Assembly: GCA_040905865.1 (NCBI GenBank)
Contig: JBBDQU010000085.1
Location: forward strand, 48,295 to 112,294
Length of the DNA stretch: 64,000 nt
Direction: 5' to 3'
Source of the DNA: Alphaproteobacteria bacterium
GTDB lineage: Bacteria > Pseudomonadota > Alphaproteobacteria > UBA8366 > GCA-2717185
Shown: piece by piece, positions 1 through 64,000 of the stretch
How positions within the stretch are numbered: position 1 is the first letter of the stretch
Layout: each line of letters starts with the position of its first letter
Notes under the pieces: generated by a model
Seen by the model: only the letters and a program-made list of their open reading frames with translations
Database searches by the model: none
What the model was told of the DNA's origin: nothing
Translations under genes and position numbers: made by a program

Positions 1-1
1 G

Positions 2-259
2 GCCGACGGGATCGATCCGGACACGCTTGCCGGATGGACCGCCGCCCTTGGCTGGGAAATGCTGCTGAACCGGCGCGGCGCCACCTGGCGAAAACTCCCG
101 AACGCGGACCGGGAGAATATCGGAGCCGAATCCGCCGCCATACTGATGCTGGCTAATCCGACATTGATAAAGCGGCCGGTGTTCGACCTTGGTGGCGCAT
201 TCGTTGTCGGGTTCAAGGAAGCGGAGAAAGCGCGGATCCGCGAAGCACGATCCGCGTAA
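2..259 (+). CDS. ArsC/Spx-family (YffB-like) protein, 5' end outside window
   Basis: The frame is open from nt 2. The C-terminal ...LGWEMLLNRRGATWRKL...PTLIKRPVF...VVGF resembles the ArsC-family YffB-type C-terminus. Confidence 0.8.
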   Translation, partial: ADGIDPDTLAGWTAALGWEMLLNRRGATWRKLPNADRENIGAESAAILMLANPTLIKRPVFDLGGAFVVGFKEAEKARIREARSA

Positions 260-267
260 CGGGAACA

Positions 268-1233
268 ATGGATGTTTCCATTGCCCTGCCAGCATGCGAA
301 AATCACCGGATGACAGAACTCAATTTCTATAGCGGGGCAGGCGTTAATCGCGCCGGGCCGTTGCGTCCCGACACCGACTGGGTCCGGGGTCGGATGACAT
401 CGTCCGACGCAAGGATTCTGCCGGTCTGGCGGGAGAAGAACTTCATCGCTTTTGCGGATGGCTCACAAGGTGGACCGCTCATGGCGTGGATTACCGCCGC
501 CGACGCGGCGGCACTGGCCGGGGACAACCCGAACCTGATCCTGCTGGGCGAGCGGGACGGAACATCGTTTTTCGCCATAGATCTGTCGCATCTGGAAAAC
601 CCGGCGGCGTTGCCCGCGCTGTCGCATGGCCGGTTTGTCGGCCTGCGCGACGTCGGCGGCATGCTGGACCGGGCCGACGGCGCGCTCCTGGCTTATGCGA
701 AGGGACTGATTCACTGGCATGAACGGCATCCCTTCTGTTCGCGCTGCGGCAGCCGGTCGGACATCAAGGACGCCGGCCATGTCCGCGTCTGCGCCAATCC
801 GGACTGCGGGACATCGCATTTTCCCCGCACCGATCCCGCCGTCATCATGCTGGTGCACATGGGCGACCGCTGCGTTCTCGCGCATAACAGGCGCAATCCC
901 CAGAAAATGTTTTCCACGCTGGCAGGATTCGTCGAACCCGGCGAAAGCCTGGAGGAAGCAGTCGCCCGCGAAGTGGAGGAGGAAGTCGGCATCAGGGTCG
1001 GCAGCGTCCGCTACCACTCCTCCCAGCCCTGGCCGTTCCCGGGAAATATCATGCTCGGTTTCCACGCCGAGGCGGTGTCGACCGACATTGTCGTCCAGGA
1101 ATCCGAACTTGTCGAAGCACGCTGGTTCGAGAAAGAAAAGATACTCAACGCCGCCAAGTACGGGCTGCGGCTTTCAAGGCCGGAGTCAATATCCCGCCGA
1201 TTGATCGATGACTGGATGCATGACCGCGTATAA
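268..1233 (+). CDS. nudC: NADH pyrophosphatase (Nudix hydrolase NudC)
   Basis: Zn-ribbon CSRCG...CANPDCG is followed by the Nudix box GFVEPGESLEEAVAREVEEEVG and the SQPWPFP motif, collinear with E. coli NudC. The start may be the Met at 310. Confidence 0.9.
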   Translation: MDVSIALPACENHRMTELNFYSGAGVNRAGPLRPDTDWVRGRMTSSDARILPVWREKNFIAFADGSQGGPLMAWITAADAAALAGDNPNLILLGERDGTSFFAIDLSHLENPAALPALSHGRFVGLRDVGGMLDRADGALLAYAKGLIHWHERHPFCSRCGSRSDIKDAGHVRVCANPDCGTSHFPRTDPAVIMLVHMGDRCVLAHNRRNPQKMFSTLAGFVEPGESLEEAVAREVEEEVGIRVGSVRYHSSQPWPFPGNIMLGFHAEAVSTDIVVQESELVEARWFEKEKILNAAKYGLRLSRPESISRRLIDDWMHDRV

Positions 1234-1397
1234 TCCGCCATATGAATAACAGATGCGGCAAAGATAACGGATTTTAAAGATTTATCGGTGAGGCTGGACC
1301 CGGTACGGGGTTAATATCGGACGGCGCAGGATTTCCATTGGACAGATAGGTTTATTTACCCCATTATTCGACTGCCATAAGAACTAATGCATTGATA

Positions 1398-2195
1398 ATG
1401 AAACACTATTTTTCCTGTTGTTTGGCGGCTAAGGCGCGGCTGCGCATCGGCGTCATGTTCGCGGGACTGGTTTTCTCGGCATTCGGCGCCGCACAGCCGG
1501 CCCTGGCGGGTGACGCAATGCCGGCATCCTATGCCGATGAACGGAATATTGACCCGTTCGAGCCCGTTAACCGGGTATTTTTCCGGTTCAACCAGATTCT
1601 GGACGAACTGCTGCTCAAACCCGCGGCGCGCCTGTACATCATGGTTGTACCGGACGGCGGCCGTGTCATCGTGTCAAATGTCATCAATAACCTTAAATCG
1701 CCCGTCATCCTGGCAAATGATCTGCTGCAGGGCGACCTGGACCGGGCCCACAACACGATCGCGCGGTTCACAACGAACACAATTATAGGATTTGGCGGCA
1801 TGGGCGACGTCGCCGCCGATCTTGGCGCGCCGCGTCATAGCGAGGATTTCGGACAGACCCTTGCGGTCTACGGCGTCGGCCAGGGACCCTATGTCATGTT
1901 GCCGTTCTTCGGCCCGTCGACGATCCGTGATGCGGTCGGCCAGTTTGTCGATACGTTTTTTGACCCGCTCGGTTATGTGCTGAGCACCGAGGAATCGTTC
2001 GCCCGCGCCGGCATTGAAGGCCTGGACAAGCGCGCAAATTACCTCGATGCCAGCGAAGCCCTGGAAAAGACATCGATCGATTACTACGCATCGATCCGCA
2101 GCGTGTTCCTGCAGAACCGCGCCTATGAAATCCGCAATGGCGTTCCCGAACCGATTGTCGATATCTATGGCGACGCCCCCGGCTCCGGGAACTGA
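1398..2195 (+). CDS. mlaA: MlaA/VacJ-family lipoprotein
   Basis: VacJ-family motifs are present: DPFEPVNR..F.FN, NDLLQG, EDFGQTLAVYGVGQGPYVMLPFFGPSTIRD. ATG at 1398 lies inside the TTG-started ORF 1392. There is an N-terminal signal-like hydrophobic segment. Confidence 0.88.
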   Translation: MKHYFSCCLAAKARLRIGVMFAGLVFSAFGAAQPALAGDAMPASYADERNIDPFEPVNRVFFRFNQILDELLLKPAARLYIMVVPDGGRVIVSNVINNLKSPVILANDLLQGDLDRAHNTIARFTTNTIIGFGGMGDVAADLGAPRHSEDFGQTLAVYGVGQGPYVMLPFFGPSTIRDAVGQFVDTFFDPLGYVLSTEESFARAGIEGLDKRANYLDASEALEKTSIDYYASIRSVFLQNRAYEIRNGVPEPIVDIYGDAPGSGN

Positions 2196-2222
2196 ACCGC
2201 GGGCAATGACGAAAGCGCCGCC

Positions 2223-2822
2223 TTACCCCGGGGGTGTCAGCTCGCCAATCCGCGCCTCTATCGTTTCCACCAGGCGGTCGAAGCCCTCGCGCTGAATCAT
2301 TGCCGTATAGTCGGCCCGTAGCCGCGCCAGCTCACTGAACCGCGCATCCAGGAACACATCGATGATCCGCCAGTCGCCGTCGGCGGGGCGCAGCAGATAG
2401 TTCAGCGCGACGGGCGTTCCATCGGACCGGATCAGGTTTGTCTTCACAAGGACGGTATTCCGAACCGATTCTTCGTCGGATACGATTTCAAACTTTTCAC
2501 CGGAATAGCCGTCGAATCGCGCTGCATAGGTCGCGATGCTCATACGCTTGAAGGCATCGATCAATCGCTTCCGGTTGCTTTCGTCCAGTTCATTCCAGTA
2601 GCTGCCCACGGCAACCCGGGACATCAGCGAAAAGTCATACAGCCCCGTCATCACCGGCTGCAGCTTTGCGTAGCGGCCCTGAAAGCCAAGCGCATCGGCA
2701 TTCTGCATGACGTCGAGCAGTGTCGCGTTCAACTGCGCGATCCTGTCACGCGGTGATTCAGCGGCCGAAACCGGGCCCGCCAGCGATAACAGCAGCGCCG
2801 CTATACCGAATATCCGAAGCAT
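2223..2822 (-). CDS. hpnM: HpnM, hopanoid-associated MlaC/Ttg2D-family periplasmic protein
   Basis: It has a signal peptide and an MlaC/Ttg2D-like body (..FDFSLMSRVAVGSYWNEL.., ..DGDWRIIDVFLD..). It is divergent from hpnN inside the hopanoid cluster. Confidence 0.8.
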   Translation of the reverse strand: MLRIFGIAALLLSLAGPVSAAESPRDRIAQLNATLLDVMQNADALGFQGRYAKLQPVMTGLYDFSLMSRVAVGSYWNELDESNRKRLIDAFKRMSIATYAARFDGYSGEKFEIVSDEESVRNTVLVKTNLIRSDGTPVALNYLLRPADGDWRIIDVFLDARFSELARLRADYTAMIQREGFDRLVETIEARIGELTPPG

Positions 2823-2926
2823 CCTCGTTGCATTCCTTTCTGGCCGTCATCGACGCCGGCACTTATATGAAGGTTTCTGCTGACAGGTTATTGGTACTTT
2901 ACCAAAAAAGCGCCCCCGCCATACCG

Positions 2927-5530
2927 ATGAAAACCAGCTTCTCTTCAGAAAAGGTAACCGCGGTACAGCAGGCCTTTGCGGCCTGGACGCTGACCGTGGC
3001 GCGTCATGCCCGCAGCGTTATCGTCATTTGCGGGATTTTGACCGTCGCGGCGGCATGGTTTGCGGCCGGCAACCTCGCCATCGATACCAGTACGACGAAC
3101 ATGATTTCCGCGGAAACCCCGTTTCGGCAGAACGCCATCGCCTATGACCGGGCGTTCCCGCAGTTCAGCGACCTGATCGTCATTGTTGTCGATGCTCCCT
3201 CGTCTGATGCGGCAACCGCGATGGCAAAGGCATTGACCGGCGCGCTGCGCGGGAAAGGCGACCTGTTCAAGGGAATCGAATATCCGGAAGGCGATCCGTT
3301 TTTCAGGCGCGCGGGCCTGCTCTATCTGGACCTGGAATCGTTATCGGCGCTTGCCGACCGGCTGGCGGCAGCCGAACCGTTTCTGGCAACGCTCGCGCAT
3401 CAGCCAAACCTGAACGGGTTATTCGATTTTCTCGGACTCGCCCTGCGCAACGATGGCGCCGCCGGGGGAGCGGAACTGGCCGACCTGTTTCGCCGCGTTG
3501 ACGGCATCGTGGACGCGCATGTCGCGGACCGCCCGGCAATGCTGGCATGGCGCGACCTGATCGACGGCGAACGCAAGGACGGCGCGCGCCAGATCGTCCT
3601 GGCGCGGCCCAGGCTGGAGCATGGCGGGCTTTCCCCCGGTGCGGACGCACTTGCCGCAATCCGGCAAGCGGCCGCGGACCTCCGGGACGACGGGCTGCGG
3701 GACGTCACAGTCAGACTGACCGGATCTGTCGCGATTGCGGACGATGAACTGCGCAGCGTTGCGCTGGGCGGCGAGAAGGCGGGACTGCTGACGCTCGGCC
3801 TCGTGGTCCTGCTGGTGGTGATCGGCTTGCGGACCATCCGTTTGATCGTGCCCGCCATCGCGACCCTCGTTGTCGGGCTCATCTGGACAGCGGCCTTTGC
3901 CGCGCTGGCGGTCGGCCACCTGAACCTCATTTCAATTGCCTTCGCGGTCCTGTTTATCGGGCTCGGCGTCGATTTCAGCATCCATTACTGCCTGTACTAC
4001 CGCGAACGCGCCGCCCGCGACGCTACCGGCGCGCTGGTCGCCACGGGGTGCGGCGTCGGCGGATCGCTGGCGATCGGCGCGCTTTGCGCCGCGGCCGGGT
4101 TTCTGTCCTTCCTGCCGACGGACTACAAGGGCCTCGCCGAACTGGGCCTCATATCGGGGGGCGGCATGGCAATTGCGTTTTTTCTGAACATGACCCTGCT
4201 GCCGGCGATCCTGTCGCTGTTTCCCGGCAAACCGATTGAAACCGCAGCGCCCGGCGTCCCAACGGAACCGTTCACCGGGAAATATCACCGTCCGATACTG
4301 TGGATTGCGGCCGCCTGCGCGATACTGGCCGCCAGCGCCATGCCTTTCGCAAAATTCGACTTCAATCCTATGAACCTGAAGGACCCGACCAGCGAATCGG
4401 TATCCACCTTTCTGGATCTCGCGAATGATCCCCGAAACGGCGTGTACGCGATTGATGTCCTGGTTGCCGGCCTGGACCACGCGGCCCGGGAGGCGGAGCG
4501 GCTGAGCGCGTTGCCCGGCGTCGGGACCGCCGTGACCCTCAACAGCCTTGTTCCGGAGGATCAGGCGGAAAAACTGACCGTCATCGACGACATGGCTTAC
4601 TTTCTGGGTCCGGTGCTGACGGCGCCGGCCGCGGACCAGCCCGCCGCCGGTTCGTTTGCCGAATCCCTGGAAGATTTCAGGCGCACGGCCGCCACGTTCC
4701 TGGCCGGCGATCCCGGCGGGCCGCTTGCCGACGCCGTGGCGCAGCTCGACCGCGCCCTGTCGTCCGTCGACCCGGCCAACGCCGCGCGCCTCCAGGATCT
4801 CGACCGCAGGCTGACAGGATATCTTCCCGGGCTGCTGGACGACCTGCGTCTCGCGCTGGAAGCAGGCCCTGTCTCGGTGGATGACATTCCGCCGCACATC
4901 CGTCGGAACTGGCTCACCAATGACGGCGTTGCGCGGATACAGCTGCAACCCGCAAAGCCTGTTCGATCGAACGACGAATTGCGGCAATTCGCGGCGACCG
5001 TTCTGGCAGCGGCGCCGAATGCCGTTGGAACGCCGGTTACGATTTCCGAGGCGGGCGACGCCGTCGTATCCGCGTTCCGGGAGGCGTCGATTATCGCCTT
5101 TGTGCTGGTTTCCGCGATTCTGATCGTCCTGCTGCGCGGTATCGCACGGTCCTTTCTGGTTCTGCTGCCGCTCTCGCTCGCGGCCGTGCTGACCGGCGGC
5201 ACCTCCGTCGCGCTGAACCTGCCCTTCAATTTTGCCAATATTATCGTCCTGCCGCTGTTGTTCGGTCTTGGCGTCGCCAGCGGCGTTCACATGGTCATGC
5301 GGGAGCAGGCGGCGAACAGGGCAATCGACATCATGCAAACCAGCACGCCGCGTGCCGTGCTGTTCAGCGCATTGACGACAATCGCATCCTTCGGCAGCCT
5401 CGCGCTGTCGGGACATCTTGGCATGACCAGCATGGGCCAGCTCCTGACCATCGCCATCGGCTATACGCTGGTCTGCATGCTGCTCGTCCTGCCCGCCATG
5501 ATGGCCTGGCGCGACCGGCGCAGCCCATAA
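2927..5530 (+). CDS. hpnN: HpnN, hopanoid-associated RND-type transporter
   Basis: 867 aa with two 6-TM bundles separated by large soluble domains (MMPL/RND architecture), located next to hpnM. The ORF track begins at 2720. ATG 2927 (or 2867) removes the overlap with hpnM. Confidence 0.85.
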   Translation: MKTSFSSEKVTAVQQAFAAWTLTVARHARSVIVICGILTVAAAWFAAGNLAIDTSTTNMISAETPFRQNAIAYDRAFPQFSDLIVIVVDAPSSDAATAMAKALTGALRGKGDLFKGIEYPEGDPFFRRAGLLYLDLESLSALADRLAAAEPFLATLAHQPNLNGLFDFLGLALRNDGAAGGAELADLFRRVDGIVDAHVADRPAMLAWRDLIDGERKDGARQIVLARPRLEHGGLSPGADALAAIRQAAADLRDDGLRDVTVRLTGSVAIADDELRSVALGGEKAGLLTLGLVVLLVVIGLRTIRLIVPAIATLVVGLIWTAAFAALAVGHLNLISIAFAVLFIGLGVDFSIHYCLYYRERAARDATGALVATGCGVGGSLAIGALCAAAGFLSFLPTDYKGLAELGLISGGGMAIAFFLNMTLLPAILSLFPGKPIETAAPGVPTEPFTGKYHRPILWIAAACAILAASAMPFAKFDFNPMNLKDPTSESVSTFLDLANDPRNGVYAIDVLVAGLDHAAREAERLSALPGVGTAVTLNSLVPEDQAEKLTVIDDMAYFLGPVLTAPAADQPAAGSFAESLEDFRRTAATFLAGDPGGPLADAVAQLDRALSSVDPANAARLQDLDRRLTGYLPGLLDDLRLALEAGPVSVDDIPPHIRRNWLTNDGVARIQLQPAKPVRSNDELRQFAATVLAAAPNAVGTPVTISEAGDAVVSAFREASIIAFVLVSAILIVLLRGIARSFLVLLPLSLAAVLTGGTSVALNLPFNFANIIVLPLLFGLGVASGVHMVMREQAANRAIDIMQTSTPRAVLFSALTTIASFGSLALSGHLGMTSMGQLLTIAIGYTLVCMLLVLPAMMAWRDRRSP

Positions 5531-5663
5531 GCATCTGTTTTACATGGACGCACAGGAATATCCCGCGTAAAACAGGCCCCGCCCTTCGGATTGCGTGTCA
5601 AAAAGCCGAAATCGGGCCGTTACAGGCCTGAAACGGAACCCCCTGCTCGCGAAGATTTCCGCC

Positions 5664-6407
5664 ATGAAAGCTGTCATGCTTGCCGCCGGAGTCGGCTCAC
5701 GGCTCGAAAAGGAAACCGGTTTTCCCCCGAAGACGCTGCTCCGCTTCGGCGGAAAGACCCTGCTGCAGCGTCACGCCGAAATCCTGAAATACCTGGGATT
5801 CGACGAACTGGTCATGGGCGTCGGCTATCAGGCCGAGCGTATCCGCGCGGAAATCGCGGCCATCGGCGCCGGCGATTTCGTGCGCACCGTGGATTGCCCG
5901 GATCACGCGAAGGGCGCACCGTATACCCTATGGGGTCTGCGGGCGGAATTCACCGGACCGACAGTCTTCATGGACGGCGATGTCCTGTACGACCACCGGC
6001 TGATGGCCAGGCTGGTGAATTCGCGCCATCAGACCTGTTTCGCCATGGACCGGAACGTCCGGCCGGGCGACGATCCTGTGAAGATATGCTTCAAGGACGG
6101 CCGGATAGTGGATTTTCACAAGATGCCGACCGCCCCTTTCGATACGTTTCACGAATGGATCGGCTTTCTGCGCCTGTCCGCGGATATCGCGCGCCGGGTC
6201 GAACCGGCCCTGCGCCCCTATATCGAAGCGGGGCGGACCGATTTCATTTACGAGCAAGCCTTCCGCGACATCCTGTACGCATCGCCCGACGGAACCTTTG
6301 CCACAGAAGACATTACCGGCCTTCCCTGGACTGAAATCGATTTCCCGCATGACCTGGTTTATGCCGAAAAGACCATTTTCCCCCGGCTGGAGCCGCTGCC
6401 CGCATGA
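5664..6407 (+). CDS. Nucleotidyltransferase (LicC/GlmU-N-like NTP-transferase fold)
   Basis: The N-terminal MKAVMLAAGVGSRL is a G-rich NTP-binding loop. The C-terminal ...GLPWTEIDFPHDL resembles LicC-type cytidylyltransferases. The start was chosen at ATG 5664 within ORF 5595. Confidence 0.75.
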   Translation: MKAVMLAAGVGSRLEKETGFPPKTLLRFGGKTLLQRHAEILKYLGFDELVMGVGYQAERIRAEIAAIGAGDFVRTVDCPDHAKGAPYTLWGLRAEFTGPTVFMDGDVLYDHRLMARLVNSRHQTCFAMDRNVRPGDDPVKICFKDGRIVDFHKMPTAPFDTFHEWIGFLRLSADIARRVEPALRPYIEAGRTDFIYEQAFRDILYASPDGTFATEDITGLPWTEIDFPHDLVYAEKTIFPRLEPLPA

Positions 6408-6519
6408 CGGTCCGGCGCAGGATATCGCCCCCGTGCGATCAGCGCCTTGCCCGCCCGGCAGCGGATTTATGGCGCAACGCCATTGGCTGGTTCACGGCGA
6501 ATGATTTTCCGGTGCGCCG

Positions 6520-7500
6520 ATGAAGTGGTCCATCCTCATCGGCCTGATCCTCGGCGGCGGGCTGTTTACCGCCTTGATCGCCTGGTATGGCGCGGCGGAT
6601 ATCCTGGCCGGCGCCATCGCCATCGGCTGGGGCATTCTGCTGGTTGTCCTGTTCCGCATCGCGTTGCTCGTCATCGACATGCTTTCCTGGCATGTCCTGA
6701 TTCCCCGGGAGAAGCGGATTTCCGTCGGCCGTCTTTTCTGGATCCGCTGGATTGCCGATTCCGTGAATACCCTGCTGCCTGTCGCGCGGATCGGGGGAGA
6801 ATTCCTGCGCGCGTTCCTGTTGCACCGCCGGGGCATCGAGGGGCCGATTGCCGGCGCAAGCGTCATGGTAGACCTTACCGCCGGAATTCTGGCCCAGTTC
6901 ATTTTCTCCGTTGTCGGCGTCATGGCCTTCGCGGCCATCGTCGGGGGCGGCCAGGACACGATTGTAAATCTTGCAATCGGACTCTCCCTGTTCGGCGCCG
7001 GGCTGGTCGGGTTTTACGTTGTGCAGCAAACCGGCCCGTTTTTGCGGCTCGCCAGGCTGATGGAACGTTTTGCCAGCGTTAATGCCTGGACATCGATCAC
7101 CGGCGGAGCCGCCGCACTGGATGCCGCGGTCATCGCGATGTACCGGCAGCGGCGCGCCACCACCCTGTGCTGCTTCTGGCGCATTATCGGCTGGGTCGCG
7201 GGAACCGGCGAGGTCTGGCTGATCCTGATGTTTCTGGGCCACCCGGTTACCCTGACGGAAGCCTTCGTGCTGGAAAGCCTCAGCCAGGCGGCCCGCAGCG
7301 CCGGGTTCATGATCCCCGGCGGCCTGGGGATTCAGGAAGGCGGACTTATCCTGATCGGAGGCTTCATTGGCCTGACGCCGGAACTGGCGCTCACGCTTTC
7401 ACTGATCAAGCGCGGGCGCGAATTGATTATCGGGATACCCGGCCTGGTCGCCTGGCAGATAGACGAGGGGCGCAACCTGTGGCGGCGACGGCATTCGTGA
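6520..7500 (+). CDS. hpnL: HpnL, UPF0104/LPG-synthase-TM (flippase-like) membrane protein
   Basis: Polytopic membrane protein with the ...NTLLPVARIGGEFLRAFLL... motif typical of UPF0104, in hopanoid cluster context. Confidence 0.75.
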   Translation: MKWSILIGLILGGGLFTALIAWYGAADILAGAIAIGWGILLVVLFRIALLVIDMLSWHVLIPREKRISVGRLFWIRWIADSVNTLLPVARIGGEFLRAFLLHRRGIEGPIAGASVMVDLTAGILAQFIFSVVGVMAFAAIVGGGQDTIVNLAIGLSLFGAGLVGFYVVQQTGPFLRLARLMERFASVNAWTSITGGAAALDAAVIAMYRQRRATTLCCFWRIIGWVAGTGEVWLILMFLGHPVTLTEAFVLESLSQAARSAGFMIPGGLGIQEGGLILIGGFIGLTPELALTLSLIKRGRELIIGIPGLVAWQIDEGRNLWRRRHS

Positions 7501-7693
7501 ACCATTATGGCGTCATTCGCAAGGCACGGAGGAGCCCGCGGCCTGCCGTTTGGCGGCTGGACCCTGTCGCGGTACCTGCGCGACAGGATTTCGGCAAAAC
7601 AGCTTGTAACCGTGCCTCCTTGAGGCATATCTCACTTCATGTTAGTTAGCGCCATGGTGAGAATTTCATGCCAGCGCATCGGAAAGGTAGGCG

Positions 7694-8638
7694 ATGAGTA
7701 AAAAGCCCTTAAAGGTCCTGCTGGCCCAGCCGAGGGGCTTTTGCGCCGGGGTCGTGCGCGCCGTCGATATTGTCGAGCGCGCGCTCGAAAAGTTCGGCAA
7801 GCCCGTCTATGTCCGGCATGAAATCGTTCACAACAAACATGTCGTCGAGACCCTGAAAAGCAAGGGCGCCATCTTCGTCGAGGAAGTCGACGAAATTCCG
7901 GAAGGCGCCGTCACGATCTTCAGCGCCCACGGCGTATCGCAGAAGGTCGAGGGCGACGCCGTCGGGCGGTTCCTGGAGGTCATCGACGCGACATGCCCCC
8001 TGGTCAGCAAGGTTCACAAGGAAGCCCAGCGTTATTCGCGCAGCGGATACGAAATCGTGCTTATCGGCCATCGCGGCCACCCCGAAGTCGAAGGCACGAT
8101 GGGCCAGGTACCGGGAACGGTGCATCTGGTCAGCCGGAAAGAGGATGTGGCGGGCCTCAAGACAACCGATTCGGGCAAACTCGCCTACGTCACCCAGACA
8201 ACGCTGAGCGTGGATGACACAAGGGATATCATCACCGCCCTGCGGACGCGCTTTCCGAAGATCGTCGGGCCGGATGTGAAGGATATCTGTTACGCGACGC
8301 AGAACCGCCAGAGCGTCGTCCGCGAAATGGTCCGGCACGCCGATGTCATCCTGGTCATCGGAGCGGATTACAGTTCAAATTCCAACCGGCTGCGCGAAAT
8401 CGGCCAGGAATCCGGCGTCCCGAGCTACCTGTTACCCGACGCATCGGCGCTCGACCCCGCTTGGCTCGAGAACGTCGGGACGGTCGGCATCACGGCCGGC
8501 GCATCGGCGCCCGAGGAACTGGTGCAGGGACTCATCCAGCGACTCGGCGACAGCTTCGAGGTCGATGTCCAGAACCTCGAAACCGTCAAGGAAAACATCC
8601 ACTTCAAATTGCCGCGCGAACTGATGGCAACCGCTTAA
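7694..8638 (+). CDS. ispH: 4-hydroxy-3-methylbut-2-enyl diphosphate reductase
   Basis: [15 protein letters not shown]..., HEIVHN, the conserved Cys trio context and full-length collinearity with IspH/LytB. Confidence 0.95.
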
Positions 8639-8667
8639 TCTCCGTACAAACCCCAACAGGAAAAACT

Positions 8668-9816
8668 GTGGCAGTACCTCTCATTCAGCAATTGCGCGTC
8701 GGCGCCTATGTTGTGAAACAGCGGATCAAGGGCGTCAAAAAATATCCACTGGTCCTGATGCTGGAGCCCCTGTTCCGATGCAATCTCGCCTGTCCCGGCT
8801 GTGGCAAGATCGACTATCCCGACGATATCCTGAACCGCCGGCTGAGCGTGGATGAATGTATAGAAGCCGTTGAGGAATGCGGCGCCCCGATCGTGTCGAT
8901 ACCCGGCGGCGAACCGCTGATCCACAAGGAAATCAAGGAAATCGTCGATGCGCTGATTGCGCGCAAGAAATTCATCTATCTGTGCACGAATGCGCTGCTG
9001 CTTGAAAAGAAGCTGCACCTCTTCAAGCCGAGCCCCTATCTGACGTTCTCCATCCATCTGGACGGGCTGGAAGCGGATCACGACCGGGCCGTCGACCGGA
9101 AGGGCGTCTTCCAGATCGCGACCCGGGCTATCGTAAAGGCGCGGGATGCCGGGTTCCGGGTCAATGTGAACTGCACCCTGTTCGACGGGGCCCAGGCGGA
9201 AGATGTCGCCGCCTTTTTCGACTACGGCATGTCGCTCGGCGTCGAGGGGATAACGGTTTCGCCGGGCTATGCCTATGAACGCGCGCCCGACCAGACGCAT
9301 TTCCTGTCGCGGCAGAAAACCAAACAGTTGTTCCGTAATGTGTTCAGGCTTGGGAAGGGACGGAACTGGCGTTTCAGCCAGTCGACCCTTTTCCTCGACT
9401 TTCTTGCCGGAAATCAGGAATACCAGTGCACCCCCTGGGGCAATCCGACCCGTAACGTCTTCGGGTGGCAACGCCCGTGTTATCTGTTGGGCGAGGGATA
9501 CGCCCCCAGCTACAAGGCCCTGATGGCGGAAACCGACTGGGAGTCCTACGGGACCGGCAAATACGAAAAATGCGCCGAGTGCATGGTGCATTGCGGATAT
9601 GAAGCCACGGCCGTGATGGACACGATTGCCCACCCGATGAAAGCGCTGAAAACATTCATAAAGGGCCCGGAACTGGACGGCCCGATGGCGCCGGAAATCT
9701 CGCTCGAAAACCAGCGGCCGGCCGAATATATCTTCGAATCGAATGTGCAGAAGACGCTGACCCAGTTGCACGCTGAAGCGGAAGAACGGGCGCGGGGGCG
9801 CAGCGACGCGGCCTGA
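8668..9816 (+). CDS. hpnH: Adenosylhopane synthase HpnH (radical SAM)
   Basis: Radical-SAM CNLACPGC motif after the conserved N-terminus VAVPLIQQLRVGAYVVKQ. GTG start at 8668, in frame within ORF 8461. 382 aa. Confidence 0.9.
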   Translation: MAVPLIQQLRVGAYVVKQRIKGVKKYPLVLMLEPLFRCNLACPGCGKIDYPDDILNRRLSVDECIEAVEECGAPIVSIPGGEPLIHKEIKEIVDALIARKKFIYLCTNALLLEKKLHLFKPSPYLTFSIHLDGLEADHDRAVDRKGVFQIATRAIVKARDAGFRVNVNCTLFDGAQAEDVAAFFDYGMSLGVEGITVSPGYAYERAPDQTHFLSRQKTKQLFRNVFRLGKGRNWRFSQSTLFLDFLAGNQEYQCTPWGNPTRNVFGWQRPCYLLGEGYAPSYKALMAETDWESYGTGKYEKCAECMVHCGYEATAVMDTIAHPMKALKTFIKGPELDGPMAPEISLENQRPAEYIFESNVQKTLTQLHAEAEERARGRSDAA

Positions 9817-9826
9817 CCGGATCTGG

Positions 9827-10525
9827 TCAGTCGCTGCCTGTCTCTCTGAACAGGACGCGCGCCGCAACGGCAAGGCTGCGCATTGCCGCCGCACTGTCGC
9901 CCGCCAGCCGGATGAGCCCCGGAAGGTCACTTGGGCGAAACAGCAGGCGCCCCAATACGGCAAACGGACGGCGGCGCCCGTCGGATCCCATGCCCGCCAG
10001 AGCGGCGGCAGGGACGGCCCGCATCGACGGATCGGCGACCGCGCGGATTACCAGTATCGGAATACCCAGTTCGGCCGCCGCCGAAGCCGTACCGTGGCTT
10101 TCCATATCGACGGCGAGAGCGCCGGACCGTAATCTAAGCGCCGCCTTCGCCGCGACCGAAACAGCAGGCGCATCGACGCCCGCGACGCCGCCGATCCGGA
10201 CGCGGCATTCCCGCTGCAGCCCGGCCGCGATGGATTGCGCCCAGGGCCCCGTCATGTCCAATGGCGGTCCTGAATTGCGCCAGACCGTCGCGCCGATCAC
10301 GATATCGCCCGGCAGCAGCGACGGATCGAGACCGCCCGCAAGCCCGAAACTGACCAGCGCTCTTGCGCCCGCCGCCACCTGTTGCCGCGCGAGACCGGCC
10401 GCGCGTTCGGCGCTGCCGCCGGCCACGCCGATAATCGGCATGTCGGCATCCTGCAAGCCGCGACTGGCGGTCCTGATGCGGGCAGCCTCCATCGACAGCC
10501 CCGTCACGATCCCGAGGCGGCTCAC
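9827..10525 (-). CDS. hpnG: HpnG, hopanoid-associated nucleosidase/phosphorylase (PNP/UDP family)
   Basis: PNP_UDP-like sequence (GIVTGL..EA.., SFGLAGGLDP, AVDMES) lies directly after shc with a GTGA start/stop overlap at 10522-10525. Confidence 0.85.
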   Translation of the reverse strand: MSRLGIVTGLSMEAARIRTASRGLQDADMPIIGVAGGSAERAAGLARQQVAAGARALVSFGLAGGLDPSLLPGDIVIGATVWRNSGPPLDMTGPWAQSIAAGLQRECRVRIGGVAGVDAPAVSVAAKAALRLRSGALAVDMESHGTASAAAELGIPILVIRAVADPSMRAVPAAALAGMGSDGRRRPFAVLGRLLFRPSDLPGLIRLAGDSAAAMRSLAVAARVLFRETGSD

Positions 10526-12501
10526 ATTCCGTATGGCGCCGACTTGGCGTTACCGGCTTTCAGGTTGCGGTAACGGGCCAGCGCCCAAAGCGGGAAATAG
10601 GCGCTGTAGCCGTGGTAGCGCAGATAAAAGACCCGCGGGAAGCCGACCGCCGTGTACCAGGGCTCCACCCAGCGGACCCCGTCGCGTTCCGCCGACAGGA
10701 GATATTCGATACCGCGCCGCACGGCGTCCGAGTCGATTTCCCCCGCGGCCATCAGCGCCAGCAGGGCCCAGGCCGTTTGCGACGGTGTGCTCGCCTTCAC
10801 CTTCGTCCGTGTCTCGGCCCAGTATGTCGCGCCATCCTCACCCCAGCCGCCATCGTCCCGCTGGCGGCTTTCAAGCCACGCCACCGCCTTTCGGATATGA
10901 GGCGCCGACATGTCTTCATTCGCCGCATTGAAGGCGCCGAGAACCGACCAGGTGCCGTAGATATAATTCGTGCCCCAGCGTCCGAACCACGAACCGTCCG
11001 GCTGCTGCATATCCCGCAGATAGGCGAGCCCCCGTGCCACAGACGCCTTGCCGGATTCACGCCCCATCTGCGCCAGCATGCTGACGCACCGTGCGGTTAC
11101 ATCCTCGGTCGGCGGGTCGAGCAGCGCGCCATGGTCGGCAAAGGGGATATAATTGAGATAGGTATAGGTGTTTTCCGCATCGAACGACCCCCAGCCGCCG
11201 TTCCTGCACTGCATGCCGACAATCCATTCTTCGGCGCGGTCCAGCGTCGACTCGAATGCCGGGTCGTCCATCCGGTCCAGCGCCATGGCCACCACGGCGG
11301 AATCGTCCACATCCGGATAGTAGTCGTTGTTATACTGGAAGGACCAGCCACCCGGCCGGACGCCCGGACGCCCGTCCGCCCAGTCGCCCCTGACGTCCAG
11401 CACCTGGCGATCCGCCAGCCAGTGCGCCGCCTTTTGCAGCGCATCGCTATCCCGCGATACGCCCGCTTCCATCATCGCCAGCGAGGCGAGGCCGGTATCC
11501 CAGACCGGCGACATGCAGGGCTGGCAATACCCCCGGTCTTCCTCCAGGACGAGCAACCGCCGGATAGCGGTTTTCGCCAGAACGACATCCGGATGATCCT
11601 TGGGAAACCCCAGCCGGTCGAACGCCATGACCGTATTGGCCATCGCAGGAAAAATGCCGCCCAAACCGTCTTCCCCGTTCAGGCGTTCGCGAACGAATGC
11701 CTCCGCCTTTCGGAAGGCGCGTTGCCGCCGGTTCTTCGGATATTGCCGTTCGATAATCCGCAGCACCTTGTCCAGGCCGATCATGATAGCACCCCAGGGG
11801 GACCCGGTCGCATTGCGCATGTAATGCTTGACGTCGTCGGACGGGGTGACGAACAGCTCCTCGATATGCACGCCGCGCGGATTGCGGGCGCGCGGCTTCA
11901 GCGCCATCAGGATCAGCAACGGCACCAGCACCGTGCGCGACCAGTACGATATCTTGGAGATATGGAAGGGAAACCAGCGCGGCAGCAACATGATTTCAAT
12001 CGGCATGACCGGAACCGCCCGCCAGGGAAGCTGATCGAAAAGCGCCAGCGCTATGCGCGTAAACACATTACAGGTTTCGGCCCCGCCATGGGCGAGAATT
12101 GCGTCGCGCGCGCGCGTCATATGCGGTTCTTCGGGACGGTCGCCAAACAGCTTCAGCGCGTAATAGGCCTTTACGCTGGCGCTGATATCGAAATCGCCCT
12201 GGTAAAACAGCGACCAGCCGCCATGCAATTCCTGCTTGTCCCGCAGATAGACCGCGAGCTTGTTCTCTATTTCCGGGTCGATTTCGTCGAGAAAATGCTC
12301 CAGCAGAATATACTCGGCCGGGATCGTCACATCGGCTTCGAGTTCGAACACCCAGTGGCCATCGCCGTTCTGGAGCGCGGCCAGAGCGTTGCCGGCATCT
12401 TCGACGGTCGCATCTACTTTATTCAGAAGTCCATCGTCATGCTGCTGTGGAACGCCGCCGACATATGCGTCGGCCCCTCCAACTTCCCTGGCTGCATTCA
12501 T
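10522..12501 (-). CDS. shc: Squalene-hopene cyclase
   Basis: Repeated QW motifs (..Q..DGGWG..) are present, together with the DVDDSAV (DxDD-type) catalytic motif, read on the minus strand around nt 11.3 kb. 659 aa from ATG 12501. The longer ORF running to 12876 would overlap hpnE. Confidence 0.95.
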   Translation of the reverse strand: MNAAREVGGADAYVGGVPQQHDDGLLNKVDATVEDAGNALAALQNGDGHWVFELEADVTIPAEYILLEHFLDEIDPEIENKLAVYLRDKQELHGGWSLFYQGDFDISASVKAYYALKLFGDRPEEPHMTRARDAILAHGGAETCNVFTRIALALFDQLPWRAVPVMPIEIMLLPRWFPFHISKISYWSRTVLVPLLILMALKPRARNPRGVHIEELFVTPSDDVKHYMRNATGSPWGAIMIGLDKVLRIIERQYPKNRRQRAFRKAEAFVRERLNGEDGLGGIFPAMANTVMAFDRLGFPKDHPDVVLAKTAIRRLLVLEEDRGYCQPCMSPVWDTGLASLAMMEAGVSRDSDALQKAAHWLADRQVLDVRGDWADGRPGVRPGGWSFQYNNDYYPDVDDSAVVAMALDRMDDPAFESTLDRAEEWIVGMQCRNGGWGSFDAENTYTYLNYIPFADHGALLDPPTEDVTARCVSMLAQMGRESGKASVARGLAYLRDMQQPDGSWFGRWGTNYIYGTWSVLGAFNAANEDMSAPHIRKAVAWLESRQRDDGGWGEDGATYWAETRTKVKASTPSQTAWALLALMAAGEIDSDAVRRGIEYLLSAERDGVRWVEPWYTAVGFPRVFYLRYHGYSAYFPLWALARYRNLKAGNAKSAPYGM

Positions 12502-12623
12502 GATGATTACGCTAATCTTCCCATCAACCGAACAAATATACCGATTCGGTGCTTCATGCTTCAATAATCCGAATGTTGTCAATACCGGCGGCCGGTTCGC
12601 GCAGGAATACTTTCTGATCGGTA

Positions 12624-13877
12624 TCAGCCCCCTAATACGGCCTGCGCCGCGGCGTGACCGGAGCGGATGGCGCTTTCGATGGTCGCGGGCAGCCCGGTAT
12701 CGGTCCAGTCGCCGGCAAGGTAAAGATTGGCGGTCGCCGTCCGCGTTTTCGCCCGCAGCCGCATTGCGGCGGGCGTTTGCGAGAAAGTTGCGCGCCGTTC
12801 CTTCACGATTCGGTACGGCGGGATCGCGGCGCCGCGCCAGTCCAGCGCGTGGCAGACGTCCCGCCATAACCGGCACGCGATTGAATCGGCCGGTTCAAGC
12901 GCCAGTTCATCGGCGGCGCTGACGGTGACGGAAACAATATCACCGCGGATGAACAGCCAGTGCGCCAGGCCGCCGACCAGTCCGAGCATGGAAACGTCGT
13001 CACCGGCGGACAGCGGCGCCGCGAGCCGGAAATGCGCGTTCACGATGGCATGACTGCCGTCCGGCAGCGCCATGTCCGGAAAAACCGCCTTCAATCCGGC
13101 AGGAGGCAGCGCCAGGATGACGGAATCGGCAGACTGCACCACGACACCGGTATCCGAAAAATCGAGGTAGCTAATCGCGCCGTTACGCCGTTCCACGCCC
13201 TTCAGGCGATGCGCATACCGGATATCCGCCCCCGCGGCCGCCAGCGTCGACAGAGCCGGCGTCACAAAGCTGTCCGACAGGCTGGTCCGGGCGGCCAGCG
13301 GCCGGCAAAGCGCCGCGCCGCCGGCAAAGGTCTCCGTCAGGACCTGCCACAGTGGCGCGGCCGCCGCACGATCCGCCGGCGTGTTGAGCGCGGCCACGGC
13401 CAACGGTTCCCAGAAACGTGCATACAATGCCCCTGTGTCCCCCAGCACCTCTTCGACAGTTGCGGCCGGGCCCGCCTGGCGAAGGCGCAGGGCGGCAAGA
13501 AAATCGACAGGGCGGGTTCCGGGCGGGCGTCTGCCGGGACACAGGATCCACCACGGAACCGGACCGGCGTTCGGCCGGACCGTCCAGCGCGCGCCGCTCG
13601 CCAGGTCAACGAAGGGAAAGGCGGCGTCCCCCGGTCCGGACAGCGGGTCAGCGGCGCCGGTTTCGTCCAGATAGGCCATGACGGAACGATTGCCGCTCAA
13701 CAGCATGTGGTTGCCATTGTCGATCACGGCGCCCAGGACGCTGTCATGAAATGAACGGCAGCGGCCGCCGGCGTGACCGCTGGATTCGTAGACCGTGACG
13801 AGACGGCCCGCCGCCGCGAGCCGGACGGCCGCAGCCAGCCCCGCCAGTCCCGCACCCACAACATGAACCCGTGTCAT
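12624..13877 (-). CDS. hpnE: Hydroxysqualene dehydroxylase HpnE (FAD-dependent desaturase)
   Basis: N-terminal FAD fold VHVVGAGLAGLAAAVRL..G..V.V.E, amine-oxidase-like body, and position between hpnD and shc. Start at ATG 13877. Confidence 0.88.
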   Translation of the reverse strand: MTRVHVVGAGLAGLAAAVRLAAAGRLVTVYESSGHAGGRCRSFHDSVLGAVIDNGNHMLLSGNRSVMAYLDETGAADPLSGPGDAAFPFVDLASGARWTVRPNAGPVPWWILCPGRRPPGTRPVDFLAALRLRQAGPAATVEEVLGDTGALYARFWEPLAVAALNTPADRAAAAPLWQVLTETFAGGAALCRPLAARTSLSDSFVTPALSTLAAAGADIRYAHRLKGVERRNGAISYLDFSDTGVVVQSADSVILALPPAGLKAVFPDMALPDGSHAIVNAHFRLAAPLSAGDDVSMLGLVGGLAHWLFIRGDIVSVTVSAADELALEPADSIACRLWRDVCHALDWRGAAIPPYRIVKERRATFSQTPAAMRLRAKTRTATANLYLAGDWTDTGLPATIESAIRSGHAAAQAVLGG

Positions 13878-13884
13878 CCCCGCC

Positions 13885-14790
13885 CTAGAAGAAACTGTGC
13901 CGCAGCACGAGGCGGATTTTCGCCCATCGCGACAGGCCAACCGGTTCGTCGAGCCGGTTCCATCCGCGCCGACGGAGCATCTCGAGCGTCTGCCGATAAA
14001 CCGCCATCATCAGAATGGCCGGCCGAATCCTGCGCCGGTCGAGACGCTGCATCAGGTACGCGCTGACGGTGAAAGCTTCCCGGGCCACTTCAGCGAGGTC
14101 CGCGCAGACGCGCGCCACCGCCGGGTCCGCCAATAATTCGGAAGCGGTCGTCGCCGTCACGCCATGTTTGTCCAGCAGTTCCCGCGGCAGGTAAAGCCGC
14201 CCTGCAAGGGCATCTTCATGAACGTCGCGGAGGATATTGGTCAACTGCAGGGCATTGCCCAGGCTGACCGCCAGGTCCGGCGCCGGCGGACGGGTTTCGC
14301 CAAAGGCGTGAATCGACAGCATGCCGACCGCACCGGCGACGCGCCGGCAATACAGAAACAGATCGGCGTAGCTGGGCCCCCAGATTGCTTCGCGCGCATC
14401 CATTTCCATACCGTCGATTACGGCAAGGAACTCCGCCCTGGGCAGTCCGAATGCCTGAACCGGATCAAGCAGCGCCTGCGCGGTGGGGAAATGGGGCCGG
14501 CCGTCATACAGGCTTTCGACTTCGTCACGCCATGCCGCCAGACGCGCCAGCTTGCCGGCGGCGTCTCCGGGCCCGTCGGCAATGTCGTCCACCTCCCGGC
14601 AAAAGGCGTAGATCGCATACATCGCCGCCCGCCGGTCCGACGGCAGCACACGCATGCCAAGGCGGAAAGACGAGCCGGAACGTTCCACGATCCGGCGCGC
14701 ATGCTCCCGCGCCGCCGCCGCATCGAACACGATCGGCGCATCGTCGCTGCGTGTCAGGTCGTCTGAAGCGGAAGACTGCAAGTTCGCCAT
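13885..14790 (-). CDS. hpnD: Presqualene diphosphate synthase HpnD
   Basis: Squalene/phytoene synthase family: SSF..GMRVLP..RRAAMYAIYAFCREVDDIADG and a second Asp-rich region. Canonical hpnC-hpnD-hpnE order. Confidence 0.88.
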   Translation of the reverse strand: MANLQSSASDDLTRSDDAPIVFDAAAAREHARRIVERSGSSFRLGMRVLPSDRRAAMYAIYAFCREVDDIADGPGDAAGKLARLAAWRDEVESLYDGRPHFPTAQALLDPVQAFGLPRAEFLAVIDGMEMDAREAIWGPSYADLFLYCRRVAGAVGMLSIHAFGETRPPAPDLAVSLGNALQLTNILRDVHEDALAGRLYLPRELLDKHGVTATTASELLADPAVARVCADLAEVAREAFTVSAYLMQRLDRRRIRPAILMMAVYRQTLEMLRRRGWNRLDEPVGLSRWAKIRLVLRHSFF

Positions 14791-14856
14791 CGTCGGATTA
14801 GATTCGGAATACGGCCGTTACCGTAACGCTACGGCGCCCGCCCCTCTATACCAGAT

Positions 14857-15705
14857 TCAGCCGGAGCGGCGAACCACATCCCAAAGCCCGCCCATACCGC
14901 ACAGGATATATTGCGGCCGGCGCAGGACGACCCGTTCCGCCAGGGGGTCCCGGCGTCGTAACGCCTGCGTCAGACGGTTGGCGATCCGCACGATCACCGC
15001 CGCTTCCAGCGCAAATCGGGTATTGCGCAACCGGCCGATCAGCGACTCCGCGACGGCCATAAGGGTTTCTGTCGAATCGAGGCTTTGATCGATCACCCTG
15101 CGCAGGCCCGCGCTGGCGGCAGCACCGTCCAGCGACGCCACGGTAATGCCCGCTTCGGACATCCAGTCGCCGGGCAGGTAGACCCGGTCCAGCGCCCGAT
15201 AGTCATCCTGGCAGTCCTGCAGGTGATTGATCACCTGCAGGGCGCAACACAGCGCGTCGGATGCGGCATAGGCGTCCTTCGTTTCGCCATGCAGGTCGAT
15301 CAGGTACCGGCCGACGGGGGCGGCGGACAGCATGCAATACGCCATCAGGTCGTCCCAGTCGGCGTAGCGCGATTTCACCGCATCCTGTTTGAACGCGGCG
15401 ATGAGGTCGAGGCAATGCTGCGGATCCACATGAGTCGCGGCCATGCTGTCGCGAATGGCGTTCGCCCTGGCGAAGGCGGGATTGGCGCCGCCGGGGTCGC
15501 GCAATGCATCCGCAAACCCGTCCAGCCGGGATATCTTCTCTGCCGGCGCGAGGTCGGGGTCATCGGCGATATCGTCGATAGCCCGGGCGTAGGCGTAGAA
15601 GATGGCGACATGCGGCCGCAGGGAAGCCGGCAGCAGCCACGATCCAACCGGGAAGTTTTCATCCCTGGCTTGTTTTCCGGAAGGCGTTTCAACGGTATCG
15701 GACAA
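14857..15705 (-). CDS. hpnC: Hydroxysqualene synthase HpnC
   Basis: Squalene/phytoene synthase family: ENFPVGSWLLP...YAYARAIDDIADD. Located upstream of hpnD. Confidence 0.88.
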   Translation of the reverse strand: MSDTVETPSGKQARDENFPVGSWLLPASLRPHVAIFYAYARAIDDIADDPDLAPAEKISRLDGFADALRDPGGANPAFARANAIRDSMAATHVDPQHCLDLIAAFKQDAVKSRYADWDDLMAYCMLSAAPVGRYLIDLHGETKDAYAASDALCCALQVINHLQDCQDDYRALDRVYLPGDWMSEAGITVASLDGAAASAGLRRVIDQSLDSTETLMAVAESLIGRLRNTRFALEAAVIVRIANRLTQALRRRDPLAERVVLRRPQYILCGMGGLWDVVRRSG

Positions 15706-15729
15706 GATTTCCTCATATGAACGGGCAAA

Positions 15730-16908
15730 TCAGTGCGGATAGACGCGGCCTTTCCAGCCGCCGCCCTTGCCTTCCCAATGCCGGATGGCGGATGCGATCG
15801 TCATTGCGGTGTAAAGCATGGCGGCCACCGGCAGCAACACCGCAGCGACACCAGGACGGCGATAGAATTTTAACGTGGGGAGATAGGCTACGCACATCAG
15901 ACCGTAAGCCGCCAGGCCCGGAACCGCGGCGGCGGGCCCGAGCCATGGCGAGACGAACACGGCCGCGGGCGGCGCCGCAAAGACCAGCAGCATGGCCAGG
16001 ACGCATCCGGCAAGCAGCCATGGCGAATAACCCAGCTGCGTATAGGCGCTGCGCGCGACCATGCGCCAGACGCCGCGGAGCCCGCCATAGGGCCGGACGG
16101 AACGAGTTTCGGCGCTCAGCCCGAGCCAGAGGCGACCGCCGGTATCCGCGATAAGGCGCGCCAGCCGGCAATCGTCGATCAGCGCGTCACGCATGGCGGA
16201 CATGCCGCCGGCGCGCTCCAGCGCGGACCGGCGCACCAGCATGCAGCCGCCAGCCGCAGCGGCGGTTGATTTACGCGCATCGTCGTTCACCCAGGCGAAG
16301 GGATAGAGCATCTGGAAAAAGAAGACGAAAGGCGGAACCAGCAGACGTTCCCAAACATCCGCCACCGCCAGCGTTACCATGATGGAAACGAGATCCTTTT
16401 GCCCTGACTCCGCCCTGGCGACCAGGCGGCGCAGGTTGGACCGCTCATGCGCGATATCGGCGTCGCTGAACAGGATGTAGCGCGCGTCGGGAAAATGGTC
16501 CCGTGCATGCGATACACCCTGGTCCATCGCCCAGACCTTGCCGGCCCAGCCGGGCGCCAGCGGCGCGCCATCGACGACGCGGAGCCGCGCCTGCTCGCGA
16601 ATGCCTTCGGCGGCGGCGCGTGCGGCCGCGACGGTGCCGTCTTCGCTGTTGTCGTTTACAAGGATCACGGAAACGGGGCGCGGATAATCCTGCGTCAGCA
16701 GCGATTCAACCGTTTGTCCGATGACATCGGCTTCGTTCCGGGCCGGGATCACCACGACAACCGCCGGCCACTCGTCCCGGCCGTCAAAGGTCTCGATAGG
16801 TTCCGATCCGACCCGGCATTCGCCGCGCCAGAACCCGCCGCGGAAAAGCACCAGATACAGCCAGACAATGCATGACAGGACGGCCAGACTGACGACGGTT
16901 TGCCCCAC
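15730..16908 (-). CDS. hpnB: HpnB, hopene-associated family-2 glycosyltransferase
   Basis: GT2 core VVVIPARNEADVIGQTVESLLTQDYP...ILVNDNSEDGT with DAD and C-terminal TM helices. GTG start at 16908. Located upstream of hpnC. Confidence 0.8.
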   Translation of the reverse strand: MGQTVVSLAVLSCIVWLYLVLFRGGFWRGECRVGSEPIETFDGRDEWPAVVVVIPARNEADVIGQTVESLLTQDYPRPVSVILVNDNSEDGTVAAARAAAEGIREQARLRVVDGAPLAPGWAGKVWAMDQGVSHARDHFPDARYILFSDADIAHERSNLRRLVARAESGQKDLVSIMVTLAVADVWERLLVPPFVFFFQMLYPFAWVNDDARKSTAAAAGGCMLVRRSALERAGGMSAMRDALIDDCRLARLIADTGGRLWLGLSAETRSVRPYGGLRGVWRMVARSAYTQLGYSPWLLAGCVLAMLLVFAAPPAAVFVSPWLGPAAAVPGLAAYGLMCVAYLPTLKFYRRPGVAAVLLPVAAMLYTAMTIASAIRHWEGKGGGWKGRVYPH

Positions 16909-16911
16909 CGG

Positions 16912-17664
16912 TTACACGCGAAACACATACTCTTTGCCGGCATCGCGTTCTATGTCGGGCGGATAGCTGTTGCGTTTGTCGGCATAATACTGCGCGCGAT
17001 GGTCGCCGTCGGAAAGACGGTTATAGGTAATATAAAGGACGCGCCGCGGCGATTCGGTCAGGTTCGGCGCGGATCGATGCGGCGCATATGAATCGAAGAA
17101 AACGACATCGCCGGGCCGGGTCGGGCACGACCGGTAGACCACTTCGCTGTCGGCCCCATCGTCCAGGGGACGCCATTCATCGCCGATCAGCCCCCTGTTA
17201 TGCCAACCGGCGGCCATTTCCAGGCAACCGTTTTCCGGTGTCGCGGCGTCGATGCTGACCAGGGCGGTCACATGGAAGTCCGCATACACGTTCCAGCCGG
17301 CCTGCGCATCCTGATGCGCCCTGAAACCATCGCCGCCGGGCATCTTCATGTTGATCTTTTCCTTGAACAGGACGGCGGGCTCGCCCAGCAATTGCGACAT
17401 GGCGTCAACCAGTGGCCCCTGTCGCATCAACGCATCGAATCCGGCGTGATACGGGCAGAAATTCTCGATCCGGGAAACAACGCGGGCCGCAGGGTCGATC
17501 AGGCTGGTTTCATAGTAGATCATGTGTTGGCCGGGGGATTCGGGCCAGCGCAGCACCTCCTCCGTCCATGCCGTTATATCGCGGATGACGGCCGCATCGC
17601 ACATACCCGGCACGACGACAAACCCGTCCCGCCGAAACGCCTGTACGTCTTCATGTGACAGCAT
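16912..17664 (-). CDS. PhyH-family Fe(II)/2-oxoglutarate dioxygenase
   Basis: Phytanoyl-CoA dioxygenase-like: HQD (HxD) in ..FRAHQDAQ.., a distal His in ..YAPHRSAPN.. and an Arg in ..PRRVLYITY. The TAA stop lies 3 nt before the hpnB GTG. Confidence 0.8.
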   Translation of the reverse strand: MLSHEDVQAFRRDGFVVVPGMCDAAVIRDITAWTEEVLRWPESPGQHMIYYETSLIDPAARVVSRIENFCPYHAGFDALMRQGPLVDAMSQLLGEPAVLFKEKINMKMPGGDGFRAHQDAQAGWNVYADFHVTALVSIDAATPENGCLEMAAGWHNRGLIGDEWRPLDDGADSEVVYRSCPTRPGDVVFFDSYAPHRSAPNLTESPRRVLYITYNRLSDGDHRAQYYADKRNSYPPDIERDAGKEYVFRV

Positions 17665-17855
17665 TACCAATAGATCTCTTCAAACTGTTTCCAACCGGGA
17701 ACCGGGCCGGAGCATGCCGTATATTTCGCATGCGACGGTACCGGCATCAATACATGCGATCCGCAAACCCATTCGTTAACCATGCTGCTTCAGGATCTGT
17801 TAACGCGCGTGAACGATACTGCAAAAATCCATCTGAATTCATCAGGAACCCGATC

Positions 17856-19541
17856 ATGAGGGCCATCGACTTGCTGGCAGAAAGCTTCCCGCAGCACGAG
17901 CCCGATGCCGACCATGAACGCATTGTCGCCGCCTTCGACAAATTGCGGGTCGCAATTGCCATTTTCGATGACCATGATCGCCTGACATACTGTAACACGC
18001 ATTTCCGGTATATCTTTCAGTCGTTCAAGACACTGGGCCGGATCGTTGGCATGACGTATGCCGATCTGCTTCGGCGCAAGATCGACAATAACGAAATCGC
18101 CGGTACCGATATTGTTGACGATCCCGAAGGCTGGATCGCCAGGCGGCTGATTCTCAGGCGGCGCGCGATGGCTGAGCCCTACGACGAACGCCTGACCGAC
18201 GGTCGCTGGATACGCATCAGCGAACGCATGCTCGAAAGCGGCGGCACGATCCGGATGTATACGGATATTACCGCGTCAAAGGTCGGCGAATACCGATTCC
18301 TGAGCGCTGTCGAGGACAGCCAGGACGCCCTTGCCTTCTGGGACCAGCGCGACAAACTCATCATGCGCAACGACGCGTTCGAAACGCTGTTCGTCACGCC
18401 GGGCGGGAATCTGCTGCCGGGCGTCTCCTTCACCGCAGTCCTGCGTATCGCGGCGGACTATCATTTTCAAATCGATACCGGAGCGGAAGACTGGGTTCGG
18501 GAAAGGCTGCGTCAACACCTGCTTCCCGATCACCGGGAAATCTGGCGGCATCGGGACGGCAGATGGTTTCTGGTCAACGAACACAGGTCGCGCGATGGCG
18601 GGATCGTGACGCGCCTGTCCGACGTCACAGAAGTAAAGGAAAACGAGCTAGCGATGATCGAGCGGGGCACCACGCTGTCCGGCACGGTGCATCAACTCGA
18701 AATGTCGAAGTACATGTTTGAAAAGCAGAGCATGGAACATGTCCATGCGCTGGAGAAACTGGCGAGCGCAAAGGCGGAGCTTGAAGCCGCCAATGCCAGC
18801 CGTTCCCGCTTCCTCAGCATTATCAGCCATGAATTGCGTACGCCAATGAACGCCATCATCGGCTTTTCAGAAATCCTGAAAAATGAGATGCTGGGCCCGA
18901 TCGGCCCGAAAAAATATGTCGAATACGCTGGCGACATATGCGCCAGTGGGCAGCATCTTCTATCGCTTATTAACGATCTCCTCGACATGTCGAAAGTCGA
19001 AGCCGGCAAATGGCGGCTCAATCGCAGCGAAGTGTATGTGGAGGCGCTGGTGCGTTCCTGTGCCAGGCTCATGTCCGAACAGGCTGCCAGTGGCAACGTC
19101 ACGATAGATCTGAGTTTTTCGAACACGCAGAATCCCGTGTACATCGACGAACGGGCGATACGGCAAGTGCTTCTGAACCTGCTGTCCAATGCGCTGAAAT
19201 TCACGGGGAAGGCCGGAAGCATCCGTATCGATACCGCCGTCGAAGGCACGCTTTTGACTGTTGCCGTCATCGACAACGGCGTCGGGATTCAAGAGTGCGA
19301 TCTGTCGCGGGTGTTCAAACCGTTCGAACAGGGGGAAAATAACCTGAACCGTACCCATGAAGGCACCGGCCTTGGACTGTCGCTTTGCAAGTCGCTGGTT
19401 GAACTGCATGGCGGCACGATCCACATCGACAGCCACGAAGGCGAAGGCACGACGGTCGCGTTCAGCCTGCCGCTGGAATACGCCCCGCCGTCAACAAACG
19501 GATCAACCGGTTCAACGGATTCCGAAACAGACTCGGCGTGA
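17856..19541 (+). CDS. Soluble PAS-domain sensor histidine kinase
   Basis: PAS-like repeats, H-box SIISHELRTPMNAI, N box LLNLLSNALKFT, G1 DNGVGI and G2 GTGLGLSL. AGGA lies 9 nt upstream of ATG 17856. No TM segment was seen. Confidence 0.88.
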   Translation: MRAIDLLAESFPQHEPDADHERIVAAFDKLRVAIAIFDDHDRLTYCNTHFRYIFQSFKTLGRIVGMTYADLLRRKIDNNEIAGTDIVDDPEGWIARRLILRRRAMAEPYDERLTDGRWIRISERMLESGGTIRMYTDITASKVGEYRFLSAVEDSQDALAFWDQRDKLIMRNDAFETLFVTPGGNLLPGVSFTAVLRIAADYHFQIDTGAEDWVRERLRQHLLPDHREIWRHRDGRWFLVNEHRSRDGGIVTRLSDVTEVKENELAMIERGTTLSGTVHQLEMSKYMFEKQSMEHVHALEKLASAKAELEAANASRSRFLSIISHELRTPMNAIIGFSEILKNEMLGPIGPKKYVEYAGDICASGQHLLSLINDLLDMSKVEAGKWRLNRSEVYVEALVRSCARLMSEQAASGNVTIDLSFSNTQNPVYIDERAIRQVLLNLLSNALKFTGKAGSIRIDTAVEGTLLTVAVIDNGVGIQECDLSRVFKPFEQGENNLNRTHEGTGLGLSLCKSLVELHGGTIHIDSHEGEGTTVAFSLPLEYAPPSTNGSTGSTDSETDSA

Positions 19542-19570
19542 GCGTTCCGCGGACGGCAGGTTGGTCGCGG

Positions 19571-20062
19571 TTAGTCGCGACGATAGAAATGGTACCGCCC
19601 CGGCGCGACGTCCGCGGGCAGGGGCGCTGGCGTCAGGCCGGCCACGCCGTCAAGAGACTGGTCGCAAATCGCGAATCCGCCGGGCAACATCAGGGTTGGG
19701 ATTACCGGACCCAGCAGCGCCACGTTCCGGGCCGTCGACGCCGCATCGCCATACCCGATATCGGCATGCACCAGTATCGCGTTCGGCCCCAGCCGCCTTG
19801 CCGCGTCGAACAGCGTTTCGGGCATCCGGCCCAGAAACAGGTGGGCTTCATCCGGCCGGCAATCGGGATGCGATGCGACTTCCTTGTCAAAGACATAAAT
19901 GTCCTGAACCGGAAAAAGATGGCGCAGATGATCGTAGGTCCGGCCGTTGCCGAGGCCGAGTTCCAGAATATGCCCCTCGCGGCCGCGCAGCATTGACGCC
20001 GCCGCATTCAGACAGCTGCGCTGCGCCTTCAGCCGTTCGATCACCGTGTCGAGCCGCGTCAT
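19571..20062 (-). CDS. Small class I SAM-methyltransferase-like protein
   Basis: Motif I-like ILELGLGNGRT and a later LVHADIG. It is the last gene of the ABC/cNMP operon. The assignment rests on these motifs only. Confidence 0.5.
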   Translation of the reverse strand: MTRLDTVIERLKAQRSCLNAAASMLRGREGHILELGLGNGRTYDHLRHLFPVQDIYVFDKEVASHPDCRPDEAHLFLGRMPETLFDAARRLGPNAILVHADIGYGDAASTARNVALLGPVIPTLMLPGGFAICDQSLDGVAGLTPAPLPADVAPGRYHFYRRD

Positions 20063-20098
20063 TGAACGACCTTTTTTTCTGTCCCTTCTATCATCGGA

Positions 20099-20554
20099 TC
20101 AGGATTGCGACCTGGCGACCGCTTCCCGCAATCGCTCGGTCGTCTGTTCCAGACGGTGCGCCAGTTCCCGCATGATTTCCACCGCGATTTCCGGAAATTC
20201 GACGACCAGACTGAAAAACAGTTCCTTTGAAATGCGCAAGGTCGTCATCTGTACCTTTGCGCGCACCGTCGCCGTTCGCGGCACATCGCACAGGATCGCG
20301 ATTTCGCCGACGACTTCATTCTGTTTCAGCGTGGCGACAACCAGCGGGCCGCCCGGCGTGTCGACGATGACGTCGGCTTCACCGCCGATAATGATATAGG
20401 CCGCATCGCCGGCGTCGCCCTGCTCGAAGACGGTGTCCCCGGCCGCGAACGTCAATCGCTGGCTGGTAAACGCCAGCAGTTTCAGCTTCGACGGATCAAT
20501 TTTCGCAAAAAGCGGAATGTTCCGAAGCAGTTCGACTTCCTGCTGCAAGCTCAT
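20099..20554 (-). CDS. Stand-alone cyclic-nucleotide-binding domain protein
   Basis: CAP-type cNMP domain: LLRNIPLF..., FEQGD.GD..YIII.G, phosphate-binding cassette VGEIAILCDVPRTATVRA. 151 aa with no output domain. Confidence 0.88.
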   Translation of the reverse strand: MSLQQEVELLRNIPLFAKIDPSKLKLLAFTSQRLTFAAGDTVFEQGDAGDAAYIIIGGEADVIVDTPGGPLVVATLKQNEVVGEIAILCDVPRTATVRAKVQMTTLRISKELFFSLVVEFPEIAVEIMRELAHRLEQTTERLREAVARSQS

Positions 20555-20571
20555 GACTTACCTCCTGGGCC

Positions 20572-23238
20572 TCAACCCGCCGCCAGCAATGCCTGAAAAT
20601 CACCATTCGCATTGCGCAGTTCCTCAAACGTGCCGGTTTCAGCGATACGTCCGGATTTCAATACCATAATATGGTCGAAATGTTTTGCATCCGAAACACG
20701 ATTGAGAATCCAGATAACACCCTGCCCTTCGCGCTCCTGAAGTATATTTTCCATGATCCTGTTCTGACTGACGGCGTCGAGATTCGCCGACGCCTCGTTC
20801 AGTAGCAGTATATCCGGGTGCCGGACCAGACCGCGCGCGATTGCCAGTTTCTGGCGCTGGCCCTGCGACAGCCTGCCGCCGCCGTTGCCCGCCGGAAATG
20901 CGAGGCCCGCGGAAACCACGATTTCCCGCAAATCCAGCTCGTCGACGATATCGCCTATCAGACGGCCGGCCTTCGCTTCAGCCTGAGCCTGTCCAAAGGA
21001 CACCTTGCCGAACAGAATATTGTCCTGCAGCGATGCGGCGGCGTTATAGGTATCGGCGTCGAAAAAGGCAATCCTGTCGCGCAGGTCCTCGGGCAGTCCC
21101 TCGGCAAAAACCCGGCGCGCCTCCAGGATCCGGGAGATCATCTGATCGTCGATCAGATCCAGGCGATGACGCGCCTGGATCAGCTTGAAAGGCAGCGAAA
21201 TGAGGCGCTGGCGGTCTGCCGGCGTCACCCCGCCGGCGCCGCGCGCCGCGCGGCCCAGAATAGCCTGAAATTCCGGCAGGTCGTCGGAACCGATAAAACT
21301 GAACTGCTCGAAAAATTCATGGCCAGGCGGCAGATCGGCAAACAGTTCCAGCATTGTCTGCGCAACCTGTTTACCCATTTCCAGGAAATCGTCGCTCAGT
21401 TTCACCTTGTCCAGAACACTCTTGATATAGTCGTTTCCGGCCAGATTCTCCGGATCGAAAGACCCGCCGATCGGCAGGCCGAACAGAATGTTTTCCGCGA
21501 CGGTCGCATTGGAATTGTATTTCTCTGGATCGAAGGGCTCGATCAGCAACGCCACGGCGGGGTCGGCCAGTCGGTCGCGAAGCGCCGAACGCGCGGCCAG
21601 TATCCGCTCGGCAATGTCCGGCTGGCGCGTCGGATCGATCACGCCGCGCAGGCCGAAACGGTATACTTCCTCGTCCATGTCGACCAGCCGCAGGATCTCG
21701 ACCAGTCGCCGTTTCAGGCCTTCCCGGTCTGCCACGCCGGCTTCGTTCAGATCGACCCAGTCCGCGTTGTAATCGAAGGGGGAATTGCCGGTCTCGATTG
21801 ACTCGGCGGGATCGATGGCGTCGCCGATTGACGGGGCGTCGGGGTCCGCCGGCCCGATCATGCGGTGTTTCAGCCCATAGAGAATGTTGTCGCCCACAGA
21901 AGCGGCCTGCAGGTAAGGGCTGGAGCCGACATAGGCGATGCGGCGGCCGGTCACGGCCTCCGGCAGTGTTGCAAGGTCGCTGCCGCCATACACAATCGTG
22001 CCGGAGGTCGGGCTGACCAGTCGCGCCAGAACGGTGCCGAGTTCGGTCTTTCCGCTGCCCCCGTCGCCGACGATGGCGGTATGCGATGCAACCGGCACTG
22101 TGAACGAAATCGCGTCCAGCGCCCGGACGCCGTCTTCGTCGGCAAGGCCTACGTTGTTGACGATCAAATTCCCCCTGATCGGCGATGGCCCGTCTTCGGG
22201 ATCCGCCGTCTGCAGTTCTTCTTCCAGCATGCCCTGCGGCTCGAACTGTTCGACCACCTGCTCGTACTTGATGCGGGCATCTTCCTTCTGCTGATACCAG
22301 GTCAGCAGCTCCTTCCACGGGCTCGCCAGGTCCTTGTAGGCATTCAGGACGGCGACCAGGGCGCCGACCGTGAGGCTGCCCTGAATGACCAGATAACCGC
22401 CGATGGAAAAGAAGAAGAAAGGCGTCAGCTTGTCGATGAAATTATTGAGAAACTTGATAAAAAACTTGCGGCGATAAATTTCGTACCGGATGTCGTAAAT
22501 CGCGCCCAGGCGGTTCGTAAACCGCGATAATTCGAAGAACGATGTATCGTGCGCATGGATTTCGTTGATGCTCGAAACAGATTCGCCCAGATGGTCGGAC
22601 AGGCGGCGGACATGCTGCACACGCAGCTTGCCAAGCGCGTTCACCTTTTTCTGCAGTTTGGGAATTATGTAGCCCTGTATCGGAATCATGCCCGCCGCCG
22701 CCAGGCCGAGCGTCCAGTCCTGCAACATGATATAGCCGACGATCAGGATCAGCTGACCGCCAAAAAACAGCGGGTCGGCGAATGCAATGCCGATGAAACC
22801 GCCCAGCGGCTCGACTTCGGCCGTGATCATCGGGATGATTTCGCCTTGGCTTACCTTTTTGAAATGCGGCGTCGGGAACCGCAGGATCCGCGAATACAGC
22901 TGGTAGCGCATCCGCCGCAGCAGCCGTTCCCCGAGCCGCCCCTTGTAGACGCTGATGTAGTATTTGAACCCGCCGGTAATGAAAACCAGGCCGAGATAGG
23001 CAAAACTCAATACCATAAGATAGGTCAGCTGGCTGACATCTATCGGTATTTCAAAACCGAATATCGGTATTTCAAACGGGGGCGCCGCCCCTTCGCTCTT
23101 GATCGCCCTGTTGATGATGATTTTCGGTAGGTCGAGCGACACAAACAGAAACGGATAAAACGCCAGAATTACGATCAGCAGCGTGATCTGCTGCGGCAGA
23201 CTGTACCGCAGGATATATTTGAAAATGGATTTTTCCAT
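20572..23238 (-). CDS. Atypical ABC exporter (TMD-NBD fusion) with expanded, non-canonical NBD
   Basis: N-terminal 6-TM ABC_membrane-like region, Walker A GDGGSGKT, signature-like LSQGQ, Walker B DILLLNE, H-loop position ILNRVS. About 330 aa lie between the Q-loop and the signature motif. Confidence 0.85.
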   Translation of the reverse strand: MEKSIFKYILRYSLPQQITLLIVILAFYPFLFVSLDLPKIIINRAIKSEGAAPPFEIPIFGFEIPIDVSQLTYLMVLSFAYLGLVFITGGFKYYISVYKGRLGERLLRRMRYQLYSRILRFPTPHFKKVSQGEIIPMITAEVEPLGGFIGIAFADPLFFGGQLILIVGYIMLQDWTLGLAAAGMIPIQGYIIPKLQKKVNALGKLRVQHVRRLSDHLGESVSSINEIHAHDTSFFELSRFTNRLGAIYDIRYEIYRRKFFIKFLNNFIDKLTPFFFFSIGGYLVIQGSLTVGALVAVLNAYKDLASPWKELLTWYQQKEDARIKYEQVVEQFEPQGMLEEELQTADPEDGPSPIRGNLIVNNVGLADEDGVRALDAISFTVPVASHTAIVGDGGSGKTELGTVLARLVSPTSGTIVYGGSDLATLPEAVTGRRIAYVGSSPYLQAASVGDNILYGLKHRMIGPADPDAPSIGDAIDPAESIETGNSPFDYNADWVDLNEAGVADREGLKRRLVEILRLVDMDEEVYRFGLRGVIDPTRQPDIAERILAARSALRDRLADPAVALLIEPFDPEKYNSNATVAENILFGLPIGGSFDPENLAGNDYIKSVLDKVKLSDDFLEMGKQVAQTMLELFADLPPGHEFFEQFSFIGSDDLPEFQAILGRAARGAGGVTPADRQRLISLPFKLIQARHRLDLIDDQMISRILEARRVFAEGLPEDLRDRIAFFDADTYNAAASLQDNILFGKVSFGQAQAEAKAGRLIGDIVDELDLREIVVSAGLAFPAGNGGGRLSQGQRQKLAIARGLVRHPDILLLNEASANLDAVSQNRIMENILQEREGQGVIWILNRVSDAKHFDHIMVLKSGRIAETGTFEELRNANGDFQALLAAG

Positions 23239-23451
23239 GAACCGGCGTAACGACCTTCTGCCGCAGAAACGGTATGCCCCTCTCGAGAATACCTTACCGC
23301 AGCAGTTTGCTATGGTAAACGTTTAGAAATTGCTCATTATTGCCCGGTATCGCTGCAATATTTATGACCAATCATAAGATTCGGAACTTCCGGTTATTAC
23401 ATGATACGTGCCATAGTAGGCGCGCTGTAGCGGGGAAAAAGGGGATAGGGC

Positions 23452-24669
23452 ATGAGCGGAGACCGTCGTCCGCCACGCGTGCTGATATACAGTCATGATT
23501 CGTTCGGGCTCGGCCATCTGCGCCGATGCCGCGCCATCGCGCATGCGATGTGCGAAGAGAATGAAGACCTGTCTGTTCTGATCCTTTCGGGTTCTCCCAT
23601 TATCGGCAGTTTCGATTTCCGCTCGCGGGTGGATTTCGTGCGGGTCCCCGGGGTCATCAAACTGCGGAACGGCGAATACACCTCTCTGACGCTGCCGATG
23701 GCGATCGAGGACGCGATTGAAATGCGGGCCTCGATCATTCGACACACGGCGGAGGTCTTCGACCCCGATATCATGCTGGTGGACAAGGAGCCATTCGGCC
23801 TGCGCGGCGAACTGGCGGAAACGCTCGACGTCATGAAATCGCGCGGCACCCATGTCGTACTGGGGTTGCGTGACGTGCTGGACGATCCCAGACAGCTGAG
23901 AGCGGAGTGGAAGCGAAAGAATGCCGCCGCCGCGCTGAAGGAATATTACGACGAAATCTGGATCTATGGTCTGCCGCAGATATGCGAACCGCTGATCGGC
24001 GTGGACCTGCCGGCGTCAACGCGGCGCAAGACGACCTATACCGGTTACCTGCAACGGTTCGCCGACACCGACACCGCGTCGGAACTGCCCTTCGTGAAGC
24101 ATGGCGACCCGTTCATACTTGTTACGCCCGGCGGCGGCGGCGATGGCGAGGAACTGGTCGACTGGGTCATTCGCGCCTATGAAAGCGCCGCCTCCCTGCC
24201 GCACCGGTCGGTCATTGTGCTGGGCCCCTTCATGCAATCGGATCGCCGCGCGGAATTCATCGCCCGTGTCGACCGGTTGCCGAAGGTTGAGGCCATCACC
24301 TTCGATGCCCATCTGGAAAGCCTGATGGTCAAGGCTTTGGCGGTCGTCGCGATGGGCGGGTACAATACATTCTGCGAAATCCTGTCCTTCGACAAGCGGG
24401 CGCTGATCGTCCCGCGCACGGAGCCGCGCCAGGAACAGCTGATCCGCGCCAGCCGGGCCGCCGAGCTTGGCTTGCTGACCATGCTGCGCGGCGACGCGGA
24501 ACGCAAGGCGGATGTCATGGCAACGGCATTGCGCCATCTGCCGCAACAGAACCTGCCTTCGCACTCGGTCGTACCGGGGCTGCTCGACGGGCTGGAAAAT
24601 GTGAACATCCTGACCCGGCGCGCCCTTGAGCATCAATCCCGCCCGTCCCTGGCCCGGCAGCGCGCGTGA
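23452..24669 (+). CDS. GT-B glycosyltransferase (COG4671/GT28-C-like), copy 1
   Basis: N-terminus RVLIYSHDSFGLGHLRRCRAIAHAM, and a C-terminal ...MGGYNT..E... typical of the MurG-like GT-B C-domain. Confidence 0.75.
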   Translation: MSGDRRPPRVLIYSHDSFGLGHLRRCRAIAHAMCEENEDLSVLILSGSPIIGSFDFRSRVDFVRVPGVIKLRNGEYTSLTLPMAIEDAIEMRASIIRHTAEVFDPDIMLVDKEPFGLRGELAETLDVMKSRGTHVVLGLRDVLDDPRQLRAEWKRKNAAAALKEYYDEIWIYGLPQICEPLIGVDLPASTRRKTTYTGYLQRFADTDTASELPFVKHGDPFILVTPGGGGDGEELVDWVIRAYESAASLPHRSVIVLGPFMQSDRRAEFIARVDRLPKVEAITFDAHLESLMVKALAVVAMGGYNTFCEILSFDKRALIVPRTEPRQEQLIRASRAAELGLLTMLRGDAERKADVMATALRHLPQQNLPSHSVVPGLLDGLENVNILTRRALEHQSRPSLARQRA

Positions 24670-25906
24670 CATCGTGTCTGTTCTTTTCATTCTGAAAGGG
24701 TATCCCCGCCTTTCGGAAACCTTCATCGCCCAGGAAATCCGCGCCCTCGAACAGCGCGGAATCGAAATCGAAATCGCGTCCCTGCGACATCCCACCGATA
24801 CGCAGACCCACCCCATTCATGACGAGATCGCCGCCGGCGTCCTGTACCTGCCGGAATATCTCCATGACGCGCCTGAACGCGTACAGGCGGCACGGTCGGC
24901 TGTGCGGCAAATGCCCGGCTACGCGGCTGCCTATGCCCGCTTTCGCGCGGATTTGCGGCGCGACCCGACCCGCAACAGGATACGGCGTTTCGGACAGGCC
25001 TGCATGCTGGCGCATGAACTGCCCGCCGGCATAACCCGGCTGCACGCGCATTTTCTGCATACGCCGGCTTCGGTTGCGCGGTATGCAGCCATGATGACGG
25101 GACTGCCCTGGAGCTGTTCCGCCCATGCCAAGGATATCTGGACGACGCCGGAATGGGAAATTCGGGAAAAACTGTCGGACCTGGACTGGCTGGTCACCTG
25201 TACCGCGGCGGGGACCGAATACCTTCGCGGGCTGGCGCCGGACCCCGGCGCGGTCTCTCTGGTCTATCATGGCCTCGATTTTTCGCGATTTCCACCGCCC
25301 GGCGCGGCGCGGCCGGCGCTTGACGGATCCGGCGCGCCCGTATCCATCCTCTCTGTGGGCCGGGCCGTTGCAAAGAAGGGCTATGACGAACTCCTGACGG
25401 CGCTCGCCGGGCTGCCGGCGGAAATCAACTGGACATTCCGCCACATCGGCGGCGGACCGCTATTGCCGGCATTGCAGGAACAGGCGCGGCAGCTGTCCCT
25501 CGCCAACCGCATCGAATGGCTGGGCGCCCGGTCGCAGGACGCCGTTCTGGCCGCGCTGCGGGATGCCGACCTTTTCGTGCTGGCGAGCAAGACGACCGCG
25601 GATGGCGACCGCGACGGATTGCCGAACGTCCTGATGGAGGCGCAAAGCCAGGGTCTCGCGGTCGTCTCCACCACGGTTTCCGGTATTCCCGAACTGGTGC
25701 ATCACGGCGTGACGGGATTGCTCGTCCCGCCCGGTGATCCCGACGCCACCGCCGGGGCGCTCGAGGCGCTGATCCGGGACCCGGCCCTGCGACGGCGCCT
25801 CGGGGACGCGGGCCGCCACCGCGTCCATGCCTGTTTTTCAATGGATGACGGCGCCGATTTTTTGGCCGCGCGGTTTCGGCACGACAAGCATTCCGCCGCG
25901 GCGTAA
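24626..25906 (+). CDS. Family-4-type (GT-B) glycosyltransferase, WcaL-like
   Basis: The C-terminal ...DGLPNVLMEAQSQGLAVVST.VSGIPELV.HG.TGLLVPPGD is an E-x7-E-type GT4 motif. An alternative GTG start at 24674 would remove the 44-nt overlap. Confidence 0.8.
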   Translation: MSINPARPWPGSARDIVSVLFILKGYPRLSETFIAQEIRALEQRGIEIEIASLRHPTDTQTHPIHDEIAAGVLYLPEYLHDAPERVQAARSAVRQMPGYAAAYARFRADLRRDPTRNRIRRFGQACMLAHELPAGITRLHAHFLHTPASVARYAAMMTGLPWSCSAHAKDIWTTPEWEIREKLSDLDWLVTCTAAGTEYLRGLAPDPGAVSLVYHGLDFSRFPPPGAARPALDGSGAPVSILSVGRAVAKKGYDELLTALAGLPAEINWTFRHIGGGPLLPALQEQARQLSLANRIEWLGARSQDAVLAALRDADLFVLASKTTADGDRDGLPNVLMEAQSQGLAVVSTTVSGIPELVHHGVTGLLVPPGDPDATAGALEALIRDPALRRRLGDAGRHRVHACFSMDDGADFLAARFRHDKHSAAA

Positions 25907-27024
25907 TGCGCGTCGCATTCTATGCGCCCCTGAAGCCGCCGAATCACCCGGTTCCGTCCGGCGACCGGCGCATGGCGCGCCTGTTACTGGAAGCCATACG
26001 GCGCAGCGGCAACGACGTATCCGTCGCCTCCACGCTGCGGGCATACGACGGCGCCGGCGACACAGACAGGCAGAACCGCATTCGGCGGCGGGGCGAGGCG
26101 CTGGCGCGGCAATTCATCGAACGGAACAGGGAGAACCCGCCGGATATCTGGTTTACCTATCATCTCTATCACAAGGCGCCGGACTGGATCGGCCCCCTGG
26201 TCTGCGACGCCTTCGCCATCCCCTATATCATTGCGGAAGCCAGTATCGCCCCGAAACAGGCCGGCGGCCCCTGGACCGATGGGCTGGCTGCCGTGACCGC
26301 GGCGGTCCGTGGGGCAAGCCGTGTCATCGTCCTGAACCCGGTCGACCGCGAATGCATCGAGCCCTTCACAGGACCGGGCAGCCGGATTGTCGCGCTGCCG
26401 CCCTTTATCGATACCGGGCCGCCACGGCGGGCAGCGGCGGACCGCCAGCGGCATCGGACGACGCTGGCCGCCCGTCATGGCGTCGCGCCCACTTATGTTT
26501 GGATCGCGGTTTCCGCCATGATGCGCTTTGGCGACAAGCTGGAATCGTACCGCGTGCTCGGGCGGGTCATGCAGGGGCTGCGCGACCTGCCGCTGCGCTG
26601 GCTGGTCGCGGGCGACGGTCCGGCGCGGGCGGATGTCGAAGCGCTGCTGGGCGCCGACGTGACCTATCTGGGCGCACTGGGCCCGCACGACATGGATATG
26701 CTGCACGCGGCGGCGGATTTTGCCGTCTGGCCTGCGATGCGGGAAGCCTTCGGCATGGCCATGCTGGAGGCACAGGCGGCGGGTGCGCCGGTCATCGCCG
26801 GCCGCTCTCCCGGCGTGGCGCAGATAATCGCCGATGGCGAAACCGGCATATTGACGCCACCCGGTGACGACATGACTATGGCGGCGGCGATCCGGGCGCT
26901 GGCGAAGGATCCGGAACGACAACGCAGCATGGGACGGGCGGCAATGTTCAAGGCGGAACGTGAGCATGATATCGCGGCGGCGGCAATCGGCATCGGCCGG
27001 CTGTTGCGGGAAGCGGTGTCTTGA
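25906..27024 (+). CDS. Family-4-type (GT-B) glycosyltransferase
   Basis: N-terminus MRVAFYAPLKPPNHPVPSGDR..., C-terminus REAFGMAMLEAQAAGAPVIAG...GETGILTPPGD. The start overlaps the upstream TAA (TAATG). Confidence 0.8.
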   Translation: MRVAFYAPLKPPNHPVPSGDRRMARLLLEAIRRSGNDVSVASTLRAYDGAGDTDRQNRIRRRGEALARQFIERNRENPPDIWFTYHLYHKAPDWIGPLVCDAFAIPYIIAEASIAPKQAGGPWTDGLAAVTAAVRGASRVIVLNPVDRECIEPFTGPGSRIVALPPFIDTGPPRRAAADRQRHRTTLAARHGVAPTYVWIAVSAMMRFGDKLESYRVLGRVMQGLRDLPLRWLVAGDGPARADVEALLGADVTYLGALGPHDMDMLHAAADFAVWPAMREAFGMAMLEAQAAGAPVIAGRSPGVAQIIADGETGILTPPGDDMTMAAAIRALAKDPERQRSMGRAAMFKAEREHDIAAAAIGIGRLLREAVS

Positions 27025-27617
27025 CGATCCTTGCCGTCGTGCGGCACGGCCCGACCCACTGGAACGAAACCGGCATCGTACAGGGCCGCAGCGACATCCC
27101 GCTGAGCGAAACCGGCCGGGCCCTGGTTCGCACGTGGCGTCCCCCGGTGGCGTTTACCGAATACGAATGGGTCTCCAGCCCGCTGCTGCGCGCCGTCGAA
27201 ACCGCAACGATCCTGCGCGGTTCACCGCCGCCCACCGACCATCGCCTGGTCGAAATGGACTGGTCCGAATGGGAAGGCATGTCCCTGCCGGACCTGCGGG
27301 CGCAGATGGGCAACCTCATGAAAGCCTGGGAAGCCAAGGGACTCGATTTCCGTGCGCCCGGCGGCGAAAGTCCGCGCGACGTGCAGGACCGGCTGCGACC
27401 GTTTCTGGCGGAACGGGCCCGCGCCGGTACGCCCACAGTCATGGTCTGCCACAAGGGCGTGATCCGGGCGCTTTACGCCATGGCGGTTGCCTGGGACATG
27501 ACCGACAAGCCGCCGGAAAAGCTGCTCGACAATTGCACCCATACGTTCCGGCTCGACCCCCACGGGGCGCCTGTCCCGCACCAGTTGAACATCCCCATGA
27601 CAACGCCGGAAGTATGA
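27021..27617 (+). CDS. Histidine phosphatase (phosphoglycerate-mutase-like) family protein
   Basis: Catalytic RHG motif in ILAVVRHGPTHWN, plus a later ...VCHKGVIRAL... (second His). TTG start within a TTGA overlap. Confidence 0.85.
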   Translation: MTILAVVRHGPTHWNETGIVQGRSDIPLSETGRALVRTWRPPVAFTEYEWVSSPLLRAVETATILRGSPPPTDHRLVEMDWSEWEGMSLPDLRAQMGNLMKAWEAKGLDFRAPGGESPRDVQDRLRPFLAERARAGTPTVMVCHKGVIRALYAMAVAWDMTDKPPEKLLDNCTHTFRLDPHGAPVPHQLNIPMTTPEV

Positions 27618-28774
27618 ACGGGCGAGGCGGCCGCGTGATGTTCTATGTCCAGCATCTGCTGGGCGTCGGTCACCAGGTTCGCGCGGCGGCAATAACGCGG
27701 GCGATGCAGGCACGCGGTATGGACGTGCATTATGTGTCGGGCGGCTTCGACGAAGCCGGACAGGACCTTGGCGGCGCGCGGCGCCTGCAGCTTCCGCCGG
27801 CGCGCACGGCGGATGCGGGTTTCAGCACATTGCTGGACGCCGCCGGACAGCCGGTCGACGCCGCCTGGGAAGACAAGCGCCGCCGCGCCCTGCTGGAGGT
27901 TTTTGAATCGGTTTCCCCGGATCTGCTCCTGATTGAAAGCTTCCCCTTCGGCCGTCGCCGCTTCCGGTTCGAATTGTTGCCCTTGCTGGAAGCCGCCCGG
28001 GGAAAGGCCGTTATCGCGGCGTCGGTTCGCGATATCCTGGTCGAGCGGGACGACCCGGAACGGACCCGCTGGATTGTCGGCATAGCGGAATCCTTGTTCG
28101 ATGCGGTTATTGTCCACGGCGATCCCGGCATCGTTGAATTCCGCGACACCTTCGCAGGCGCGGACGCCATCGAACATCTGATCCGGTATTCCGGTTACGT
28201 GACCGCGGCGGCGGCCCGAAATCGGCGGCGGCGAACAAATACCGTCCTTGTTTCGGCGGGCGGCGGCGCGGTCGGCGGGACGCTGCTGCGCACGGCCATT
28301 GCAGCGCGGCCGCTCACGCGACTGGCGGACGCGCCGTGGCGGCTGGTCACGGGACCGAATTTGCCTGAATCGGATAGAAATTCGATAACTTTGCCGGACG
28401 GCGTGACGGCTGACACTTTCATTGCGGATTTTCGCGGTACTTTAGATAAAGTTGCGGTTTCCGTAAGTCAGGCAGGATACAATACCGTCATGGATTTATA
28501 CGCGACAGCAACGCCGGCGGTACTGGTGCCGTTCAGCAGCCACGGCGAAACGGAGCAGTTTCGGCGCGCGTCCATCCTTGCGGAACGCGGGCATTTCCAG
28601 CTTGTCCCGGAACCGCAGCTGACGGCGGAAACCCTGGCCCGGGCCATCGACCGGGCCCTTGTCGCGCCCCCGCCGGATCCGTCCGGCGTCGATTTCAACG
28701 GCGCCGCCAATACCGCCGATATTGTTGCCTCCCTCATTGCCGACCGGCCCGCCCCGCCCCCGCTGCCGAACTGA
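27614..28774 (+). CDS. GT-B glycosyltransferase (COG4671/GT28-C-like), copy 2
   Basis: N-terminus MFYVQHLLGVGHQVRAAAITRAM is paralogous to the N-terminus of the 23452 gene. C-terminus ..SQAGYNTVMD... ATGA coupling at 27614-27617. The ORF track starts earlier, at 26960. Confidence 0.75.
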   Translation: MNGRGGRVMFYVQHLLGVGHQVRAAAITRAMQARGMDVHYVSGGFDEAGQDLGGARRLQLPPARTADAGFSTLLDAAGQPVDAAWEDKRRRALLEVFESVSPDLLLIESFPFGRRRFRFELLPLLEAARGKAVIAASVRDILVERDDPERTRWIVGIAESLFDAVIVHGDPGIVEFRDTFAGADAIEHLIRYSGYVTAAAARNRRRRTNTVLVSAGGGAVGGTLLRTAIAARPLTRLADAPWRLVTGPNLPESDRNSITLPDGVTADTFIADFRGTLDKVAVSVSQAGYNTVMDLYATATPAVLVPFSSHGETEQFRRASILAERGHFQLVPEPQLTAETLARAIDRALVAPPPDPSGVDFNGAANTADIVASLIADRPAPPPLPN

Positions 28775-28776
28775 CC

Positions 28777-29553
28777 ATGCCCGCACAATTGTATGCCCAT
28801 AATCCGGCGAACTGGTCGGACCTTACCGCGGAATTCGATGCCTGGGCGGCCGCGGGCAGACAGGCAGACTTATGGTGGCGCGACGATGACGCCACCGTTC
28901 CCGGACCCGCGCTGGACCGGCTGCTGAAGACTGCGGATTCGCGGCCCCTGTCGCTTGCCGTAATTCCGTCCGGCGCCACAAGGGAGCTTGTTCGATTCGT
29001 CGACGACAATCCCCATGTTGCCGTCCTGCAGCACGGCTATGCCCATGCGAACCACGCACCGGACGGCGAGAAGAAATCGGAATTCGGCGACCATCGGCCC
29101 CTGCGGACGATGCTGCCGGAGATCGTGGAAGGCCGGAAGCGGCTGGCCGGCCTGTTCGGCAACCGGTTTCTGTCCGTCTTCGTACCGCCCTGGAACCGGA
29201 TAGCCGATCCCGTCGCGGCGGAGCTGGGCGCATGCGGCGTGCGGGCCATATCCGCCTTCGGGCGGCGCAAGCCCGGATCCGTCCCCCGGCGGCTCAATTG
29301 CCACGTCGACATTGTGAACTGGCGCGGCAATCGGGGTTTTCTGGGCGCCGGGCCGGTACTGGACACGCTGGTCAGGCTACTGGCGGAAATTCGAACCGGT
29401 GCCCCGGAAGATGCGGAACCTGTCGGGCTGCTGACGCATCACCGCGACCATGACGACGCCGGCTGGCGCTTTCTGGAAGACCTGTTCTCGGTTTCGACGG
29501 ACCATCCCGGCGCGCGCTGGATGCCCGCGGCCACGGGGATCGCCGATGGATAG
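28777..29553 (+). CDS. Polysaccharide-deacetylase-like protein (divergent)
   Basis: ..LWWRDDDAT.. (Asp-rich motif) and ..VLQHGYAHANH.. (His cluster) resemble NodB-like/divergent deacetylase families. Assignment is tentative. Confidence 0.5.
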   Translation: MPAQLYAHNPANWSDLTAEFDAWAAAGRQADLWWRDDDATVPGPALDRLLKTADSRPLSLAVIPSGATRELVRFVDDNPHVAVLQHGYAHANHAPDGEKKSEFGDHRPLRTMLPEIVEGRKRLAGLFGNRFLSVFVPPWNRIADPVAAELGACGVRAISAFGRRKPGSVPRRLNCHVDIVNWRGNRGFLGAGPVLDTLVRLLAEIRTGAPEDAEPVGLLTHHRDHDDAGWRFLEDLFSVSTDHPGARWMPAATGIADG

Positions 29554-30064
29554 CCTGTCCCTGCGGTATCCGGCGCGCAGCCTCTATGGCGATTACCTGC
29601 GCGCCCTGGTCGGCGTCGTGATCCTCGGCACGCCGTTTTTCTATGCCGGGAGCAGCCCGGTTGTCGCGACGATTCTCGGTTCGCTGCTGCTGCTATTTGT
29701 CGGCTTCGGCGTGCGGACCTATCTTCGTCAGATCACCACGATCAGCGTTTCTCCGGACGCCATCGCCACAATCGGCCCCTTCGGCAAACGCATTGCATGG
29801 GACGATATCAGCCGTGTCGACCTGAAATATTTCTCCACGCGACGGGAAAAATCCGCAAGACGCGGCGACGGTTGGATGCAGATGAAGATCTGCGGTCCCA
29901 CGGGGTGTATGCAGCTTGATTCGTCTTTGCCACAATTTAACGATCTTGCCGCTAGAGTTGCCGCGGCGGCATTCCGGAACGGGGCGGAGATGACGGATAC
30001 AACGGTGGAGAACTTCACGACGCTTGGCGTTACCGTGACGTTCCCGGAAGAGGCTACAGAATGA
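29546..30064 (+). CDS. Small membrane protein (2 TM plus cytoplasmic domain), unknown function
   Basis: Two hydrophobic helices ([13 protein letters not shown]..., [18 protein letters not shown]) are followed by a soluble ~100-aa tail. It overlaps both neighbours: 8 nt upstream and ATGA downstream. Confidence 0.6.
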
Positions 30065-31959
30065 CAACGGCGAACAATCTCCTTTCCGTCGAGAACCTGA
30101 AGATCAATTTCAGGATCCCGAATGGCGAGGTTGCGGCGGTCAGGGATGTGTCTTTCCGGATCATGCCCGGCTCCACGGTCGCGCTTGTCGGTGAATCGGG
30201 CTCGGGAAAATCGGTCATCTCGCAGGCCATCATGGGCATCCTGCCCAAGGCCGCGGAAATTGCCGGCGGCCGGATCATGTTCAACGATCCGGCCAGGCCG
30301 GGCGAACCCGTCGATATCGCGGCGATGGATCCGGCGCGCGCGGAAATGCGGGCGATCCGCGGCGACCGCATTTCGATTATCTTCCAGGAGCCCATGACAT
30401 CGCTGTCGCCGCTGCACACGGTCGGCGACCAGATCAGCGAGGCCCTGCACCTGCACCGGTCCTGTTCGAAGCCGGAGGGCCAGGAGCTGACCCGGGAAAT
30501 GCTGCGCCTGGTCGGCTTTCCCGACCCCGCCCGTGCGTTGCGGACCTACCCGTTCGAACTGTCCGGGGGATTGCGCCAGCGGGCCATGATTGCGATGGCG
30601 CTGATCTGCCGCCCCGTCCTGCTGATCGCGGATGAACCGACAACGGCGCTCGATGTCACCATTCAGGCGCAGATCCTGAAGCTGATCGTCGACCTGCAGG
30701 CGGAACTGGGCATGGCGGTGCTGATGATCACCCATGATCTGGGCGTCGTCGCCAACATGGCCGACGAGATCGTCGTCATGTATCATGGCGAGGTCATGGA
30801 ATCGGGGACGCTCGACGATATTTTCCGCCATGCGCAGCATCCCTACCTGAAGGCGCTGCAGCACGCGGTGCCCCGCTTCGACATGAAACCGGGCGAAAGG
30901 CTGACCCCGATCCGGGGGATTGAACCGGCGCGCGGATTCCTGCACGAGGCGAAGAAACCCTGGCCGGACGGCGCGGACGCGGCTGGGCCGTTGCTCAAGG
31001 TGGAAAACCTGCGCAAGGAATACGTCATCCGCAAGAGCGGCTGGTTCGGTTCGGACGACGCGAGCCGGATCGTCGCCGTCGACGATGTGAGTTTCGAGAT
31101 CACCCGCGGCGAATGCCTTGGACTCGTCGGCGAGAGCGGCTGCGGGAAAACCACCCTGTCGAAGATGCTGATGCGGGCCGTGACCGCCGATAGCGGCGCC
31201 GTTTCGTTCAACGACCACGGCCACCTGATCGACGTGCTGGGCCTGAGCAAGGAAGCGTTGAGCCCTTTCCGCCGGAAGATGCAGTTTATCTTCCAGGACC
31301 CCTATTCTTCGCTGAACCCCCGGATGACCGTATTCGACATCATTACCGAACCGCTGGTCATCCATGACATCGGCGACGAGGCCAGCCGGCGCAACAGCGC
31401 CCGGGAACTGATGAATCTGGTCGGGCTGGATGTCCGGCACCTGAACCGCTACCCGCACAGCTTTTCAGGCGGGCAGCGGCAGCGCATCGGCATCGCCCGC
31501 GCGCTGGCCCTGCAGCCGGACCTGCTGATCTGCGACGAGCCTGTATCGGCGCTCGATGTGTCGGTGCAGGCGCAGGTGTTGAATTTGCTGAAGGACCTGC
31601 AAAGCGAGCTTGGCCTGACCTATCTGTTCATTTCGCACAATCTGGCGGTGGTCGACTATATCGCGGATCGGATCGCCGTGATGTGCCAGGGCCGGCTTGT
31701 CGAAACGGCGCCCTGCGCGGAACTGTTCCGCAACCCGGTGCATCCCTATACGAAGGCATTGCTGCTCGCGGTGCCGGATCCGAACCCGGATAATTTGCTG
31801 GACTTTTCAGCCATCCTGGAAGACCGCGCCTCGGCGCCATCCGCCTGGCCGGCCCCGTTTACGGAAAACGGTGTCGATCGGCCGATCCTGCGCAGTATCG
31901 GCGCCGGTCACGCGGTGCGCGTCCTGCCCGACGCCGATCTTGGAACGTGGATGTCATGA
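30061..31959 (+). CDS. Fused double-NBD ABC ATPase (DppD/DppF, YejF-like)
   Basis: Two complete NBDs: GESGSGKS...LSGGLRQR...[12 protein letters not shown] and GESGCGKT...FSGGQRQR...[12 protein letters not shown]. Confidence 0.92.
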
Positions 31960-33875
31960 GATACTGGTTGAAACGCAGCGCAATTGCGATTGCCGCGATT
32001 ATCATGCCTGTGGTTGGCGCCGCCGCCATGACCTATACGGAAACGCCGGGCCTGGCGCCAATGGTGGAAAGCGGCGACCTGCCGCCTGTGGCAGAGCGGC
32101 TGCCGCAGGTTCCGCTGGTCGCGCCGATGAACAAGCCAGGCCAGACGATCGGACGGCATGGCGGCGCTATAAATACCATCATGGCCAGCGCCAAGGATGT
32201 CCGGCTGATGGTGGTTTACGGCTATGCCCGGCTGGTAAAATACGGCCGGGACCTGGAACTGGCGCCCGACCTGCTGGAACGGATCGATATCGAAGAGGGC
32301 CGGTCCTTCACGATGCATCTGCGGCCGGGCCATAAATGGTCGGACGGTGAACCGTTCACGACCGAGGATTTCCGGTATTACTGGGAAGATGTCGCCAATA
32401 ACGAGTTTCTGTCGCCGACAGGGCCGACCACGGTCCTGCGTGTCGGAACCGAATTGCCGAAAGTCACCATTATCGACGCCACGACCGTTCGCTACGAATG
32501 GTCGAAGCCCAACCCGGCCTTTCTGCCGGCGCTCGCCAGCGCCACGCCGCTGTATATCTACCGTCCGTCACATTACCTGAAGCAGTTCCACCGGCGCTAC
32601 GTCGATGAAACGAAACTGAACGAAATGGCCCTGGAACAGGGCCAGCGGAACTGGGCAGCCCTGCATAACAAGGAAGACCACCAGTACCGTAACCAGAACA
32701 TAAAACTGCCGTCCCTGCAGCCCTGGATCAATACGACGGAAGGCCCGGCGGAACGATTCGTCTTCACGCGTAACCCGTATTACCACAAGGTCGATCCGGG
32801 CGGCCGGCAACTGCCCTATATCGACAGCGTCGTGATGAATATCGCCAGCGGCAAGATCATTCCGGCCAAGGTCGGTACCGGTCAGTCCGACCTGCAGGCG
32901 CGCTACCTGCGCTTCGACAACTTCACCTTCCTGAAACGAAACGAGAAGAAAAGCGGCTATTCGACCTATCTGTGGCGTATCGCCAAGGGGTCCCACCTGA
33001 CCCTGTTTCCCAATCTGAACGCCAACGACCCGGTCTGGCGCAAACTGTTGCGAGATGTGCGGTTCCGCCGGGCGATTTCGATGGGGATCAATCGCCACGA
33101 ACTGAATCAGGTGATTTACTACGGGCTTGCGCTGCCGGCGCAGAATACCGTGCTGCCGGAAAGCCCCCTGTTCAAGGAGGAGTATCAGAAGGCCTGGGCG
33201 CAGTATGACATCGCGGCCGCGAACCGGCTGCTGGACGAAATCGGCCTGACCGGCCGTGACCACCGCGGCATCCGCCTGCTGCCCGACGGACGGCCGCTGG
33301 AAATCATCGTCGAATCGACCGGCGAAAGCACCGAGGAAGCGGATGTCCTGGAACTGATGACGGACAGTCTGGCGCTGGCCGGCGTCAAGCTGCTGACCAA
33401 ACCGTCGCAGCGCGAGGTCATGCGCAACCGCATCTATGCGGGCGACACCATCATGGCGATCTCTTCGGGCCTCGAAAACGGTGTCCCGAATGCGGATATG
33501 GACCCGGAAAATCTCGCGCCGATCCACCAGATCCATTACCAGTGGCCGAAATGGGGCCAGCACGCCGAAACCATGGGCCGGATGGGCGAACCCGTTGACC
33601 TGCCGGCGGCCGCCCGGCTGGTCGAGCTGCGCAAGCAATGGTACCGGTCCACCAATACCGCCGACCGCCGGAAAATCTGGCACGAGATGCTCGCGATCAA
33701 TGCCGAACAGGTCTTCACCATCGGCCTGATTTCGGGCGTGCTGCAGCCGGTCGTCGTGCGGGACACGCTGCGGAACGTTCCCCAGAAAGGCATCTACAAC
33801 TGGGATCCCGGTGCGCATTTCGGAATCTACGAGCCCGACAGTTTCTGGTTCCTCGAAGAAACCGCAGGCAGATAG
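31956..33875 (+). CDS. ABC substrate-binding protein, family 5 (peptide/opine/nickel type, YejA-like size)
   Basis: Signal peptide [24 protein letters not shown], 639 aa, SBP_bac_5-like body. ATG 31956 overlaps the upstream TGA (ATGA). Confidence 0.85.
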
Positions 33876-33891
33876 GGCAGGGCACAGCGGA

Positions 33892-34890
33892 ATGTTTGGG
33901 TACATCATCCATCGACTACTCGTCATGATCCCGACGCTGATCGTTATCAGCGCGCTGGTCTTCATTATAATCCAGCTGCCGCCCGGGGATTATTTCACCA
34001 CCTATATGAACGAGCTGCAAAGCCGCGGCGAAGCCGTCGATGCGGAAAAACTTGAATTCATCAAGGAGCAGTACGGCTTCGGCAAACCGATGTGGGAACA
34101 GTATTTCGTCTGGGTCTTCGGCCTGCTGCAAGGCGATCTTGGCTATTCCTTCGAGTTCAGCCGTCCGGTTTCGGAAGTCGTCGGCGACCGGCTCGCTCTC
34201 AGTTTCATTGTCTCGTTCACAACGATCCTCTTCACCTGGATCGTGGCCTTTCCCATCGGCGTCTATTCCGCCGTCCGGCAGTACAGTATCGGCGATTACA
34301 GCCTGACCTTCCTCGGCTTTCTCGGCCTGGCGACGCCGAACTTCCTGCTGGCGCTGGTGCTGCAATGGCTGGCCTACAGTTATTTCGGCACGTCGATCGG
34401 CGGCCTGATGGACCCGGAATACATCGACCAGCCCTGGACCATGGGCAAGTTCCTGTCCGTGATGGAGCATCTCTGGGTGCCGGTCCTCGTCATCGGCACA
34501 TCGGGCACGGCCGGCATGATCCGCCGGCTGCGCGCCAACCTGCTGGACGAACTGCACAAGCAGTACGTCACCACGGCGCGCGCCAAGGGCCTGCCGCCCG
34601 GCAGGGCGCTGGTAAAATACCCGCTGCGCATGGCGCTGAATCCCTTCATCGCCGATATCGGCAACCTGCTGCCGGAAGTCATTTCAGGGGCGGCGATCGT
34701 GTCCATCGTGCTGTCGCTGCCGACCACCGGCCCGATGCTGCTGAACGCGCTGCAGAGCCAGGACATGTACCTCGCCGGGTCCTTCCTGATGTTCCTGGCG
34801 ACGCTGACCGTGATCGGGACGCTGTTATCCGACCTGGCGCTTGCGATGCTGGATCCGCGAATCCGGCTTGGCGGAGGAGGCACGCGATGA
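33892..34890 (+). CDS. ABC permease (DppB/YejB-like)
   Basis: N-terminus MFGYIIHRLLVMIPTLIVISALVFIIIQLPPGDY, and the EAA-type loop ..YVTTARAKGLP... Confidence 0.9.
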   Translation: MFGYIIHRLLVMIPTLIVISALVFIIIQLPPGDYFTTYMNELQSRGEAVDAEKLEFIKEQYGFGKPMWEQYFVWVFGLLQGDLGYSFEFSRPVSEVVGDRLALSFIVSFTTILFTWIVAFPIGVYSAVRQYSIGDYSLTFLGFLGLATPNFLLALVLQWLAYSYFGTSIGGLMDPEYIDQPWTMGKFLSVMEHLWVPVLVIGTSGTAGMIRRLRANLLDELHKQYVTTARAKGLPPGRALVKYPLRMALNPFIADIGNLLPEVISGAAIVSIVLSLPTTGPMLLNALQSQDMYLAGSFLMFLATLTVIGTLLSDLALAMLDPRIRLGGGGTR

Positions 34891-36059
34891 CCGATTCGCC
34901 AATTCCCCATTACGTCAACAAGGCCGAATTCGACCCGAATACGGTCGTCACCCTGTCGCCGGAGCAGGAACGCTTCTACATGGCGTCGCAGTGGCGGCTG
35001 ATGTGGTGGAAGCTGAAGCGCCACAAGCTGGCCGTCGTCAGCGGCATCTTCCTGCTGCTGGTCTATCTGTCGATCGTGATCAGCGAGATCCTGGCGCCCT
35101 ACAACCTGCATGCCCGCAATACCGAATACCTGTATGCGCCGCCGCAATCGGTGCACCTGTTTCATGAAGGCAGCTTCGTCGGCCCCTTTGTCTATGGCAT
35201 GACGCCCAGCCTCAACATGGAACAGCTGCAATGGACCTATGCGGAGGATACCTCGCGCGTGCAGCCGATCCGGTTTTTCTGCACCGCCAATGATTACAAT
35301 GGCGCGACGTACGAATTCTGGGGCCTGTTCCCCGCCAGTTTCCACCTGTTCTGTCCGGCGGCGGGCCAGCAGCTCTTCCTGCTGGGCACCGACCGGCTGG
35401 GCCGCGACGTGCTGAGCCGCATCCTCTACGGCGCGCGGATATCGCTCACCGTCGGGCTGATCGGCATAACGATCAGCTTCGTCATGGGGCTGACCATCGG
35501 CGGGCTTGCCGGGTATTACGGCGGCATGGTCGATACCGTCGTGCAGCGCATCATCGAAATCATCCGCTCCTTCCCGTCCCTGCCGTTATGGATGGCGCTG
35601 TCCGCGATCCTGCCGGTGACCTGGAGTCCGATCCTCGTCTTCGCCGGCATTACCGTCATCCTCGGCATGCTCGACTGGCCGGGGCTGGCGCGCGCGGTGC
35701 GGTCCAAGTTGCTGGCGCTGCGCGAGGAGGATTTCTGCACCGCCGCCGAACTGATGGGCGCCAGGCCGGGCCGGATCATCGGGCGGCACCTGCTGCCCAG
35801 CTTCATGAGCCATCTGATCGCCTCCGCGACCCTGTCGATTCCGAGCATGATCCTGGGCGAGACGGCGCTGAGCTTCCTTGGCCTCGGGCTGCGGCCGCCG
35901 ATCACCAGCTGGGGCGTGCTGCTGAACGAGGCGCAGAACATCAACGTGGTCGCGCTGTATCCCTGGCTGATGTACCCGGTCGTGCCGGTCATCCTGATCG
36001 TGCTGGCCTTCCAGTTCTTCGGCGACGGGTTGCGCGACGCCGCCGACCCCTACAAGTAA
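34887..36059 (+). CDS. ABC permease (DppC/YejE-like)
   Basis: ..LLGTDRLGRDVLSRILYGARISL.. and ..FCTAAELMGARPGRII..HLLP.. are typical of DppC-type permeases. ATGA coupling at 34887. Confidence 0.9.
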   Translation: MTDSPIPHYVNKAEFDPNTVVTLSPEQERFYMASQWRLMWWKLKRHKLAVVSGIFLLLVYLSIVISEILAPYNLHARNTEYLYAPPQSVHLFHEGSFVGPFVYGMTPSLNMEQLQWTYAEDTSRVQPIRFFCTANDYNGATYEFWGLFPASFHLFCPAAGQQLFLLGTDRLGRDVLSRILYGARISLTVGLIGITISFVMGLTIGGLAGYYGGMVDTVVQRIIEIIRSFPSLPLWMALSAILPVTWSPILVFAGITVILGMLDWPGLARAVRSKLLALREEDFCTAAELMGARPGRIIGRHLLPSFMSHLIASATLSIPSMILGETALSFLGLGLRPPITSWGVLLNEAQNINVVALYPWLMYPVVPVILIVLAFQFFGDGLRDAADPYK

Positions 36060-36068
36060 GGGGCCGGG

Positions 36069-37424
36069 TTAACGCCCGACGAGCACGACGGTATCGACAG
36101 GGTTTTCGACGCCGGCGATGCCCTCGGCCCGCCGCGCGAGGCAGGGGGCTGGCGGCGTATAGCCCTGGCTCTGCGCGAGCGCATAGGATTCGCCCGTCGT
36201 CAGGGCCGTGGTCCGCGCCGACCGGTTATGTTTTTCCAGCTTGGCGCAGAGGTTCACCGGGTCGCCGATCACCGTGTATTCCAGCCGCGTTTCATCGCCG
36301 ACCGCGCCGAACACGATCCGGCCGGTGACGACCGCCATGCCGATTTCCACCGGCTTGCGGCCCGCCGCGACGCGGTCCGCCCGCCAGACGATGAAGGCCT
36401 TATGCAGGTCGTCGACTGCGCGCATGGCGTCGGCGGCATAGGTATCGCTGGGCAGCACCGCGCCGAAGGTCGCCAGGATTCCGTCGCCCAGGAACTTGTC
36501 GATATTGCCGCCATGCGCCTGGATCACCGGCACCATCCGCGATTCATACTCGGTCAGCAGGGCGATGAGATCCGAAGGCGCCAACTCGTTCGACAGCGCG
36601 GTGAAACCGCGGATATCGGTCATCAGGATGGCGGCTTCGCGGGCCTCGCCCTGCCCGGGCCGGATCCGGGTGGCCGAATGGGTGATCTTGTCGGCGATCT
36701 CCGGCGAGAAGAATCGCGCCAGGTCCTTCGCCGCAGCCGCCTCGATCACCGACCGTTCGAGCAGCCGCCGCGCGCGGTACAGCGCGACCGACAGGATCGC
36801 GGTGACGATCAGGATGGAAATGATCTTGTCGAATTCCGCGCCGAGCAGGATGGCGTTCGAGGTCATATAGGCGACGTAGTCGCGCGTGATCATGTTGTCG
36901 TGCGGGTCGACGGTAATCACATAGCCGACCATCAGCAGCCAGCCCCCCGCGGCGACCAGCCCGGCAAGGATGACATAGCGCGCCTCGAACCGCAGCGCCC
37001 GCAGCACGATGAAGATGAAGACATAGAGCAGGGTGGGCGCCTTCAGATAGAAGGATGCCGGCTGGTCGTACTGGATATGGAAGCTCCAGATCACGGTCAG
37101 CAGCAGGGAAAGGTCGGCCACCACCGACAGCGCCAGGAACCAGCCGGGCAGCCGGATGCGGTAGGACAGCCAGATCCGGAAGACGGAGAACACGAAATAC
37201 ACGGCCAGCGCGATGCCGACCGGGGTCTGCCAGGGAACCACCGTCGATGTCTTCGGCGATATCGCATACAGGGCGCCGAAGATCAGCACGACGCCGAACT
37301 GGACCCAGGCGATCAGCCGTTCGCTGGCATCCTCCTGATTCGCGATCGTTTCCCGCACCCGTTCCGGCACATTGAGGCCGCTGTCGCCGCGGTTGAAGAT
37401 AGCGGGCAGAACCGGTCGTTTCAT
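36069..37424 (-). CDS. Membrane-anchored class III adenylate/guanylate cyclase
   Basis: N-terminal ~6 TM helices, then a CHD domain: ILMTDIRGFTALS, KFLGDGILATFG, YTVIGDPVNLCAKLE. Start at ATG 37424. Confidence 0.88.
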   Translation of the reverse strand: MKRPVLPAIFNRGDSGLNVPERVRETIANQEDASERLIAWVQFGVVLIFGALYAISPKTSTVVPWQTPVGIALAVYFVFSVFRIWLSYRIRLPGWFLALSVVADLSLLLTVIWSFHIQYDQPASFYLKAPTLLYVFIFIVLRALRFEARYVILAGLVAAGGWLLMVGYVITVDPHDNMITRDYVAYMTSNAILLGAEFDKIISILIVTAILSVALYRARRLLERSVIEAAAAKDLARFFSPEIADKITHSATRIRPGQGEAREAAILMTDIRGFTALSNELAPSDLIALLTEYESRMVPVIQAHGGNIDKFLGDGILATFGAVLPSDTYAADAMRAVDDLHKAFIVWRADRVAAGRKPVEIGMAVVTGRIVFGAVGDETRLEYTVIGDPVNLCAKLEKHNRSARTTALTTGESYALAQSQGYTPPAPCLARRAEGIAGVENPVDTVVLVGR

Positions 37425-37443
37425 CCTTGGCGCTTTCGTCTGT

Positions 37444-38304
37444 TCAGGCGCGCTTTTCGAGCCACAGGCTCGATTCCATCGCGCCCGCGAGCAGGGGCAG
37501 CCGCCCGGCGACGCTAGCACGGACTGCATCCGACATGCGGGTCACAACATGGTGACTCCCGAACAGGACCTGCCAGGCGCCGCCCGCCAGCAGCGCCGCC
37601 ACGCCGAGCTGTTCGTTATAGCCGCGCCAGTCCCATTCGGCGGGGTAGGCGTCCGGCAGGAAAATGTCGTGGAAATGCACCACCACGCCGGCCGGCAGGA
37701 TCGGCAGCACGGTGTTGAGCAGCAGGTCCACGTCGCTGCCGGGCATCAGGATATGGCTGGAATCGATTGCGAGAATATCGCCCGCCGTCAGCCCCTCGAA
37801 AGGGGACAGCCCGGCTTCCTGCACCGTGCGGCGGTCCAGCGTCACGCTGGACAATCCGTCCAGCACGGCCCGGGGGGCCGGATCGATGGCCAGGATTTCG
37901 GTCGCCAGCGCGCCGTCCTTCACGGCGCGGGCGAAGAAGCGGGTCGAATGGCCGGAGCCGATTTCGACGATCCGCCGGGGCGCGTAGCGGCGCGCCATGG
38001 TATAGGCCATCGCACCGTCGAGCCGGGGAAACCAGTCCTGGTACCAGCGGGGCGCCGGCGCCGGCGCGTCGTCGCCAATGGCCAGCAGGCCGTCGGCGTA
38101 ACCGTCCATTGTTTTCAGCCACCCTTCGAAACCCGGCGTGCCGGCGTCCAGCAGCGCCTCGCTGGCGGGGTAGCCGCGCCGCGCGACCGAGGGCGGCATG
38201 TCGCCGGCATAGCGGTAGGGGATGAAGAACCCCTGCGCGTTCAGCCCCAGGACGGTCGGCAATCCGGCCCGGAGCCGCCGCCGCCATGCCTGAAACGGCG
38301 TCAT
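37444..38304 (-). CDS. Class I SAM-dependent methyltransferase (Methyltransf_24-like)
   Basis: Motif I IVEIGSGHSTRFFA, with downstream ILAIDSSH and VVVHFHDIF. 4-nt overlap with the upstream MBL gene. Confidence 0.7.
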   Translation of the reverse strand: MTPFQAWRRRLRAGLPTVLGLNAQGFFIPYRYAGDMPPSVARRGYPASEALLDAGTPGFEGWLKTMDGYADGLLAIGDDAPAPAPRWYQDWFPRLDGAMAYTMARRYAPRRIVEIGSGHSTRFFARAVKDGALATEILAIDPAPRAVLDGLSSVTLDRRTVQEAGLSPFEGLTAGDILAIDSSHILMPGSDVDLLLNTVLPILPAGVVVHFHDIFLPDAYPAEWDWRGYNEQLGVAALLAGGAWQVLFGSHHVVTRMSDAVRASVAGRLPLLAGAMESSLWLEKRA

Positions 38305-39134
38305 GGCCGCAGCGTCAGCCCTTCACGGGCGACGACGGTGCCCGGCCGCAGCGCGTCCGCCTGGCGCGCGACCTCATCCATGAAATCGTCATTGTGATTC
38401 GGGTCATGATGGAAGATCACCAGCGTCTTCACCCGCGCCGCATCGGCCAGCTTCGCGCCTTCCTGCCAGGTCGAGTGGCCGAACCCCTTGAATCGCGGGT
38501 ATTCCTCGTCCGTATAGGTCGCGTCGTAAATCATGATATCGGCGTCCCGCACCAGCGCCGCGATGTTGTCGTCGATCCGGCCCTCGAAATGTTCCGTATC
38601 GGTGATGTAGCAGATCGCCCGCCCGTCGAATTCGATCCGGTAGCCGGTCGCCCGGTTGGGATGGTTCAGCGGTCCGGTGCGGATCGTCACCCCGTCGCCG
38701 GGGGTCAGCACCGCGCCGCATTCGAAGTCGTTATAGGTCACCCCGGCCTGGAAGATATCCGGCGGCACGGGAAACAGCGGCGCCATCATCATTTCGACCA
38801 GCACCTGGCGCAGGGTATGTTCCGGCAGCAGATGGCCGGCCCACAGCCGCACGATATTGCCCGGAATGAACATCGGGATGAAGAAGGGCAGCCCGCAGAC
38901 ATGGTCGAAATGGGTATGGGTGAAGAACAGGTCGATTTCGCCCGGCCCCAGCGGCACCAGCCTGTTGCCCAGCTTGCGCAGCCCGGTGCCGCCGTCGAAG
39001 ATGATCCGGCGGTCACCGCACATGACTTCCAGACAGGAGGTGTCGCCGCCATACCGGATCGTTTCCGGACCGGGACAGGCGATACTGCCGCGCACGCCCC
39101 AGAAGGTGACGCTGAATTCCTGCTGCTCCGTCAT
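38301..39134 (-). CDS. MBL-fold metallo-hydrolase
   Basis: N-terminus FWGVRGS..., metal motif THTHFDH (HxHxDH), and later His/Asp ligands (..ITDTEH.., ..FHHDP..). Confidence 0.85.
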   Translation of the reverse strand: MTEQQEFSVTFWGVRGSIACPGPETIRYGGDTSCLEVMCGDRRIIFDGGTGLRKLGNRLVPLGPGEIDLFFTHTHFDHVCGLPFFIPMFIPGNIVRLWAGHLLPEHTLRQVLVEMMMAPLFPVPPDIFQAGVTYNDFECGAVLTPGDGVTIRTGPLNHPNRATGYRIEFDGRAICYITDTEHFEGRIDDNIAALVRDADIMIYDATYTDEEYPRFKGFGHSTWQEGAKLADAARVKTLVIFHHDPNHNDDFMDEVARQADALRPGTVVAREGLTLRP

Positions 39135-39527
39135 ACTCCGCGTTTCCAGTTCCCTGGCAGCGCCCCTCCCCGATGCCTGAAGTGTAACCGTTACGATCCA
39201 TTACCGCCTCAAAAAACGGATCAAGGCCCCCATGCGCGGTATGGCCGGCATAAACCGGGATTCGATTGGCATCTATTGGCTTTTATCGGCATTTTCACGC
39301 AATCCTGCGGTGCGCGACCGGTTTTCCAGCGTCGATCCGGCCGATCGCGCCGGTGCCGGCCGGCAAAAAAATTGCCGGGCGATATACATCGATTAACATC
39401 GCTTAACATTTCACCCTGTCCGGCGTTAAAACATCAATACAGGAATATAGTCCGATGTCGCGCCAGTTCAAGGCCTGCGGGAAATTTCCGGGCCGCCGCG
39501 CGACGCAGGAGGAATACCGGTCGCCCC

Positions 39528-40031
39528 CTAGATCACCTCGTACAGCAGCCCCGCCAGGATTCCCGCCACCACCGGCAGGATCGCCGAGGCGGCGAGGCGG
39601 ATGGCGGTGAATCTTGTGCCCATCATCGGCAGCTCCCAGACGATGACGCGGAAGCTGGCATAGACCGACCAGCCGGTGATGAAGGCTATCAGCTGCGGCA
39701 GGCCGGCCCCGGTGTGATAGAGCGACAGCGCCAGCGGGAAGGAAAGGAACGGCCCGCTGGGCACCAGCCCGCCGGCCAGCGAGGCGATGACGATGCCGGT
39801 CAGCCCGGATTCCGGGCCGATCACCCCGGCGATGACCTGTTGCGGCACGATCTGCGCCAGCAGCATCGCCGCCAGCAGGGCGAAGGGTATGACGCGGATC
39901 ACCACCTTGCCGAGGTTGAGCGCGCCAATCAAACCCTCGCGCACGCCCCGCGGGCCCTGCTTGTACCAGGTCAGCAGGGCAAGGAACCCGACCGCGCCCC
40001 AGAGCACGAGGATGCTGGCGTCCAGGTTCAT
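39528..40031 (-). CDS. Half-size permease (predicted-permease/ArsP-like family), subunit B
   Basis: 167 aa with 4-5 TM. It is clearly paralogous to the upstream gene (e.g. ..GLVPSGPFLSFPLALSL..IAFITGWSVY..RVIVWELPMMG..). ATGA coupling at 40028-40031. Confidence 0.7.
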   Translation of the reverse strand: MNLDASILVLWGAVGFLALLTWYKQGPRGVREGLIGALNLGKVVIRVIPFALLAAMLLAQIVPQQVIAGVIGPESGLTGIVIASLAGGLVPSGPFLSFPLALSLYHTGAGLPQLIAFITGWSVYASFRVIVWELPMMGTRFTAIRLAASAILPVVAGILAGLLYEVI

Positions 40032-40612
40032 GCGGCGCCCCCCGGCTTCGCGGGCGGCGCATCGGGCTTGCGGTCGCCGATGAAATGGGTGATCAGCATG
40101 ATGGTCAGCCCGGCGATGATCGGCAGGGGAATCGACGCGATGTAGCGCACGGCGGCGAATTCGGCGCCCATGAAGGGCAGTTCCCACATGACGATGCGGT
40201 GGATGCCGAGCACCGCCCAGGCGGTGATGAAGGTGATGAGCGAGGTCAGCGACGCGCCCGAATTGCGCAGCACGAGAACCAGCGGGAAGGCCAGCATCGG
40301 GCCGCCGGGGGTCAGAGCGCCGACGCCGGTGGCGATCAGGATGCCGCGGAACCCGGCGCCGTCGCCGAGCCAGCGGGCGACCAGACTGCGCGGCACCAGC
40401 ACCTGGATGAAACCGCCGATCAGCAGCGCGGCGGACATGCGGGGGATCAGGTTGAGGATCTGGTCGACGTAATTGTCGAGCGAGGCTTCCACCGCCGCCG
40501 GACCGTCGAGCCACCAGCACAGCACGCCCATCGCCAGCGACACCGCAAGCCAGATGACAATACCCTTCCAGCCGCCGGGCCGCCGCACCTTGGCAGAGTC
40601 GGATTCGCTCAA
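40028..40612 (-). CDS. Half-size permease (predicted-permease/ArsP-like family), subunit A
   Basis: 194 aa with ..GALTPGGPMLAFPLVLVL..ITFITAWAVL..RIVMWELPFMG... TTG start as given by the ORF track, so the true start is uncertain. Confidence 0.65.
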   Translation of the reverse strand: MSESDSAKVRRPGGWKGIVIWLAVSLAMGVLCWWLDGPAAVEASLDNYVDQILNLIPRMSAALLIGGFIQVLVPRSLVARWLGDGAGFRGILIATGVGALTPGGPMLAFPLVLVLRNSGASLTSLITFITAWAVLGIHRIVMWELPFMGAEFAAVRYIASIPLPIIAGLTIMLITHFIGDRKPDAPPAKPGGAA

Positions 40613-40774
40613 CCGCTATTCTCCGAAAGACATGTGAACCGGATGCGCCGCCTTGCGGGTTGCGGCCCCTGCATGGCGCACCCGCCGCCCGGCAACCGGC
40701 GACAGAACATTTCATCGTCGTGAATGATCGGCGAGTTATACGCCGCTTTGCCGGCCCGGGACAATCCGTCCCGT

Positions 40775-40782
40775 GGGCTCAG
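40775..40782. repeat. Left copy of 8-bp direct flank GGGCTCAG (putative target-site duplication)
   Basis: It is identical to the octamer that immediately follows the right TIR at 40978-40985. Confidence 0.55.
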
Positions 40783-40977
40783 GCAGGGCAATCGGGTGAA
40801 CCCGATTGCCCTTTCATTTTCCTTCCCTCAAGCGCCGGGCGGGTGCTCCGCACCCTTGGCTTACGGTGCACGAGCACCGACGGCCGCTTGGCCTTGCCAT
40901 TTTCGCTTCGCAAAAATGGAAACTGCCCTCCAAGCCGGCCGGATCGGGAAATATTTTCCTTCACCCGATTGCCCTGC
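40783..40977. mobile_element. MITE-like non-autonomous element (195 bp)
   Basis: It has perfect 18-bp terminal inverted repeats, GCAGGGCAATCGGGTGAA (40783-40800) and TTCACCCGATTGCCCTGC (40960-40977). The interior has no ORF and several hairpins, including a 12-bp perfect hairpin AGGGCAATCGGG-TGAA-CCCGATTGCCCT at 40784-40811. Confidence 0.6.
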
Positions 40978-40985
40978 GGGCTCAG
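40978..40985. repeat. Right copy of 8-bp direct flank GGGCTCAG (putative target-site duplication)
   Basis: It is identical to 40775-40782 and directly abuts the TIR. Confidence 0.55.
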
Positions 40986-41007
40986 GCAGGTTTTCGGATT
41001 TTCCTGG

Positions 41008-41059
41008 ACAAAACACGAACGGAAAACGCCGCCGCGCCGTCATGACCGGCGCGGCGGTG
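41008..41059 (-). terminator. Intrinsic terminator downstream of the 41085-42155 gene
   Basis: On the minus strand an 11-13 bp GC stem (41047-41059 pairing with 41027-41039, loop GTCATGA) is followed by TTTTCCGTTCGTGTTTT. Confidence 0.65.
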
Positions 41060-41084
41060 GCTTATTATTCCGTATTCGTAACGG

Positions 41085-42155
41085 TCACGCGGCCTTCGTG
41101 CGGTTACGCGCCAGCCAGCTTTCCACCAGGCCGACGGTTTCATCGACCGTATCCAGGCTCATGCCCTTCTGCAGCGCGATCGTGCGCACCAGACAGTCGG
41201 CGCGCTCGATATTCGGCGCGCCGGCCGCCAGCGCCCGCGCGGCGGAGGACGGCTTCGCCAGCCCGTTGGCCGCGTTGGCGTATTTTTCGAACGGCACCTG
41301 GTCGGCCACATCGGCGCCCATCGCCGCGACGACCGACGTCACCCAGTTGTAGACCTCGCGGGACTTGTCCAGGTCGCTGTGCACGGCCTCGCGGATCGCG
41401 CGCATGTCGTTTTCCTGGACGCAGCGGTAATTGCCGGTCAGCAGCATGCTCCATTTCGCAAGCGGAACGAACACCGAATCATACACCTTCAGCTTCACCG
41501 GCAGTTCGATTTCGCCGTCGCCGGGATCGTAGCGGATGGCTTCGATATCCGCCTGCAACTGGCGCAGAATCGCGGTATGGGCGTCGGATTCGAAACGCGC
41601 GGCCTTGAAGTTGGTCGGCAGGCTGACCTGCAGCACGTTGGTCGGTTCGTCCGGCGGGCGGAAGGCCTGCGGGTCGGGGCTGCACAGGGTGATCGTTCTG
41701 GGATCGAAACTGTCCCAGACGGTCGGGTCGGTGTAGCACGGCTTCAGGCTGTCCGCGTCCAGCCCCGGAATGCGCGCCATGTAGGGCAGCGGCGGCATGT
41801 TCATGATCGACATGCAGGGCACGCCGGATTTCGCCACCCGGTCCAGCAATTCGCGCACGCCGGGCGAGCGGTATTGCGGTTCCTGCATGGCCAGCGCGAT
41901 CAGGTCGTAATCCTTCGGGTCCACGTCTTCCGGTCCGGCGGCGGACAGCATCCCCGGCAGGTTGCGCGAGTCGATTTCGACCAGCCCGTCGCGGCCGCGC
42001 ACCGGCATGCGCACGCGCTGCCCGTCATTGTTGATCAGCGTCGCCTCGTCCGGCAGGCAGACCATCTTCGCCGAATGTCCGGCCAACAGCATCTTGATCG
42101 CCAGCAGCGAACCGTAGGATGCACCCAGAATCAACGTATTGTATTTCTTGCTCAT
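41085..42155 (-). CDS. Putative NAD(P)-binding oxidoreductase (ketopantoate-reductase/ApbA-like fold)
   Basis: The N-terminal TLILGASYGSLLAIKMLLAGH resembles a Rossmann GxxxG-type loop. GGGAG lies 7 nt upstream of ATG 42155. The family call is tentative. Confidence 0.45.
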   Translation of the reverse strand: MSKKYNTLILGASYGSLLAIKMLLAGHSAKMVCLPDEATLINNDGQRVRMPVRGRDGLVEIDSRNLPGMLSAAGPEDVDPKDYDLIALAMQEPQYRSPGVRELLDRVAKSGVPCMSIMNMPPLPYMARIPGLDADSLKPCYTDPTVWDSFDPRTITLCSPDPQAFRPPDEPTNVLQVSLPTNFKAARFESDAHTAILRQLQADIEAIRYDPGDGEIELPVKLKVYDSVFVPLAKWSMLLTGNYRCVQENDMRAIREAVHSDLDKSREVYNWVTSVVAAMGADVADQVPFEKYANAANGLAKPSSAARALAAGAPNIERADCLVRTIALQKGMSLDTVDETVGLVESWLARNRTKAA

Positions 42156-42279
42156 CGGATCTCCCAACCCTGTTCAACGTTCGGTGGCTTTTTTGGCTTT
42201 CCCGCGGTTCACGCCCTAAACATTACCGGAAATGTGCCGCCTCCGCGATGTGGGGTCAAGTGCGCGCCCGGACCGCGCG

Positions 42280-42672
42280 CTATTCCTGCAACGGCGCCAG
42301 CGGATCGACATCCGCAAGCCGGGCCTCGTCCGCCGCCGTGCCCTTGCCCGCCTGGACCGCAACATGGGCGCGCGAGCGCTGCATGCGGTCGTTCATCAGC
42401 CGCATCATCACCATCCGAAGCTTGGTTTTCTGTGCATCCAGCGCGGAATCATCGGCCGCGTTCCCGAACAGCTCATCGGCGACCTTGTGGTAGGCGGCGC
42501 GGATTTCGGAATCGTTCCTGCGCGAAAACAGCGCCTCGATAATCACGCCGAAACAGGCCTTGAGCTGCGCCGACGTCGTCGATTGTTCGATCTGCGCGAT
42601 CAGCCCGGTTCCGGGCGCCTGGAAGACAGTCATCCAGTCAACGGTCCCATCGGGAAGAGCCGGCCAGTCCAT
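42280..42672 (-). CDS. Hypothetical protein (130 aa)
   Basis: A strong GGAGGTGA RBS precedes the ATG. Helical composition, no recognised motif. Confidence 0.5.
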   Translation of the reverse strand: MDWPALPDGTVDWMTVFQAPGTGLIAQIEQSTTSAQLKACFGVIIEALFSRRNDSEIRAAYHKVADELFGNAADDSALDAQKTKLRMVMMRLMNDRMQRSRAHVAVQAGKGTAADEARLADVDPLAPLQE

Positions 42673-42814
42673 CCTGTCTCACCTCCGAAACGCGGCATTG
42701 CCGCGCGCACCCGACCGGCCCGTCATGGACAACCGCGAATCATGTATTAAACCAGGCACCCTCTATAGTAATCGCTACAATATTACCGTTCGGTTAACAG
42801 CATGCGGCGGCGCG

Positions 42815-43732
42815 TCAGGCGCCGACGATCGCCTCGCCCCTGACCAGCGTGCGGTGCAGGACGCGCGGCTGGGTGTGGTCGGCGGGGGTCCGGCTGTGCA
42901 GGGTGCAGCGGTTATCCCACAGCAGCGCCTCGCCCGGCGCCCAGGAATGTCCCCAGGTCAGTTCCGGACGGGTCGCATGAGCCCATAACGTATCGAGCAA
43001 TGCGTCGCTTTCCGCTTCCGGCAGTTCGACGATATAGCTGGACGGGGCGGCGTAGCGGCGACCCAGATACAGCGCCTTGCGGCCGGACAGCGGGTGAACC
43101 CGGACCAGCGGATGCACCGGTCCCTCGACCTCGTCGCGCGTCGCGGGCAGCCTGCGGGTCGGCCGGGCGCCGCCGGCGGTGTTGCGGCTGTTGTCGTGGC
43201 GGACATGCAGGCCCGCGATCCGGGCCTTCAGCGCATCGGACAGCGAATCATAGGCCATGTACTGATTGGCGAACAGGGTTTCGCCACCGCCATCCACCGG
43301 CACCTGCAGCGAATACAGCAGGCTGCCGCTGGGCGGGTTTTCGACATAGGAATTGTCGGTATGCCAGAACAGCCGCTGGCTGCCCGATGCGTGTTCGGCC
43401 TTCAGGAAGGGTTTGCCGTCCTCGTCCAGGTTGGAGATATAGGAAATGCCCGGCAGTTTCGAGACGCGGGCGGAGCCTTCCTTGTATCCGGCGTCGACGA
43501 AATACTGCCGCGACCCGGTGGCCTGCGCGCCGCCCAGCGCCTCGGCGATGCGCAGCAGATCCGTATCCTCCAGCTTCTGGTGGCGGAACAGCAGCACCAG
43601 GTTGTCGCGCCAGGCCGCCTTGAGGAACGCCACCGTGTCGCCGTCCAGCGGCCCGGAAAGATCGATACCGGTCACTTCGGCGCCGAGCGCCTTGCCGGAG
43701 GGGATTACGTCGCGCGCCATCACGGTGGTCAT
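42815..43732 (-). CDS. TauD/TfdA-family Fe(II)/2-oxoglutarate dioxygenase
   Basis: ..GAEVTGIDLS.., the HxD in LFWHTDNSY, and the C-terminal ..WDNRCTLHSR.. typical of TauD-like enzymes. Start at ATG 43732. Confidence 0.85.
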   Translation of the reverse strand: MTTVMARDVIPSGKALGAEVTGIDLSGPLDGDTVAFLKAAWRDNLVLLFRHQKLEDTDLLRIAEALGGAQATGSRQYFVDAGYKEGSARVSKLPGISYISNLDEDGKPFLKAEHASGSQRLFWHTDNSYVENPPSGSLLYSLQVPVDGGGETLFANQYMAYDSLSDALKARIAGLHVRHDNSRNTAGGARPTRRLPATRDEVEGPVHPLVRVHPLSGRKALYLGRRYAAPSSYIVELPEAESDALLDTLWAHATRPELTWGHSWAPGEALLWDNRCTLHSRTPADHTQPRVLHRTLVRGEAIVGA

Positions 43733-43844
43733 TGGCTGTTTTCTCCCTGGGAAACGTCTCGCCTTCACCCAGCTTAACCCCGGCCGGATCGCGATGTAAA
43801 CGCGGGCCCGTTCGACCTTATCGACCGTTGGGCCCGTTCACGGG

Positions 43845-43876
43845 TTCAAATGGAACCTGTCACGGTTCCATTTGAA
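43845..43876. promoter_or_regulatory. Perfect 13-bp inverted repeat (putative operator) in the divergent tauD-like/amidase promoter region
   Basis: TTCAAATGGAACC - TGTCAC - GGTTCCATTTGAA, located 57 nt upstream of the amidase ATG. Confidence 0.5.
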
Positions 43877-43932
43877 TACGATGTGCTCTACGAAGTAACC
43901 GCACCTGTCCGTGAAATCACTGCGACCCCAAC

Positions 43933-45339
43933 ATGGCGAACGACGATCTCTGCTACACCCCCGCAACGGTAATTGCGGCCCTGATCCGTGACAGGACGGT
44001 ATCCCCTGTCGAAGTCATCGACGCGATCGTGTCGCGGATCGAACGGGTCAATCCGGAAATCAACGCGTTCAGCGATACGGATTTCGATCGCGCCCGCGAT
44101 ACGGCGAAGGCGGCGGAAGCCGCCATCATGCGACATGCCGCCCCTGGGCCGCTGCACGGCGTGCCGGTAACGATCAAGGACCTGGCCCCGGCGGAAGGGC
44201 TGAAATTCCGCGCCGGGTCGCACATCTTCGCCGACCGCACCGCCGCCCAGGATGCGCCCATGGTCGCGCGCCTGAAAGCGGCCGGCGCCATCGTCATGGG
44301 CAAGACGACGACGCCGGAATTCGGCTGGAAGGCAATTGGGCAAAGCCCGCTGACCGGAGAAACCCGCAACCCCTGGAACCGGGACCATACTTCCGGCGGG
44401 TCCAGCGCCGGCGCATCGGCGTCGGCGGCGACCGGGATGGGTCCGCTGCATCAGGGCGGCGACGGCGCCGGGTCGGTCCGGGTGCCCGCCAGCTTCTGCG
44501 GCGTGTTCGGCATGAAGCCGAGTTTCGGGCGGGTTCCCGCCGTGCCCCAGGCGAACAGCGACAGCACCGCGTCATCGGGTCCGATCACCCGCACGGTCGC
44601 CGATGCGGCGCTGATGCTCTCGGTCATGGCCGGGCCGCATCCGCTGGACAACACCTCGCTGGAGGGCGCGCCGGAGGATTATCCCGGACGGCTGCGGGAC
44701 GGCGTGGCCGGCCTGCGTATCGGCTGGAGCCCGGATCTCGGCGGATTGCGGGTCGATCCGGAAATCGCAGCGCTGTGCGCCGCGGCGGCGCGGCGCTTCG
44801 CCGGGCTGGGCGCCCTGCTGGAGGAACCGGTCCTCGACTGGCCCGACACCGCCGAAACCATCCGGGTCATGTGGAGCGCCCATGAAGGCGGCAATTACGG
44901 CAGCCGCCTGCCGCAATGGCGCGACAGGATGGACCCGGGGCTGGTCGCCTGCATCGAACAGGGGCTCGCCTGCACGTCCGCCGAATACATCCGGCACCGC
45001 AAGCAGAAAATGGTGTTCAGCAGCGCCGTCGCCCGTTTCTTCACCACCTATGACCTGCTGCTGACGCCGACGGTTTCCGTGGCGGCGCTGCCGGTCGGAC
45101 GGCTGAACCCGGAAGGCTGGCCGCAGCATGACTGGGACTGGTTCCCCTGGGCCGGGTTTTCCTACCCGTTCAATTTTTCCGGCAGCCCGGCGGCAACCAT
45201 TCCGGTCGGCTTCACCGCGGCGGGGCTGCCGGTCGGGTTGCAGATCGTCGGCCGGCGCTTTGCGGACCTGACCGTCCTGCAGGCCGCCGCCGCCTATGAG
45301 GCGGCGCATCCCTGGGCGGACGCGAAACCGGATATATAA
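43933..45339 (+). CDS. Amidase (amidase-signature family, GatA-like)
   Basis: Amidase-signature stretch ..GGSSAGASASAATG.. preceded by ..GKTTTPEFG... Confidence 0.88.
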   Translation: MANDDLCYTPATVIAALIRDRTVSPVEVIDAIVSRIERVNPEINAFSDTDFDRARDTAKAAEAAIMRHAAPGPLHGVPVTIKDLAPAEGLKFRAGSHIFADRTAAQDAPMVARLKAAGAIVMGKTTTPEFGWKAIGQSPLTGETRNPWNRDHTSGGSSAGASASAATGMGPLHQGGDGAGSVRVPASFCGVFGMKPSFGRVPAVPQANSDSTASSGPITRTVADAALMLSVMAGPHPLDNTSLEGAPEDYPGRLRDGVAGLRIGWSPDLGGLRVDPEIAALCAAAARRFAGLGALLEEPVLDWPDTAETIRVMWSAHEGGNYGSRLPQWRDRMDPGLVACIEQGLACTSAEYIRHRKQKMVFSSAVARFFTTYDLLLTPTVSVAALPVGRLNPEGWPQHDWDWFPWAGFSYPFNFSGSPAATIPVGFTAAGLPVGLQIVGRRFADLTVLQAAAAYEAAHPWADAKPDI

Positions 45340-45344
45340 GGAAG

Positions 45345-45728
45345 TCAGGCGGCGAAGCTGGAGCGGAGCTGCGCGGCCCACCGGCCATCGAGCCGGGCAA
45401 TGACCCAGAGCGACCGGAACTGCCCCAGCGCCGTACCGTCGGCCCGGTAGCGGGTAAAGCGGACATCGAGATGGACCTTGTCCGGGCCCGCCGCGATACG
45501 GTCCAGCGAATCCCAGGCAGTGTGGTCCCAGCCGTCGCCGGCGCGGGCCAAAAAGTCGGCGAAATAATCGTCGGGCGTTTCCCAGACCTGCATCCGCCCG
45601 CCGCTCAGCCGGTAATGCGGGAAATGCAGCGTCGCGGCAACGGCCGACTCGTCGCGGGCGTTCAGCCCCGCGAGATGCGCATCCATGACGGCCAGCGCGG
45701 CCTCGTAACTGTTGTCGGATTCGGCCAT
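45345..45728 (-). CDS. NTF2/SnoaL-like small protein
   Basis: 127 aa. The pattern ..HFPHYRLSGGRM.., ..W..T.W.., ..VIARLDGRWAAQLRSS resembles the NTF2-like fold. The gene starts 2 nt after the dnaJ stop. Confidence 0.5.
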   Translation of the reverse strand: MAESDNSYEAALAVMDAHLAGLNARDESAVAATLHFPHYRLSGGRMQVWETPDDYFADFLARAGDGWDHTAWDSLDRIAAGPDKVHLDVRFTRYRADGTALGQFRSLWVIARLDGRWAAQLRSSFAA

Positions 45729-45729
45729 C

Positions 45730-46851
45730 TCAATCCTTCAGGTCCTCCCAGAATTCCTTGACCTTGGTGAAGAAGCCCTCCGATTCCGGACTCACCGAAC
45801 GGCCGCCGCCGGCCTTTTCGAATTCCTGCAGCAGCTCGCGCTGCTTGCGCGACAGGTTCACGGGGGTTTCGATCCGCGCTTCGACATACATGTCGCCGCG
45901 CTGCCGGGAATTGAGGATGCTCATCCCCTTGCTCCGCAGCCGGAACTGCTGACCGCTCTGCGTGCCCGGCGGCACGGTCACCTTGGCCTTGCCGCCGTCG
46001 ATGGTCGGGACCTCGACATTCCCGCCCAGCGCCGCGGAGGTCATCGACATCGGCACCTTGCAGAAGATATCGGCGTCTTCGCGCTGGAACAGGCGGTGCG
46101 GCAGAATCGACAGGAATATGTACAGGTCGCCCGGCGGGGCGCCGTTCATGCCGGCCTCGCCTTCGCCGGACAGGCGGATCCGCGTGCCTTCCTCGACACC
46201 CGGCGGAATCTTGACCGCCAGGGTCCTTTCCTTGTGCGTGCGGCCCGTGCCGTTGCAGGCCGGACAGGGTTTGTCGATCACCCGTCCCGCACCGTGACAA
46301 CCGGGGCAGGTCCGTTCCACCGTGAAGAATCCCTGCTGCGAGCGCATCTTGCCGGCGCCCCGGCAGGTCGGGCAGGTCACGGGCTGGGCGCCGCCCTCGG
46401 CGCCGCTGCCATCGCAGGTGTCGCAGGTGACCGATGTCGGCACCCGGATATCGGCCGATTTGCCGTGAAACGCCTCTTCCAGCGATATTTCGAGATTGTA
46501 GCGCAGGTCCGAACCGCGCCGGTTCGCGCCGCCGCGCTGGCCGCCCATCGCGCCGAACATCTCGTCGAAGATATCGGCGAAGCCGCCGGAAAACCCGAAC
46601 CCGCCGCCCGGATGGCCGCCATTGCCGTTTTCAAAGGCGGCTTCGCCATACCGGTCATAGGCGGCGCGCTTCTGGTCATCCTTCAGGACCTCGTAGGCGC
46701 GGTTGATTTCCTTGAATTTCTGTTCCGCCCGTTCGTCACCGGGATTACGGTCCGGGTGATACTGCATGGCCGCCTTGCGGAACGCCTTTTTCAGCTCAGC
46801 CTGGCTGGCGCCGCGCTCCACGCCAAGGGTCTCGTAATAATCTACAGCCAT
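45730..46851 (-). CDS. dnaJ: Chaperone DnaJ
   Basis: J-domain with HPD (YHPDRNPGD), a G/F region and four CxxCxGxG zinc-finger repeats. Confidence 0.97.
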
Positions 46852-47060
46852 ATTCCCACCCTAGAGCACGTCCGGGTTACATGGAACCGCAGCAGGTTGC
46901 GGGTATCCCGGTGCAGGCGCTCTGTTTTCCATTGGACCGATCCGGTTCACGTGGCGGCTGGACCCGGCGACCGGGCCGGAATTCCTGATACGGAATGATG
47001 TCATATCCCTATATCGCGTCAACGCTGCCCCCGGACATAAACGGGCCTCGACAGGCCGAA

Positions 47061-47085
47061 GCCGGCGGAATGTTCGTCCGCCGGC
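47061..47085 (-). terminator. Stem-loop in the dnaK-dnaJ spacer (possible partial terminator/attenuator)
   Basis: On the minus strand, GCCGGCGGA-CGAACAT-TCCGCCGGC is followed by TTCGG. The U-tail is weak. Confidence 0.3.
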
Positions 47086-47151
47086 GTCCTGTTGCCGTTT
47101 CGACCGTTCTCCCCGTTTCCCCGAAGCACGACAGAACCGGATCAGCCGAGC

Positions 47152-49074
47152 CTATGCCGACTTGTTCTTATCGTCGTCGACTTCCTCGAAATCGGCGTCG
47201 ACCACATTCTCGTCGGCTGCCTTGCCGTCCGTCGCGTCGCCCATATCCGGCCCCGCCGCTTCGTCCTGGCTGGCCTTGTAGATGGCTTCACCCAGCTTCA
47301 TCGACGACTGCGACAGCGTCTCGGTCTTGGCCTTGATATCGGCGGCGTCGTCGCCTTCCAGCGCGGTCTTGAGCGCCGCGACATCGGTTTCGATCTGCGT
47401 CTTGTCGCCGGCCGGAATCTTGTCGCCATGTTCGGCAAGACTCTTTTCCGTCTGGTAGACGAGGCTGTCGGCGACATTGCGGACTTCAACCAACTCGCGC
47501 CGCTTCTTGTCCTCGGCGGAATGCACTTCCGCATCCTTCACCATCTTTTCGATGTCCTCGTCGGACAACCCGCCGGAGGCCTGGATGCGGATCTGCTGTT
47601 CCTTGCCGGTGCCCTTGTCCTTGGCGGAGACATTGACGATGCCGTTGGCGTCGATATCGAAGGTCACGTCGATCTGCGGCATGCCGCGCGGGGCCGAGGG
47701 AATGCCGACCAGGTCGAACTGGCCCAGCACCTTGTTGTCCGCCGCCATTTCGCGTTCGCCCTGGAACACCCGGATCGTGACCGCGGTCTGGTTGTCCTCG
47801 GCCGTGGAGAAGACCTGGCTTTTCTTGGTCGGGATCGTCGTATTGCGGTCGATCAGCCGGGTGAACACGCCGCCCAGGGTTTCGATGCCCAGCGACAGCG
47901 GCGTCACGTCCAGCAACAGTACGTCCTTGACGTCGCCCTGCAGCACGCCGGCCTGGATGGCCGCGCCGATCGCCACGACTTCATCCGGGTTGACGCCGCG
48001 ATGCGGTTCGCGCCCGAAGATGGATTTGACCGTTTCGAATATCTTCGGCATGCGGGTCATGCCGCCGACGAGGATCACCTCGTTGATCTCGCTCGCCTTC
48101 AGCCCCGCATCCTTCAGCGCCTTCTGGCACGGACCCTTGGTCCGGGTCACCAGGTCGTCGACCAGCGCTTCAAGCTTGGCCCGGGTCAGCTTCATGTTCA
48201 GGTGCTTCGGCCCGGACTGGTCGGCGGTGATGAAGGGCAGGTTGATTTCCGCCGTCATCGAGCTGGACAGTTCGATCTTCGCCTTTTCGGATTCTTCCTT
48301 CAGCCGCTGCAGGGCAAGCGGATCGCCGCGCAGGTCAATGCCCTGTTCGCGTTTGAATTCGTCGCACAGGTACTGGATGATCCGCTGGTCGAAATCCTCG
48401 CCGCCGAGGAAGGTGTCGCCATTGGTCGACTTCACCTCGAAGACGCCATCGCCGATTTCCAGAATGGAAACGTCGAACGTGCCGCCGCCAAGGTCGTAAA
48501 CCGCGATCGTGCCGGTCGACTTCTTGTCGAGGCCATAGGCCAGCGCCGCCGCCGTCGGTTCGTTGATGATACGCAGGATTTCAAGGCCCGCGATCTTGCC
48601 GGCATCCTTCGTCGCCTGGCGCTGCGAGTCGTTGAAATAGGCGGGAACCGTCACGACCGCCTGCGTCACGGTTTCACCCAGATAGGATTCCGCCGTCTGC
48701 TTCATGTGCTGCAGGATGAAACCGCTGATCTGGCTCGGCGCGTAGGTCTTGCCGTCCTTGCCTTCGACCCATGCATCGCCGTTGTCGCCGGCGATAATCT
48801 TGTACGGGACGTGGCCCTTGTCCTTTTCGACCTCCGCATCGGTGGCGCGGCGGCCGATCAGGCGCTTGATGGATGCGAACGTATTTCCGGGATTGGTCAC
48901 CGCCTGACGCTTGGCCGAATGGCCGACCAGCCGTTCCCCGCTATCCGTGAATGCGACCATGGAGGGCGTCGTGCGATACCCTTCGGCGCTTTCGATAACC
49001 TTGGCGGAAGAACCTTCCATGACGGCGACGCAGGAATTTGTCGTTCCCAGGTCAATGCCGATGACTTTACTCAT
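47152..49074 (-). CDS. dnaK: Chaperone DnaK (Hsp70)
   Basis: [18 protein letters not shown]..., [10 protein letters not shown], 640 aa collinear with Hsp70. Start at ATG 49074. Confidence 0.98.
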
Positions 49075-49179
49075 ACCGAATACCCTCTTTTCTTGCGGCA
49101 ACCCGTGCCGACCCGCATTGCGGCGCCTGGCGGGGCCCCTGAATGTTAAGGATCACAGAAACGTTGTGGACTGACGGTC

Positions 49180-49208
49180 ATATAGGGACGTTCCAAATCG
49201 GGCGCAAG
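49180..49208 (-). promoter_or_regulatory. Sigma-32 (RpoH)-like promoter upstream of dnaK
   Basis: The minus strand reads CTTGCG-N16-CCTATAT, resembling the alphaproteobacterial heat-shock promoter pattern CTTG-N17-18-CYTATNT. It lies about 105 nt upstream of the dnaK ATG. Confidence 0.45.
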
Positions 49209-49449
49209 CCACCGGACGGCAGAAAATTCACCCTGCAATTATCGATCGGCGTTTTCAGGTTTTCCCGCCGGACGGAAACGCTGTATCCATTTGAAGCCGA
49301 GGGATGCAAGATCGGAACAAAAGGAAAAGCGTGCCATATTCTCCCTTTCGAAGTTCGCGCCGCACCCGTCAACATCCGGATGACAAGTTGCGCGGTCCAC
49401 AATCCAAAGCTATATGTTCCATAATTGTTCTATTTTCGTCTGCAAGCCC

Positions 49450-50319
49450 ATGATCGTATCCGCCAGTTACAGAACCGACATTCCGGCCTTTTACGGCGAC
49501 TGGTTCCTGCGGCGGCTGGCCGCGGGATCGTGCCGCGTGGCGAATCCTTATGGCGGCAGGCCCTATACGGTGTCCCTGACGCCGGAAGCCGTTGACGGAT
49601 TCGTGTTCTGGACGCGCAACCTGCGGCCCTTTTACCGGCATCTGGCCGCAATCGGCCGGAACTACCCCTTCATCGTGCAGTACACGATCACCGGCTATCC
49701 GCGTGCGCTGGAAACGGGAACCGTGGCCGCCAACCGCGCCATCGCCGACCTGCGGCGGCTGGCCCGTGATTTCGGGCCGCGGCGCGGGGTCTGGCGCTAT
49801 GACCCGGTCGTGGCCAGCGACCTGACGCCGCCGGACTGGCATCGTGAAAACTTCGCCCGCCTTGCCGGATCGCTGGCTGGTGCGGTGGATGAGGTCGTGA
49901 TGTCGTTCGCGCATGTCTATACGAAGACGAAGCGCAACCTGGACGCCGCGGCGGCGCGGAACCGTTTCATCTGGAGCGACCCGCCGGATGCGGAAAAACG
50001 GCGGCTCGCGGCGGATCTCGCCGTCATCGCGCGGGATCACGGCATGACAGCGGCGCTCTGCAGCCAGGATTCATACCGCGGCGAGGGCATCGCCGCCGCA
50101 AGCTGCATCGATGCCGCGCGGCTGGGCGATGTCGCGGGCCGGCCGGTCGCCGCCCGGATCCGCGGCAACCGCCCGGATTGCCTGTGCCATGAATCGCGCG
50201 ATATCGGCGCCTATGACAGCTGCGCGCAGGGCTGCGCCTACTGCTATGCTGTCCGCGATCCGGGCAAGACAAAGCAGCGCCTGGCCGCCCATGACCCGGC
50301 GCGACCGATGCTCGGATAA
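49450..50319 (+). CDS. DUF1848-family protein
   Basis: N-terminus MIVSASYRTDIPAFYGDWF..RL, plus a C-terminal Cys cluster CLCHESRDIGAYDSCAQGCAYCYA. Confidence 0.7.
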   Translation: MIVSASYRTDIPAFYGDWFLRRLAAGSCRVANPYGGRPYTVSLTPEAVDGFVFWTRNLRPFYRHLAAIGRNYPFIVQYTITGYPRALETGTVAANRAIADLRRLARDFGPRRGVWRYDPVVASDLTPPDWHRENFARLAGSLAGAVDEVVMSFAHVYTKTKRNLDAAAARNRFIWSDPPDAEKRRLAADLAVIARDHGMTAALCSQDSYRGEGIAAASCIDAARLGDVAGRPVAARIRGNRPDCLCHESRDIGAYDSCAQGCAYCYAVRDPGKTKQRLAAHDPARPMLG

Positions 50320-50333
50320 GCCCGCCGAAACCG

Positions 50334-50960
50334 TCAGGCGGTCGTATCGACGCGGGAGTCTTCAGGGTCGCCCTTGGCGACGCCGACCATGGCCGGGCGC
50401 AACAGGCGGTCATGCATGATGTAGCCTGGCTGCATCAGCTCGACGATGGTGCCGGCCGGCTTGTCCGTGCCCGGCACCTCGAACATCGCCTGGTGTTCCG
50501 CATGGTTGAATTTCTCGCCCAGCGGCAGGATCTGCCGGATGCCGTGTTTTTCAAACGCGTTCAGCAGTTCCTTTTCCGTCATCTCGACGCCGAGGACGAA
50601 ATTCCGAACCGCTTCGTCGCCTTCGCGCATTTCCGGCGGCACCGATTGCAGCGCGCGGCGCAGATTGTCGGCGGCGTTCAACAGGTCGCGCGCCAGCCCG
50701 CTGGCGCCGTAGCGCAGCGTATCGGATTTTTCGCGTTCCGCGCGGCGGCGGATATTTTCCATTTCCGCCAGGTTGCGCAGCGACCGGTCATTGGCCTCGG
50801 CCAGCGCCGCCGCCAGTTCGGCAATGCGCTCTTCCGGCGTCTTTTCCGCCGCGGCGGCTTCCACGGGCGGATCGGTTTCGGCCTTGCCGGCGCCCGTTGC
50901 GGGAGCGTCTTCCGCGCCGGTTTCCGGTTCGGCCGGGGTCTGCTTGTCGTCTTCTGTCAT
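50334..50960 (-). CDS. grpE: Nucleotide exchange factor GrpE
   Basis: ..LRNLAEMENIRRRAEREK.. and the C-terminal ..GY..HDRLLRPAMVGV. Start at ATG 50960. Confidence 0.95.
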   Translation of the reverse strand: MTEDDKQTPAEPETGAEDAPATGAGKAETDPPVEAAAAEKTPEERIAELAAALAEANDRSLRNLAEMENIRRRAEREKSDTLRYGASGLARDLLNAADNLRRALQSVPPEMREGDEAVRNFVLGVEMTEKELLNAFEKHGIRQILPLGEKFNHAEHQAMFEVPGTDKPAGTIVELMQPGYIMHDRLLRPAMVGVAKGDPEDSRVDTTA

Positions 50961-50979
50961 CAATTCTGGTCCTCGCCTG

Positions 50980-52017
50980 TCAGCCGACAATGCGGCTGAC
51001 GATTTTTGCCGTGTAATCCACCATGGGAATGATGCGGGCATAGTTCATGCGGGCCGGGCCCACAACCCCGATCGCCCCGACGATCTGTTCTTCGCTGTTG
51101 GAGAACGGCGCGATAATCACCGAACAGCCCGCCAGCGAAAACAGCTCGTTGTCGGCGCCGATGAAAATCTGCACGCCTTCGGCCTTGTCCGCCGCTTCCA
51201 TCAGGCGGAGCGCCGATTCCTTCGTATCCAGTTTCTGGAACAGCGCCCGGATATGTTCCAGGTCGGTCATGCCCTTCACGTCGTCCAGCAGGTTGGCCTG
51301 GCCGCGCACGATCAGCACCCCGCCGCCCTGCGCGCCCGATGACCAGGTCGCGAGCCCGGCCTCGACCACGTCGCGGGTCAGGGCATCGACTTCCGCGCGT
51401 TCCCTGGCGATTTCCCGCCGGATGATTTCCTGCGCCTCGCTCAGCGTGTGCCCCGCCACATGCGCCGTGTAGAAATTGCTGGCCTCGACCAGGCTGGACG
51501 CCGGCATGCCGACCGGCAGGTCGATCACGCGGTTTTCCACCAGCCCGTCCTGGCTGACGATCACCACCAGCGCCCGGCCCATGCCCAGGCCGACGAATTC
51601 GATATGCTTCAGCGCCGCTTCCTTCTTCGGCGCGACCACGAGCCCCGCGTAATGCGACAGGCCGGACAGCAGCGAGGAGGTTTCCTCCAGCATCTGGTTC
51701 AGCGTGCGGCCGGCGGTGACGCACTGGCTTTCGATATCGCGTCGCTGTTCCTCGGTCAGATTGCCGATTTCGAGGATGCCGTCGACAAAGAGCTGCAGCC
51801 CCGCATCGGTCGGCAGCCGCCCGGCGGAGGTATGCGGCGCATACAGCAGCCCGGATTCCTCCAGATCCGCCATGACATTACGGATCGTGGCCGGCGACAA
51901 CGAATTGTTGAGCTGGCGCGACAGCGACCGCGAACCGATCGGTTCGCCGGTTTCCACATAGGCTTCGACGACGAGGCGCAATACCTCGCGCGAGCGCTGG
52001 TTCAGGTCCGGTTCCAT
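50980..52017 (-). CDS. hrcA: Heat-inducible transcription repressor HrcA
   Basis: The N-terminal wHTH ..REVLRLVVEAYVETGEPIGSRSLS.. and full-length collinearity with HrcA. Located upstream of grpE. Confidence 0.95.
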   Translation of the reverse strand: MEPDLNQRSREVLRLVVEAYVETGEPIGSRSLSRQLNNSLSPATIRNVMADLEESGLLYAPHTSAGRLPTDAGLQLFVDGILEIGNLTEEQRRDIESQCVTAGRTLNQMLEETSSLLSGLSHYAGLVVAPKKEAALKHIEFVGLGMGRALVVIVSQDGLVENRVIDLPVGMPASSLVEASNFYTAHVAGHTLSEAQEIIRREIARERAEVDALTRDVVEAGLATWSSGAQGGGVLIVRGQANLLDDVKGMTDLEHIRALFQKLDTKESALRLMEAADKAEGVQIFIGADNELFSLAGCSVIIAPFSNSEEQIVGAIGVVGPARMNYARIIPMVDYTAKIVSRIVG

Positions 52018-52131
52018 GCTGGGGGGAATGTAGTGACGTTACCCGGCGCAATTCAAGGTTATCCGGTAATCGCCCCTCGCGTGCTGGACAGCGGAAGCCG
52101 CAGACAGTAGCGTCCGGCCACGTTTCAGCAA

Positions 52132-52860
52132 ATGAAAGAGCATGACATGGATCGACCATCGGGCCGCGCGCCCGACGCATTGCGCGCCATCACCCTGGAA
52201 ACCGGCTTTTCGAAGTATGCGGAAGGCTCCTGCATGACGAAATTCGGCGATACTCATGTCCTTTGCACGGCGAGTATCGAGGAGCGGGTTCCCCCCTTCC
52301 TGCGCAATACCGGCCGCGGCTGGGTGACGGCGGAATACGGCATGCTGCCGCGGTCGACGGATTCCCGCATGGACCGGCGCCGCGCCGCGGAATCCGGGCG
52401 GACACAGGAAATCCAGCGGCTGATCGGCCGCAGCCTGCGCGCTGTCACGGATATGGCAGGTTTCGGCGAACGCCAGATCCGGGTCGACTGCGACGTCATC
52501 CAGGCCGATGGCGGCACGCGCACGGCCGCGATCACCGGCGGCTATGTCGCGCTGTATCTCGCCTTCCGGCACATGCAGTCGCTGAAAGCGATCGGGGACA
52601 TTCCGCTGAAGGACGCGGTGGCCGCGATTTCCTGCGGGTTGTGGGAAGGTACGCCGGTGCTGGATCTGGATTATGCGGAGGATTCCACCGCGCAGGCCGA
52701 TTCCAACTTCGTCTTCACCGGCGCCGGCGGCATCGTCGAGGTGCAGGGCACGGCCGAAGGCGATCCGTTCTCGCAGGATGAATTCCTGTCGCTGATGGGG
52801 CTGGCGCGCAAGGGCGTGCATGAGCTGGTCGCGAAGCAGAACGCGGCGCTCGGGCTCTGA
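52132..52860 (+). CDS. rph: Ribonuclease PH
   Basis: ..[34 protein letters not shown].. and ..[17 protein letters not shown]... The start may be the Met at 52147. Confidence 0.96.
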
Positions 52861-52865
52861 CAGCC

Positions 52866-53468
52866 ATGGCGCGGCATTTCGACGGCGGCAGGCTGGTCAT
52901 CGCCAGCCATAATCCCGGCAAGGTCCGGGAGATCGGCGCGTTGCTGGCGCCTTTCGATGCCGACGTCGTTTCCGCCGGGGATCTCGGCCTGCCGGAGCCG
53001 GTGGAGGATGGCGACAGCTTTATCGCCAATGCGGTCATCAAGGCGAAAGCGGCGGCGGAAGGATCCGGCCTGCCCGCGCTGGCCGATGATTCCGGCCTCG
53101 CGGTGACGGCGCTGAACGGCGATCCGGGCATCTATTCGGCCCGCTGGGCCGGCCCGGAAAAGGATTTCGGCCTAGCGATGACGAAGGTCGAAAAGGCGCT
53201 GGGCGACGCCGCCGACCGCAGCGCGCATTTCGTCTGCGCGCTGGCGCTGGCCTGGCCGGACGGGCATGTGGAAACGTTCGAAGGCACGGTATCCGGCGCA
53301 CTGGTATGGCCCCCGCGCGGCACCAGGGGTTTCGGCTACGACCCGATTTTCCTGCCTGACGGCGAAACCGAAGCCTTCGGCGAAATGGACCCCGACCGCA
53401 AACACGCGATCAGCCACCGCGCCGACGCCTTCCGCAAGCTGGTCGCGGGCTGTTTCGCCGGGAAATAG
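52866..53468 (+). CDS. rdgB: dITP/XTP pyrophosphatase (RdgB/HAM1)
   Basis: ..[11 protein letters not shown].., ..EDGDSF..NA.IKA.., ..GFGYDPIF.P..., ..SHR..A... Confidence 0.93.
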
Positions 53469-53475
53469 GACGGTG

Positions 53476-54636
53476 ATGGACCGATCCGGACACCCGCTGG
53501 CGCTCTATATCCACTGGCCGTTCTGCCTGTCGAAATGTCCGTATTGCGACTTCAACAGCCATGTGCGGGAGTCCATCGACGAGGCGCACTGGCGCACCGC
53601 GCTGCTGACCGAACTGGACAGCACCGCGCGGGAATTGCCCGGACGAACGATCACCAGTATTTTCTTCGGCGGCGGCACGCCATCGCTGATGAACCCGGCA
53701 ACGGTCGCGGCGCTGCTGGATCGCGCCGCGAAACACTGGGTGCTGGCGCCCGATGCGGAAATCACGCTTGAGGCCAACCCGACCTCGGTGGAGCAGGCGC
53801 GGCTGGCCGATATCCGCGCCGCCGGCGTCAACCGGGTGTCGCTGGGCGTGCAGGCGCTGGACGACCGGGCGCTGAAATTCCTCGGCCGCGGACACAGCGC
53901 CGCCGAAGCGCTGGCCGCCGTCGAAAGCGCGGCGCGGCTGTTCGACCGGTTTTCCTTCGACCTGATCTATGGCCGCCCGGAACAGACAACTGCCGGATGG
54001 TCACAAGAACTGCGCCGGGCGCTGACCTGGTCGGCGGACCATCTGTCCGTATATCAGCTGACGCTGGAAACCGGCACGCCGTTCCACGACCTGTGGCGGC
54101 AGGGCAGGCTGACGCCGCTGGAGGAGGAGCCGGCCGCCGCACTATACGAGGTCACGCAGGATATCCTCGAAGCCGCCGGCATGCCCGCCTATGAAGTGTC
54201 GAACCACGCCCGGCCGGGCGGCGAGAGCCGGCATAACCTGACCTACTGGCGCTACGGCGATTACGCCGGGATCGGCCCGGGCGCGCATGGGCGGCTGACC
54301 CTGGACGGACAGCGCACCGGGACGCAGCGGGTGCGCAGCCCCGACGCCTGGCTGCGGCAGGTCGACGAGAAGGGCGAGGGCATGGAATCGCGGGAACGGC
54401 TGGATCCGGGAACGCAGTTGGACGAGGCCGTGCTGATGGGGTTGCGCCTGGCCGAGGGGATTCCGGAGAGCCGGTTGCGCGGCATTACCGGGCGCGGCTT
54501 CGATGATTCCCTCAACCCTGCAAGGCTGGCGGCGCTGACCGAGGGCGGATTTCTGGTCCGGCACGATGGATGGCTGCGGGCGACGCCGGCGGGACGCACG
54601 CGGCTGAACGCCGTCATCGCGCATCTGATGGCCTGA
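53476..54636 (+). CDS. hemW: Radical SAM heme chaperone HemW (HemN-like, oxygen-independent coproporphyrinogen oxidase family)
   Basis: LYIHWPFCLSKCPYCDFNS (CxxxCxxC) and ..IFFGGGTPS... Start at ATG 53476, in frame in ORF 53266. Confidence 0.9.
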   Translation: MDRSGHPLALYIHWPFCLSKCPYCDFNSHVRESIDEAHWRTALLTELDSTARELPGRTITSIFFGGGTPSLMNPATVAALLDRAAKHWVLAPDAEITLEANPTSVEQARLADIRAAGVNRVSLGVQALDDRALKFLGRGHSAAEALAAVESAARLFDRFSFDLIYGRPEQTTAGWSQELRRALTWSADHLSVYQLTLETGTPFHDLWRQGRLTPLEEEPAAALYEVTQDILEAAGMPAYEVSNHARPGGESRHNLTYWRYGDYAGIGPGAHGRLTLDGQRTGTQRVRSPDAWLRQVDEKGEGMESRERLDPGTQLDEAVLMGLRLAEGIPESRLRGITGRGFDDSLNPARLAALTEGGFLVRHDGWLRATPAGRTRLNAVIAHLMA

Positions 54637-54644
54637 GCCCCGTA

Positions 54645-56054
54645 TCAGTTGGTCAGCGGCGTAAAGCTGGTCGGCGCCGAACGGCGCACGTTCACCCCGT
54701 CCCGGGTCACCTCGTAGATCGCAAATACGCGTTCCGCGATGCCGTCCGGGTTCAGCCGGAAGATACCGTCGACTCCCAGAAACCCGTTCGGGTCCATCAG
54801 GGCCCGGGCGGAATAGTCCGGTCCGTCCTCGGCCTGTCCCAGGATGGCGGCCAGCGCCGTCGCGTCATAGGCCAGGGTCGCAAGGCGCGGCGGCGTCCGC
54901 CCGAAGGCGCGTTTGAACCGGTCGTTGAAACGGTCGCGCTCCTCAACCGGCGACCCGGCGAACCATGCCCCGATCAGTGCCGGCTCGCTGCCGAGATTGG
55001 GGATCAGGTCCCAGGAGCGCAGGCCCAGAAGTTTCACGGCCGGAACATCGATGTCGAAATACGACAGCAGCGCCGACATCGTGCGCAGCCGCTCACCGCT
55101 TTCCGGCAGGACCAGCGCGTCAAAAGGCGGTTCGCCGATGGTGTCCACCCGCTCCAGCCGGCGCAGGGCCTGCCGGGAAACTTCATCGTTTTTTCCGGCG
55201 AGCGCCCGGCGCTGCGCAAGCAGCGCGCTGTGACGGTTGGCGTAGCCGGAAAAATCCCTTACCAGGTCCGTGTAATCGTTCGCCGCGGTATCGTATAAAC
55301 GGATCCGGACCAGCGCCGCGCCGCGCCGCTGCGCCGACTCGCGAACCGCGTCGACCACCGAATGACCGTAACTGTCGTCCGGGACAAGCGCCGCAAAGCG
55401 GGCCGCGCCTTCGCTCGCGGCATAACCGACCACCGCCTCGACCTGCTGGCGCGGTACGAAGCCGAGGATAAAGACGCCGTCGCCGGCGACCTCGTGCGAA
55501 TTGGAGAATGAAATGACCTGGACCCCCGCGGCCCGGGCAACGGGTGCGACGGCCAGCACCGACCCCGCGGTCAGCGGGCCGAGGATAAGCCGGGCATTGT
55601 GCCCGATCGCCATGGCGGCGGCCTGGCGCGCGCCCTGGTCCGTGCCGCCCGTATCGAACGGCATCAGCACGAAATTATCCCCCGCGAGTTCGAACATCGA
55701 CAGCTGCGCCGCATCGAGCATCGCCTTTCCCAGCGCCGCGTGCGCCCCGGTCAACGGCAGCAGGATCGCGACCCGTACTTCCGCCGGCGCCGAGAGGTCA
55801 ATCACGGGTGCGCCCGGGTGCGCCGGTGTCGCCCCTGAGGCGGCCGGCGCCGACGCAGCGCCCGCATTTTCCGGTGACGCCGCCGGGTTTGACGCATTCG
55901 ATTCGACTTGCCCGGTGGACGGTTCGAATTTGCGGAACTGTCCTTCTTCTTTTACGGTGGTACCCGCACAACCGGTAACGCCGAACAGTATGAGAACGGC
56001 AACGCACAGCCATGATCCTGCCGTGCCGCGAACCGGAGGAACCCGCCGCGACAT
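54645..56054 (-). CDS. LpoA-like penicillin-binding-protein activator / periplasmic-binding-fold lipoprotein
   Basis: Lipobox LFGVTGC after ATG 56054, then an Ala/Pro-rich linker and a type-I periplasmic-binding-like domain. It is divergent from rsmI as lpoA is in E. coli. Confidence 0.7.
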   Translation of the reverse strand: MSRRVPPVRGTAGSWLCVAVLILFGVTGCAGTTVKEEGQFRKFEPSTGQVESNASNPAASPENAGAASAPAASGATPAHPGAPVIDLSAPAEVRVAILLPLTGAHAALGKAMLDAAQLSMFELAGDNFVLMPFDTGGTDQGARQAAAMAIGHNARLILGPLTAGSVLAVAPVARAAGVQVISFSNSHEVAGDGVFILGFVPRQQVEAVVGYAASEGAARFAALVPDDSYGHSVVDAVRESAQRRGAALVRIRLYDTAANDYTDLVRDFSGYANRHSALLAQRRALAGKNDEVSRQALRRLERVDTIGEPPFDALVLPESGERLRTMSALLSYFDIDVPAVKLLGLRSWDLIPNLGSEPALIGAWFAGSPVEERDRFNDRFKRAFGRTPPRLATLAYDATALAAILGQAEDGPDYSARALMDPNGFLGVDGIFRLNPDGIAERVFAIYEVTRDGVNVRRSAPTSFTPLTN

Positions 56055-56082
56055 GCGGCATTTCTGATCTGGCTGGGAACTC

Positions 56083-56967
56083 ATGATGGCGGACACTAAC
56101 GAGCCTCCGATTGGAAGTAAACCAGCGCCTGCGCTGGATCCCGGCCTGTACATCGTCGCAACGCCGATCGGCAATCTGCGCGATATCACCTACCGCGCGG
56201 TCGACACCCTGAAGGCGGCGGACCGGATCGCCTGCGAGGATACCCGCGTCACCGCGAAACTGCTGCACGCGCACGACATACAAACCGCGATGACCGCATA
56301 TCACGAGCACAATGCGGCAAAAGTACGGCCGAAACTGATCCGGCAGTTGCAGGAGGGCGGGCGCATCGCCCTGGTCAGCGATGCGGGTACGCCGCTGATT
56401 TCCGACCCCGGCTACCGGCTGGTGACCGAAGCCGTCGCGGCCGGCATCGCGGTAACCGCCATTCCCGGCGCCAGCGCGACGCTTGCGGCGCTGGCGTCCG
56501 CCGGCCTGCCGACCGACCGGTTCCTGTTTGCCGGTTTCCTGCCGCCCCGCAGCGGGCAGCGGCGGACCGCGTTGCGGCCGCTTGCGGGCATTGGCGCGAC
56601 GCTGGTTTTTTTCGAATCGCCGCGGCGGTTCGCGGCGGCGCTGCGCGACATGCGGACCGTCCTGGGGCCGCGCCAGGCCGCCATCGCGCGCGAACTGACC
56701 AAGCGGTACGAGGAAATCCGCCGCGGTTCGCTGGACGATCTGATCCGGTACTACGAATCCAGCGAACCGCCGCCGGGCGAGGCCGTCATCGTCGTCGGAC
56801 CGCCAGGCGCGGACGCGGCGGAAGACGCGCCGGATATCGACGCCCTGTTGCGGCGGGCCTTGCAGGACATGAGCCTGCGCGACGCGGCGGCGACCGTTGC
56901 CGAGGCAACCGGTTCGTCCCGGCGCGAGGTCTATGCCAGGGCGCTTGCCCTGAACCTTGACAAATGA
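56083..56967 (+). CDS. rsmI: 16S rRNA (cytidine1402-2'-O)-methyltransferase
   Basis: ..LYIVATPIGNLRDIT.RA...L...D.IACEDTR.., ..SDAGTPLISDPG.. (tetrapyrrole-methylase-like RsmI). Confidence 0.93.
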   Translation: MMADTNEPPIGSKPAPALDPGLYIVATPIGNLRDITYRAVDTLKAADRIACEDTRVTAKLLHAHDIQTAMTAYHEHNAAKVRPKLIRQLQEGGRIALVSDAGTPLISDPGYRLVTEAVAAGIAVTAIPGASATLAALASAGLPTDRFLFAGFLPPRSGQRRTALRPLAGIGATLVFFESPRRFAAALRDMRTVLGPRQAAIARELTKRYEEIRRGSLDDLIRYYESSEPPPGEAVIVVGPPGADAAEDAPDIDALLRRALQDMSLRDAAATVAEATGSSRREVYARALALNLDK

Positions 56968-57335
56968 CGCCGGCGCGCCGCCGCGAGGCATGGCGTCGCG
57001 GACATGTCGCCGAAATACTGTGCATGGCATGGCTGGTCCTGCGGGGCTACCGGATCGTCGGCCGGCGGCGGCGTACCCCGGTCGGCGAAATCGACCTTGT
57101 CGCGCGGCGCGGCCGGACCCTGGCGATCATCGAGGTGAAGGCGCGGCGGAACCGCGACGACGCGCTCGAATCGGTCTCTCCACGCCAGCGCCACCGGCTG
57201 CGACGCGCCGCGGAATGGCTGATCGCCGGGCGGGCCGACCTGGCGGCGCTGGATATCCGTTTCGACGTGATCGCCGTTGCCCCCTGGCGGGCGCCGAAAC
57301 ATGTGATTGGCGCTTGGCGTCCGGACAACGGTTAA
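56964..57335 (+). CDS. yraN: YraN-family (UPF0102) endonuclease-like protein
   Basis: ..GEIDLVARRG.TLAIIEVKAR.. core motif. 4-nt overlap with rsmI. Confidence 0.88.
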   Translation: MTPARRREAWRRGHVAEILCMAWLVLRGYRIVGRRRRTPVGEIDLVARRGRTLAIIEVKARRNRDDALESVSPRQRHRLRRAAEWLIAGRADLAALDIRFDVIAVAPWRAPKHVIGAWRPDNG

Positions 57336-57348
57336 GTAGATAGATGCC

Positions 57349-57978
57349 ATGCGGACACATGACGACAGGAATGGTCACAACCGGACTGCAGGCGCCCGGA
57401 CCGCCGCGATGGCGGGAATCGTCATGCTGGCCCTCACCCTGTCCGGATGCGTCAGCCTCGCCGTCGGCGCGGGAGCGACCGCCGGCACCGCCGCGATGCA
57501 GGAGCGTGGCCTCGGCGGCGCCATCGACGATACGGTCATCAATGGCAGGATCGCGGCAGCGTTCATCGAACACGGCGTCAGCCTGCGGGACATCAGCATC
57601 GAGGTTCATCTGGGCGAGGTGCTGTTGACGGGCACGGTCCCGAAGATTGCCGACCGGGTGACTGCCGTACGGCACGCCTGGCAGGTCGACGGCGTGAAAA
57701 CGGTCATCAATGAAATCCAGATCGCCGACAGCAGCGACATCCTGGATATCGCGCGGGACACATGGGTCAGTGCGCAGCTTCGGCTGCGGCTGACCTTCGA
57801 CGGCAGGGTGCGGGCGATCAACTATGCCGTGGATACGGTCAACGGCACCGTCTATCTGATGGGTATCGCGCAAAGCAAGGCGGAACTGGAGCGGGTCCGG
57901 GACCACGCCCGGGAACTCAAATATGTCCGTCGCATCATCAGCCATGTCCGGATCAAATCAGCGGAAACAATGGGTTAG
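57349..57978 (+). CDS. Dual-BON-domain lipoprotein (DolP/YraP-like)
   Basis: Lipobox LTLSGC and two BON-like repeats (..I.VEVHLGEVLLTGTV.., ..VDTVNGTVYLMGIA..). Confidence 0.8.
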   Translation: MRTHDDRNGHNRTAGARTAAMAGIVMLALTLSGCVSLAVGAGATAGTAAMQERGLGGAIDDTVINGRIAAAFIEHGVSLRDISIEVHLGEVLLTGTVPKIADRVTAVRHAWQVDGVKTVINEIQIADSSDILDIARDTWVSAQLRLRLTFDGRVRAINYAVDTVNGTVYLMGIAQSKAELERVRDHARELKYVRRIISHVRIKSAETMG

Positions 57979-57985
57979 ACGGCGA

Positions 57986-58813
57986 ATGGAACGCAAGCAA
58001 GCAGAACGGATCCTGCGCGAGGTCGGCGCTTCCGACGGCGCCGCCGTCGACATTGCGGGCGCTGCGCTGGCGCTGGCGTCGTTCGACCGGCCACGCGTCG
58101 GACTGGACCGCTATCACCAGCATCTCGCGGCGCTGGCGTCGGATGTCGGCCGTGCGGCGGGCGGCGCCGACAGCCTGTCGGAACGGCTGGATGCGATGAA
58201 TACGACGCTGGTATCCCAGTACGGCTATTCGGGCGACGCGCTGAATTACGACGACATGCAGAATGCGAACCTGATGCGGGTCATCGACCGGCGCAAGGGC
58301 CTGCCGGTCGCACTGGGTATCCTGTACATCCATGTCGCCCGCGCGCAGGCCTGGCCGATCACGGGCCTTGCCTTTCCCGGCCATTTCCTGCTGCGGCTGG
58401 ATGGCGGCAACGCCAGGCTTGTGATCGATCCGTTTCACGGCGGCACGCCGCTGGAACCGCATAACCTGCGCGACATGCTGAAATCCATGACCGGCAGCGA
58501 CGCGGAACTGCTGCCCGAACATTACGCCCCGGTGAGCGACCGCGACGTCCTGATCCGGTTGCAGAACAATATCAAGCTGCGCAAGATCCAGAACAACGAC
58601 GCCGAGGGGGCCTGCGCCATCGTCGACAGCATGCTGCTTCTGGCGCCGGGCGAACCGGCCCTGTGGCGGGAATCCGGCCTGCTGAACGCCAAGGCGAGCC
58701 GCTTTCAGGCGGCCATGAACGCCCTCGAGACATTCCTGACCTTCGATGTCGGGCAGGCCGCCCGGATCGAGGCCGCTTCCCTGCTGCAACAGATTCGCGA
58801 ACGGCTGAACTGA
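57986..58813 (+). CDS. SirB1-like protein (transglutaminase-like N-domain plus TPR-like C-domain)
   Basis: ..YGYSGD...YDD..NANLMRVIDRRKGLPVALGILY..VAR.......G..FPGHFLLR.. is typical of the UPF0162/SirB1 family. Start at ATG 57986. Confidence 0.75.
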   Translation: MERKQAERILREVGASDGAAVDIAGAALALASFDRPRVGLDRYHQHLAALASDVGRAAGGADSLSERLDAMNTTLVSQYGYSGDALNYDDMQNANLMRVIDRRKGLPVALGILYIHVARAQAWPITGLAFPGHFLLRLDGGNARLVIDPFHGGTPLEPHNLRDMLKSMTGSDAELLPEHYAPVSDRDVLIRLQNNIKLRKIQNNDAEGACAIVDSMLLLAPGEPALWRESGLLNAKASRFQAAMNALETFLTFDVGQAARIEAASLLQQIRERLN

Positions 58814-58912
58814 CGGGCTGGGCGGCGCCGGGCGGCGTCGCTATGATGCCCGCCGTCCGCACGAAGTCAAACTACGCGGGATTCCGGATCGGGTTACAAG
58901 GGGGAGCCGAAC

Positions 58913-59854
58913 ATGAGCCTATCCGTCGCCATTCAGATGGACCCGGTCGAGAAAATCGACATCAACGGGGACAGCAGCTTCGTGCTGGGGCTCGAGGCGC
59001 AGAAGCGCGGCCATGACCTGTACTATTACCTGCCCAGCGACCTGACCTTCCGCGACGGCAGGGTCACGGCGCGCGGCCAGCGGCTGACCCTGCGCCGCGA
59101 ATCCGGCAACCATTTCGAGACCGGGCCCCGCGTCCTGATGGACCTGTCGACGATGGACGTCATCCTCATGCGCCAGGACCCGCCCTTCGACATGGCCTAC
59201 ATCACCGCCACCCATGTGCTGGAGCATATCCACCCCAAAACGCTGGTCGTGAACGACCCGACCCATGTGCGCAACGCGCCGGAAAAGATTTTCGTGACCC
59301 GCTTTCCGGAGCTGATGCCGCCGACGCTGATCACGTCGAGCCGCGAGGAAATCCTGGCGTTCCGCGCCGAGCACAAGGACATCATCGTCAAGCCGCTCTA
59401 CGGCAATGGCGGCGCCGGCGTTTTCCATATCACGCCCGGCGACGAAAACCTGGCGTCGCTGCTGGAAGTATTTACCGGCATCTACCGCGAACCGATCATC
59501 GTGCAGCGCTACCTGCCGGAAGTCCGCGCCGGCGACAAGCGGATCATCCTGATCGACGGCAAGGCGATGGGCGCGACAAACCGCATTCCGCCGGTCGGGG
59601 AGGCGCGGTCCAACATGCATGTGGGCGGCAGGCCGGCGCCGACCACGCTGACCCGGCGGGAAGAGGAAATCTGCGAGGCCATCGGCCCGACCTTGAAGGA
59701 AAACGGGCTGATCTTCGTCGGGATCGATGTGATCGGGGATTACCTGACGGAAATCAACGTCACCTCCCCGACGGGGCTGCAGGAAGTCAATCGCTTCAAC
59801 AATGTCTGCCTGGAGGCGGATATCTGGAACGCGATCGAGGCGCGCCTGCCCTGA
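58913..59854 (+). CDS. gshB: Glutathione synthase
   Basis: ..[10 protein letters not shown]...T..LE.., ..VKPL.G.GG.G.F.., ..R.ILIDG.. and ..EINVTSPTG.. (ATP-grasp GshB). Confidence 0.95.
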
Positions 59855-59861
59855 CCCGCTA

Positions 59862-59873
59862 CCGGGAATTGTG
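59862..59873. repeat. Left copy of 12-bp imperfect direct repeat flanking the islet (CCGGGAATTGTG)
   Basis: 11/12 identical to CCGGAAATTGTG at 61929-61940. It lies 8 nt after the gshB stop. Confidence 0.4.
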
Positions 59874-59944
59874 CGGCATTATATATCGAGCACATAACCG
59901 AACTGATTGCCGATGCCGAAGCCCTGGAAGCGGCTCTCCGCGTC

Positions 59945-60313
59945 ATGGACTCCGACATGACGATACCGCACAACAGCAAGGTGAAGTTCCAGAACAAGCT
60001 GGACTCGCACAAACACGAAATGTCCCGGTACATCGTAAGCTTCATGCGCCAGCAGGCCGGGACTGCAACGTCTCAGGATATCGCCCTCGCCTTCATGGCG
60101 GATCGCGGCCAGAGCCGGAACAACCCGAAAGAAGTCGCGGATATGAAAAAGCGGGTAGGCTATGCCCTTACGCGGCTGGGCCGGAAAGGGCTGATCCGGC
60201 AGGCGTCAAAGGATTCGGGCGGGTTCTGGAATTGGGGGGGGTTGTGCGTTAATGGATCCAATTCCAGCCTAACGAGTAAATGCCTACCCCAAGCCCAACA
60301 ACGCCTATTATAA
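59945..60313 (+). CDS. Small winged-helix-like ORF, probably a gene remnant
   Basis: ..TSQDIALAFMADRG...KKRVGYALTRLGRKGLIRQ resembles a wHTH. The frame is open, without a start codon, back to the gshB stop. The 3' end reads across a G8 tract (60234-60241) into low-GC DNA antisense to the next gene. Confidence 0.3.
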   Translation: MDSDMTIPHNSKVKFQNKLDSHKHEMSRYIVSFMRQQAGTATSQDIALAFMADRGQSRNNPKEVADMKKRVGYALTRLGRKGLIRQASKDSGGFWNWGGLCVNGSNSSLTSKCLPQAQQRLL

Positions 60314-60881
60314 TTCCACCCCATCCAAAGATGTCATTTCGTCTCGTGGTGGATCGTTGTTGGCCTGCAAGTTTCTCCATAAGGGGTTCTGACGACTTAA
60401 ATTTTTTATATAATTCGAGAATTTTCGGGAACTCGCCCTGCTCTATCGAGTGGTAGATTTTATCCCTATTCTCGCGGTCAGACCGGGAGTCCGCGATAAG
60501 ATCAGATAATTTAGTAAGCTTTAGGAGCAATTCAGGAAAATCTGGAAATGCCTTTAGAACAGGATCATATCCGAGATACTCAGGAACTGAATTGATTGTA
60601 ATGATGAACCCTGCGGAAGCAGCGTCTATCGCATCATGCCGCGCACGGAGGCAATTAAAATACGCATCATTCAAAAGCTTGCAAATATCTTCCTGTTCGC
60701 CGCCCGTGGCGAGCTTCTCAAGGGCCTCTATTAATCGCCGCCCCGCGTACCGTAGTTCTAAAATACTTGGCTGGATTGGCTCATTAATCGCCAATTCTGC
60801 GTCTTTTATGGTTCGTTCAGCTTGATTCCATTCCGCACGGATAGACGCAAGAATGTCTGCGTATGGGCTCAGGTCGGGCAT
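60249..60881 (-). CDS. Hypothetical protein with helical N-domain and C-terminal TM helix (low-GC cassette gene 2)
   Basis: 210 aa from ATG 60881. The C-terminal IFGWGGIIIGVVGLGVGIYSLGWNW is a predicted TM anchor. Local G+C is about 37-45% by hand count of sample lines. No motif recognised. Confidence 0.6.
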   Translation of the reverse strand: MPDLSPYADILASIRAEWNQAERTIKDAELAINEPIQPSILELRYAGRRLIEALEKLATGGEQEDICKLLNDAYFNCLRARHDAIDAASAGFIITINSVPEYLGYDPVLKAFPDFPELLLKLTKLSDLIADSRSDRENRDKIYHSIEQGEFPKILELYKKFKSSEPLMEKLAGQQRSTTRRNDIFGWGGIIIGVVGLGVGIYSLGWNWIH

Positions 60882-60899
60882 AATGGGCGGCCCCAAAAA

Positions 60900-61127
60900 T
60901 TACTTCGCCGCCCACTTAGTCAATTCAGCCAAACTCCTCCGACTTTTCTTATTTAAACGATCAAGACCCTCTTTCGTGAGCATCTTTCCATTTTGAGTTG
61001 ATACATTTCCGCGCGAAAAACGAGAAAACACCAACCTAAAGATACTCTCCTTAAATTTCCTGTACCCTTCAACGTCGGGCTGCTCTTGCTTTTTTCTAGG
61101 ATTCGTCAACATCATAGCTGCAACCAT
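60900..61127 (-). CDS. Small basic hypothetical protein (low-GC cassette gene 1)
   Basis: 75 aa from ATG 61127, preceded by GGAAGG 7 nt upstream. Lys/Arg-rich. Its stop lies 18 nt before the ATG of the next gene. The ORF track extends to the TTG at 61193. Confidence 0.5.
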   Translation of the reverse strand: MVAAMMLTNPRKKQEQPDVEGYRKFKESIFRLVFSRFSRGNVSTQNGKMLTKEGLDRLNKKSRRSLAELTKWAAK

Positions 61128-61394
61128 AATTTCGCCTTCCCCCAAGCGGGCAACAAAGCCGCGCCGCATAACCCAAGCAAACGCGTGAGTCAAGTAATAT
61201 ATGATTCAACCTTAGCCATTACAGCCCTTGACAAGAGCGCCGTCAATGCCGCTAGCGGGGATAATGTGATTAAAGCGATCTATTTTTTATTATACACAAC
61301 ATATTGTTGCAAATATGTCACGATCCAAGCGTTTGACTAAGGAATAGCGGTATCATGTACTAAGTTTGCTGAGATACATCTAGATGTAGTTGGT

Positions 61395-61847
61395 CTAGTG
61401 ATTCGGTTTCCAGCCATGTTGCCAGTACCCCTTCCAGTCCCGCGAAACCGGATGCGCCAGCGCGGCGGCAACGGCCAGCCCGTACTGCTCGCCATTCGAT
61501 ACCCGGCGATGATCTTCGCGCCACGCCATTTCGTAGGCGTACTGTTGCAGGTACTTGCCAAAAATATGGTGATGCGTGCCGACTTCGGCGCGGCGCAGGC
61601 GGGAGAAATAGCTTTCGGCCTGGTTGGTACAGGCGTCTTCGTCCTTGAACGGGACACTGTGGTTGACGCGGTGCATGGCGTACCGGGCGTGCAGGTCATC
61701 CCAGCTTGATGCTTCGTCCGCATAGACCGTGCTGCCGGGCTCTACACGCTGCTGGATTGTGGCCAGTGACGCTGCCTCGCTCTTGAACACGAAAGGCAGT
61801 GTGCGGCCCTGGGGTACGTCCTTGAAAAGTGTCAAAGCTACGAACAT
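61395..61847 (-). pseudogene. IS1595-family (ISXO2-like DDE) transposase, N-terminally truncated remnant
   Basis: ..STVYADEASSWDDLH..Y.MHRVNHS.....DACTNQAESYFSRLRR...G.HHH....YL..YA.E.AWRED.RR..NG matches the C-terminal half of IS1595-type transposases. Only ~150 aa are present, versus about 300 aa or more expected. Confidence 0.75.
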
Positions 61848-61928
61848 AGCGATGACTTACACGCATAAATCAGCGTCCTGCCGCTCTCTGGCAGTCCGCA
61901 GGAAGGCCTGGTGCATTTCCTATGAATG

Positions 61929-61940
61929 CCGGAAATTGTG
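61929..61940. repeat. Right copy of 12-bp imperfect direct repeat flanking the islet (CCGGAAATTGTG)
   Basis: 11/12 identical to 59862-59873. It abuts the stop codon of the 61941-63038 gene. Confidence 0.4.
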
Positions 61941-63038
61941 TCAGATTTCGAAGTCGAACAGGGATTTCTGCAGCATTCCCGCCAGCCCCTGCGTGCCGTA
62001 GCTCAGCGAATCGGTCAGGGACCGCTCGAACAGGATCTGCCGCTTCTGTTCCTCCAGGGAGAAGCGCCGCTCATTGGCGAATTTCTCCGCCTCGATGCGG
62101 GCGGCGACGCCCTTGTTTTCCTCGATCTGGCCCTCGCTGAATTTCAGCGCGACCTCGGCCCGGGTCTGTTGCGATTCGAACATGGTGATATTGAAGCGCA
62201 GGCTGGACAGCGCACTTGAGATATCCTCCAGCGCGGTGGCGCGCAGGGTTTCATCCTCGAAGCCGCCGTAGAAATAGGAATGCAGGAGGCCGACTCCCTT
62301 GCGCTCCAGCGTGCCCTCCAGGATCGGCGCGCCTTCGCCCTCGCGGGTAATCGAGACGGCGCCCGTCGTGCTGTCATAGGCCACGGTATCGGTGCTTTGC
62401 AGCAGGGTGCCGGTGTCGTTCGCGTCCGGCGGCGGAAACTGGATGAGCGTGGAGCCGAAAATATTGGGCATGAAGACATTGCCGCCGCCATCCGTGATCA
62501 CGTAATCGGCGCCCAGGAAATTGCCCTGGTAGGTCGTGGTGGCAAACGATTTCGGCTTGATCGGAACGGACAGGTCGTTGGCGTCGAAGATGTCGCGGAT
62601 GCTGGAACCGATCAGGTTCGTGCCAAGATGGCCCGCGCCCTTGGCCCTCAGATTGTACTGGCCGACCAGCTGGTCGAATTTCTTGGCGAATTCGCGCCGG
62701 GTTTCATCCGTGGTTTCGGGGTTCTGCGCCTTCACGATCAGTTCGCGGGCTTCGAGCAGCAGGGTCTTCATTTCGCCCAGCCGCTCGGTCGTCTTCTCCA
62801 GCGTCTTGACCGCGCGCTTCTGCTTTATCGTCAGCTTGGTGAACCCCTCCACAACGCGGACCGATTCCCGGGCCCGCGCCTCGAGCGCCGACTGGTTGCG
62901 GGATTCCACCGGGCCGGCGGGCCCGCTGTTGCGCCCCGCCAGCGCGACCTGGACCGTCCGCGCGGACGCGGCCTGGCCGATCGACGTGAACAGCGACGCG
63001 TTCAGCTGCTGGATCGAGTTGTTGAAGAAAAAGTCCAT
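61941..63038 (-). CDS. Orphan flagellin/hook-associated-protein-like coiled-coil protein
   Basis: The N-terminal segment ..LGEMKTLLLEARELIVKAQNPETTDETRREFAKKFDQLVGQYN..G..LIG resembles the flagellin ND1 pattern (L.R.REL.VQA.N.T....R.....EF.QL..EI...FNG..LL.G). The C-terminal segment ..ALEDISSAL..LR......Q.R.E......I.EN...ARIE...FA.E...L...QIL resembles the CD1/CD0 pattern. Confidence 0.45.
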   Translation of the reverse strand: MDFFFNNSIQQLNASLFTSIGQAASARTVQVALAGRNSGPAGPVESRNQSALEARARESVRVVEGFTKLTIKQKRAVKTLEKTTERLGEMKTLLLEARELIVKAQNPETTDETRREFAKKFDQLVGQYNLRAKGAGHLGTNLIGSSIRDIFDANDLSVPIKPKSFATTTYQGNFLGADYVITDGGGNVFMPNIFGSTLIQFPPPDANDTGTLLQSTDTVAYDSTTGAVSITREGEGAPILEGTLERKGVGLLHSYFYGGFEDETLRATALEDISSALSSLRFNITMFESQQTRAEVALKFSEGQIEENKGVAARIEAEKFANERRFSLEEQKRQILFERSLTDSLSYGTQGLAGMLQKSLFDFEI

Positions 63039-63459
63039 CCGACTCCGTCCGGTTCCTGTCAGGATAACGCGATTTCGTTAACAAATCCTGGCGCGGCCCG
63101 CCGGCGCCGCCGTGTTATCCGCCCTGTACGCAGCAAGAATCATGCCCCGGCGGATTGCCGGAAAACCGGGTCTTTGCCGCGGATTCCACGGGCCCGCGCG
63201 GTCGACGGGCGCAATCGACCCGGCAAATTCTGCCGGAAGGGGCAAATCCTGCCGGGCAATTCCGTCCGCGCCGTGTCGTCTTGCCGCCGGAACGAACGCG
63301 CCGGGCGCTGTACGGACCGGACGCGAATGACGTAACCTGCCCCCGTCCACCGCGACCCGGACAGCCGGCGCGCCGTGCGGGCCACCGCGTGGCTGAAAAA
63401 GGCGGCGCTGGCGACGCGGACGAAACCGTATCTCACCGGCACAGCGCAAGGATTTCACC

Positions 63460-64000
63460 ATGGTCGATCTGAAAAACGAACTGGATGGCAAGGTCGCCAT
63501 CGTCACCGGCAGCGCCCGCAATATCGGCCGCGTCACGGCGGAGGAACTGGCCCGCGCCGGCGCCGCCGTCGTCATCAACGCGGTGCAGGCGAAGGATTTG
63601 TGCGAGGAAGTGGCGGCCGGCATCCGCGCATCGGGCGGCCGGGCCATCGCGGTCATGGCCGACTGCCGCAAGCCGGACGATATCGAACGCATGGCGCAGG
63701 CGGCAATCGGCGAATTCGGCGGTATCGATATCCTGGTGCACAACGCCGCGACGCGGAACCCGAAATCCTTCGACGACCTGACGCGCGAGGATTTCCAGCA
63801 GGTCATCGACCTGTCGATCCTCGGCTGTTTCCACCTGGCGCGGGCCACCGTGCCCTCGATGCGCCAGCGCGGCGGCGGCGCGATCATCGGCGTCGGCGGG
63901 CTGAATTCGTATACCGGGCAGAAGGGGCGGTCGCACCTGATGGTCGCGAAGGCCGGGCTGAACATGTATATCCGCGGCCTCGCGCTCGACCTCGCAGCCG
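63460..64000 (+). CDS. Short-chain dehydrogenase/reductase family protein, 3' end outside window
   Basis: My own translation from ATG 63460 gives MVDLKNELDGKVAIVTGSARNIGR... (TGxxxxIG), ..DILVHNAA.. and ..MVAKAGL... It is not in the ORF track because there is no stop before the window end. Confidence 0.8.
   Translation, partial: MVDLKNELDGKVAIVTGSARNIGRVTAEELARAGAAVVINAVQAKDLCEEVAAGIRASGGRAIAVMADCRKPDDIERMAQAAIGEFGGIDILVHNAATRNPKSFDDLTREDFQQVIDLSILGCFHLARATVPSMRQRGGGAIIGVGGLNSYTGQKGRSHLMVAKAGLNMYIRGLALDLAA

Follow-up and report, generated by a model that had tools for sequence, protein, structure and literature searches.

The Fe(II)/2-oxoglutarate (2OG) dioxygenase gene that heads a hopanoid operon in the 64-kb stretch of DNA analysed here (hereafter, the window) probably encodes a hopanoid-associated enzyme, and its likelier substrate, judging from homology and gene neighbourhoods, is a phosphonate head group and not C-30/C-31 or the rings of the hopanoid. 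In the reading that we favour, to which we assign a probability of roughly 0.55, the protein would be a soluble PhnY*-lineage hydroxylase converting 2-aminoethylphosphonate (AEP) to 1-hydroxy-AEP within a head-group pathway for a hopanoid-associated lipid; we infer which substrate it uses, in what order the steps run and that the acceptor is a hopanoid. Among bacterial membrane lipids hopanoids are a major class, and to geologists they are key biomarkers; a large share of the organic phosphorus in the sea is in the form of phosphonates. To our knowledge, the conserved genes hpnA, hpnB and hpnL still have no function.

The open reading frame is a real, intact Fe(II)/2OG dioxygenase gene. It lies on the minus strand and runs from an ATG at 17664 to a TAA at 16914-16912; translation probably does not begin at the in-frame TTG at 17670, as the closest homologues are likewise 250 aa long. 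As the original prediction had described, the stop codon stands three nucleotides before the GTG of hpnB (stop-ccg-GTG), and the dioxygenase is the first gene of a same-strand, operon-like arm continuing with hpnB, hpnC, hpnD, hpnE, shc and hpnG, in which neighbouring genes overlap or are separated by gaps of at most 66 nt. The identity of the downstream genes was checked with NCBIfam profiles. The interval 16908-17664 proposed earlier for the gene is right at its upper end, but at its lower end it reaches into the hpnB GTG, which begins at 16908; the coding sequence ends at 16912. A scan of the window for promoters and terminators performed no better than on shuffled sequence. The genes of the hopanoid supercluster are as follows (bit scores with cut-offs in brackets where applicable):

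16912-17664, minus strand: PhnY*-like Fe(II)/2-oxoglutarate dioxygenase, PhyH fold, 250 aa (triad H117/D119/H196; 2OG-binding R207)
15730-16908, minus strand: hpnB, hopene-associated family-2 glycosyltransferase, GTG start (TIGR03469, 534 bits, cut-off 379)
14857-15705, minus strand: hpnC, squalene synthase (TIGR03464, 281 bits, cut-off 250)
13885-14790, minus strand: hpnD, presqualene diphosphate synthase (TIGR03465, 318 bits, cut-off 279)
12624-13940, minus strand: hpnE, hydroxysqualene dehydroxylase, longest ORF (TIGR03467, 371 bits, cut-off 283)
10522-12876, minus strand: shc, squalene-hopene cyclase, longest ORF (TIGR01507, 804 bits, cut-off 431)
9827-10525, minus strand: hpnG, hopanoid-associated phosphorylase (TIGR03468, 182.4 bits, just under the cut-off of 187.1)
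8461-9816, plus strand: hpnH, adenosylhopane synthase, longest ORF, aligned from residue 71 (TIGR03470, 550 bits)
7694-8638, plus strand: ispH (NF002188, 478 bits)
6520-7500, plus strand: hpnL, lysyl-PG-synthase-like/flippase-like membrane protein (TIGR03476, 319 bits; PF03706)
5664-6407, plus strand: PntC/LicC-like cytidylyltransferase, between hpnN and hpnL (PF12804)
2720-5530, plus strand: hpnN, RND hopanoid transporter (TIGR03480, 911 bits)
2226-2822, minus strand: MlaC-like protein, HpnM (PF05494, E 9e-35)
1392-2195, plus strand: MlaA-like lipoprotein (NF011672, 140 bits), named HpnS in a 2025 preprint (PMC12324291)
17655-19541, plus strand: PAS/HisKA/HATPase sensor histidine kinase, divergent from the dioxygenase gene, start uncertain (Pfam)

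The true start of hpnE is probably slightly downstream of that of its longest ORF, and that of shc probably lies near 12420, because the family alignment begins at residue 153; hpnG overlaps the shc stop by 4 nt. The order hpnB-C-D-E-shc and the operon structure are shared with the canonical hpn cluster, ordered hpnA-hpnB-hpnC-hpnD-hpnE-shc in Zymomonas; the dioxygenase gene would thus presumably stand where that order has hpnA, upstream of hpnB. The absence of hpnA, noted before for this position, extends to the whole 64 kb, in which local HMMs retrieved no homologue at E values up to 10. In the close relative L084, by contrast, hpnA lies within an operon of a nucleotidyltransferase (NT) gene, a CDP-OH-PT gene, hpnA and hpnL.

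The protein belongs to the Pfam family PhyH (PF05721; 83.8 bits against a cut-off of 22, E 2.7e-23), its residues 10-209 covering profile positions 1-213 of 213. The intact facial triad and 2OG-binding arginine claimed for it are in place: HQD corresponds to residues 117-119, YAPHRS to 193-198 with the distal His196, and an RR pair to 207-208, and in the alignment H117, D119, H196 and R207 are invariant across 63 orthologues and 17 outgroup sequences. The AlphaFold2 model (mean pLDDT 94.5) has a double-stranded beta-helix fold, which Foldseek matches to PhyH-type hydroxylases of that fold with a probability of 1.0 and TM scores of 0.7-0.76. The nearest solved structures are small-molecule hydroxylases, namely those of free proline, leucine and ectoine, together with PHYHD1 and SnoN, whereas human phytanoyl-CoA hydroxylase comes 49th among solved structures with 17% identity. 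An isoprenoid lipid substrate can therefore not be argued for this protein from its membership in the PhyH family. The human enzyme (phytanoyl-CoA 2-hydroxylase, PDB 2a1x), from which the Pfam family takes its name, shares the double-stranded beta-helix and the HxD...H...R cofactor site, but nothing else ties the window protein to an isoprenoid substrate. Invariant Lys/Arg residues were considered as a sign of an anionic substrate and rejected as such, since the conserved K-x-N-x-K is also present in a proline hydroxylase and in all outgroup sequences. No solved PhnY* structure was among the matches of the PDB searches.

The only strong curated family match of the dioxygenase is PhnY*. NCBIfam NF052437 (methylphosphonate hydroxylase PhnY*) aligns over the full length with 207.9 bits (E 1.8e-61), while the runner-up, ectoine hydroxylase, reaches 38.8 bits, and NF052437 is the top match for all 52 of the 52 aligned family members. 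As the equivalog cut-off stands at 500 bits, the score falls far short of it, so that by the NCBI criterion the dioxygenase counts as a homologue, but not as an isofunctional equivalog, of the methylphosphonate enzyme from Gimesia. Across all genomic contexts, the orthologues share 53 near-invariant positions. Some of the homologues carry the JGI label '2-aminoethylphosphonate dioxygenase'. In small phosphonates, the phosphorus-bound carbon is the site that PhnY* enzymes hydroxylate. With PhnY*, known as the 2-aminoethylphosphonate dioxygenase of the marine PhnY*/PhnZ pathway and as the methylphosphonate hydroxylase of Gimesia maris, the window protein shares fold and catalytic triad, and the chemistry predicted for it is alike, hydroxylation of the carbon alpha to phosphorus. 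It differs in that no PhnZ-type HD-domain oxygenase is adjacent and in that its gene is part of a cluster for lipid biosynthesis, not of a phosphorus-scavenging operon, for which reason we propose a biosynthetic and not a catabolic role.

Gene neighbourhoods were compared for the orthologues, that is, homologues of at least 51% identity from 63 species-level genomes, neighbours being detected within 10 kb by tblastn with verified query proteins and by local HMMs. The linkage to hpn genes, on which the original prediction had staked its case, holds in related genomes: core hpn genes are found at 36 of the 63 loci, in Alpha- and Gammaproteobacteria and in at least four arrangements (PhyH-hpnB...; hpnC-hpnB-PhyH-hpnD; hpnC-PhyH-dxs-hpnD; shc-hpnG-PhyH-hpnN), with hpnB as the immediate downstream neighbour at 13. 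Genes for AEP synthesis and activation accompany the orthologous group no less consistently than hpn genes do. PEP mutase (Ppm), phosphonopyruvate decarboxylase (Ppd) or AEP transaminase (AEPT) lies within 10 kb at 13/63 loci, a PF12804 nucleotidyltransferase at 19/63 and a CDP-OH_P_transf gene at 20/63. Core hpn genes and Ppm/Ppd/AEPT occur together at seven, for example in L049-L051 as shc-hpnG-PhyH-hpnN-CDP-OH-PT-hpnA, hpnL and CDP-OH-PT-NT-Ppm. None of 17 distant homologues lies near hpn genes (Fisher p ~1e-5 against the 36 of 63) or near phosphonate-module genes (p ~4e-6 against the orthologues). Several relatives of the dioxygenase come from marine metagenome-assembled genomes.

In the neighbour-joining tree, the clade of the window gene is nested among clades linked to Ppm, NT and CDP-OH-PT, and Ppm-adjacent and Ppm-less members are joined by identities of 51-85%. 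Close relatives carry hpnN-NT-CDP-OH-PT-hpnA-hpnL-ispH-hpnH (L084), a CDP-OH-PT gene adjoining hpnL (L082) or NT-CDP-OH-PT-hpnA-CDP-OH-PT (L085). In alphaproteobacterial loci with the gene order of the window, or with hpnC-PhyH-dxs, Ppm is absent within 10 kb of PhyH or NT, so that AEP would there be made elsewhere in the genome, be taken up, or not be available at all. Two distant homologues are plasmid-borne and have no hpn gene nearby: in Azospirillum thermophilum, Ppm-Ppd-aminotransferase is followed by a PhyH::class-V aminotransferase fusion, and in Rhizobium rhizogenes the order is NT-PhyH-LicD, with no Ppm nearby. The fusion partner of PhyH is of the AEP transaminase type. The homologue P0114 lies in a surface-polysaccharide-type region, with rhamnose-type sugar genes, an O-antigen-type ABC exporter and a sulfotransferase; as this region has neither hpn nor ppm genes, the association is not universal.

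The cytidylyltransferase encoded between hpnN and hpnL (the NT of the window) is, after the dioxygenase, the second of the window's genes that we assign to the putative head-group module. The best match to it in the PDB, 6pd1 (the PntC-AEPT protein Tde1415), aligns over the full length (E 1.4e-9), whereas alignment to LicC is confined to the N-terminal 60 aa; the NT is thus nearer to the AEP-specific PntC structure than to LicC. The published determinants that distinguish the two specificities are steric and unreadable from sequence. It is 43% identical to the NT adjoining Ppm in L033, and its homologues are 247 aa long. The gene is 10.5 kb from the dioxygenase gene, inside the same hpn supercluster, so that the dioxygenase gene has a PntC-type cytidylyltransferase gene nearby, as do the oxygenase genes of the Group-1 phosphonolipid clusters described below. 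Source annotations of this NT family read phosphocholine cytidylyltransferase or choline kinase.

The Group-1 phosphonolipid clusters, 'Burkholderiales_CDP-OH', are the commonest ppm neighbourhood family; the seven-gene core of this family consists of Ppm, Ppd, AEPT, an alpha-KG/Fe oxygenase, two PntC and two lipid genes, and its predicted products, 1-hydroxy-AEP lipids, have never been isolated (Li and Horsman 2022, PMC8942020, citing Yu et al. 2013). In L033, L015, L052 and L061 the orthologue of the window gene is found inside this core, accompanied by a Ppm fused to PntC, a second PntC, Ppd, AEPT and a CDP-alcohol phosphotransferase. L015, from Pelomicrobium sp. G1, combines CDP-OH-PT, PhyH, NT, Ppm, Ppd and AEPT with hpnL and hpnN. 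The window differs from it, since tblastn and local HMMs found neither the three AEP-synthesis genes (Ppm, Ppd and AEPT) nor a CDP-alcohol phosphotransferase in the 64 kb, and the oxygenase gene belongs to the hpnB-G operon instead. Both product and enzyme of the Group-1 cluster are uncharacterised, and the likeness of the window gene is accordingly to a prediction. Hopanoid-ppm hybrid clusters have been mentioned in passing for Nitrosococcus (PMC8942020) and Roseomonas (PMC8776678), and Burkholderia is a further genus with species reported to carry hopanoid-ppm or Group-1 clusters. A search of the full-text literature for a hopanoid-linked dioxygenase, cytidylyltransferase or phosphonate returned passing remarks only, none of which described a dioxygenase in an hpn cluster.

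In the pathway that we propose, the PntC-like cytidylyltransferase (5664-6407) would first activate the phosphonate, a CDP-alcohol-type phosphotransferase, as present in close relatives and not in the window, would then transfer it to an alcohol acceptor, and HpnL, HpnA, HpnB and HpnN may subsequently modify, flip or export the product. The dioxygenase would act on AEP that is free, CMP-activated or already lipid-bound, and the acceptor may be a hopanoid polyol or a hopanoid glycoside. Because the window has no PEP mutase and no CDP-alcohol transferase, the source of the substrate and the acceptor are unproven.

It is rather unlikely, in our judgement, that in genomes without Ppm the enzyme serves some other nucleotide-activated small head-group precursor, such as an amino alcohol, a sugar or a related compound, in place of a phosphonate. 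Such a precursor would agree with the lack of Ppm, Ppd and AEPT from the window and from the surrounding 10 kb in alphaproteobacterial relatives, with the similarly Ppm-less NT-PhyH-LicD set of R. rhizogenes, with the choline-related annotation of the NT family and with a dioxygenase score under the PhnY* cut-off. However, the 53 near-invariant positions and the 51-85% identity that unite Ppm-adjacent and Ppm-less members argue for a single substrate, and C1 hydroxylation of a phosphate ester would be expected on chemical grounds to give an unstable hemiacetal. Moreover, all characterised members of the lineage target the carbon alpha to phosphorus (PMC8942020).

The original prediction of a hopanoid tailoring oxygenase probably holds as regards the association with hopanoids; that the enzyme acts on the hopanoid directly, hydroxylating the side chain at C-31/C-30 to bacteriohopanepentol or -hexol or desaturating a ring carbon, has become improbable in the light of the PhnY* homology and the AEP-gene neighbours. 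The gene is tightly linked to shc, hpnG, hpnB and hpnC and remains so in several arrangements, Fe/2OG enzymes are able to hydroxylate unactivated CH2 groups, and homologues are present in Methylomirabilota, which are producers of hexol-type hopanoids. Nonetheless, the Methylomirabilota copies lie beside a TagF-like phosphotransferase and a sulfatase-type transferase, with no hpn genes near; the strongest family match is a phosphonate hydroxylase, orthologues adjoin Ppm/Ppd/AEPT and PntC, other homologues occur in the Rhizobium plasmid set or fused to the AEP-type transaminase, and every one of the closest solved structures takes a small polar substrate. A survey of November 2025 confirms that the genes for pentol/hexol formation and for desaturation are truly unassigned, as had been supposed; its inspection of the hpn surroundings in pentol/hexol producers turned up no candidate (PMC12583986). 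The dioxygenase is thus no longer an easy candidate for either chemistry.

A catabolic PhnY*, oxidising environmental AEP for phosphorus scavenging and placed beside the hopanoid operon by chance, would fit the homology, the JGI label and the marine origin of several relatives, but is highly improbable, since the gene is flanked by hpnB and a histidine kinase gene and not by a PhnZ-type partner, no HD-domain gene is found among the called genes of L081-L085 or the identified recurrent neighbour families, and chance placement is incompatible with the three-nucleotide coupling to hpnB and with hpn linkage at 36 of 63 loci in different gene orders.

The head-group reading can be carried one step further. 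The conserved physical link between hopanoid and phosphonate genes, with the dioxygenase at their junction, hints at an undescribed phosphonate-decorated hopanoid lipid and provides a hypothesis testable by mass spectrometry, namely that of hopanoids headed by (hydroxy)aminoethylphosphonate. We tentatively consider a new lipid class, possible though short of probable, in which bacteriohopanepolyols or hopanoid glycosides would be esterified with AEP or 1-hydroxy-AEP by an hpn-embedded module made up of the PntC-like cytidylyltransferase, the CDP-alcohol phosphotransferase, HpnL, HpnA, HpnB and the PhnY*-like hydroxylase. A phosphonate- or phosphate-bearing hopanoid has never been reported, a 2025 HRMS survey of 52 Alphaproteobacteria included. 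If such lipids exist, the widespread 'Group-1 phosphonolipid' clusters may make hopanoid-based lipids, and HpnL, perhaps together with HpnA and HpnB, would at last be given a function, having lacked one for over two decades.

On the other side of the dioxygenase gene, the sensor histidine kinase is kept in the same divergent position in L001-L009 and in L082/L083.

The dioxygenase gene occupies positions 16912-17664 of the minus strand of the window (ATG at 17664, TAA at 16914-16912) and encodes a protein of 250 aa. The Pfam PhyH model covers its whole domain (83.8 bits; threshold 22), and the motifs HQD (residues 117-119), YAPHRS (193-198) and RR (207-208) are invariant across every homologue examined. 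The AlphaFold2 model obtained with 52 homologues as input is confident (pLDDT 94.5), and the predicted fold superposes on PhyH-type double-stranded beta-helix hydroxylases. Between the stop codon and the GTG of hpnB lies only ccg. The original prediction of an intact dioxygenase heading the hpnB-hpnG arm, 3 nt before hpnB, was correct in ORF, motifs, junction and downstream genes, its sole error being the coordinate 16908, a base of hpnB. This part of the window amounts to a complete hopanoid supercluster:

1392-2195, plus strand: MlaA-like gene
2226-2822, minus strand: MlaC-like gene
2720-5530, plus strand: hpnN
5664-6407, plus strand: PF12804 nucleotidyltransferase (NT)
6520-7500, plus strand: hpnL
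7694-8638, plus strand: ispH
to 9816, plus strand: hpnH
9827-10525, minus strand: hpnG (NCBIfam, 182.4 bits, marginally below the cut-off of 187.1)
10522-12876, minus strand: shc, longest ORF (NCBIfam)
downstream of the dioxygenase, minus strand: hpnB, hpnC, hpnD and hpnE (NCBIfam)
17655-19541, plus strand: PAS-PAS-HisKA-HATPase histidine kinase, divergent from the dioxygenase
20572-23238, minus strand: ABC exporter, 888 aa

The minus-strand arm from hpnG to the dioxygenase comes after the plus-strand arm. As about 150 surplus N-terminal residues of the longest shc ORF overlap hpnE, translation probably begins near 12420. No function is established for hpnA, hpnB and hpnL (PMC12583986).

A single scan of species-representative genomes yielded 80 loci, 63 with a homologue of at least 51% identity and 17 with more distant ones (38-47%). 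Neighbouring genes were located by tblastn with the verified proteins of the window and with representatives of Pfam-checked identity; the counts include a manual reassignment of loci L003 and L064. Core hpn genes lie within 10 kb of the dioxygenase gene in 36 of the 63 loci (shc in 24), and no hpn gene at all lies near the 17 distant homologues (Fisher p ~1e-5). Four distinct gene orders show this linkage: PhyH-hpnB-C-D-E-shc-hpnG in marine and other Alphaproteobacteria (L001-L009, L011), hpnC-hpnB-PhyH-hpnD (L010), hpnC-PhyH-dxs-hpnD-E-shc-hpnG (L012, L018, L022, L025, L027, L037) and shc-hpnG-PhyH-hpnN in Gammaproteobacteria (L019, L031, L034, L045, L047-L051). The linkage on which the original prediction had staked itself thus held, which makes the gene a conserved component of hpn neighbourhoods.

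Among curated families, the sole strong match is to the methylphosphonate hydroxylase PhnY* (NF052437; 207.9 bits, full length), followed by ectoine hydroxylase with 39 bits, and PhnY* ranks first in all 52 aligned relatives as well. Being far under the 500-bit equivalog cut-off, this score identifies a homologue, not the same enzyme. The solved structures closest to the protein are those of hydroxylases acting on small polar molecules (free proline, leucine, ectoine, PHYHD1, SnoN, EvdO2, MysH; 18-25% identity), human phytanoyl-CoA hydroxylase ranking 49th at 17%, so the PhyH family name is uninformative on isoprenoid substrates. In a neighbour-joining tree, the clade of the window protein is nested among clades linked to PEP mutase (Ppm), NT and CDP-alcohol phosphotransferase (CDP-OH-PT), and 53 positions are near-invariant whatever the gene context.

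Neighbour families, assigned by tblastn and verified by Pfam, recurrently include Ppm (often fused to a PF12804 nucleotidyltransferase), phosphonopyruvate decarboxylase (Ppd), a class-V aminotransferase of the type acting on 2-aminoethylphosphonate (AEP; AEPT), a separate PF12804 nucleotidyltransferase, a CDP-alcohol phosphatidyltransferase of about 200 aa, hpnL and an hpnA-like epimerase. Ppm, Ppd or AEPT occur in 13 of the 63 loci, jointly with core hpn genes in 7; only 4 carry none of the partner genes. Loci L049-L051 read shc-hpnG-PhyH-hpnN-CDP-OH-PT-hpnA, hpnL, CDP-OH-PT-NT-Ppm. L052 holds CDP-OH-PT, AEPT, Ppd, Ppm, NT, PhyH, hpnL, MlaA, hpnA, hpnB and hpnC, with an hpnD fragment at its end, and in the isolate Pelomicrobium sp. 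G1, L015 holds CDP-OH-PT, PhyH, NT, Ppm, Ppd, AEPT, hpnL and hpnN. The commonest ppm neighbourhood family comprises Ppm, Ppd, AEPT, an alpha-KG/Fe oxygenase, two PntC and two lipid genes, with 1-hydroxy-AEP lipids, never isolated, as predicted product; for Nitrosococcus, clusters that include squalene synthase and cyclase are taken as a hint of a 'phosphonoterpene' (Li and Horsman, PMC8942020). In Roseomonas, shc is linked to PEP mutase (Acetobacteraceae genome mining, PMC8776678).

By precomputed Pfam annotation, three close relatives show the remainder of the proposed head-group module: L084 (hpnN-NT-CDP-OH-PT-hpnA-hpnL-ispH-hpnH; NT 85% identical to that of the window), L082 (CDP-OH-PT adjoining hpnL; PhyH 82% identical) and L085 (NT-CDP-OH-PT-hpnA-CDP-OH-PT-ispH; same chromosome as L027). 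Between NT and hpnL/ispH, these relatives carry the CDP-alcohol phosphatidyltransferase (L084 10741-12359, L082 20065-20667), plus hpnA in L084; in the window, hpnL directly follows NT after 113 bp (6407-6520). The window NT aligns over its full length with the AEP-specific PntC of Treponema denticola (6pd1), whereas its alignment with the phosphocholine enzyme LicC is limited to the first 60 residues. Azospirillum thermophilum plasmid NZ_CP029358.1 (L086 5585-10719) encodes Ppm (missing from the PLSDB gene table), aepY and an aminotransferase and, after these, a 579-aa protein in which an N-terminal PhyH domain is fused with a class-V aminotransferase domain, an architecture that connects the dioxygenase family with AEP metabolism. 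Rhizobium rhizogenes plasmid pC5.7d (L087 6148-8409) carries a set of NT(PF12804), PhyH (46% identity to the window protein) and a LicD-family phosphotransferase, with no Ppm, Ppd or AEPT within 7 kb.

We favour, at a probability of about 0.55, a biosynthetic PhnY*-type hydroxylase making 1-hydroxy-2-aminoethylphosphonate for a hopanoid-associated head group. In the reaction order that we infer, the dioxygenase would form this compound either from AEP itself or on a conjugate of AEP, the PntC-like NT would activate the head group, and a CDP-alcohol-type transferase, present in relatives, would join it to an alcohol acceptor. Close interweaving with shc, hpnG, hpnH, hpnN, hpnL, hpnA and hpnB points to a hopanoid polyol or glycoside as this acceptor. 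The most fitting description of the gene is a hitherto undescribed variant of the phosphonolipid-cluster oxygenase (a predicted but uncharacterised enzyme) that sits within a hopanoid cluster. This well-supported physical link of hopanoid and phosphonate pathways predicts phosphonate-bearing hopanoids; our literature search found no paper assigning a dioxygenase to the hpn cluster or reporting a phosphorus-containing hopanoid.

Ppm, Ppd, AEPT, CDP-alcohol transferase and hpnA are absent throughout the 64-kb window, whose organism may have a module that is reduced or does not function, and in alphaproteobacterial relatives the 10 kb on either side of PhyH or NT contain no Ppm. Because of the missing phosphonate and transferase genes, action on another head-group precursor, albeit unlikely, is retained as a sizeable rival. 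Direct oxidation of hopanoids, the pentol/hexol hydroxylation or ring desaturation originally proposed, is improbable: the conserved hpn linkage agrees with it, but family match, nearest structures and recurrent phosphonate neighbours all point away from a hopanoid substrate. A survey from November 2025 that covered 52 Alphaproteobacteria reports that the genes for those reactions are not known and that the surroundings of hpn clusters showed no candidates (PMC12583986). That a catabolic PhnY* lies beside the hopanoid operon by chance is very improbable.

Orthologues of 60-65% identity occur in Methylomirabilota/Rokubacteria and co-binned MAGs (L013, L014, L020, L026, L028, L029, L041, L064 and others). 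They adjoin a TagF-like CDP-glycerol glycerophosphotransferase-family gene and a DUF3413/sulfatase-type membrane transferase, sometimes with NT and without hpn genes, which suggests the same head group placed on another acceptor. L081 (6.04-Mb contig; homologue P0114, 62% identity) departs from the general pattern, with no hpn or ppm genes within 10 kb; its dioxygenase gene lies beside genes for an FMO-like monooxygenase, a TerC-family protein, an Aminotran_3 protein and 

In the window, the MlaA-like lipoprotein gene and the MlaC-like gene (1392-2822) flank hpnN on its 5' side and match the HpnS/HpnM hopanoid-trafficking pair of a 2025 preprint that proposes hpnL, hpnM, hpnS and hpnT from microsynteny around shc (PMC12324291); the words dioxygenase, phytanoyl, phosphonate and nucleotidyl are missing from its main text. 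The position of the histidine kinase is retained in L001-L009, L082 and L083, and the kinase could serve the hpn arm as its dedicated regulator. The ATPase domain match of the ABC exporter is split (about residues 374-463 and 717-887), implying an insertion of about 250 aa in the nucleotide-binding domain, and the exporter is kept at the equivalent place in L001, L002, L004 and L082 (885-889 aa).

Follow-up and report, generated by a model that had tools for sequence, protein, structure and literature searches.

Organization of the Locus

The window, by which we mean the whole 64,000-nucleotide stretch of alphaproteobacterial DNA that was analyzed, carries between positions 19571 and 39134 a plus-strand array of biosynthetic and importer genes with minus-strand genes on either side. 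Every gene that an earlier, sequence-only reading had listed here is present according to Pfam and NCBIfam, with limits that differ by a few codons at most. The features are as follows.

19571..20062, minus strand: small SAM methyltransferase, Methyltransf_17 (Pfam PF12692, E 1e-48)
20099..20554, minus strand: stand-alone cNMP-binding (CNB) protein of 151 aa, putative "reader" (Pfam cNMP_binding)
20572..23238, minus strand: atypical type-IV (MsbA/TmrAB-like) ABC exporter of 888 aa (Pfam ABC_membrane and a split ABC_tran)
23239..23451, no strand: putative divergent promoter region of 213 bp (base composition)
23452..24669, plus strand: GT-B glycosyltransferase, GT28-C-like, GTa, "RedA" in rhizobial annotation (Pfam Glyco_tran_28_C)
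24674..25906, plus strand: GT4 glycosyltransferase, GT4b, "RedB" (Pfam Glycos_transf_1)
25906..27024, plus strand: second GT4 glycosyltransferase, GT4c (Pfam)
27021..27617, plus strand: histidine phosphatase, branch 1 (Pfam His_Phos_1, E 4e-39)
27639..28774, plus strand: second GT28-C-like glycosyltransferase, GTd, "RedAh" (Pfam)
28777..29553, plus strand: CE4/NodB-like deacetylase-like protein (homologue annotation and conserved residues)
29546..30064, plus strand: small membrane protein with two TM segments (weak NCBIfam match to the STM3941 family)
30061..31959, plus strand: fused double ATPase of an Opp/Dpp-type importer, "OptD" (two Pfam ABC_tran domains and oligo_HPY)
31947..33875, plus strand: family-5 periplasmic solute-binding protein, "OptA" (Pfam SBP_bac_5, E 7e-55)
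33892..34890, plus strand: importer permease 1 (Pfam BPD_transp_1, synteny)
34887..36059, plus strand: importer permease 2 (Pfam OppC_N and BPD_transp_1)
36069..37424, minus strand: six-TM class III nucleotide cyclase of 451 aa, putative "writer" (Pfam Guanylate_cyc)
37444..38304, minus strand: class I SAM methyltransferase, Methyltransf_24 or MT24 (Pfam)
38301..39134, minus strand: MBL-fold phosphodiesterase-type hydrolase, candidate "eraser" (Pfam Lactamase_B_2)

The Methyltransf_17 protein also matches PDB entry 3iht (E 9e-34), and its gene is the final member of the exporter operon. The spacer between the exporter and the first glycosyltransferase, previously described as AT-rich, indeed has a G+C content of 48% against 63% regionally. 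The same divergent layout is found at 56 other loci, and the 8-mer CTATGGCA occurs with at most one mismatch in 30 of these 56 spacers, in many of them some 35-50 nt ahead of the start codon of the glycosyltransferase; the copy in the window lies at 23409-23416. At the opposite end, the last permease and the cyclase converge, and recomputation again put their stop codons 9 nt apart.

In the central array, the first glycosyltransferase has a Sinorhizobium meliloti homologue named RedA (UniProt Q9X6W3), while in Rhizobium leguminosarum Rlv3841 the names redA, redB, and optD are given to pRL110050, pRL110049 (the orthologue of GT4b), and pRL110054, respectively. GT4b starts with GTG at 24674 and GTd with ATG at 27639. 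The phosphatase keeps the catalytic residues R8, H9, R57, E78, and H144 among 50 homologues. For the product of 28777..29553, Pfam and PDB sequence searches returned no match; its homologues carry the label "polysaccharide deacetylase family" in four genomes, and the residues conserved among 54 homologues (D36-D38, H86/H90, H176/D178, H221/H222) would, judged by eye, fit a CE4-like pattern. The start of the membrane protein gene that follows overlaps the stop codon of the gene upstream. No NCBIfam model reaches its cut-off for OptA. Genes for a priming transferase, Wzx/Wzy, or Wzm/Wzt are absent from the locus, which makes a small oligosaccharide or glycolipid the more likely product. The "envelope glycan" of the sequence-only reading is not established.

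Conservation of the Gene Neighborhood

The survey was based on 88 loci that hold the family of the 888-aa exporter. Failure of the three blocks to occur together elsewhere had been named beforehand as grounds for giving up the proposal; the blocks do recur, across Alphaproteobacteria and some Betaproteobacteria and in many gene orders. The CNB gene accompanies the exporter at 81 of the 88 loci, and the exporter-CNB pair is joined in most loci by the glycosyltransferases (GTa 71, GT4b 68, GT4c 65, and GTd 69 of 88), the phosphatase (55/88), the deacetylase-like gene (53/88), and the Opp-like importer (ATPase gene 60/88). The small membrane protein is encoded at 48/88 loci and Methyltransf_17 at 45/88, mostly directly after the CNB gene. 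As a control, the neighboring histidine kinase was found at only 2/88 loci; this gene and the upstream hopanoid genes seem to be incidental neighbors. The gene set is syntenic with metabolic genes in hundreds of species.

Genes for MBL proteins, Methyltransf_24, and class III cyclases recur beside exporter or glycan genes in at least six orders. The cyclase may stand straight after the CNB gene (L054, L076) or ahead of the exporter (L005), MBL-MT24(-cyclase) may be divergent from exporter-CNB (L082, L085, L097, L099, L104), or exporter, CNB, MBL, and cyclase genes may form one co-directional array (L136, L140). Cyclase orthologues with 59-71% identity keep the order MBL-(MT24)-cyclase convergent on the importer while their outer neighbors vary, and 12 cyclase orthologues appear to lie on the same contigs as exporter orthologues, since the lengths of their longest contigs are identical. 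The MBL gene forms the right border of the conserved set, past which the genes vary among genomes; its orthologues lie beside cluster genes in 18 of 20 close cases vs. 0 of 8 distant ones, and Methyltransf_24 adjoins it in 14 of the 20 close loci as well as in L082 and L085. At rhizobial, betaproteobacterial, and some other loci, the similarity of the nearby cyclases to that of the window is confined to the catalytic domain (27-31% identity). The cyclases that accompany distant versions of the locus are not orthologous to the window cyclase; different cyclases were recruited, and rhizobial genomes contain many cyclase paralogues. The MBL gene of S. meliloti and Phyllobacterium lies beside glycan genes, adjoining GT4c and the deacetylase-like gene, and not beside a cyclase. 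Some exporter-CNB pairs (L004, L005, L076, L082) have no glycosyltransferases within 10-20 kb, so the cargo is not necessarily the product of the glycosyltransferases of the locus.

Exporter, Reader, Cyclase, and MBL Protein

By Foldseek, the exporter resembles TmrAB, PCAT1, and MsbA with a TM of about 0.6. Within its expanded ATPase domain the Q-loop/helical segment is duplicated (hhalign probability 96.8%, E 3e-10). The catalytic motifs are non-canonical throughout the family, which agrees with the earlier remark that the ATPase site looks regulatory. Among 124 members the Walker B Asp is replaced by Asn in 102 and the H-loop His by Asn in 94; the Q-loop Gln is also replaced and the signature motif is LSxxQ. 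The Walker A Lys is retained in 109/124, and Walker A is absent altogether in rhizobial, Azospirillum, and roseobacter exporters. With the Walker B, Q-loop, and H-loop residues all replaced, pumping may be absent altogether.

The CNB protein agrees with its earlier description as a reader devoid of a DNA-binding output: cNMP_binding is the sole Pfam domain, there is no HTH, and the top PDB matches are the CNB domains of PKG and PKA. The phosphate-binding cassette is intact across 82 family members (G in 82, E in 77, R in 82, T/S in 76, A in 79). In all 81 pairs the CNB gene lies on the same strand directly downstream of the exporter gene, the median distance being 43 nt, and at six loci the two are fused in frame (Azospirillum lipoferum, Ruegeria, Sulfitobacter, a Hyphomicrobiales plasmid, and two MAGs). 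HetC of Nostoc is the only characterized ABC exporter that bears a CNB domain; since this domain has been reported to bind ppGpp in vitro, an intact cassette is no proof of cAMP binding.

The cyclase is 451 and not 486 aa long, as all orthologues begin at M36, and its six hydrophobic segments bear out, together with the Guanylate_cyc match, the assignment as a 6-TM class III enzyme. All 115 orthologues keep D270, D314, K310, T384, and N391, and K395 takes the place of the usual Arg. The Lys/Thr specificity residues are of the purine (adenylate) type and point to cAMP as the predicted product. The MBL protein contains THTHFDH, with metal ligands that are invariant across homologues; its closest solved relatives are RNase Z/ElaC, and its branch of the fold is that of the RNase Z/PhnP phosphodiesterases. 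It has no match to Pfam PDEase_II (class II cAMP-phosphodiesterase) and scores 52 bits, below the cut-off of 400, with the NCBIfam cyclic-nucleotide phosphodiesterase model. It is therefore a candidate eraser by genomic context only.

Evidence From Rhizobium

In published INSeq data for R. leguminosarum Rlv3841, the reader pRL110046 and the glycosyltransferase GT4b (pRL110049) were classified as ES (essential) in both nodule bacteria and bacteroids, and the exporter pRL110047 as ES in nodule bacteria and DE in bacteroids. For the linked sugar dehydrogenase pRL110056 the two classes were, in the same order, DE and ES, so that all four genes are required in nodules. [quoted passage not shown] As an experimental hint, these data give reader, exporter, and one glycosyltransferase the same nodule-specific requirement in Rhizobium.

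A Proposed Model for Cyclic Nucleotide-Gated Glycoconjugate Export

We consider it fairly probable that the region is one functional unit of four modules: biosynthesis, a reader-gated exporter, cyclase/MBL, and an importer. In or at the cytoplasm, the four GT-B glycosyltransferases, the histidine phosphatase, the CE4-like deacetylase, and the small membrane protein would build a small glycoconjugate; this is probably an oligosaccharide or glycolipid that contains amino sugar and is assembled on an acceptor of phosphorylated or lipid type. The atypical MsbA-type exporter with its dedicated CNB partner would carry it across the inner membrane, while the membrane-bound cyclase and the RNase Z/PhnP-like MBL phosphodiesterase would set the local cNMP level, so that the cNMP-loaded reader switches the exporter on or off post-translationally. 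The Opp-type importer might re-import the product or a derivative.

The replaced motifs, which in a presumed homodimer give two identical sites, also suit a protein that does not pump at all. Like CFTR or SUR, it would bind nucleotide and act as a switch or conduit in the membrane, through which the cNMP state is coupled to some other activity, such as that of the glycosyltransferases or the importer, or envelope remodeling; the product would leave, if at all, by a different route. The degenerate signature, the loss of Walker A in the three groups named above, the duplicated helical region as a conceivable interaction platform, and the pairs remote from glycosyltransferases agree with this. 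We nevertheless think it unlikely, given a complete and conserved type-IV exporter fold in the transmembrane domain, a Walker A Lys and catalytic Glu kept by most members, and close linkage to a biosynthetic operon that has no other exporter, which suits transport. It is also rather improbable that the functional unit is limited to exporter-CNB, glycan, and importer genes, in which case the cyclase, MBL protein, and methyltransferases would be no writer and eraser; the MBL protein and the two methyltransferases would then modify the glycoconjugate, perhaps by cleavage of a phosphodiester- or nucleotide-linked intermediate or by sugar O-methylation, and cyclases elsewhere in the genome would supply the signal. 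The relationship of the MBL protein to RNase Z, ElaC, and PhnP-type enzymes and its failure with the class II models, its place in S. meliloti and Phyllobacterium, its almost constant pairing with a methyltransferase, and the dispensable Rhizobium cyclase speak for such a division. Yet at L136 and L140 a single co-directional array has the MBL gene flanked by those for the CNB protein and a cyclase, and no glycosyltransferase was detected there among the cluster homologues; at loci of the L082/L099 type MBL and cyclase accompany exporter-CNB with glycosyltransferases out of reach; and at least six arrangements place a cyclase domain next to the pair.

Domain-level PADLOC matches (cyclase to PycC, 74 bits; CNB protein to the CNB part of PycTIR, 58 bits) might suggest a Pycsar-type anti-phage system, a cyclase with a CNB effector, that merely lies beside a glycan locus. 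This reading is already contradicted and deserves almost no credence: the CNB protein lacks any TIR or membrane effector domain and is tied to the exporter, fused or downstream, in 81/81 cases, 15 kb separate the cyclase from the reader in the window, the Lys/Thr specificity residues are of the purine type, and metabolic-gene synteny and a nodule requirement are unlike a defense-island gene. Chance juxtaposition of the three blocks in one genome, to which we likewise assign next to no probability, is refuted by the survey, since their linkage has outlasted numerous rearrangements and extends to a gene fusion; no point in its favor was left after testing. Conservation elsewhere, and not the window alone, places the association beyond chance.

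The earlier proposal that a cNMP gates a glycoconjugate thus gains comparative and genetic support from co-occurrence, six fusions, the exporter motifs, and the shared INSeq phenotype. We infer which ligand is bound, in which direction control runs, what the cargo is, what the importer takes up, and that the MBL protein acts as eraser. In line with the earlier remark that the composition was new, no mechanistic description of this system was found in the literature, NCBIfam, or Pfam. The gene set is widely conserved but uncharacterized, and on this comparative or genetic support its best reading is that cAMP gates the export of a small glycoconjugate via the CNB protein.

Gene content and boundaries of the locus

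Pfam and NCBIfam scans of the open reading frames reproduced the gene list that the sequence-only reading had drawn up for positions 19571-39134 of the window, in which a plus-strand array is flanked by two minus-strand operons. None of the 17 locus proteins reaches a curated NCBIfam cut-off.

Genes of the locus, by operon. CNB, cNMP-binding; MBL, metallo-beta-lactamase fold
Left operon, minus strand: Methyltransf_17 protein, 163 aa
20099-20554, minus, left operon: CNB protein, 151 aa, cNMP_binding domain alone
20572-23238, minus, left operon: ABC exporter, 888 aa, with ABC_membrane and with ABC_tran in two pieces (residues 374-463 and ~783-885)
Central array, plus strand: two GT28-C-like glycosyltransferases (GTa, or RedA; GTd, or RedAh, start corrected to ATG 27639) and two GT4 glycosyltransferases (GT4b, or RedB, start corrected to GTG 24674; GT4c)
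Central array, plus: histidine phosphatase, branch-1
Central array, plus: deacetylase-like protein, 258 aa, without a Pfam match; homologues are named 'polysaccharide deacetylase family' by PGAP
ATG 29546, plus: small membrane protein, its start overlapping the stop codon of the preceding gene
Central array, plus: Opp/Dpp-type importer, four genes; for permease 1 the most likely start is ATG 33892, from which its homologues align
36069-37424, minus, right operon: class III cyclase, 451 aa; M36 is the start in all orthologues
Right operon, minus: Methyltransf_24 protein (MT24), found by the Pfam/NCBIfam scan
38301-39134, minus, right operon: MBL protein, Lactamase_B_2, with THTHFDH

Smaller points of the same reading also hold: the 213-bp divergent spacer is AT-rich (G+C 48%, against 63% for the region), the convergent stop codons of the last permease and the cyclase are 9 nt apart, and the cyclase, described as a six-TM protein, has six hydrophobic segments in its sequence. 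Rfam families are absent from the entire window, and a riboswitch is therefore not present. Directly upstream, at positions 10522-17670, is a hopanoid-type set with a squalene-hopene cyclase, two homologues of squalene/phytoene synthase, a PhyH dioxygenase and, at 15730-16908, a GT2 glycosyltransferase that belongs to this neighbourhood; other genomes do not have the set next to the locus.

Conservation of the gene set across genomes

Conservation was first noticed when plasmids were searched at the DNA level: pRL11 of Rhizobium johnstonii 3841 has genes of the locus families, arranged as cyclase, importer, three glycosyltransferases, exporter (904 aa) and CNB gene, an order unlike that of the window. 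Annotated 40-kb views showed the set on pSymB of Sinorhizobium meliloti, with the MBL gene beside GT4c and the deacetylase-like gene, and the same set in Phyllobacterium; it is also present in Azospirillum lipoferum and Sulfitobacter, with an exporter of ~1,040 aa. A scan with the exporter alignment, one genome per species, confirmed at least 579 matches, from which 80 loci with exporters of 46-76% identity were kept, mostly from Alphaproteobacteria. All 18 window proteins were then placed by tblastn on 88 loci (these 80 and eight plasmid loci). The CNB gene was recovered in 81 of the 88, followed by GTa (71), GTd (69), GT4b (68), GT4c (65), the importer ATPase (60), the phosphatase (55), the deacetylase-like gene (53), the membrane protein (48) and Methyltransf_17 (45); the survey covered 10-kb flanks, and the cyclase, MT24 and MBL genes of window-like loci lay outside these. 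The PAS_7/HisKA/HATPase histidine kinase that abuts the left operon (17655-19541) is kept in the closest relative (locus L009, 60% identity) and in two of the 88 loci in all, and for this reason probably lies outside the unit.

The right-hand block was traced from the cyclase and MBL genes. Orthologues of the cyclase (451 aa, identity of 57% or more) are plentiful, and 12 apparently lie on the same contigs as exporter orthologues, to judge from equal lengths of the longest contig. In three cyclase neighbourhoods (59-71% identity) an MBL-(MT24)-cyclase operon converges on the importer, membrane protein, deacetylase-like, GTd and phosphatase genes; beyond the MBL gene the three differ, with dnaK/dnaJ in one and an MFS transporter and a response regulator in the others, and this variation marks the MBL gene as the border of the unit. 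An MBL-anchored metagenome scan of loci of at least 4 kb showed an association graded by identity: other cluster genes lay nearby in 18 of 20 loci at 57% identity or more, in 3 of 12 at 50-57%, in 4 of 11 at 40-50% and in none of 8 below 40%. The sequence-only reading had treated the three blocks as one system, and they do co-occur elsewhere, in varied gene orders: MBL-MT24(-cyclase) and exporter-CNB are divergently arranged in five loci (L082, L085, L097, L099, L104), a cyclase immediately follows the CNB gene in two (L054, L076) and stands ahead of the exporter in one (L005), L134 has MBL-cyclase convergent with GT4c and the deacetylase-like gene, and L140 has a co-directional DUF3095-exporter-CNB-MBL-cyclase array, L136 being alike.

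Some loci carry additions or damage. MscS-type mechanosensitive channel genes edge S. meliloti and Sulfitobacter loci (L002 1-798, L007 10030-12285), a possible sign that the locus is connected with osmotic adaptation. In S. meliloti 1021 (L008, pSymB 818000-848000) the linked cyclase and the exporter are each split into two overlapping ORFs (10468-11816 and 23685-26436), apparently by frameshifts; in other S. meliloti strains the 449-aa and 903-aa genes are unbroken. The reference strain may thus be without a working system, which could explain the absence of study. In L136 (5832-9415) an IS66-family transposase lies directly upstream of an exporter shortened to 616 aa and without an ABC_membrane match, and its array continues with a second cyclase that has a 2Fe-2S ferredoxin domain and with a pentapeptide-repeat protein.

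The CNB reader and its tie to the exporter

In all 81 pairs the CNB gene lies on the strand of the exporter and directly downstream of it, with a median gap of 43 nt, and in six loci the two are fused in frame. Such fusion, and an adjacency that holds without exception even where exporter identity falls to 32%, argue strongly that the two proteins act together, and the CNB protein very probably acts on the exporter. Its nearest solved relatives are the CNB domains of PKG and PKA. The phosphate-binding cassette of the window protein (GEIAILCDVPRTATVRA) retains an intact G-E ... R-[TS]-A pattern, as had been read from the sequence, and across 82 members the residues are kept in 82 (G), 77 (E), 82 (R), 76 (T/S) and 79 (A).

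A Crp/Fnr-family transcription factor was considered and rejected: Pfam finds cNMP_binding at residues 35-117 alone in the 151 aa, with no HTH, and the CRP model scores 55 bits (cut-off 266) over profile positions 15-137 of 214. The earlier view of a reader with no DNA-binding output is thus borne out by Pfam and NCBIfam, and with that domain absent the label 'Crp/Fnr regulator' given to orthologues in S. meliloti and Rlv3841 is a misannotation. A Pycsar anti-phage system was also rejected, the CNB protein having no TIR or membrane effector domain and the cyclase lying 15 kb away; PADLOC gave domain-level Pycsar matches only for the cyclase and the CNB protein.

The atypical ABC exporter

The exporter combines an N-terminal six-helix ABC_membrane domain and a C-terminal ATPase domain in a single chain (Pfam). 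Its AlphaFold2 model (pLDDT 81.9) is matched in Foldseek by TmrAB, PCAT1 and MsbA (target-normalised TM 0.6-0.65), and the predicted fold is of the type-IV (ABCB/MsbA-like) class. The sequence-only reading held that its ATPase site looks regulatory, and a census of 124 family members fits this, the non-canonical motifs being conserved. The canonical Walker B (hhhhDE), Q-loop Gln, LSGGQ and H-loop His are not kept in the family: Walker B reads hhhhNE in 102 members and has Asp in five, the signature is LS[QPST][AVG]Q, G, P or S takes the place of the absent Gln in the Q-loop, and the H-loop has Asn in 94 members and His in four. Walker A reads GxxxSGK followed by S/T in only 54 members, and in rhizobia, Azospirillum and roseobacters the motif is lost altogether.

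The apparent insert of ~260 aa in the ATPase domain (residues ~430-800) is self-derived and not foreign. A segment that takes in the Q-loop strand and 'xNILFG' and reaches into the helical subdomain is present three times (starts at about residues 434, 566 and 723). For copies 2 and 3 hhalign gives an alignment probability of 96.8% (E 3e-10), and for copy 1 ~76% over 18-23 columns. We know of no ABC protein described with a triplicated Q-loop/helical segment. In the R. johnstonii locus L001 an ABC exporter of 596 aa (2432-4222), complete in its Pfam ABC_membrane and ABC_tran domains, adjoins the Methyltransf_17 gene and could in principle be a partner of the atypical exporter; no such gene was seen in the other loci examined.

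The cyclase and the MBL protein

In 115 cyclase orthologues D270, D314, K310, T384 and N391 are invariant and correspond to the metal-binding Asp pair, the Lys/Thr specificity pair and the transition-state Asn, while the position of the transition-state Arg is Lys in 114; these roles were set by eye against the class III motif and not by structural alignment. The Lys/Thr pair points to ATP as the probable substrate. Cyclases of distant versions of the locus match the window enzyme in the catalytic domain only (27-31% identity), so that the association is one of class III cyclase function and not of one orthologous gene. It seems somewhat probable that the linked cyclases supply the ligand of the reader.

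A DUF3095 protein recurs by the rhizobial-type loci and L140 (L001 4944-6170, L006 4140-5294, L140 5230-6387) and is annotated in Rlv3841 (pRL110058) as 'putative adenylyl cyclase'. By eye its 'ADIVGST...FGGDGA' pattern is like the metal-binding motifs of class III cyclases; a shallow profile comparison against cyclases was not significant, and DUF3095 is accordingly not put forward as a cyclase.

The HxHxDH motif of the MBL protein and the downstream ligands (H73, H75, D77, H78, H158, D179, H220, H242, H243) are invariant in the alignment, the ligand pattern of an MBL-fold binuclear metallo-hydrolase. The suggestion that it might be a class II cAMP phosphodiesterase found no backing in PF02112 (PDEase_II; no match at E 0.01), and NF041851 scored 52 bits (cut-off 400) in the C-terminal half only. 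A PDB profile search returned RNase Z, ElaC, BA1088, 6kns and PhnP, and the protein groups with RNase Z, ElaC, PhnP and YhfI-like phosphodiesterases and not with the class II cAMP enzymes. Likeness of fold inside the MBL superfamily would be no guide here, as it does not distinguish a cNMP phosphodiesterase from enzymes of the RNase Z or PhnP type. A role as cyclic-nucleotide phosphodiesterase is accordingly possible but rather doubtful.

Glycan genes and their likely product

As for the envelope-glycan-type locus that had been proposed, the glycosyltransferase genes are there; the markers of envelope polysaccharide are not, since Pfam and NCBIfam found no priming phosphoglycosyl transferase, Wzx/Wzy/Wza-Wzc, GT2 synthase or Wzm/Wzt in any gene of 19571-39134. 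The phosphatase keeps its RHG/R/E/H catalytic core. The deacetylase-like protein has no Pfam match and no PDB sequence match; 54 homologues conserve D36-D38, H86, H90, H176, D178, H221 and H222, which were fitted by eye to the five CE4 motifs. Four non-processive-type GT-B enzymes, a phosphatase and a deacetylase fit the stepwise building of a small amino-sugar-containing product, an oligosaccharide or a glycolipid, on an acceptor that is either phosphorylated or a lipid. By analogy, the pathway logic resembles that of mycothiol, bacillithiol, pgl or glycolipid synthesis, NCBIfam matches to these families all being sub-threshold. Rhizobial loci have an extra nucleotide-sugar dehydrogenase and a PF14099 polysaccharide lyase, a hint of a uronic-acid component, fragments of which could be taken up by the Opp-type importer. 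The product of the adjacent glycosyltransferase operon is probably the cargo of the exporter. The origin of the name 'RedA' (UniProt Q9X6W3) was not traced in the literature.

A motif in the divergent spacer

The 8-mer CTATGGCA at window positions 23409-23416 recurs with at most one mismatch in 30 of 56 divergent exporter/glycosyltransferase spacers (L009-L086); in many of these the glycosyltransferase gene starts ~35-50 nt farther downstream, and often the 8-mer is part of a longer palindrome, CTATGSCATAG. Exact copies occur in 14 spacers, against at most eight in shuffles. The 8-mer may be an operator, and no regulator gene for it was found in the locus. The window spacer has a half-site of the palindrome only, and the full palindrome is not enriched in the window (nine matches against 7.7 expected), so the motif is meaningful as a cross-locus feature only. 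A promoter and terminator consensus scan gave nothing exceeding shuffles.

Genetics in Rhizobium leguminosarum

From the pRL11 gene order, pRL110046 is the CNB gene, pRL110047 the exporter, pRL110048, -49 and -50 are redAh, redB and redA, pRL110051-54 run from optC to optD, pRL110055 is cyaA, pRL110056 a sugar dehydrogenase and pRL110058 the DUF3095 gene; this mapping agrees with five published descriptions.

INSeq calls for genes of the pRL11 locus, from the supplementary sheet of Wheatley et al. (bioRxiv 10.1101/2020.05.07.082560), in the order rhizosphere, root, nodule bacteria, bacteroid. ES, essential; DE, defective; NE, neutral; AD, advantaged
pRL110046 (reader): DE, NE, ES, ES
pRL110047 (exporter): NE, NE, ES, DE
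pRL110049 (redB): NE, NE, ES, ES
pRL110056 (dehydrogenase): NE, NE, DE, ES
pRL110053-54 (optA, optD): AD, AD, NE, NE
pRL110048, -50, -55 (redAh, redA, cyaA): NE in all four stages

The calls indicate a stage-specific requirement common to the reader, the exporter and one glycosyltransferase. That study labels pRL110047 'permease of ABC exporter' and nothing more, it lists pRL110056 as related to O-antigen, and no mechanism is put forward for these genes (Wheatley et al., bioRxiv 10.1101/2020.05.07.082560).

Comparison with known systems

Among characterised systems HetC of Nostoc PCC 7120 comes closest: it is a peptidase ABC exporter, and its N-terminal CNB domain is needed in vivo and is reported to bind ppGpp (PMC10986499). 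Both systems couple a CNB domain to a type-IV ABC exporter. HetC, however, has a C39 peptidase domain, an essential catalytic Glu in its ATPase and a peptide cargo, whereas the window exporter is without a peptidase, has an expanded ATPase domain with non-canonical motifs and lies among glycan genes, and its reader is a separate protein or, in fusions, a C-terminal domain. Since the CNB domain of HetC is reported to bind ppGpp, the CNB protein is, by its sequence, a candidate receptor of cAMP or cGMP. TIGR03896 ('bacteriocin-type transport-associated') describes stand-alone CNB proteins encoded beside ABC exporters, as in the window, where the CNB protein scores 42.6 bits (cut-off 161).

In polysaccharide synthesis and export gated by c-di-GMP (BcsA-PilZ, Alg44, PelD, PgaCD), a messenger acts post-translationally, as is proposed for the window locus, on a membrane machine that releases glycan, with writer and eraser encoded nearby. 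Those machines are synthases that read c-di-GMP through PilZ or an I-site, whereas in the window system a CNB domain would read a cyclic mononucleotide, the machine is an ABC exporter and a dedicated importer is encoded as well. The type-IV exporters MsbA, NdvA (ChvA) and PglK, which transport lipids, cyclic glucans and lipid-linked oligosaccharides, share fold and domain order with the window exporter, and in the pgl pathway the exporter is likewise associated with cytoplasmic GT4 glycan assembly; the window protein differs by its duplication and replaced catalytic residues (scores against cut-offs: MsbA 197/602, NdvA 152/733, PglK 84/1000). In mycothiol and bacillithiol synthesis a GT4 enzyme acts on a phosphorylated acceptor, and dephosphorylation and N-deacetylation follow. 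This would account for finding genes for a GT4 enzyme, a histidine phosphatase and a deacetylase-like protein together, but the locus has no ligase or acetyltransferase gene and has two GT28-like enzymes, an exporter and an importer in addition, and MshA/BshA matches reach 60-65 bits (cut-offs 274-462). The window proteins stay under the curated thresholds of MsbA, NdvA, PglK, CRP, TIGR03896, class II phosphodiesterase and Pycsar.

Within the rhizobia, the class III cyclases CyaD1, CyaD2 and CyaK of S. meliloti act with the CNB-domain receptor Clr, with effects on polysaccharides of the cell surface and on symbiosis (PMC5498481). Unlike the window reader, which has no DNA-binding domain and is tied to a transporter, Clr regulates as a DNA-binding member of the Crp family, and its reported targets, the exo genes and the nodP2-smb21248 cluster of pSymB, are a different locus (PMC5498481).

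Proposed mechanism and alternatives

We propose that cAMP would gate the export of a glycoconjugate post-translationally, through a CNB subunit of the atypical ABC exporter that would act in trans and is sometimes fused to it; the linked membrane cyclase would be the input to this gate, and the Opp-type system may retrieve the exported product. The main alternative takes the ABC protein for a switch or conduit and not a pump, which the altered ATPase motifs favour. A more specific and, in our estimate, unlikely form of this makes it a cyclic-nucleotide-gated valve in place of an ATP-driven pump, the triplicated segment being the docking surface for the CNB protein, so that cAMP would time the release of a self-made oligosaccharide and, with the Opp-type importer, form an export/re-import circuit (autocrine or public-good) needed by rhizobia in nodules.

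Novelty and significance

Full-text literature searches found no mechanistic study of the locus, only the INSeq tables and the HetC analogue, in keeping with the sequence-only reading, to which no described system of such composition was known. Export under the control of a second messenger or a CNB domain is of a kind already known; the combination of modules, the duplicated non-canonical ATPase domain of the exporter family and the layout of export plus re-import look unreported.

In bacteria, cAMP is nearly always treated as a transcriptional signal that acts via Crp-type regulators, and glycan release under post-translational control is known mainly for c-di-GMP. The recurrent misannotation of the reader as a Crp/Fnr transcription factor is corrected here. 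If the proposal is true, a cAMP reader wired to an exporter would be a new output class for cyclic mononucleotides, and the exporters would form a natural ABC family with systematic changes of catalytic motifs and a duplicated ATPase subdomain. For pRL110046, -47, -49 and -56, which transposon sequencing places among the genes required in nodule bacteria and bacteroids, it offers a testable hypothesis.

Follow-up and report, generated by a model that had tools for sequence, protein, structure and literature searches.

Eleven genes on the forward strand at 23452-36059 of the window (the whole 64,000-nucleotide stretch of alphaproteobacterial DNA analysed here) form one operon-like array inside a larger conserved cassette of 18 genes that spans approximately 19.6-39.1 kb. 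Beyond the eleven genes, which were all that the earlier note had described, the cassette holds an ABC exporter with a cyclic nucleotide (cNMP)-binding protein, a class III cyclase, two methyltransferases and an MBL-fold hydrolase. Because the operon adjoins an export pump and cyclic-nucleotide signalling genes, we tentatively propose, at a confidence a little short of even, that the cassette makes, exports and re-imports a small glycoside or oligosaccharide. No functional study of the cassette was found in the literature.

Each open reading frame of the array was re-derived in frame with one terminal stop, and the ten junction gaps from g1 to g11 are +4, -1, -4, -4, +2, -8, -4, -4, +16 and -4 nt, with TAATG at the -1 gap, TTGA and ATGA motifs (ATGA at 30061) and GTG 24674 after the +4 gap. 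All ten junctions listed previously were thus recovered, except that the alternative upstream start of g2 given as ATG at 24626 was wrong: the codon reads TTG, and the 4-nt gap between g1 and g2 is the right reading because GTG 24674 is where the homologues begin. Other chosen starts are backed by homologue lengths (165-181 aa for g7 and 332 aa for g10). Junctions of 4 nt or less make up 9 of the 10 in the array, against 3 of the 16 pairs of same-strand neighbours in the rest of the window (Fisher p = 8e-4, with crude gene calls outside the array). In a survey of other species for which start codons were picked heuristically, tight junctions (0 nt or less) recur at g6-g7 (29 of 40 loci), g7-g8 (40 of 50), g8-g9 (50 of 70) and g10-g11 (49 of 63), and the junction between the glycosyltransferase (GT) block and the importer is an overlap in most relatives, whereas the one between the substrate-binding protein (SBP) and permease genes, g9-g10, is the loosest throughout (median +18 nt). 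The overlapping stop and start codons permit the translational coupling suggested before but do not imply fixed stoichiometry. A weak consensus scan detected no sigma-70-like promoter or forward-strand terminator-like site between 29553 and 30061, as expected for the unbroken array first described; over 20-38 kb the same scan gave no excess of such sites relative to shuffles, and no Rfam element splitting the array was found.

The earlier domain assignments agree with the Pfam domain calls. Two paralogous GT-B glycosyltransferases with GT28_C-like domains, g1 (23452..24669; Glyco_tran_28_C) and g5 (27614..28774; Glyco_tran_28_C, E=5e-9), are 28% identical over 356 aa; g5 is weakly MurG-like, MurG being its sole PDB sequence relative, and g1 is the most conserved enzyme of the GT block (82-90% identity in the related loci L003-L005), fused to g2 in L004. 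The GT4 enzyme g2 (24674..25906; Glycos_transf_1, E=8e-34) starts with GTG, and its best PDB relatives are a sucrose-phosphate synthase, which is the top match, BshA-like proteins, PimB and MshA. Two genes between g2 and g5 are accessory: g3 (25906..27024; Glycos_transf_1, E=3e-24), a second GT4 that is absent from the Rhizobium-type variant (L002, L017, L044, L061), and g4 (27021..27617; His_Phos_1, E=4e-39), a small-molecule phosphatase of the histidine-phosphatase superfamily related in the PDB to PspA, CobC, PhoE and glucosyl-3-phosphoglycerate phosphatase. Neither transmembrane helices nor signal peptides were predicted in the biosynthetic enzymes, whereas the SBP g9 has a signal peptide. 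Pfam scans of the cassette genes detected no polyprenyl-phosphate priming transferase and no Wzx/Wzy or Wza/Wzc domains; for the Methyltransf_24 gene this absence rests on homologues, its own scan having covered NCBIfam only (no match).

Although a Pfam search with g6 (28777..29553) gave no match, its AF2 model (pLDDT 93) has the CE4 (NodB) fold, its catalytic motifs are conserved, and the protein is predicted to be a cytoplasmic deacetylase. The top 40 Foldseek matches in the PDB are all CE4 esterases or deacetylases bar three: ChbG, the capsid-turret chain of a virus at rank 2, and a DUF610 protein that is a divergent member of the polysaccharide deacetylase family. The invariant residues D36-D37, H86-x3-H90, R141 and H221-H222 make up an intact D-D / H-x3-H / R / H-H set. 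One source calls the protein 'polysaccharide deacetylase family protein', and no signal peptide or transmembrane helix was predicted in it. The next gene, g7 (29546..30064), is real, with 36 homologues, and encodes a small membrane protein for which AF2 (pLDDT 84.6) predicts helices at 10-36 and 38-63, forming a transmembrane hairpin, followed by a PH-like beta sandwich and helix; matches to PH-domain folds and to bPH_6 are weak. Placed between the GT block and the importer, g7 travels with the latter, which it accompanies without GTs in L020, L067 and L074.

The importer consists of a fused double ABC ATPase of the Opp/Dpp (PepT) family with two ABC_tran and two oligo_HPY stretches (g8, 30061..31959), a 639-aa periplasmic family-5 (cluster C) SBP (g9, 31956..33875; SBP_bac_5, E=7e-55), an OppB/DppB-type permease (g10, 33892..34890; BPD_transp_1 and BPD_transp_1_N) and an OppC/DppC-type permease (g11, 34887..36059; BPD_transp_1 and OppC_N). 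The closest solved relative of g9 is 5IPW (2.6e-85), a structure without known ligand, followed by SPH1118 (3.7e-68), which binds pectin oligomers and was shown not to bind peptide mixtures, and AgpA (4e-28), which binds alpha-galactosides. Peptide binders match g9 at approximately 1e-9 at best and over partial stretches only, and none of the NCBIfam equivalog models for peptide SBPs comes near its cutoff. Judged by these relatives, g9 sits in the oligosaccharide-binding branch of family-5 SBPs, and the importer appears to be sugar-type, not clearly peptide-type. Like sugar-binding family-5 (cluster C) SBPs, including the Thermotoga 'Opp' sugar binders and the Vibrio chitin-oligosaccharide binding protein along with SPH1118 and AgpA, of which it is a clear homologue, g9 has the large format of about 640 aa, and its W616 corresponds to the sugar-stacking Trp of SPH1118. 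It lacks, however, three of the five uronate-binding arginines of SPH1118, one being replaced by Glu, so that its ligand should differ from that of SPH1118; together with the kept Trp, these losses fit a neutral or cationic glycan. Furthermore, the characterised sugar-binding systems are catabolic and adjoin degradative genes, unlike g9. The suggestion that the substrate is not peptides is strengthened, since the nearest ligand-defined solved relatives of g9 bind oligosaccharides and a glycan-related substrate is therefore more plausible; that it is a precursor or recycling product of the glycoconjugate is something we can only infer.

The pairing of importer and GTs, presented previously as unusual, turned out to be common: the g1 family comprises more than 8000 90%-identity clusters (the best 120 all at least 64% identical), and SBP relatives are encoded on at least 591 genome stretches. 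Homologues of g6 or g1 (47-69% identity) served as anchors for 8 contexts, every one of which has the whole array with importer, exporter and cNMP-binding protein, and 38 of the 51 SBP-anchored loci with enough flank contain at least two GT genes; the remaining 13 comprise 6 importer-only loci, 3 with g7 and importer, and 4 orphan SBPs. The synteny that the earlier note had proposed to examine is found in genomes of alpha-, beta- and gammaproteobacteria and persists when the genes are rearranged, with at least five gene orders (the window type; the Rhizobium pRL11/L044/L017/L061 type; Azospirillum L063/L075; L066; L026) retaining importer, g1, g2, g5, exporter and cNMP-binding protein. The phosphatase, deacetylase, second GT4 and g7 are absent from the Rhizobium type, and inferences from these genes accordingly hold for the window variant only. 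Importers in genomes without the GT genes had been named as evidence against a glycan link if they were shown to take up peptides. Importers with no GT genes within 10 kb do exist, for example in Marinobacterium rhizophilum, where the importer lies among unrelated genes; nothing shows that they take up peptides.

That the importer can occur alone would also be expected of an ordinary peptide (Opp/Dpp/Yej-like) transporter that merely shares a promoter and cNMP control with the glycan pathway and has no substrate in common with it. Each of the four importer proteins falls within the PepT family, the best NCBIfam models for g8 are GsiA and YejF (both below cutoff), and the Rhizobium orthologues are listed as PepT-family 'optAD'. 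We nevertheless consider mere co-regulation very unlikely, given a pairing kept through multiple gene orders and three proteobacterial classes, the sugar ligands of the characterised g9 relatives, the failure of SPH1118 to bind peptide mixtures and the low scores of the peptide-SBP models. The same co-occurrence of GTs, importer and exporter would also fit a pathway in which the Opp-type system imports an exogenous oligosaccharide or glycoside (for example, plant- or microbe-derived) as acceptor for the GTs, deacetylase and methyltransferases, the remodelled compound then being pumped out by the exporter. The importer genes are packed with the enzyme genes in the window, with overlaps permitting co-translation, no recognisable enzyme making a starting acceptor is encoded in the cassette, and importer-only genomes would be mere consumers. 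This route is unlikely: the cassette is found in widely differing habitats (marine, soil and groundwater MAGs), which argues against reliance on a single exogenous compound, an endogenous, housekeeping-like pathway better fits the extreme conservation of g1, and we know of no precedent for an Opp-type importer that supplies a salvage or remodelling pathway with four GTs.

On the left, the reverse strand encodes an 888-aa ABCB/MsbA/ChvA-like half-transporter exporter (20572..23238; Pfam ABC_membrane and ABC_tran), a stand-alone 151-aa cNMP-binding protein (20099..20554; cNMP_binding, E=1.4e-18) and, at the cassette edge, a SAM-dependent methyltransferase (19571..20062; Methyltransf_17, E=1.4e-48) found at the same position in L003-L005, L086 and L088-L090. 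The exporter and the array are separated by the only sizeable non-coding gap, an AT-rich divergent intergenic region (23239..23451) that is presumably the promoter region for both units; in it, the block GTAAACGTTTAGAA at 23315-23328 has 12 of 14 positions invariant in the window and L003-L005. The nucleotide-binding domain (NBD) of the exporter is split by an insert of about 320 aa with repeated Q-loop-like segments, and the PDB and NCBIfam matches of the exporter (ABCB1/4, BmrA, MsbA, HepA, glucan exporter) fall into two stretches, aa ~50-460 and ~780-885; the length is conserved in relatives (879-917 aa). MsbA and PglK are among its best family matches, and it also matches the ChvA/NdvA glucan exporter, with all NCBIfam scores far below the equivalog cutoffs.

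The MsbA and PglK matches raise the alternative of an envelope glycolipid or glycoconjugate pathway: a lipid of the inner membrane would be glycosylated by peripheral GT-B enzymes and flipped by the MsbA-like protein, with the importer recovering shed head-group fragments or having no more than a loosely related role in nutrition. Membrane lipids are frequent acceptors of GT-B enzymes, which leaves some room for a glycolipid product; the structural relatives of g2 include PimA and PimB and that of g5 is MurG, all lipid-acceptor enzymes, and the window has a set of hopanoid-type genes 3-10 kb upstream. However, the hopanoid genes are outside the conserved cassette in other genomes, the cassette has no acyltransferase or lipid-synthesis gene, and a static envelope lipid would hardly account for a dedicated high-affinity SBP importer that has stayed linked to the GTs over five rearrangements, making this alternative quite unlikely.

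The right flank, also on the reverse strand, begins with a class III adenylate/guanylate cyclase (36069..37529; Guanylate_cyc at aa 297-438), convergent with g11 across a 9-nt gap, conserved in position in relatives and adjoining the importer in pRL11; its homologues are 450-463 aa long, and its true start is probably downstream of 37529. A Methyltransf_24 (TylF-like) methyltransferase follows (37444..38304), assigned through 65-78% identity to L003-L005 genes called PF13578 and not through a Pfam call of its own, and then the MBL-fold hydrolase at the right edge (38301..39134; Lactamase_B_2, E=1e-23), also conserved in position, whose sub-threshold match to an NCBIfam cyclic-nucleotide-degrading phosphodiesterase model makes it possibly such an enzyme. 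The cyclase and cNMP-binding protein match the PADLOC PycC and Pycsar-effector models at the domain level, and g3 weakly matches Pfam 'GT4-conflict', as might be expected of a Pycsar-like anti-phage locus. These matches span only the shared cyclase and CNB folds, though, the cNMP-binding protein has no TIR or transmembrane effector domain (nor any HTH or other effector domain), and an 18-gene metabolic and transport cassette in one chromosomal arrangement across species is unlike a variable defence island; this architecture effectively refutes a defence role, to which we give almost no credence.

Under the make-export-reimport scheme, no lipid carrier would be needed: soluble cytoplasmic enzymes, with the two paralogous GT28-like transferases and one GT4 as the core, would build a short oligosaccharide or small glycoside. 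The window variant would add the second GT4, the phosphatase and the CE4 deacetylase, so that one or more of the sugars would probably start as N-acetylhexosamine and then be de-N-acetylated, and the product might also be methylated by the cassette methyltransferases. The divergently encoded exporter would deliver it to the periplasm or outside, under cyclic-nucleotide control by the cNMP-binding protein, encoded directly downstream of the exporter in every arrangement seen, together with the cyclase and perhaps the MBL hydrolase. The sugar-branch SBP, two permeases, fused ATPase and g7 would then return the free, modified or loaded compound to the cell; we infer this direction of flow from protein classes.

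The scheme has partial counterparts in known systems. As in the Nod-factor pathway (NodC, NodB, NodA and NodIJ), an oligosaccharide would be made in the cytoplasm without lipid carrier, a CE4 (NodB-fold) enzyme would de-N-acetylate it there and an ABC transporter would carry it out, but the cassette has GT-B (GT4/GT28-like) enzymes instead of a processive GT2, no acyltransferase, an exporter of another class, and a dedicated importer and cNMP module. In compatible-solute systems (GgpS/GgpP with the re-uptake transporter GgtABCD; SPS/SPP; GpgS/GpgP), a small glycoside likewise arises through a GT and a specific phosphatase, and product that leaks out is recovered by an SBP-dependent importer, a likeness extended by the top PDB match of g2 and the phosphatase relatives of g4; in contrast, the cassette has up to four GTs, a deacetylase, an active exporter and a PepT-family rather than CUT1 importer, and its minimal variant lacks the phosphatase. 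The exporter belongs to the same ABCB half-transporter class as the ChvA/NdvA cyclic beta-1,2-glucan and MsbA-type exporters of cytoplasmically made glycans, differing in the NBD insert and cNMP-binding partner. Staphylopine/pseudopaline (Cnt) and siderophore operons combine cytoplasmic biosynthesis, an exporter and an Opp/Nik-family (family-5-SBP) importer in one locus. The cassette resembles them in this combination, its biosynthetic enzymes being encoded together with an exporter of their own and an ABC importer that uses a family-5 SBP, although its enzymes are glycosyltransferases, a deacetylase and a phosphatase rather than opine or NRPS enzymes, its exporter is ABCB-type with a cNMP-binding partner, the CntD/F and CntA models give only generic matches and a metal link is not part of the case made here. 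Such joint encoding of biosynthesis, export and import implies secretion and re-uptake, and the product of this widespread proteobacterial cassette may well be a small glycoside that leaves the cell and is taken back.

The array at 23452-36059 consists of eleven open reading frames on the plus strand (g1-g11, numbered 5' to 3'), all in frame and each with one terminal stop. The ten junctions between them (+4, -1, -4, -4, +2, -8, -4, -4, +16 and -4 nt, in order), when derived anew, agree exactly with those read in the earlier note. The alternative ATG start of g2 that had been proposed there at position 24626 is in fact a TTG codon, and alignment of the homologues places the start at GTG 24674. 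Junctions of at most 4 nt make up nine of the ten within the array, compared with 3 of 16 for neighbouring genes on a shared strand in the rest of the window (Fisher p = 8e-4); the gene calls behind the latter figure come from a crude GC3 heuristic. The fixed stoichiometry previously read into this arrangement does not follow from overlaps. A consensus scan of 29553-30061 detected neither a promoter-like nor a plus-strand terminator-like site; the counts of such consensus sites were not above those in shuffled sequences, and the scan is uninformative on co-transcription. At the 3' end, 9 nt separate the stop codon of g11 from that of a convergent cyclase gene (36059-36069), so that there is no room for a separate terminator. 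Rfam search of the whole window produced no riboswitch or other RNA element, no tRNA genes were found anywhere in it, and neither the 11 array proteins nor the flanking genes obtained an equivalog-level name from NCBIfam.

Although the array stands as originally delineated, it is only part of the conserved unit, a cassette extending from about 19.6 to 39.1 kb, of which the half comprising the exporter and the cyclic nucleotide (cNMP)-binding protein had been missed. Upstream, on the minus strand, lie genes for an ABCB/MsbA/ChvA-like exporter of 888 aa (20572-23238), divergent from g1, for a stand-alone cyclic nucleotide-binding protein of 151 aa that consists of this domain only (20099-20554), and for a protein with the Pfam domain Methyltransf_17 (19571-20062). 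The downstream trio, also on the minus strand, includes a class III cyclase (36069-37529, convergent with g11), a Methyltransf_24 protein (37444-38304) that was scanned against NCBIfam only and is typed through its homologues, and an MBL-fold hydrolase at the edge of the cassette (38301-39134). In its longest form, the cyclase ORF shares 86 nt (37444-37529) with the Methyltransf_24 gene, and homologous cyclases are 450-463 aa long, so the true start is probably located further downstream. Apart from an AT-rich divergent region of 213 bp in front of g1 (23239-23451), there is no sizeable non-coding stretch. Within this region, a predicted divergent promoter region, the near-palindromic block GTAAACGTTTAGAA (23315-23328) is invariant at 12 of 14 positions between the window and three related loci (L003-L005) with divergent flanks, and it is a candidate binding site for a regulator.

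Homologous loci were retrieved from other genomes using as anchors g6 (47-61 % identity; L003-L005 and L086-L088) and g1 (about 68 %; L089, which is the chromosome of Skermanella pratensis, and L090). All eight of these loci, anchored in the biosynthetic genes g1-g6, contain the same array including the importer (g8-g11), with the exporter and the cNMP-binding protein divergently encoded upstream; the synteny check suggested in the earlier note thus came out in favor of the linkage. In the six g6-anchored loci, the downstream trio is represented by Methyltransf_24 (6/6), the MBL hydrolase (6/6) and the cyclase (5/6), whereas the sequences of L089 and L090 break off within the gene for the solute-binding protein (SBP, g9) or shortly after it and were left out of this count. 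When species-representative genomes were scanned with an alignment of SBPs, at least 591 relatives of g9 were detected. The best 80 (54-75 % identity) are distributed over alpha-, beta- and gammaproteobacteria, with Azospirillum, Dongia, Ferrovibrio, Motiliproteus and Marinobacterium among them. Among 51 SBP-anchored loci whose upstream flank extends 8.6 kb or more from the SBP, gene content within the fetched flanks included two or more glycosyltransferase (GT) genes in 38, g7 and the importer only in 3, the importer only in 6 and an orphan SBP copy in 4. The pairing of GTs with this importer, initially considered unusual, is therefore common, and the g1 family itself encompasses more than 8000 clusters at 90 % identity, with the best 120 all at least 64 % identical. 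Furthermore, the importer is kept together with g1, g2, g5, the exporter and the cNMP-binding protein through at least five gene orders, for example, cyclase, importer, three GTs, exporter and cNMP protein on pRL11 of Rhizobium johnstonii 3841, a co-occurrence that strengthens the proposed functional link between GTs and importer. In Marinobacterium rhizophilum, the importer is found among unrelated genes.

Tight junctions are also typical of other species: with start codons chosen heuristically, gaps of 0 nt or less were observed at g6-g7 in 29 of 40 loci, g7-g8 in 40 of 50, g8-g9 in 50 of 70 and g10-g11 in 49 of 63, the junction between the SBP and the permease being always the loosest (median +18 nt). 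We are highly confident that the eleven genes form a conserved functional operon within the cassette. Biosynthetic genes, an exporter and an SBP-dependent importer are conserved together, as would be expected of a biosynthesis-export-reuptake cassette of the Cnt/siderophore kind, in which the ligand of the importer would be the product of the pathway.

The first five biosynthetic genes are readily assigned to known families. The g1 and g5 products are GT28_C-like transferases of the GT-B type and are paralogues (28 % identity across 356 aa); MurG was the only match of g5 in a PDB sequence search, and the corresponding searches with g1 and g6 found no relative. Two retaining GT4 glycosyltransferases are encoded by g2 and g3 (Glycos_transf_1, 117 and 86 bits, respectively, against a cutoff of 26.4), and g4 belongs to the histidine-phosphatase superfamily, with small-molecule phosphatases (PspA, CobC, PhoE and glucosyl-3-phosphoglycerate phosphatase) as nearest relatives. 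In L004 (4655-7111), g1 and g2 are fused into one protein of 818 aa, which suggests that the two transferases act together. Several lineage-specific genes have been added to the biosynthetic block, one of them in S. pratensis (L089, 14284-15267), where the phosphatase gene and g5 are separated by an inserted gene whose 327-aa product has no confident Pfam domain. By analogy with SPS/SPP or MshA, the pairing of a GT4 with a phosphatase prompted the idea of a central role for a phosphorylated acceptor, which was downgraded because the Rhizobium-type minimal variant has no phosphatase.

The g6 protein matched no Pfam or NCBIfam model even at E<=5, including Polysacc_deac_1. An AlphaFold (AF2) model built on 53 homologues (pLDDT 93, pTM 0.90) was compared with the PDB using Foldseek, and the top matches were almost uniformly esterases and deacetylases of the CE4/NodB fold (probability 1.00, TM up to 0.68 when normalized to target length), the exceptions among the top 40 being a viral capsid-turret chain (rank 2), a DUF610 protein and ChbG. 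The residues invariant in the 53 homologues (D36-D37, H86-x3-H90, R141 and H221-H222) correspond, as matched by eye, to the metal-binding and catalytic motifs of CE4 enzymes (D-D, H-x3-H, the R-x-P-Y-like Arg and L-x-H). Judging from this predicted structure, g6 is a divergent branch of the CE4 (NodB-homology) deacetylases that is recognizable by fold only; in one source (an alphaproteobacterial MAG contig of 210 kb), an identical protein is named 'polysaccharide deacetylase family protein'.

No priming polyprenyl-phosphate glycosyl-phosphate transferase, flippase/polymerase, Wzm/Wzt or chain-length/OPX domain was identified in the 18 cassette genes, with the Methyltransf_24 ORF covered by NCBIfam and through its homologues, so the cassette does not qualify as a polysaccharide locus of the lipid carrier-dependent (Wzx/Wzy or ABC-2) type. 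Given this lack of priming transferase, Wzx/Wzy and OPX genes, the soluble GT-B enzymes would assemble their product, a small glycoside or short oligosaccharide, independently of any lipid carrier. Transmembrane segments and signal peptides are predicted in none of g1-g6 and a signal peptide is present on the SBP, which places the enzymes in the cytoplasm and the SBP in the periplasm. An envelope glycolipid flipped by the MsbA-like protein is an alternative that draws on the affinity of the exporter and that we regard as rather unlikely, the cassette as a whole also containing a conserved SBP-dependent importer.

This importer has the full complement of an Opp/Dpp system (PepT, TC 3.A.1.5), namely, a fused GsiA/YejF-like double ATPase with two ABC_tran and two oligo_HPY stretches (g8), a 639-aa family-5 (cluster C) SBP with a signal peptide (g9; SBP_bac_5, E=7e-55), and permeases of the OppB (g10; BPD_transp_1 and BPD_transp_1_N) and OppC (g11; BPD_transp_1 and OppC_N) types. 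On such a basis, mere co-regulation of the GT genes with a peptide importer could be envisaged; we consider it distinctly improbable. The best solved relatives of g9 are 5IPW (Thermotoga maritima 'OppA', without ligand), SPH1118 (E = 4e-68) and AgpA (E = 4e-28), and those with a defined ligand bind oligosaccharides, whereas classical peptide, nickel and opine binders were matched at about 1e-9 or worse over partial stretches only and all peptide-SBP equivalog models scored far under cutoff. The suggestion that the substrate is not a peptide is strengthened by these relationships. SPH1118 binds galacturonate oligomers, and neither yeast extract nor tryptone elicited a response (PMC9314435). When its ligand residues were mapped to g9 by pairwise alignment only, the stacking Trp594 (W616), Arg294 and Arg466 were kept and three arginines were replaced (Arg57 by V, Arg438 by S and Arg496 by E); given the retained Trp and the lost arginines, a glycan ligand is plausible and we infer that oligouronides are not what is bound. 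The pattern would be compatible with a sugar that is neutral or cationic, for instance a hexosamine that has lost its N-acetyl group.

The 172-aa g7 product is a real, conserved protein, as indicated by its homologues, with a predicted transmembrane hairpin followed by a PH-like beta sandwich (weak PH-domain fold matches and a weak bPH match). In three loci (at about 7400-8100 in L020, L067 and L074), g7 accompanies the importer with no GT genes nearby, and because of this retention it looks like an accessory transporter part rather than a component of the biosynthetic block; it is a probable accessory membrane subunit of the Opp-type importer. The orphan SBP copies (L013, L042, L059 and L071, about 10001-11900; 57-59 % identity) are not accompanied by an ABC ATPase or permease gene in the 10 kb flanking them on each side and may, by analogy with the role of SPH1118 in chemotaxis, serve another transporter or a sensor.

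The similarity of the exporter to known ABC proteins falls into two segments (aa ~50-460 and ~780-885). Its nucleotide-binding domain (NBD) is split by an insert of about 320 aa (aa ~460-780) that is conserved in all relatives seen, which are proteins of 879-917 aa, and has no relative in a PDB sequence search. The motif [DE]NIL[FY]G, which follows the Q-loop, occurs in three copies (aa 450, 582 and 739) within segments that are pairwise similar (blastp E ~3e-6), which suggests that the helical region of the NBD has undergone partial triplication within the protein. The MBL-fold hydrolase has a sub-threshold match to the NCBIfam model 'cyclic nucleotide-degrading phosphodiesterase', and if it is included, the products of the cassette might make, sense and degrade a cyclic nucleotide. 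The presence of both a cyclase and a cNMP-binding protein is reminiscent of Pycsar anti-phage defense, in which a cyclase and an effector with cNMP-binding and killing domains form a compact island of two genes, a reading to which we assign a negligible probability and which was rejected on architecture: the 151-aa cNMP-binding protein carries no TIR or TM killing domain, and the matches reported by PADLOC are domain-level only and cover shared folds.

We tentatively favor, at somewhat short of even odds, a reading of the entire cassette in which a glycoside is made, exported and reimported. In the variant found here, g3 would add an extra sugar, g4 would remove a phosphate and g6 an N-acetyl group, and methyl groups may be added to the product. 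Its release would then occur through the ABCB exporter, controlled by its cNMP-binding partner and the cassette cyclase, and the Opp-type system with g7 would take the product up again. The same genes could operate in the order of import, modification and export, which we deem unlikely. An extension of the make-export-reimport reading is more speculative: the cassette would represent a very widespread proteobacterial 'glyco-opine-like' system in which a small glycoside containing an amino sugar leaves through a cNMP-gated ABCB exporter with a unique triplicated NBD insert and returns through a dedicated Opp-type importer, functioning outside the cell as a shared good, a scavenger or a signal, with importer-only genomes such as Marinobacterium being cheaters. 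We regard this extension as unlikely.

Upstream of the cassette, the minus strand encodes a hopanoid-type set (13885-17670) with two squalene/phytoene synthase-like genes (HpnC/HpnD-like), a GT2/GT21 glycosyltransferase and a PhyH dioxygenase, separated from the cassette by a PAS-HisKA kinase gene (17655-19541). The hopanoid-like genes were rejected as members of the unit because they are absent from the conserved neighborhood in other, more distant genomes. At the opposite end of the window, a low-GC patch with short ORFs (~60000-62000; 0.51 compared with ~0.63-0.65 elsewhere) is probably a small acquired insertion; it includes, by eye, a C-terminal fragment of an IS1595-type transposase (61395-61847, minus strand).

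The systems closest in logic are staphylopine Cnt and siderophore operons, in which biosynthesis, an exporter and an Opp/Nik-family importer are encoded together, and pathways in which a compatible solute is synthesized and recovered by its own uptake system; nearest in chemistry are the Nod-factor route (cytoplasmic oligosaccharide, CE4 deacetylation and ABC export) and ChvA/NdvA glucan export. In none of these is the same enzyme set combined with this type of importer and a cNMP module. Searches of the literature with the pRL11 locus tags, 5IPW, SPH1118 and a combined query yielded passing mentions and no functional study of the cassette. The mentions are of two kinds, both in Rhizobium INSeq studies, which list pRL110053-54 as PepT-family 'optAD', mutants of which are advantaged in the rhizosphere and on roots, and report separate phenotypes for the neighboring pRL110056. 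The component families are all known, and their conserved combination (soluble GT-B enzymes, CE4 deacetylase, cNMP-partnered ABCB exporter and sugar-branch Opp-type importer) appears to be undescribed.

The cassette is abundant and uncharacterized, and it is carried by cultured, tractable bacteria (R. johnstonii 3841, Azospirillum and Skermanella). Provided that the make-export-reimport reading holds, there would be a common, so far undescribed extracellular or periplasmic glycoside, a function for many 'oligopeptide' transporters that are probably mis-annotated, and a defined system for cyclic nucleotide control of an ABC exporter. Should the 'glyco-opine-like' reading also be true, the cassette would define a new class of secreted bacterial metabolites and a new post-translational mode of cNMP control over ABC export.
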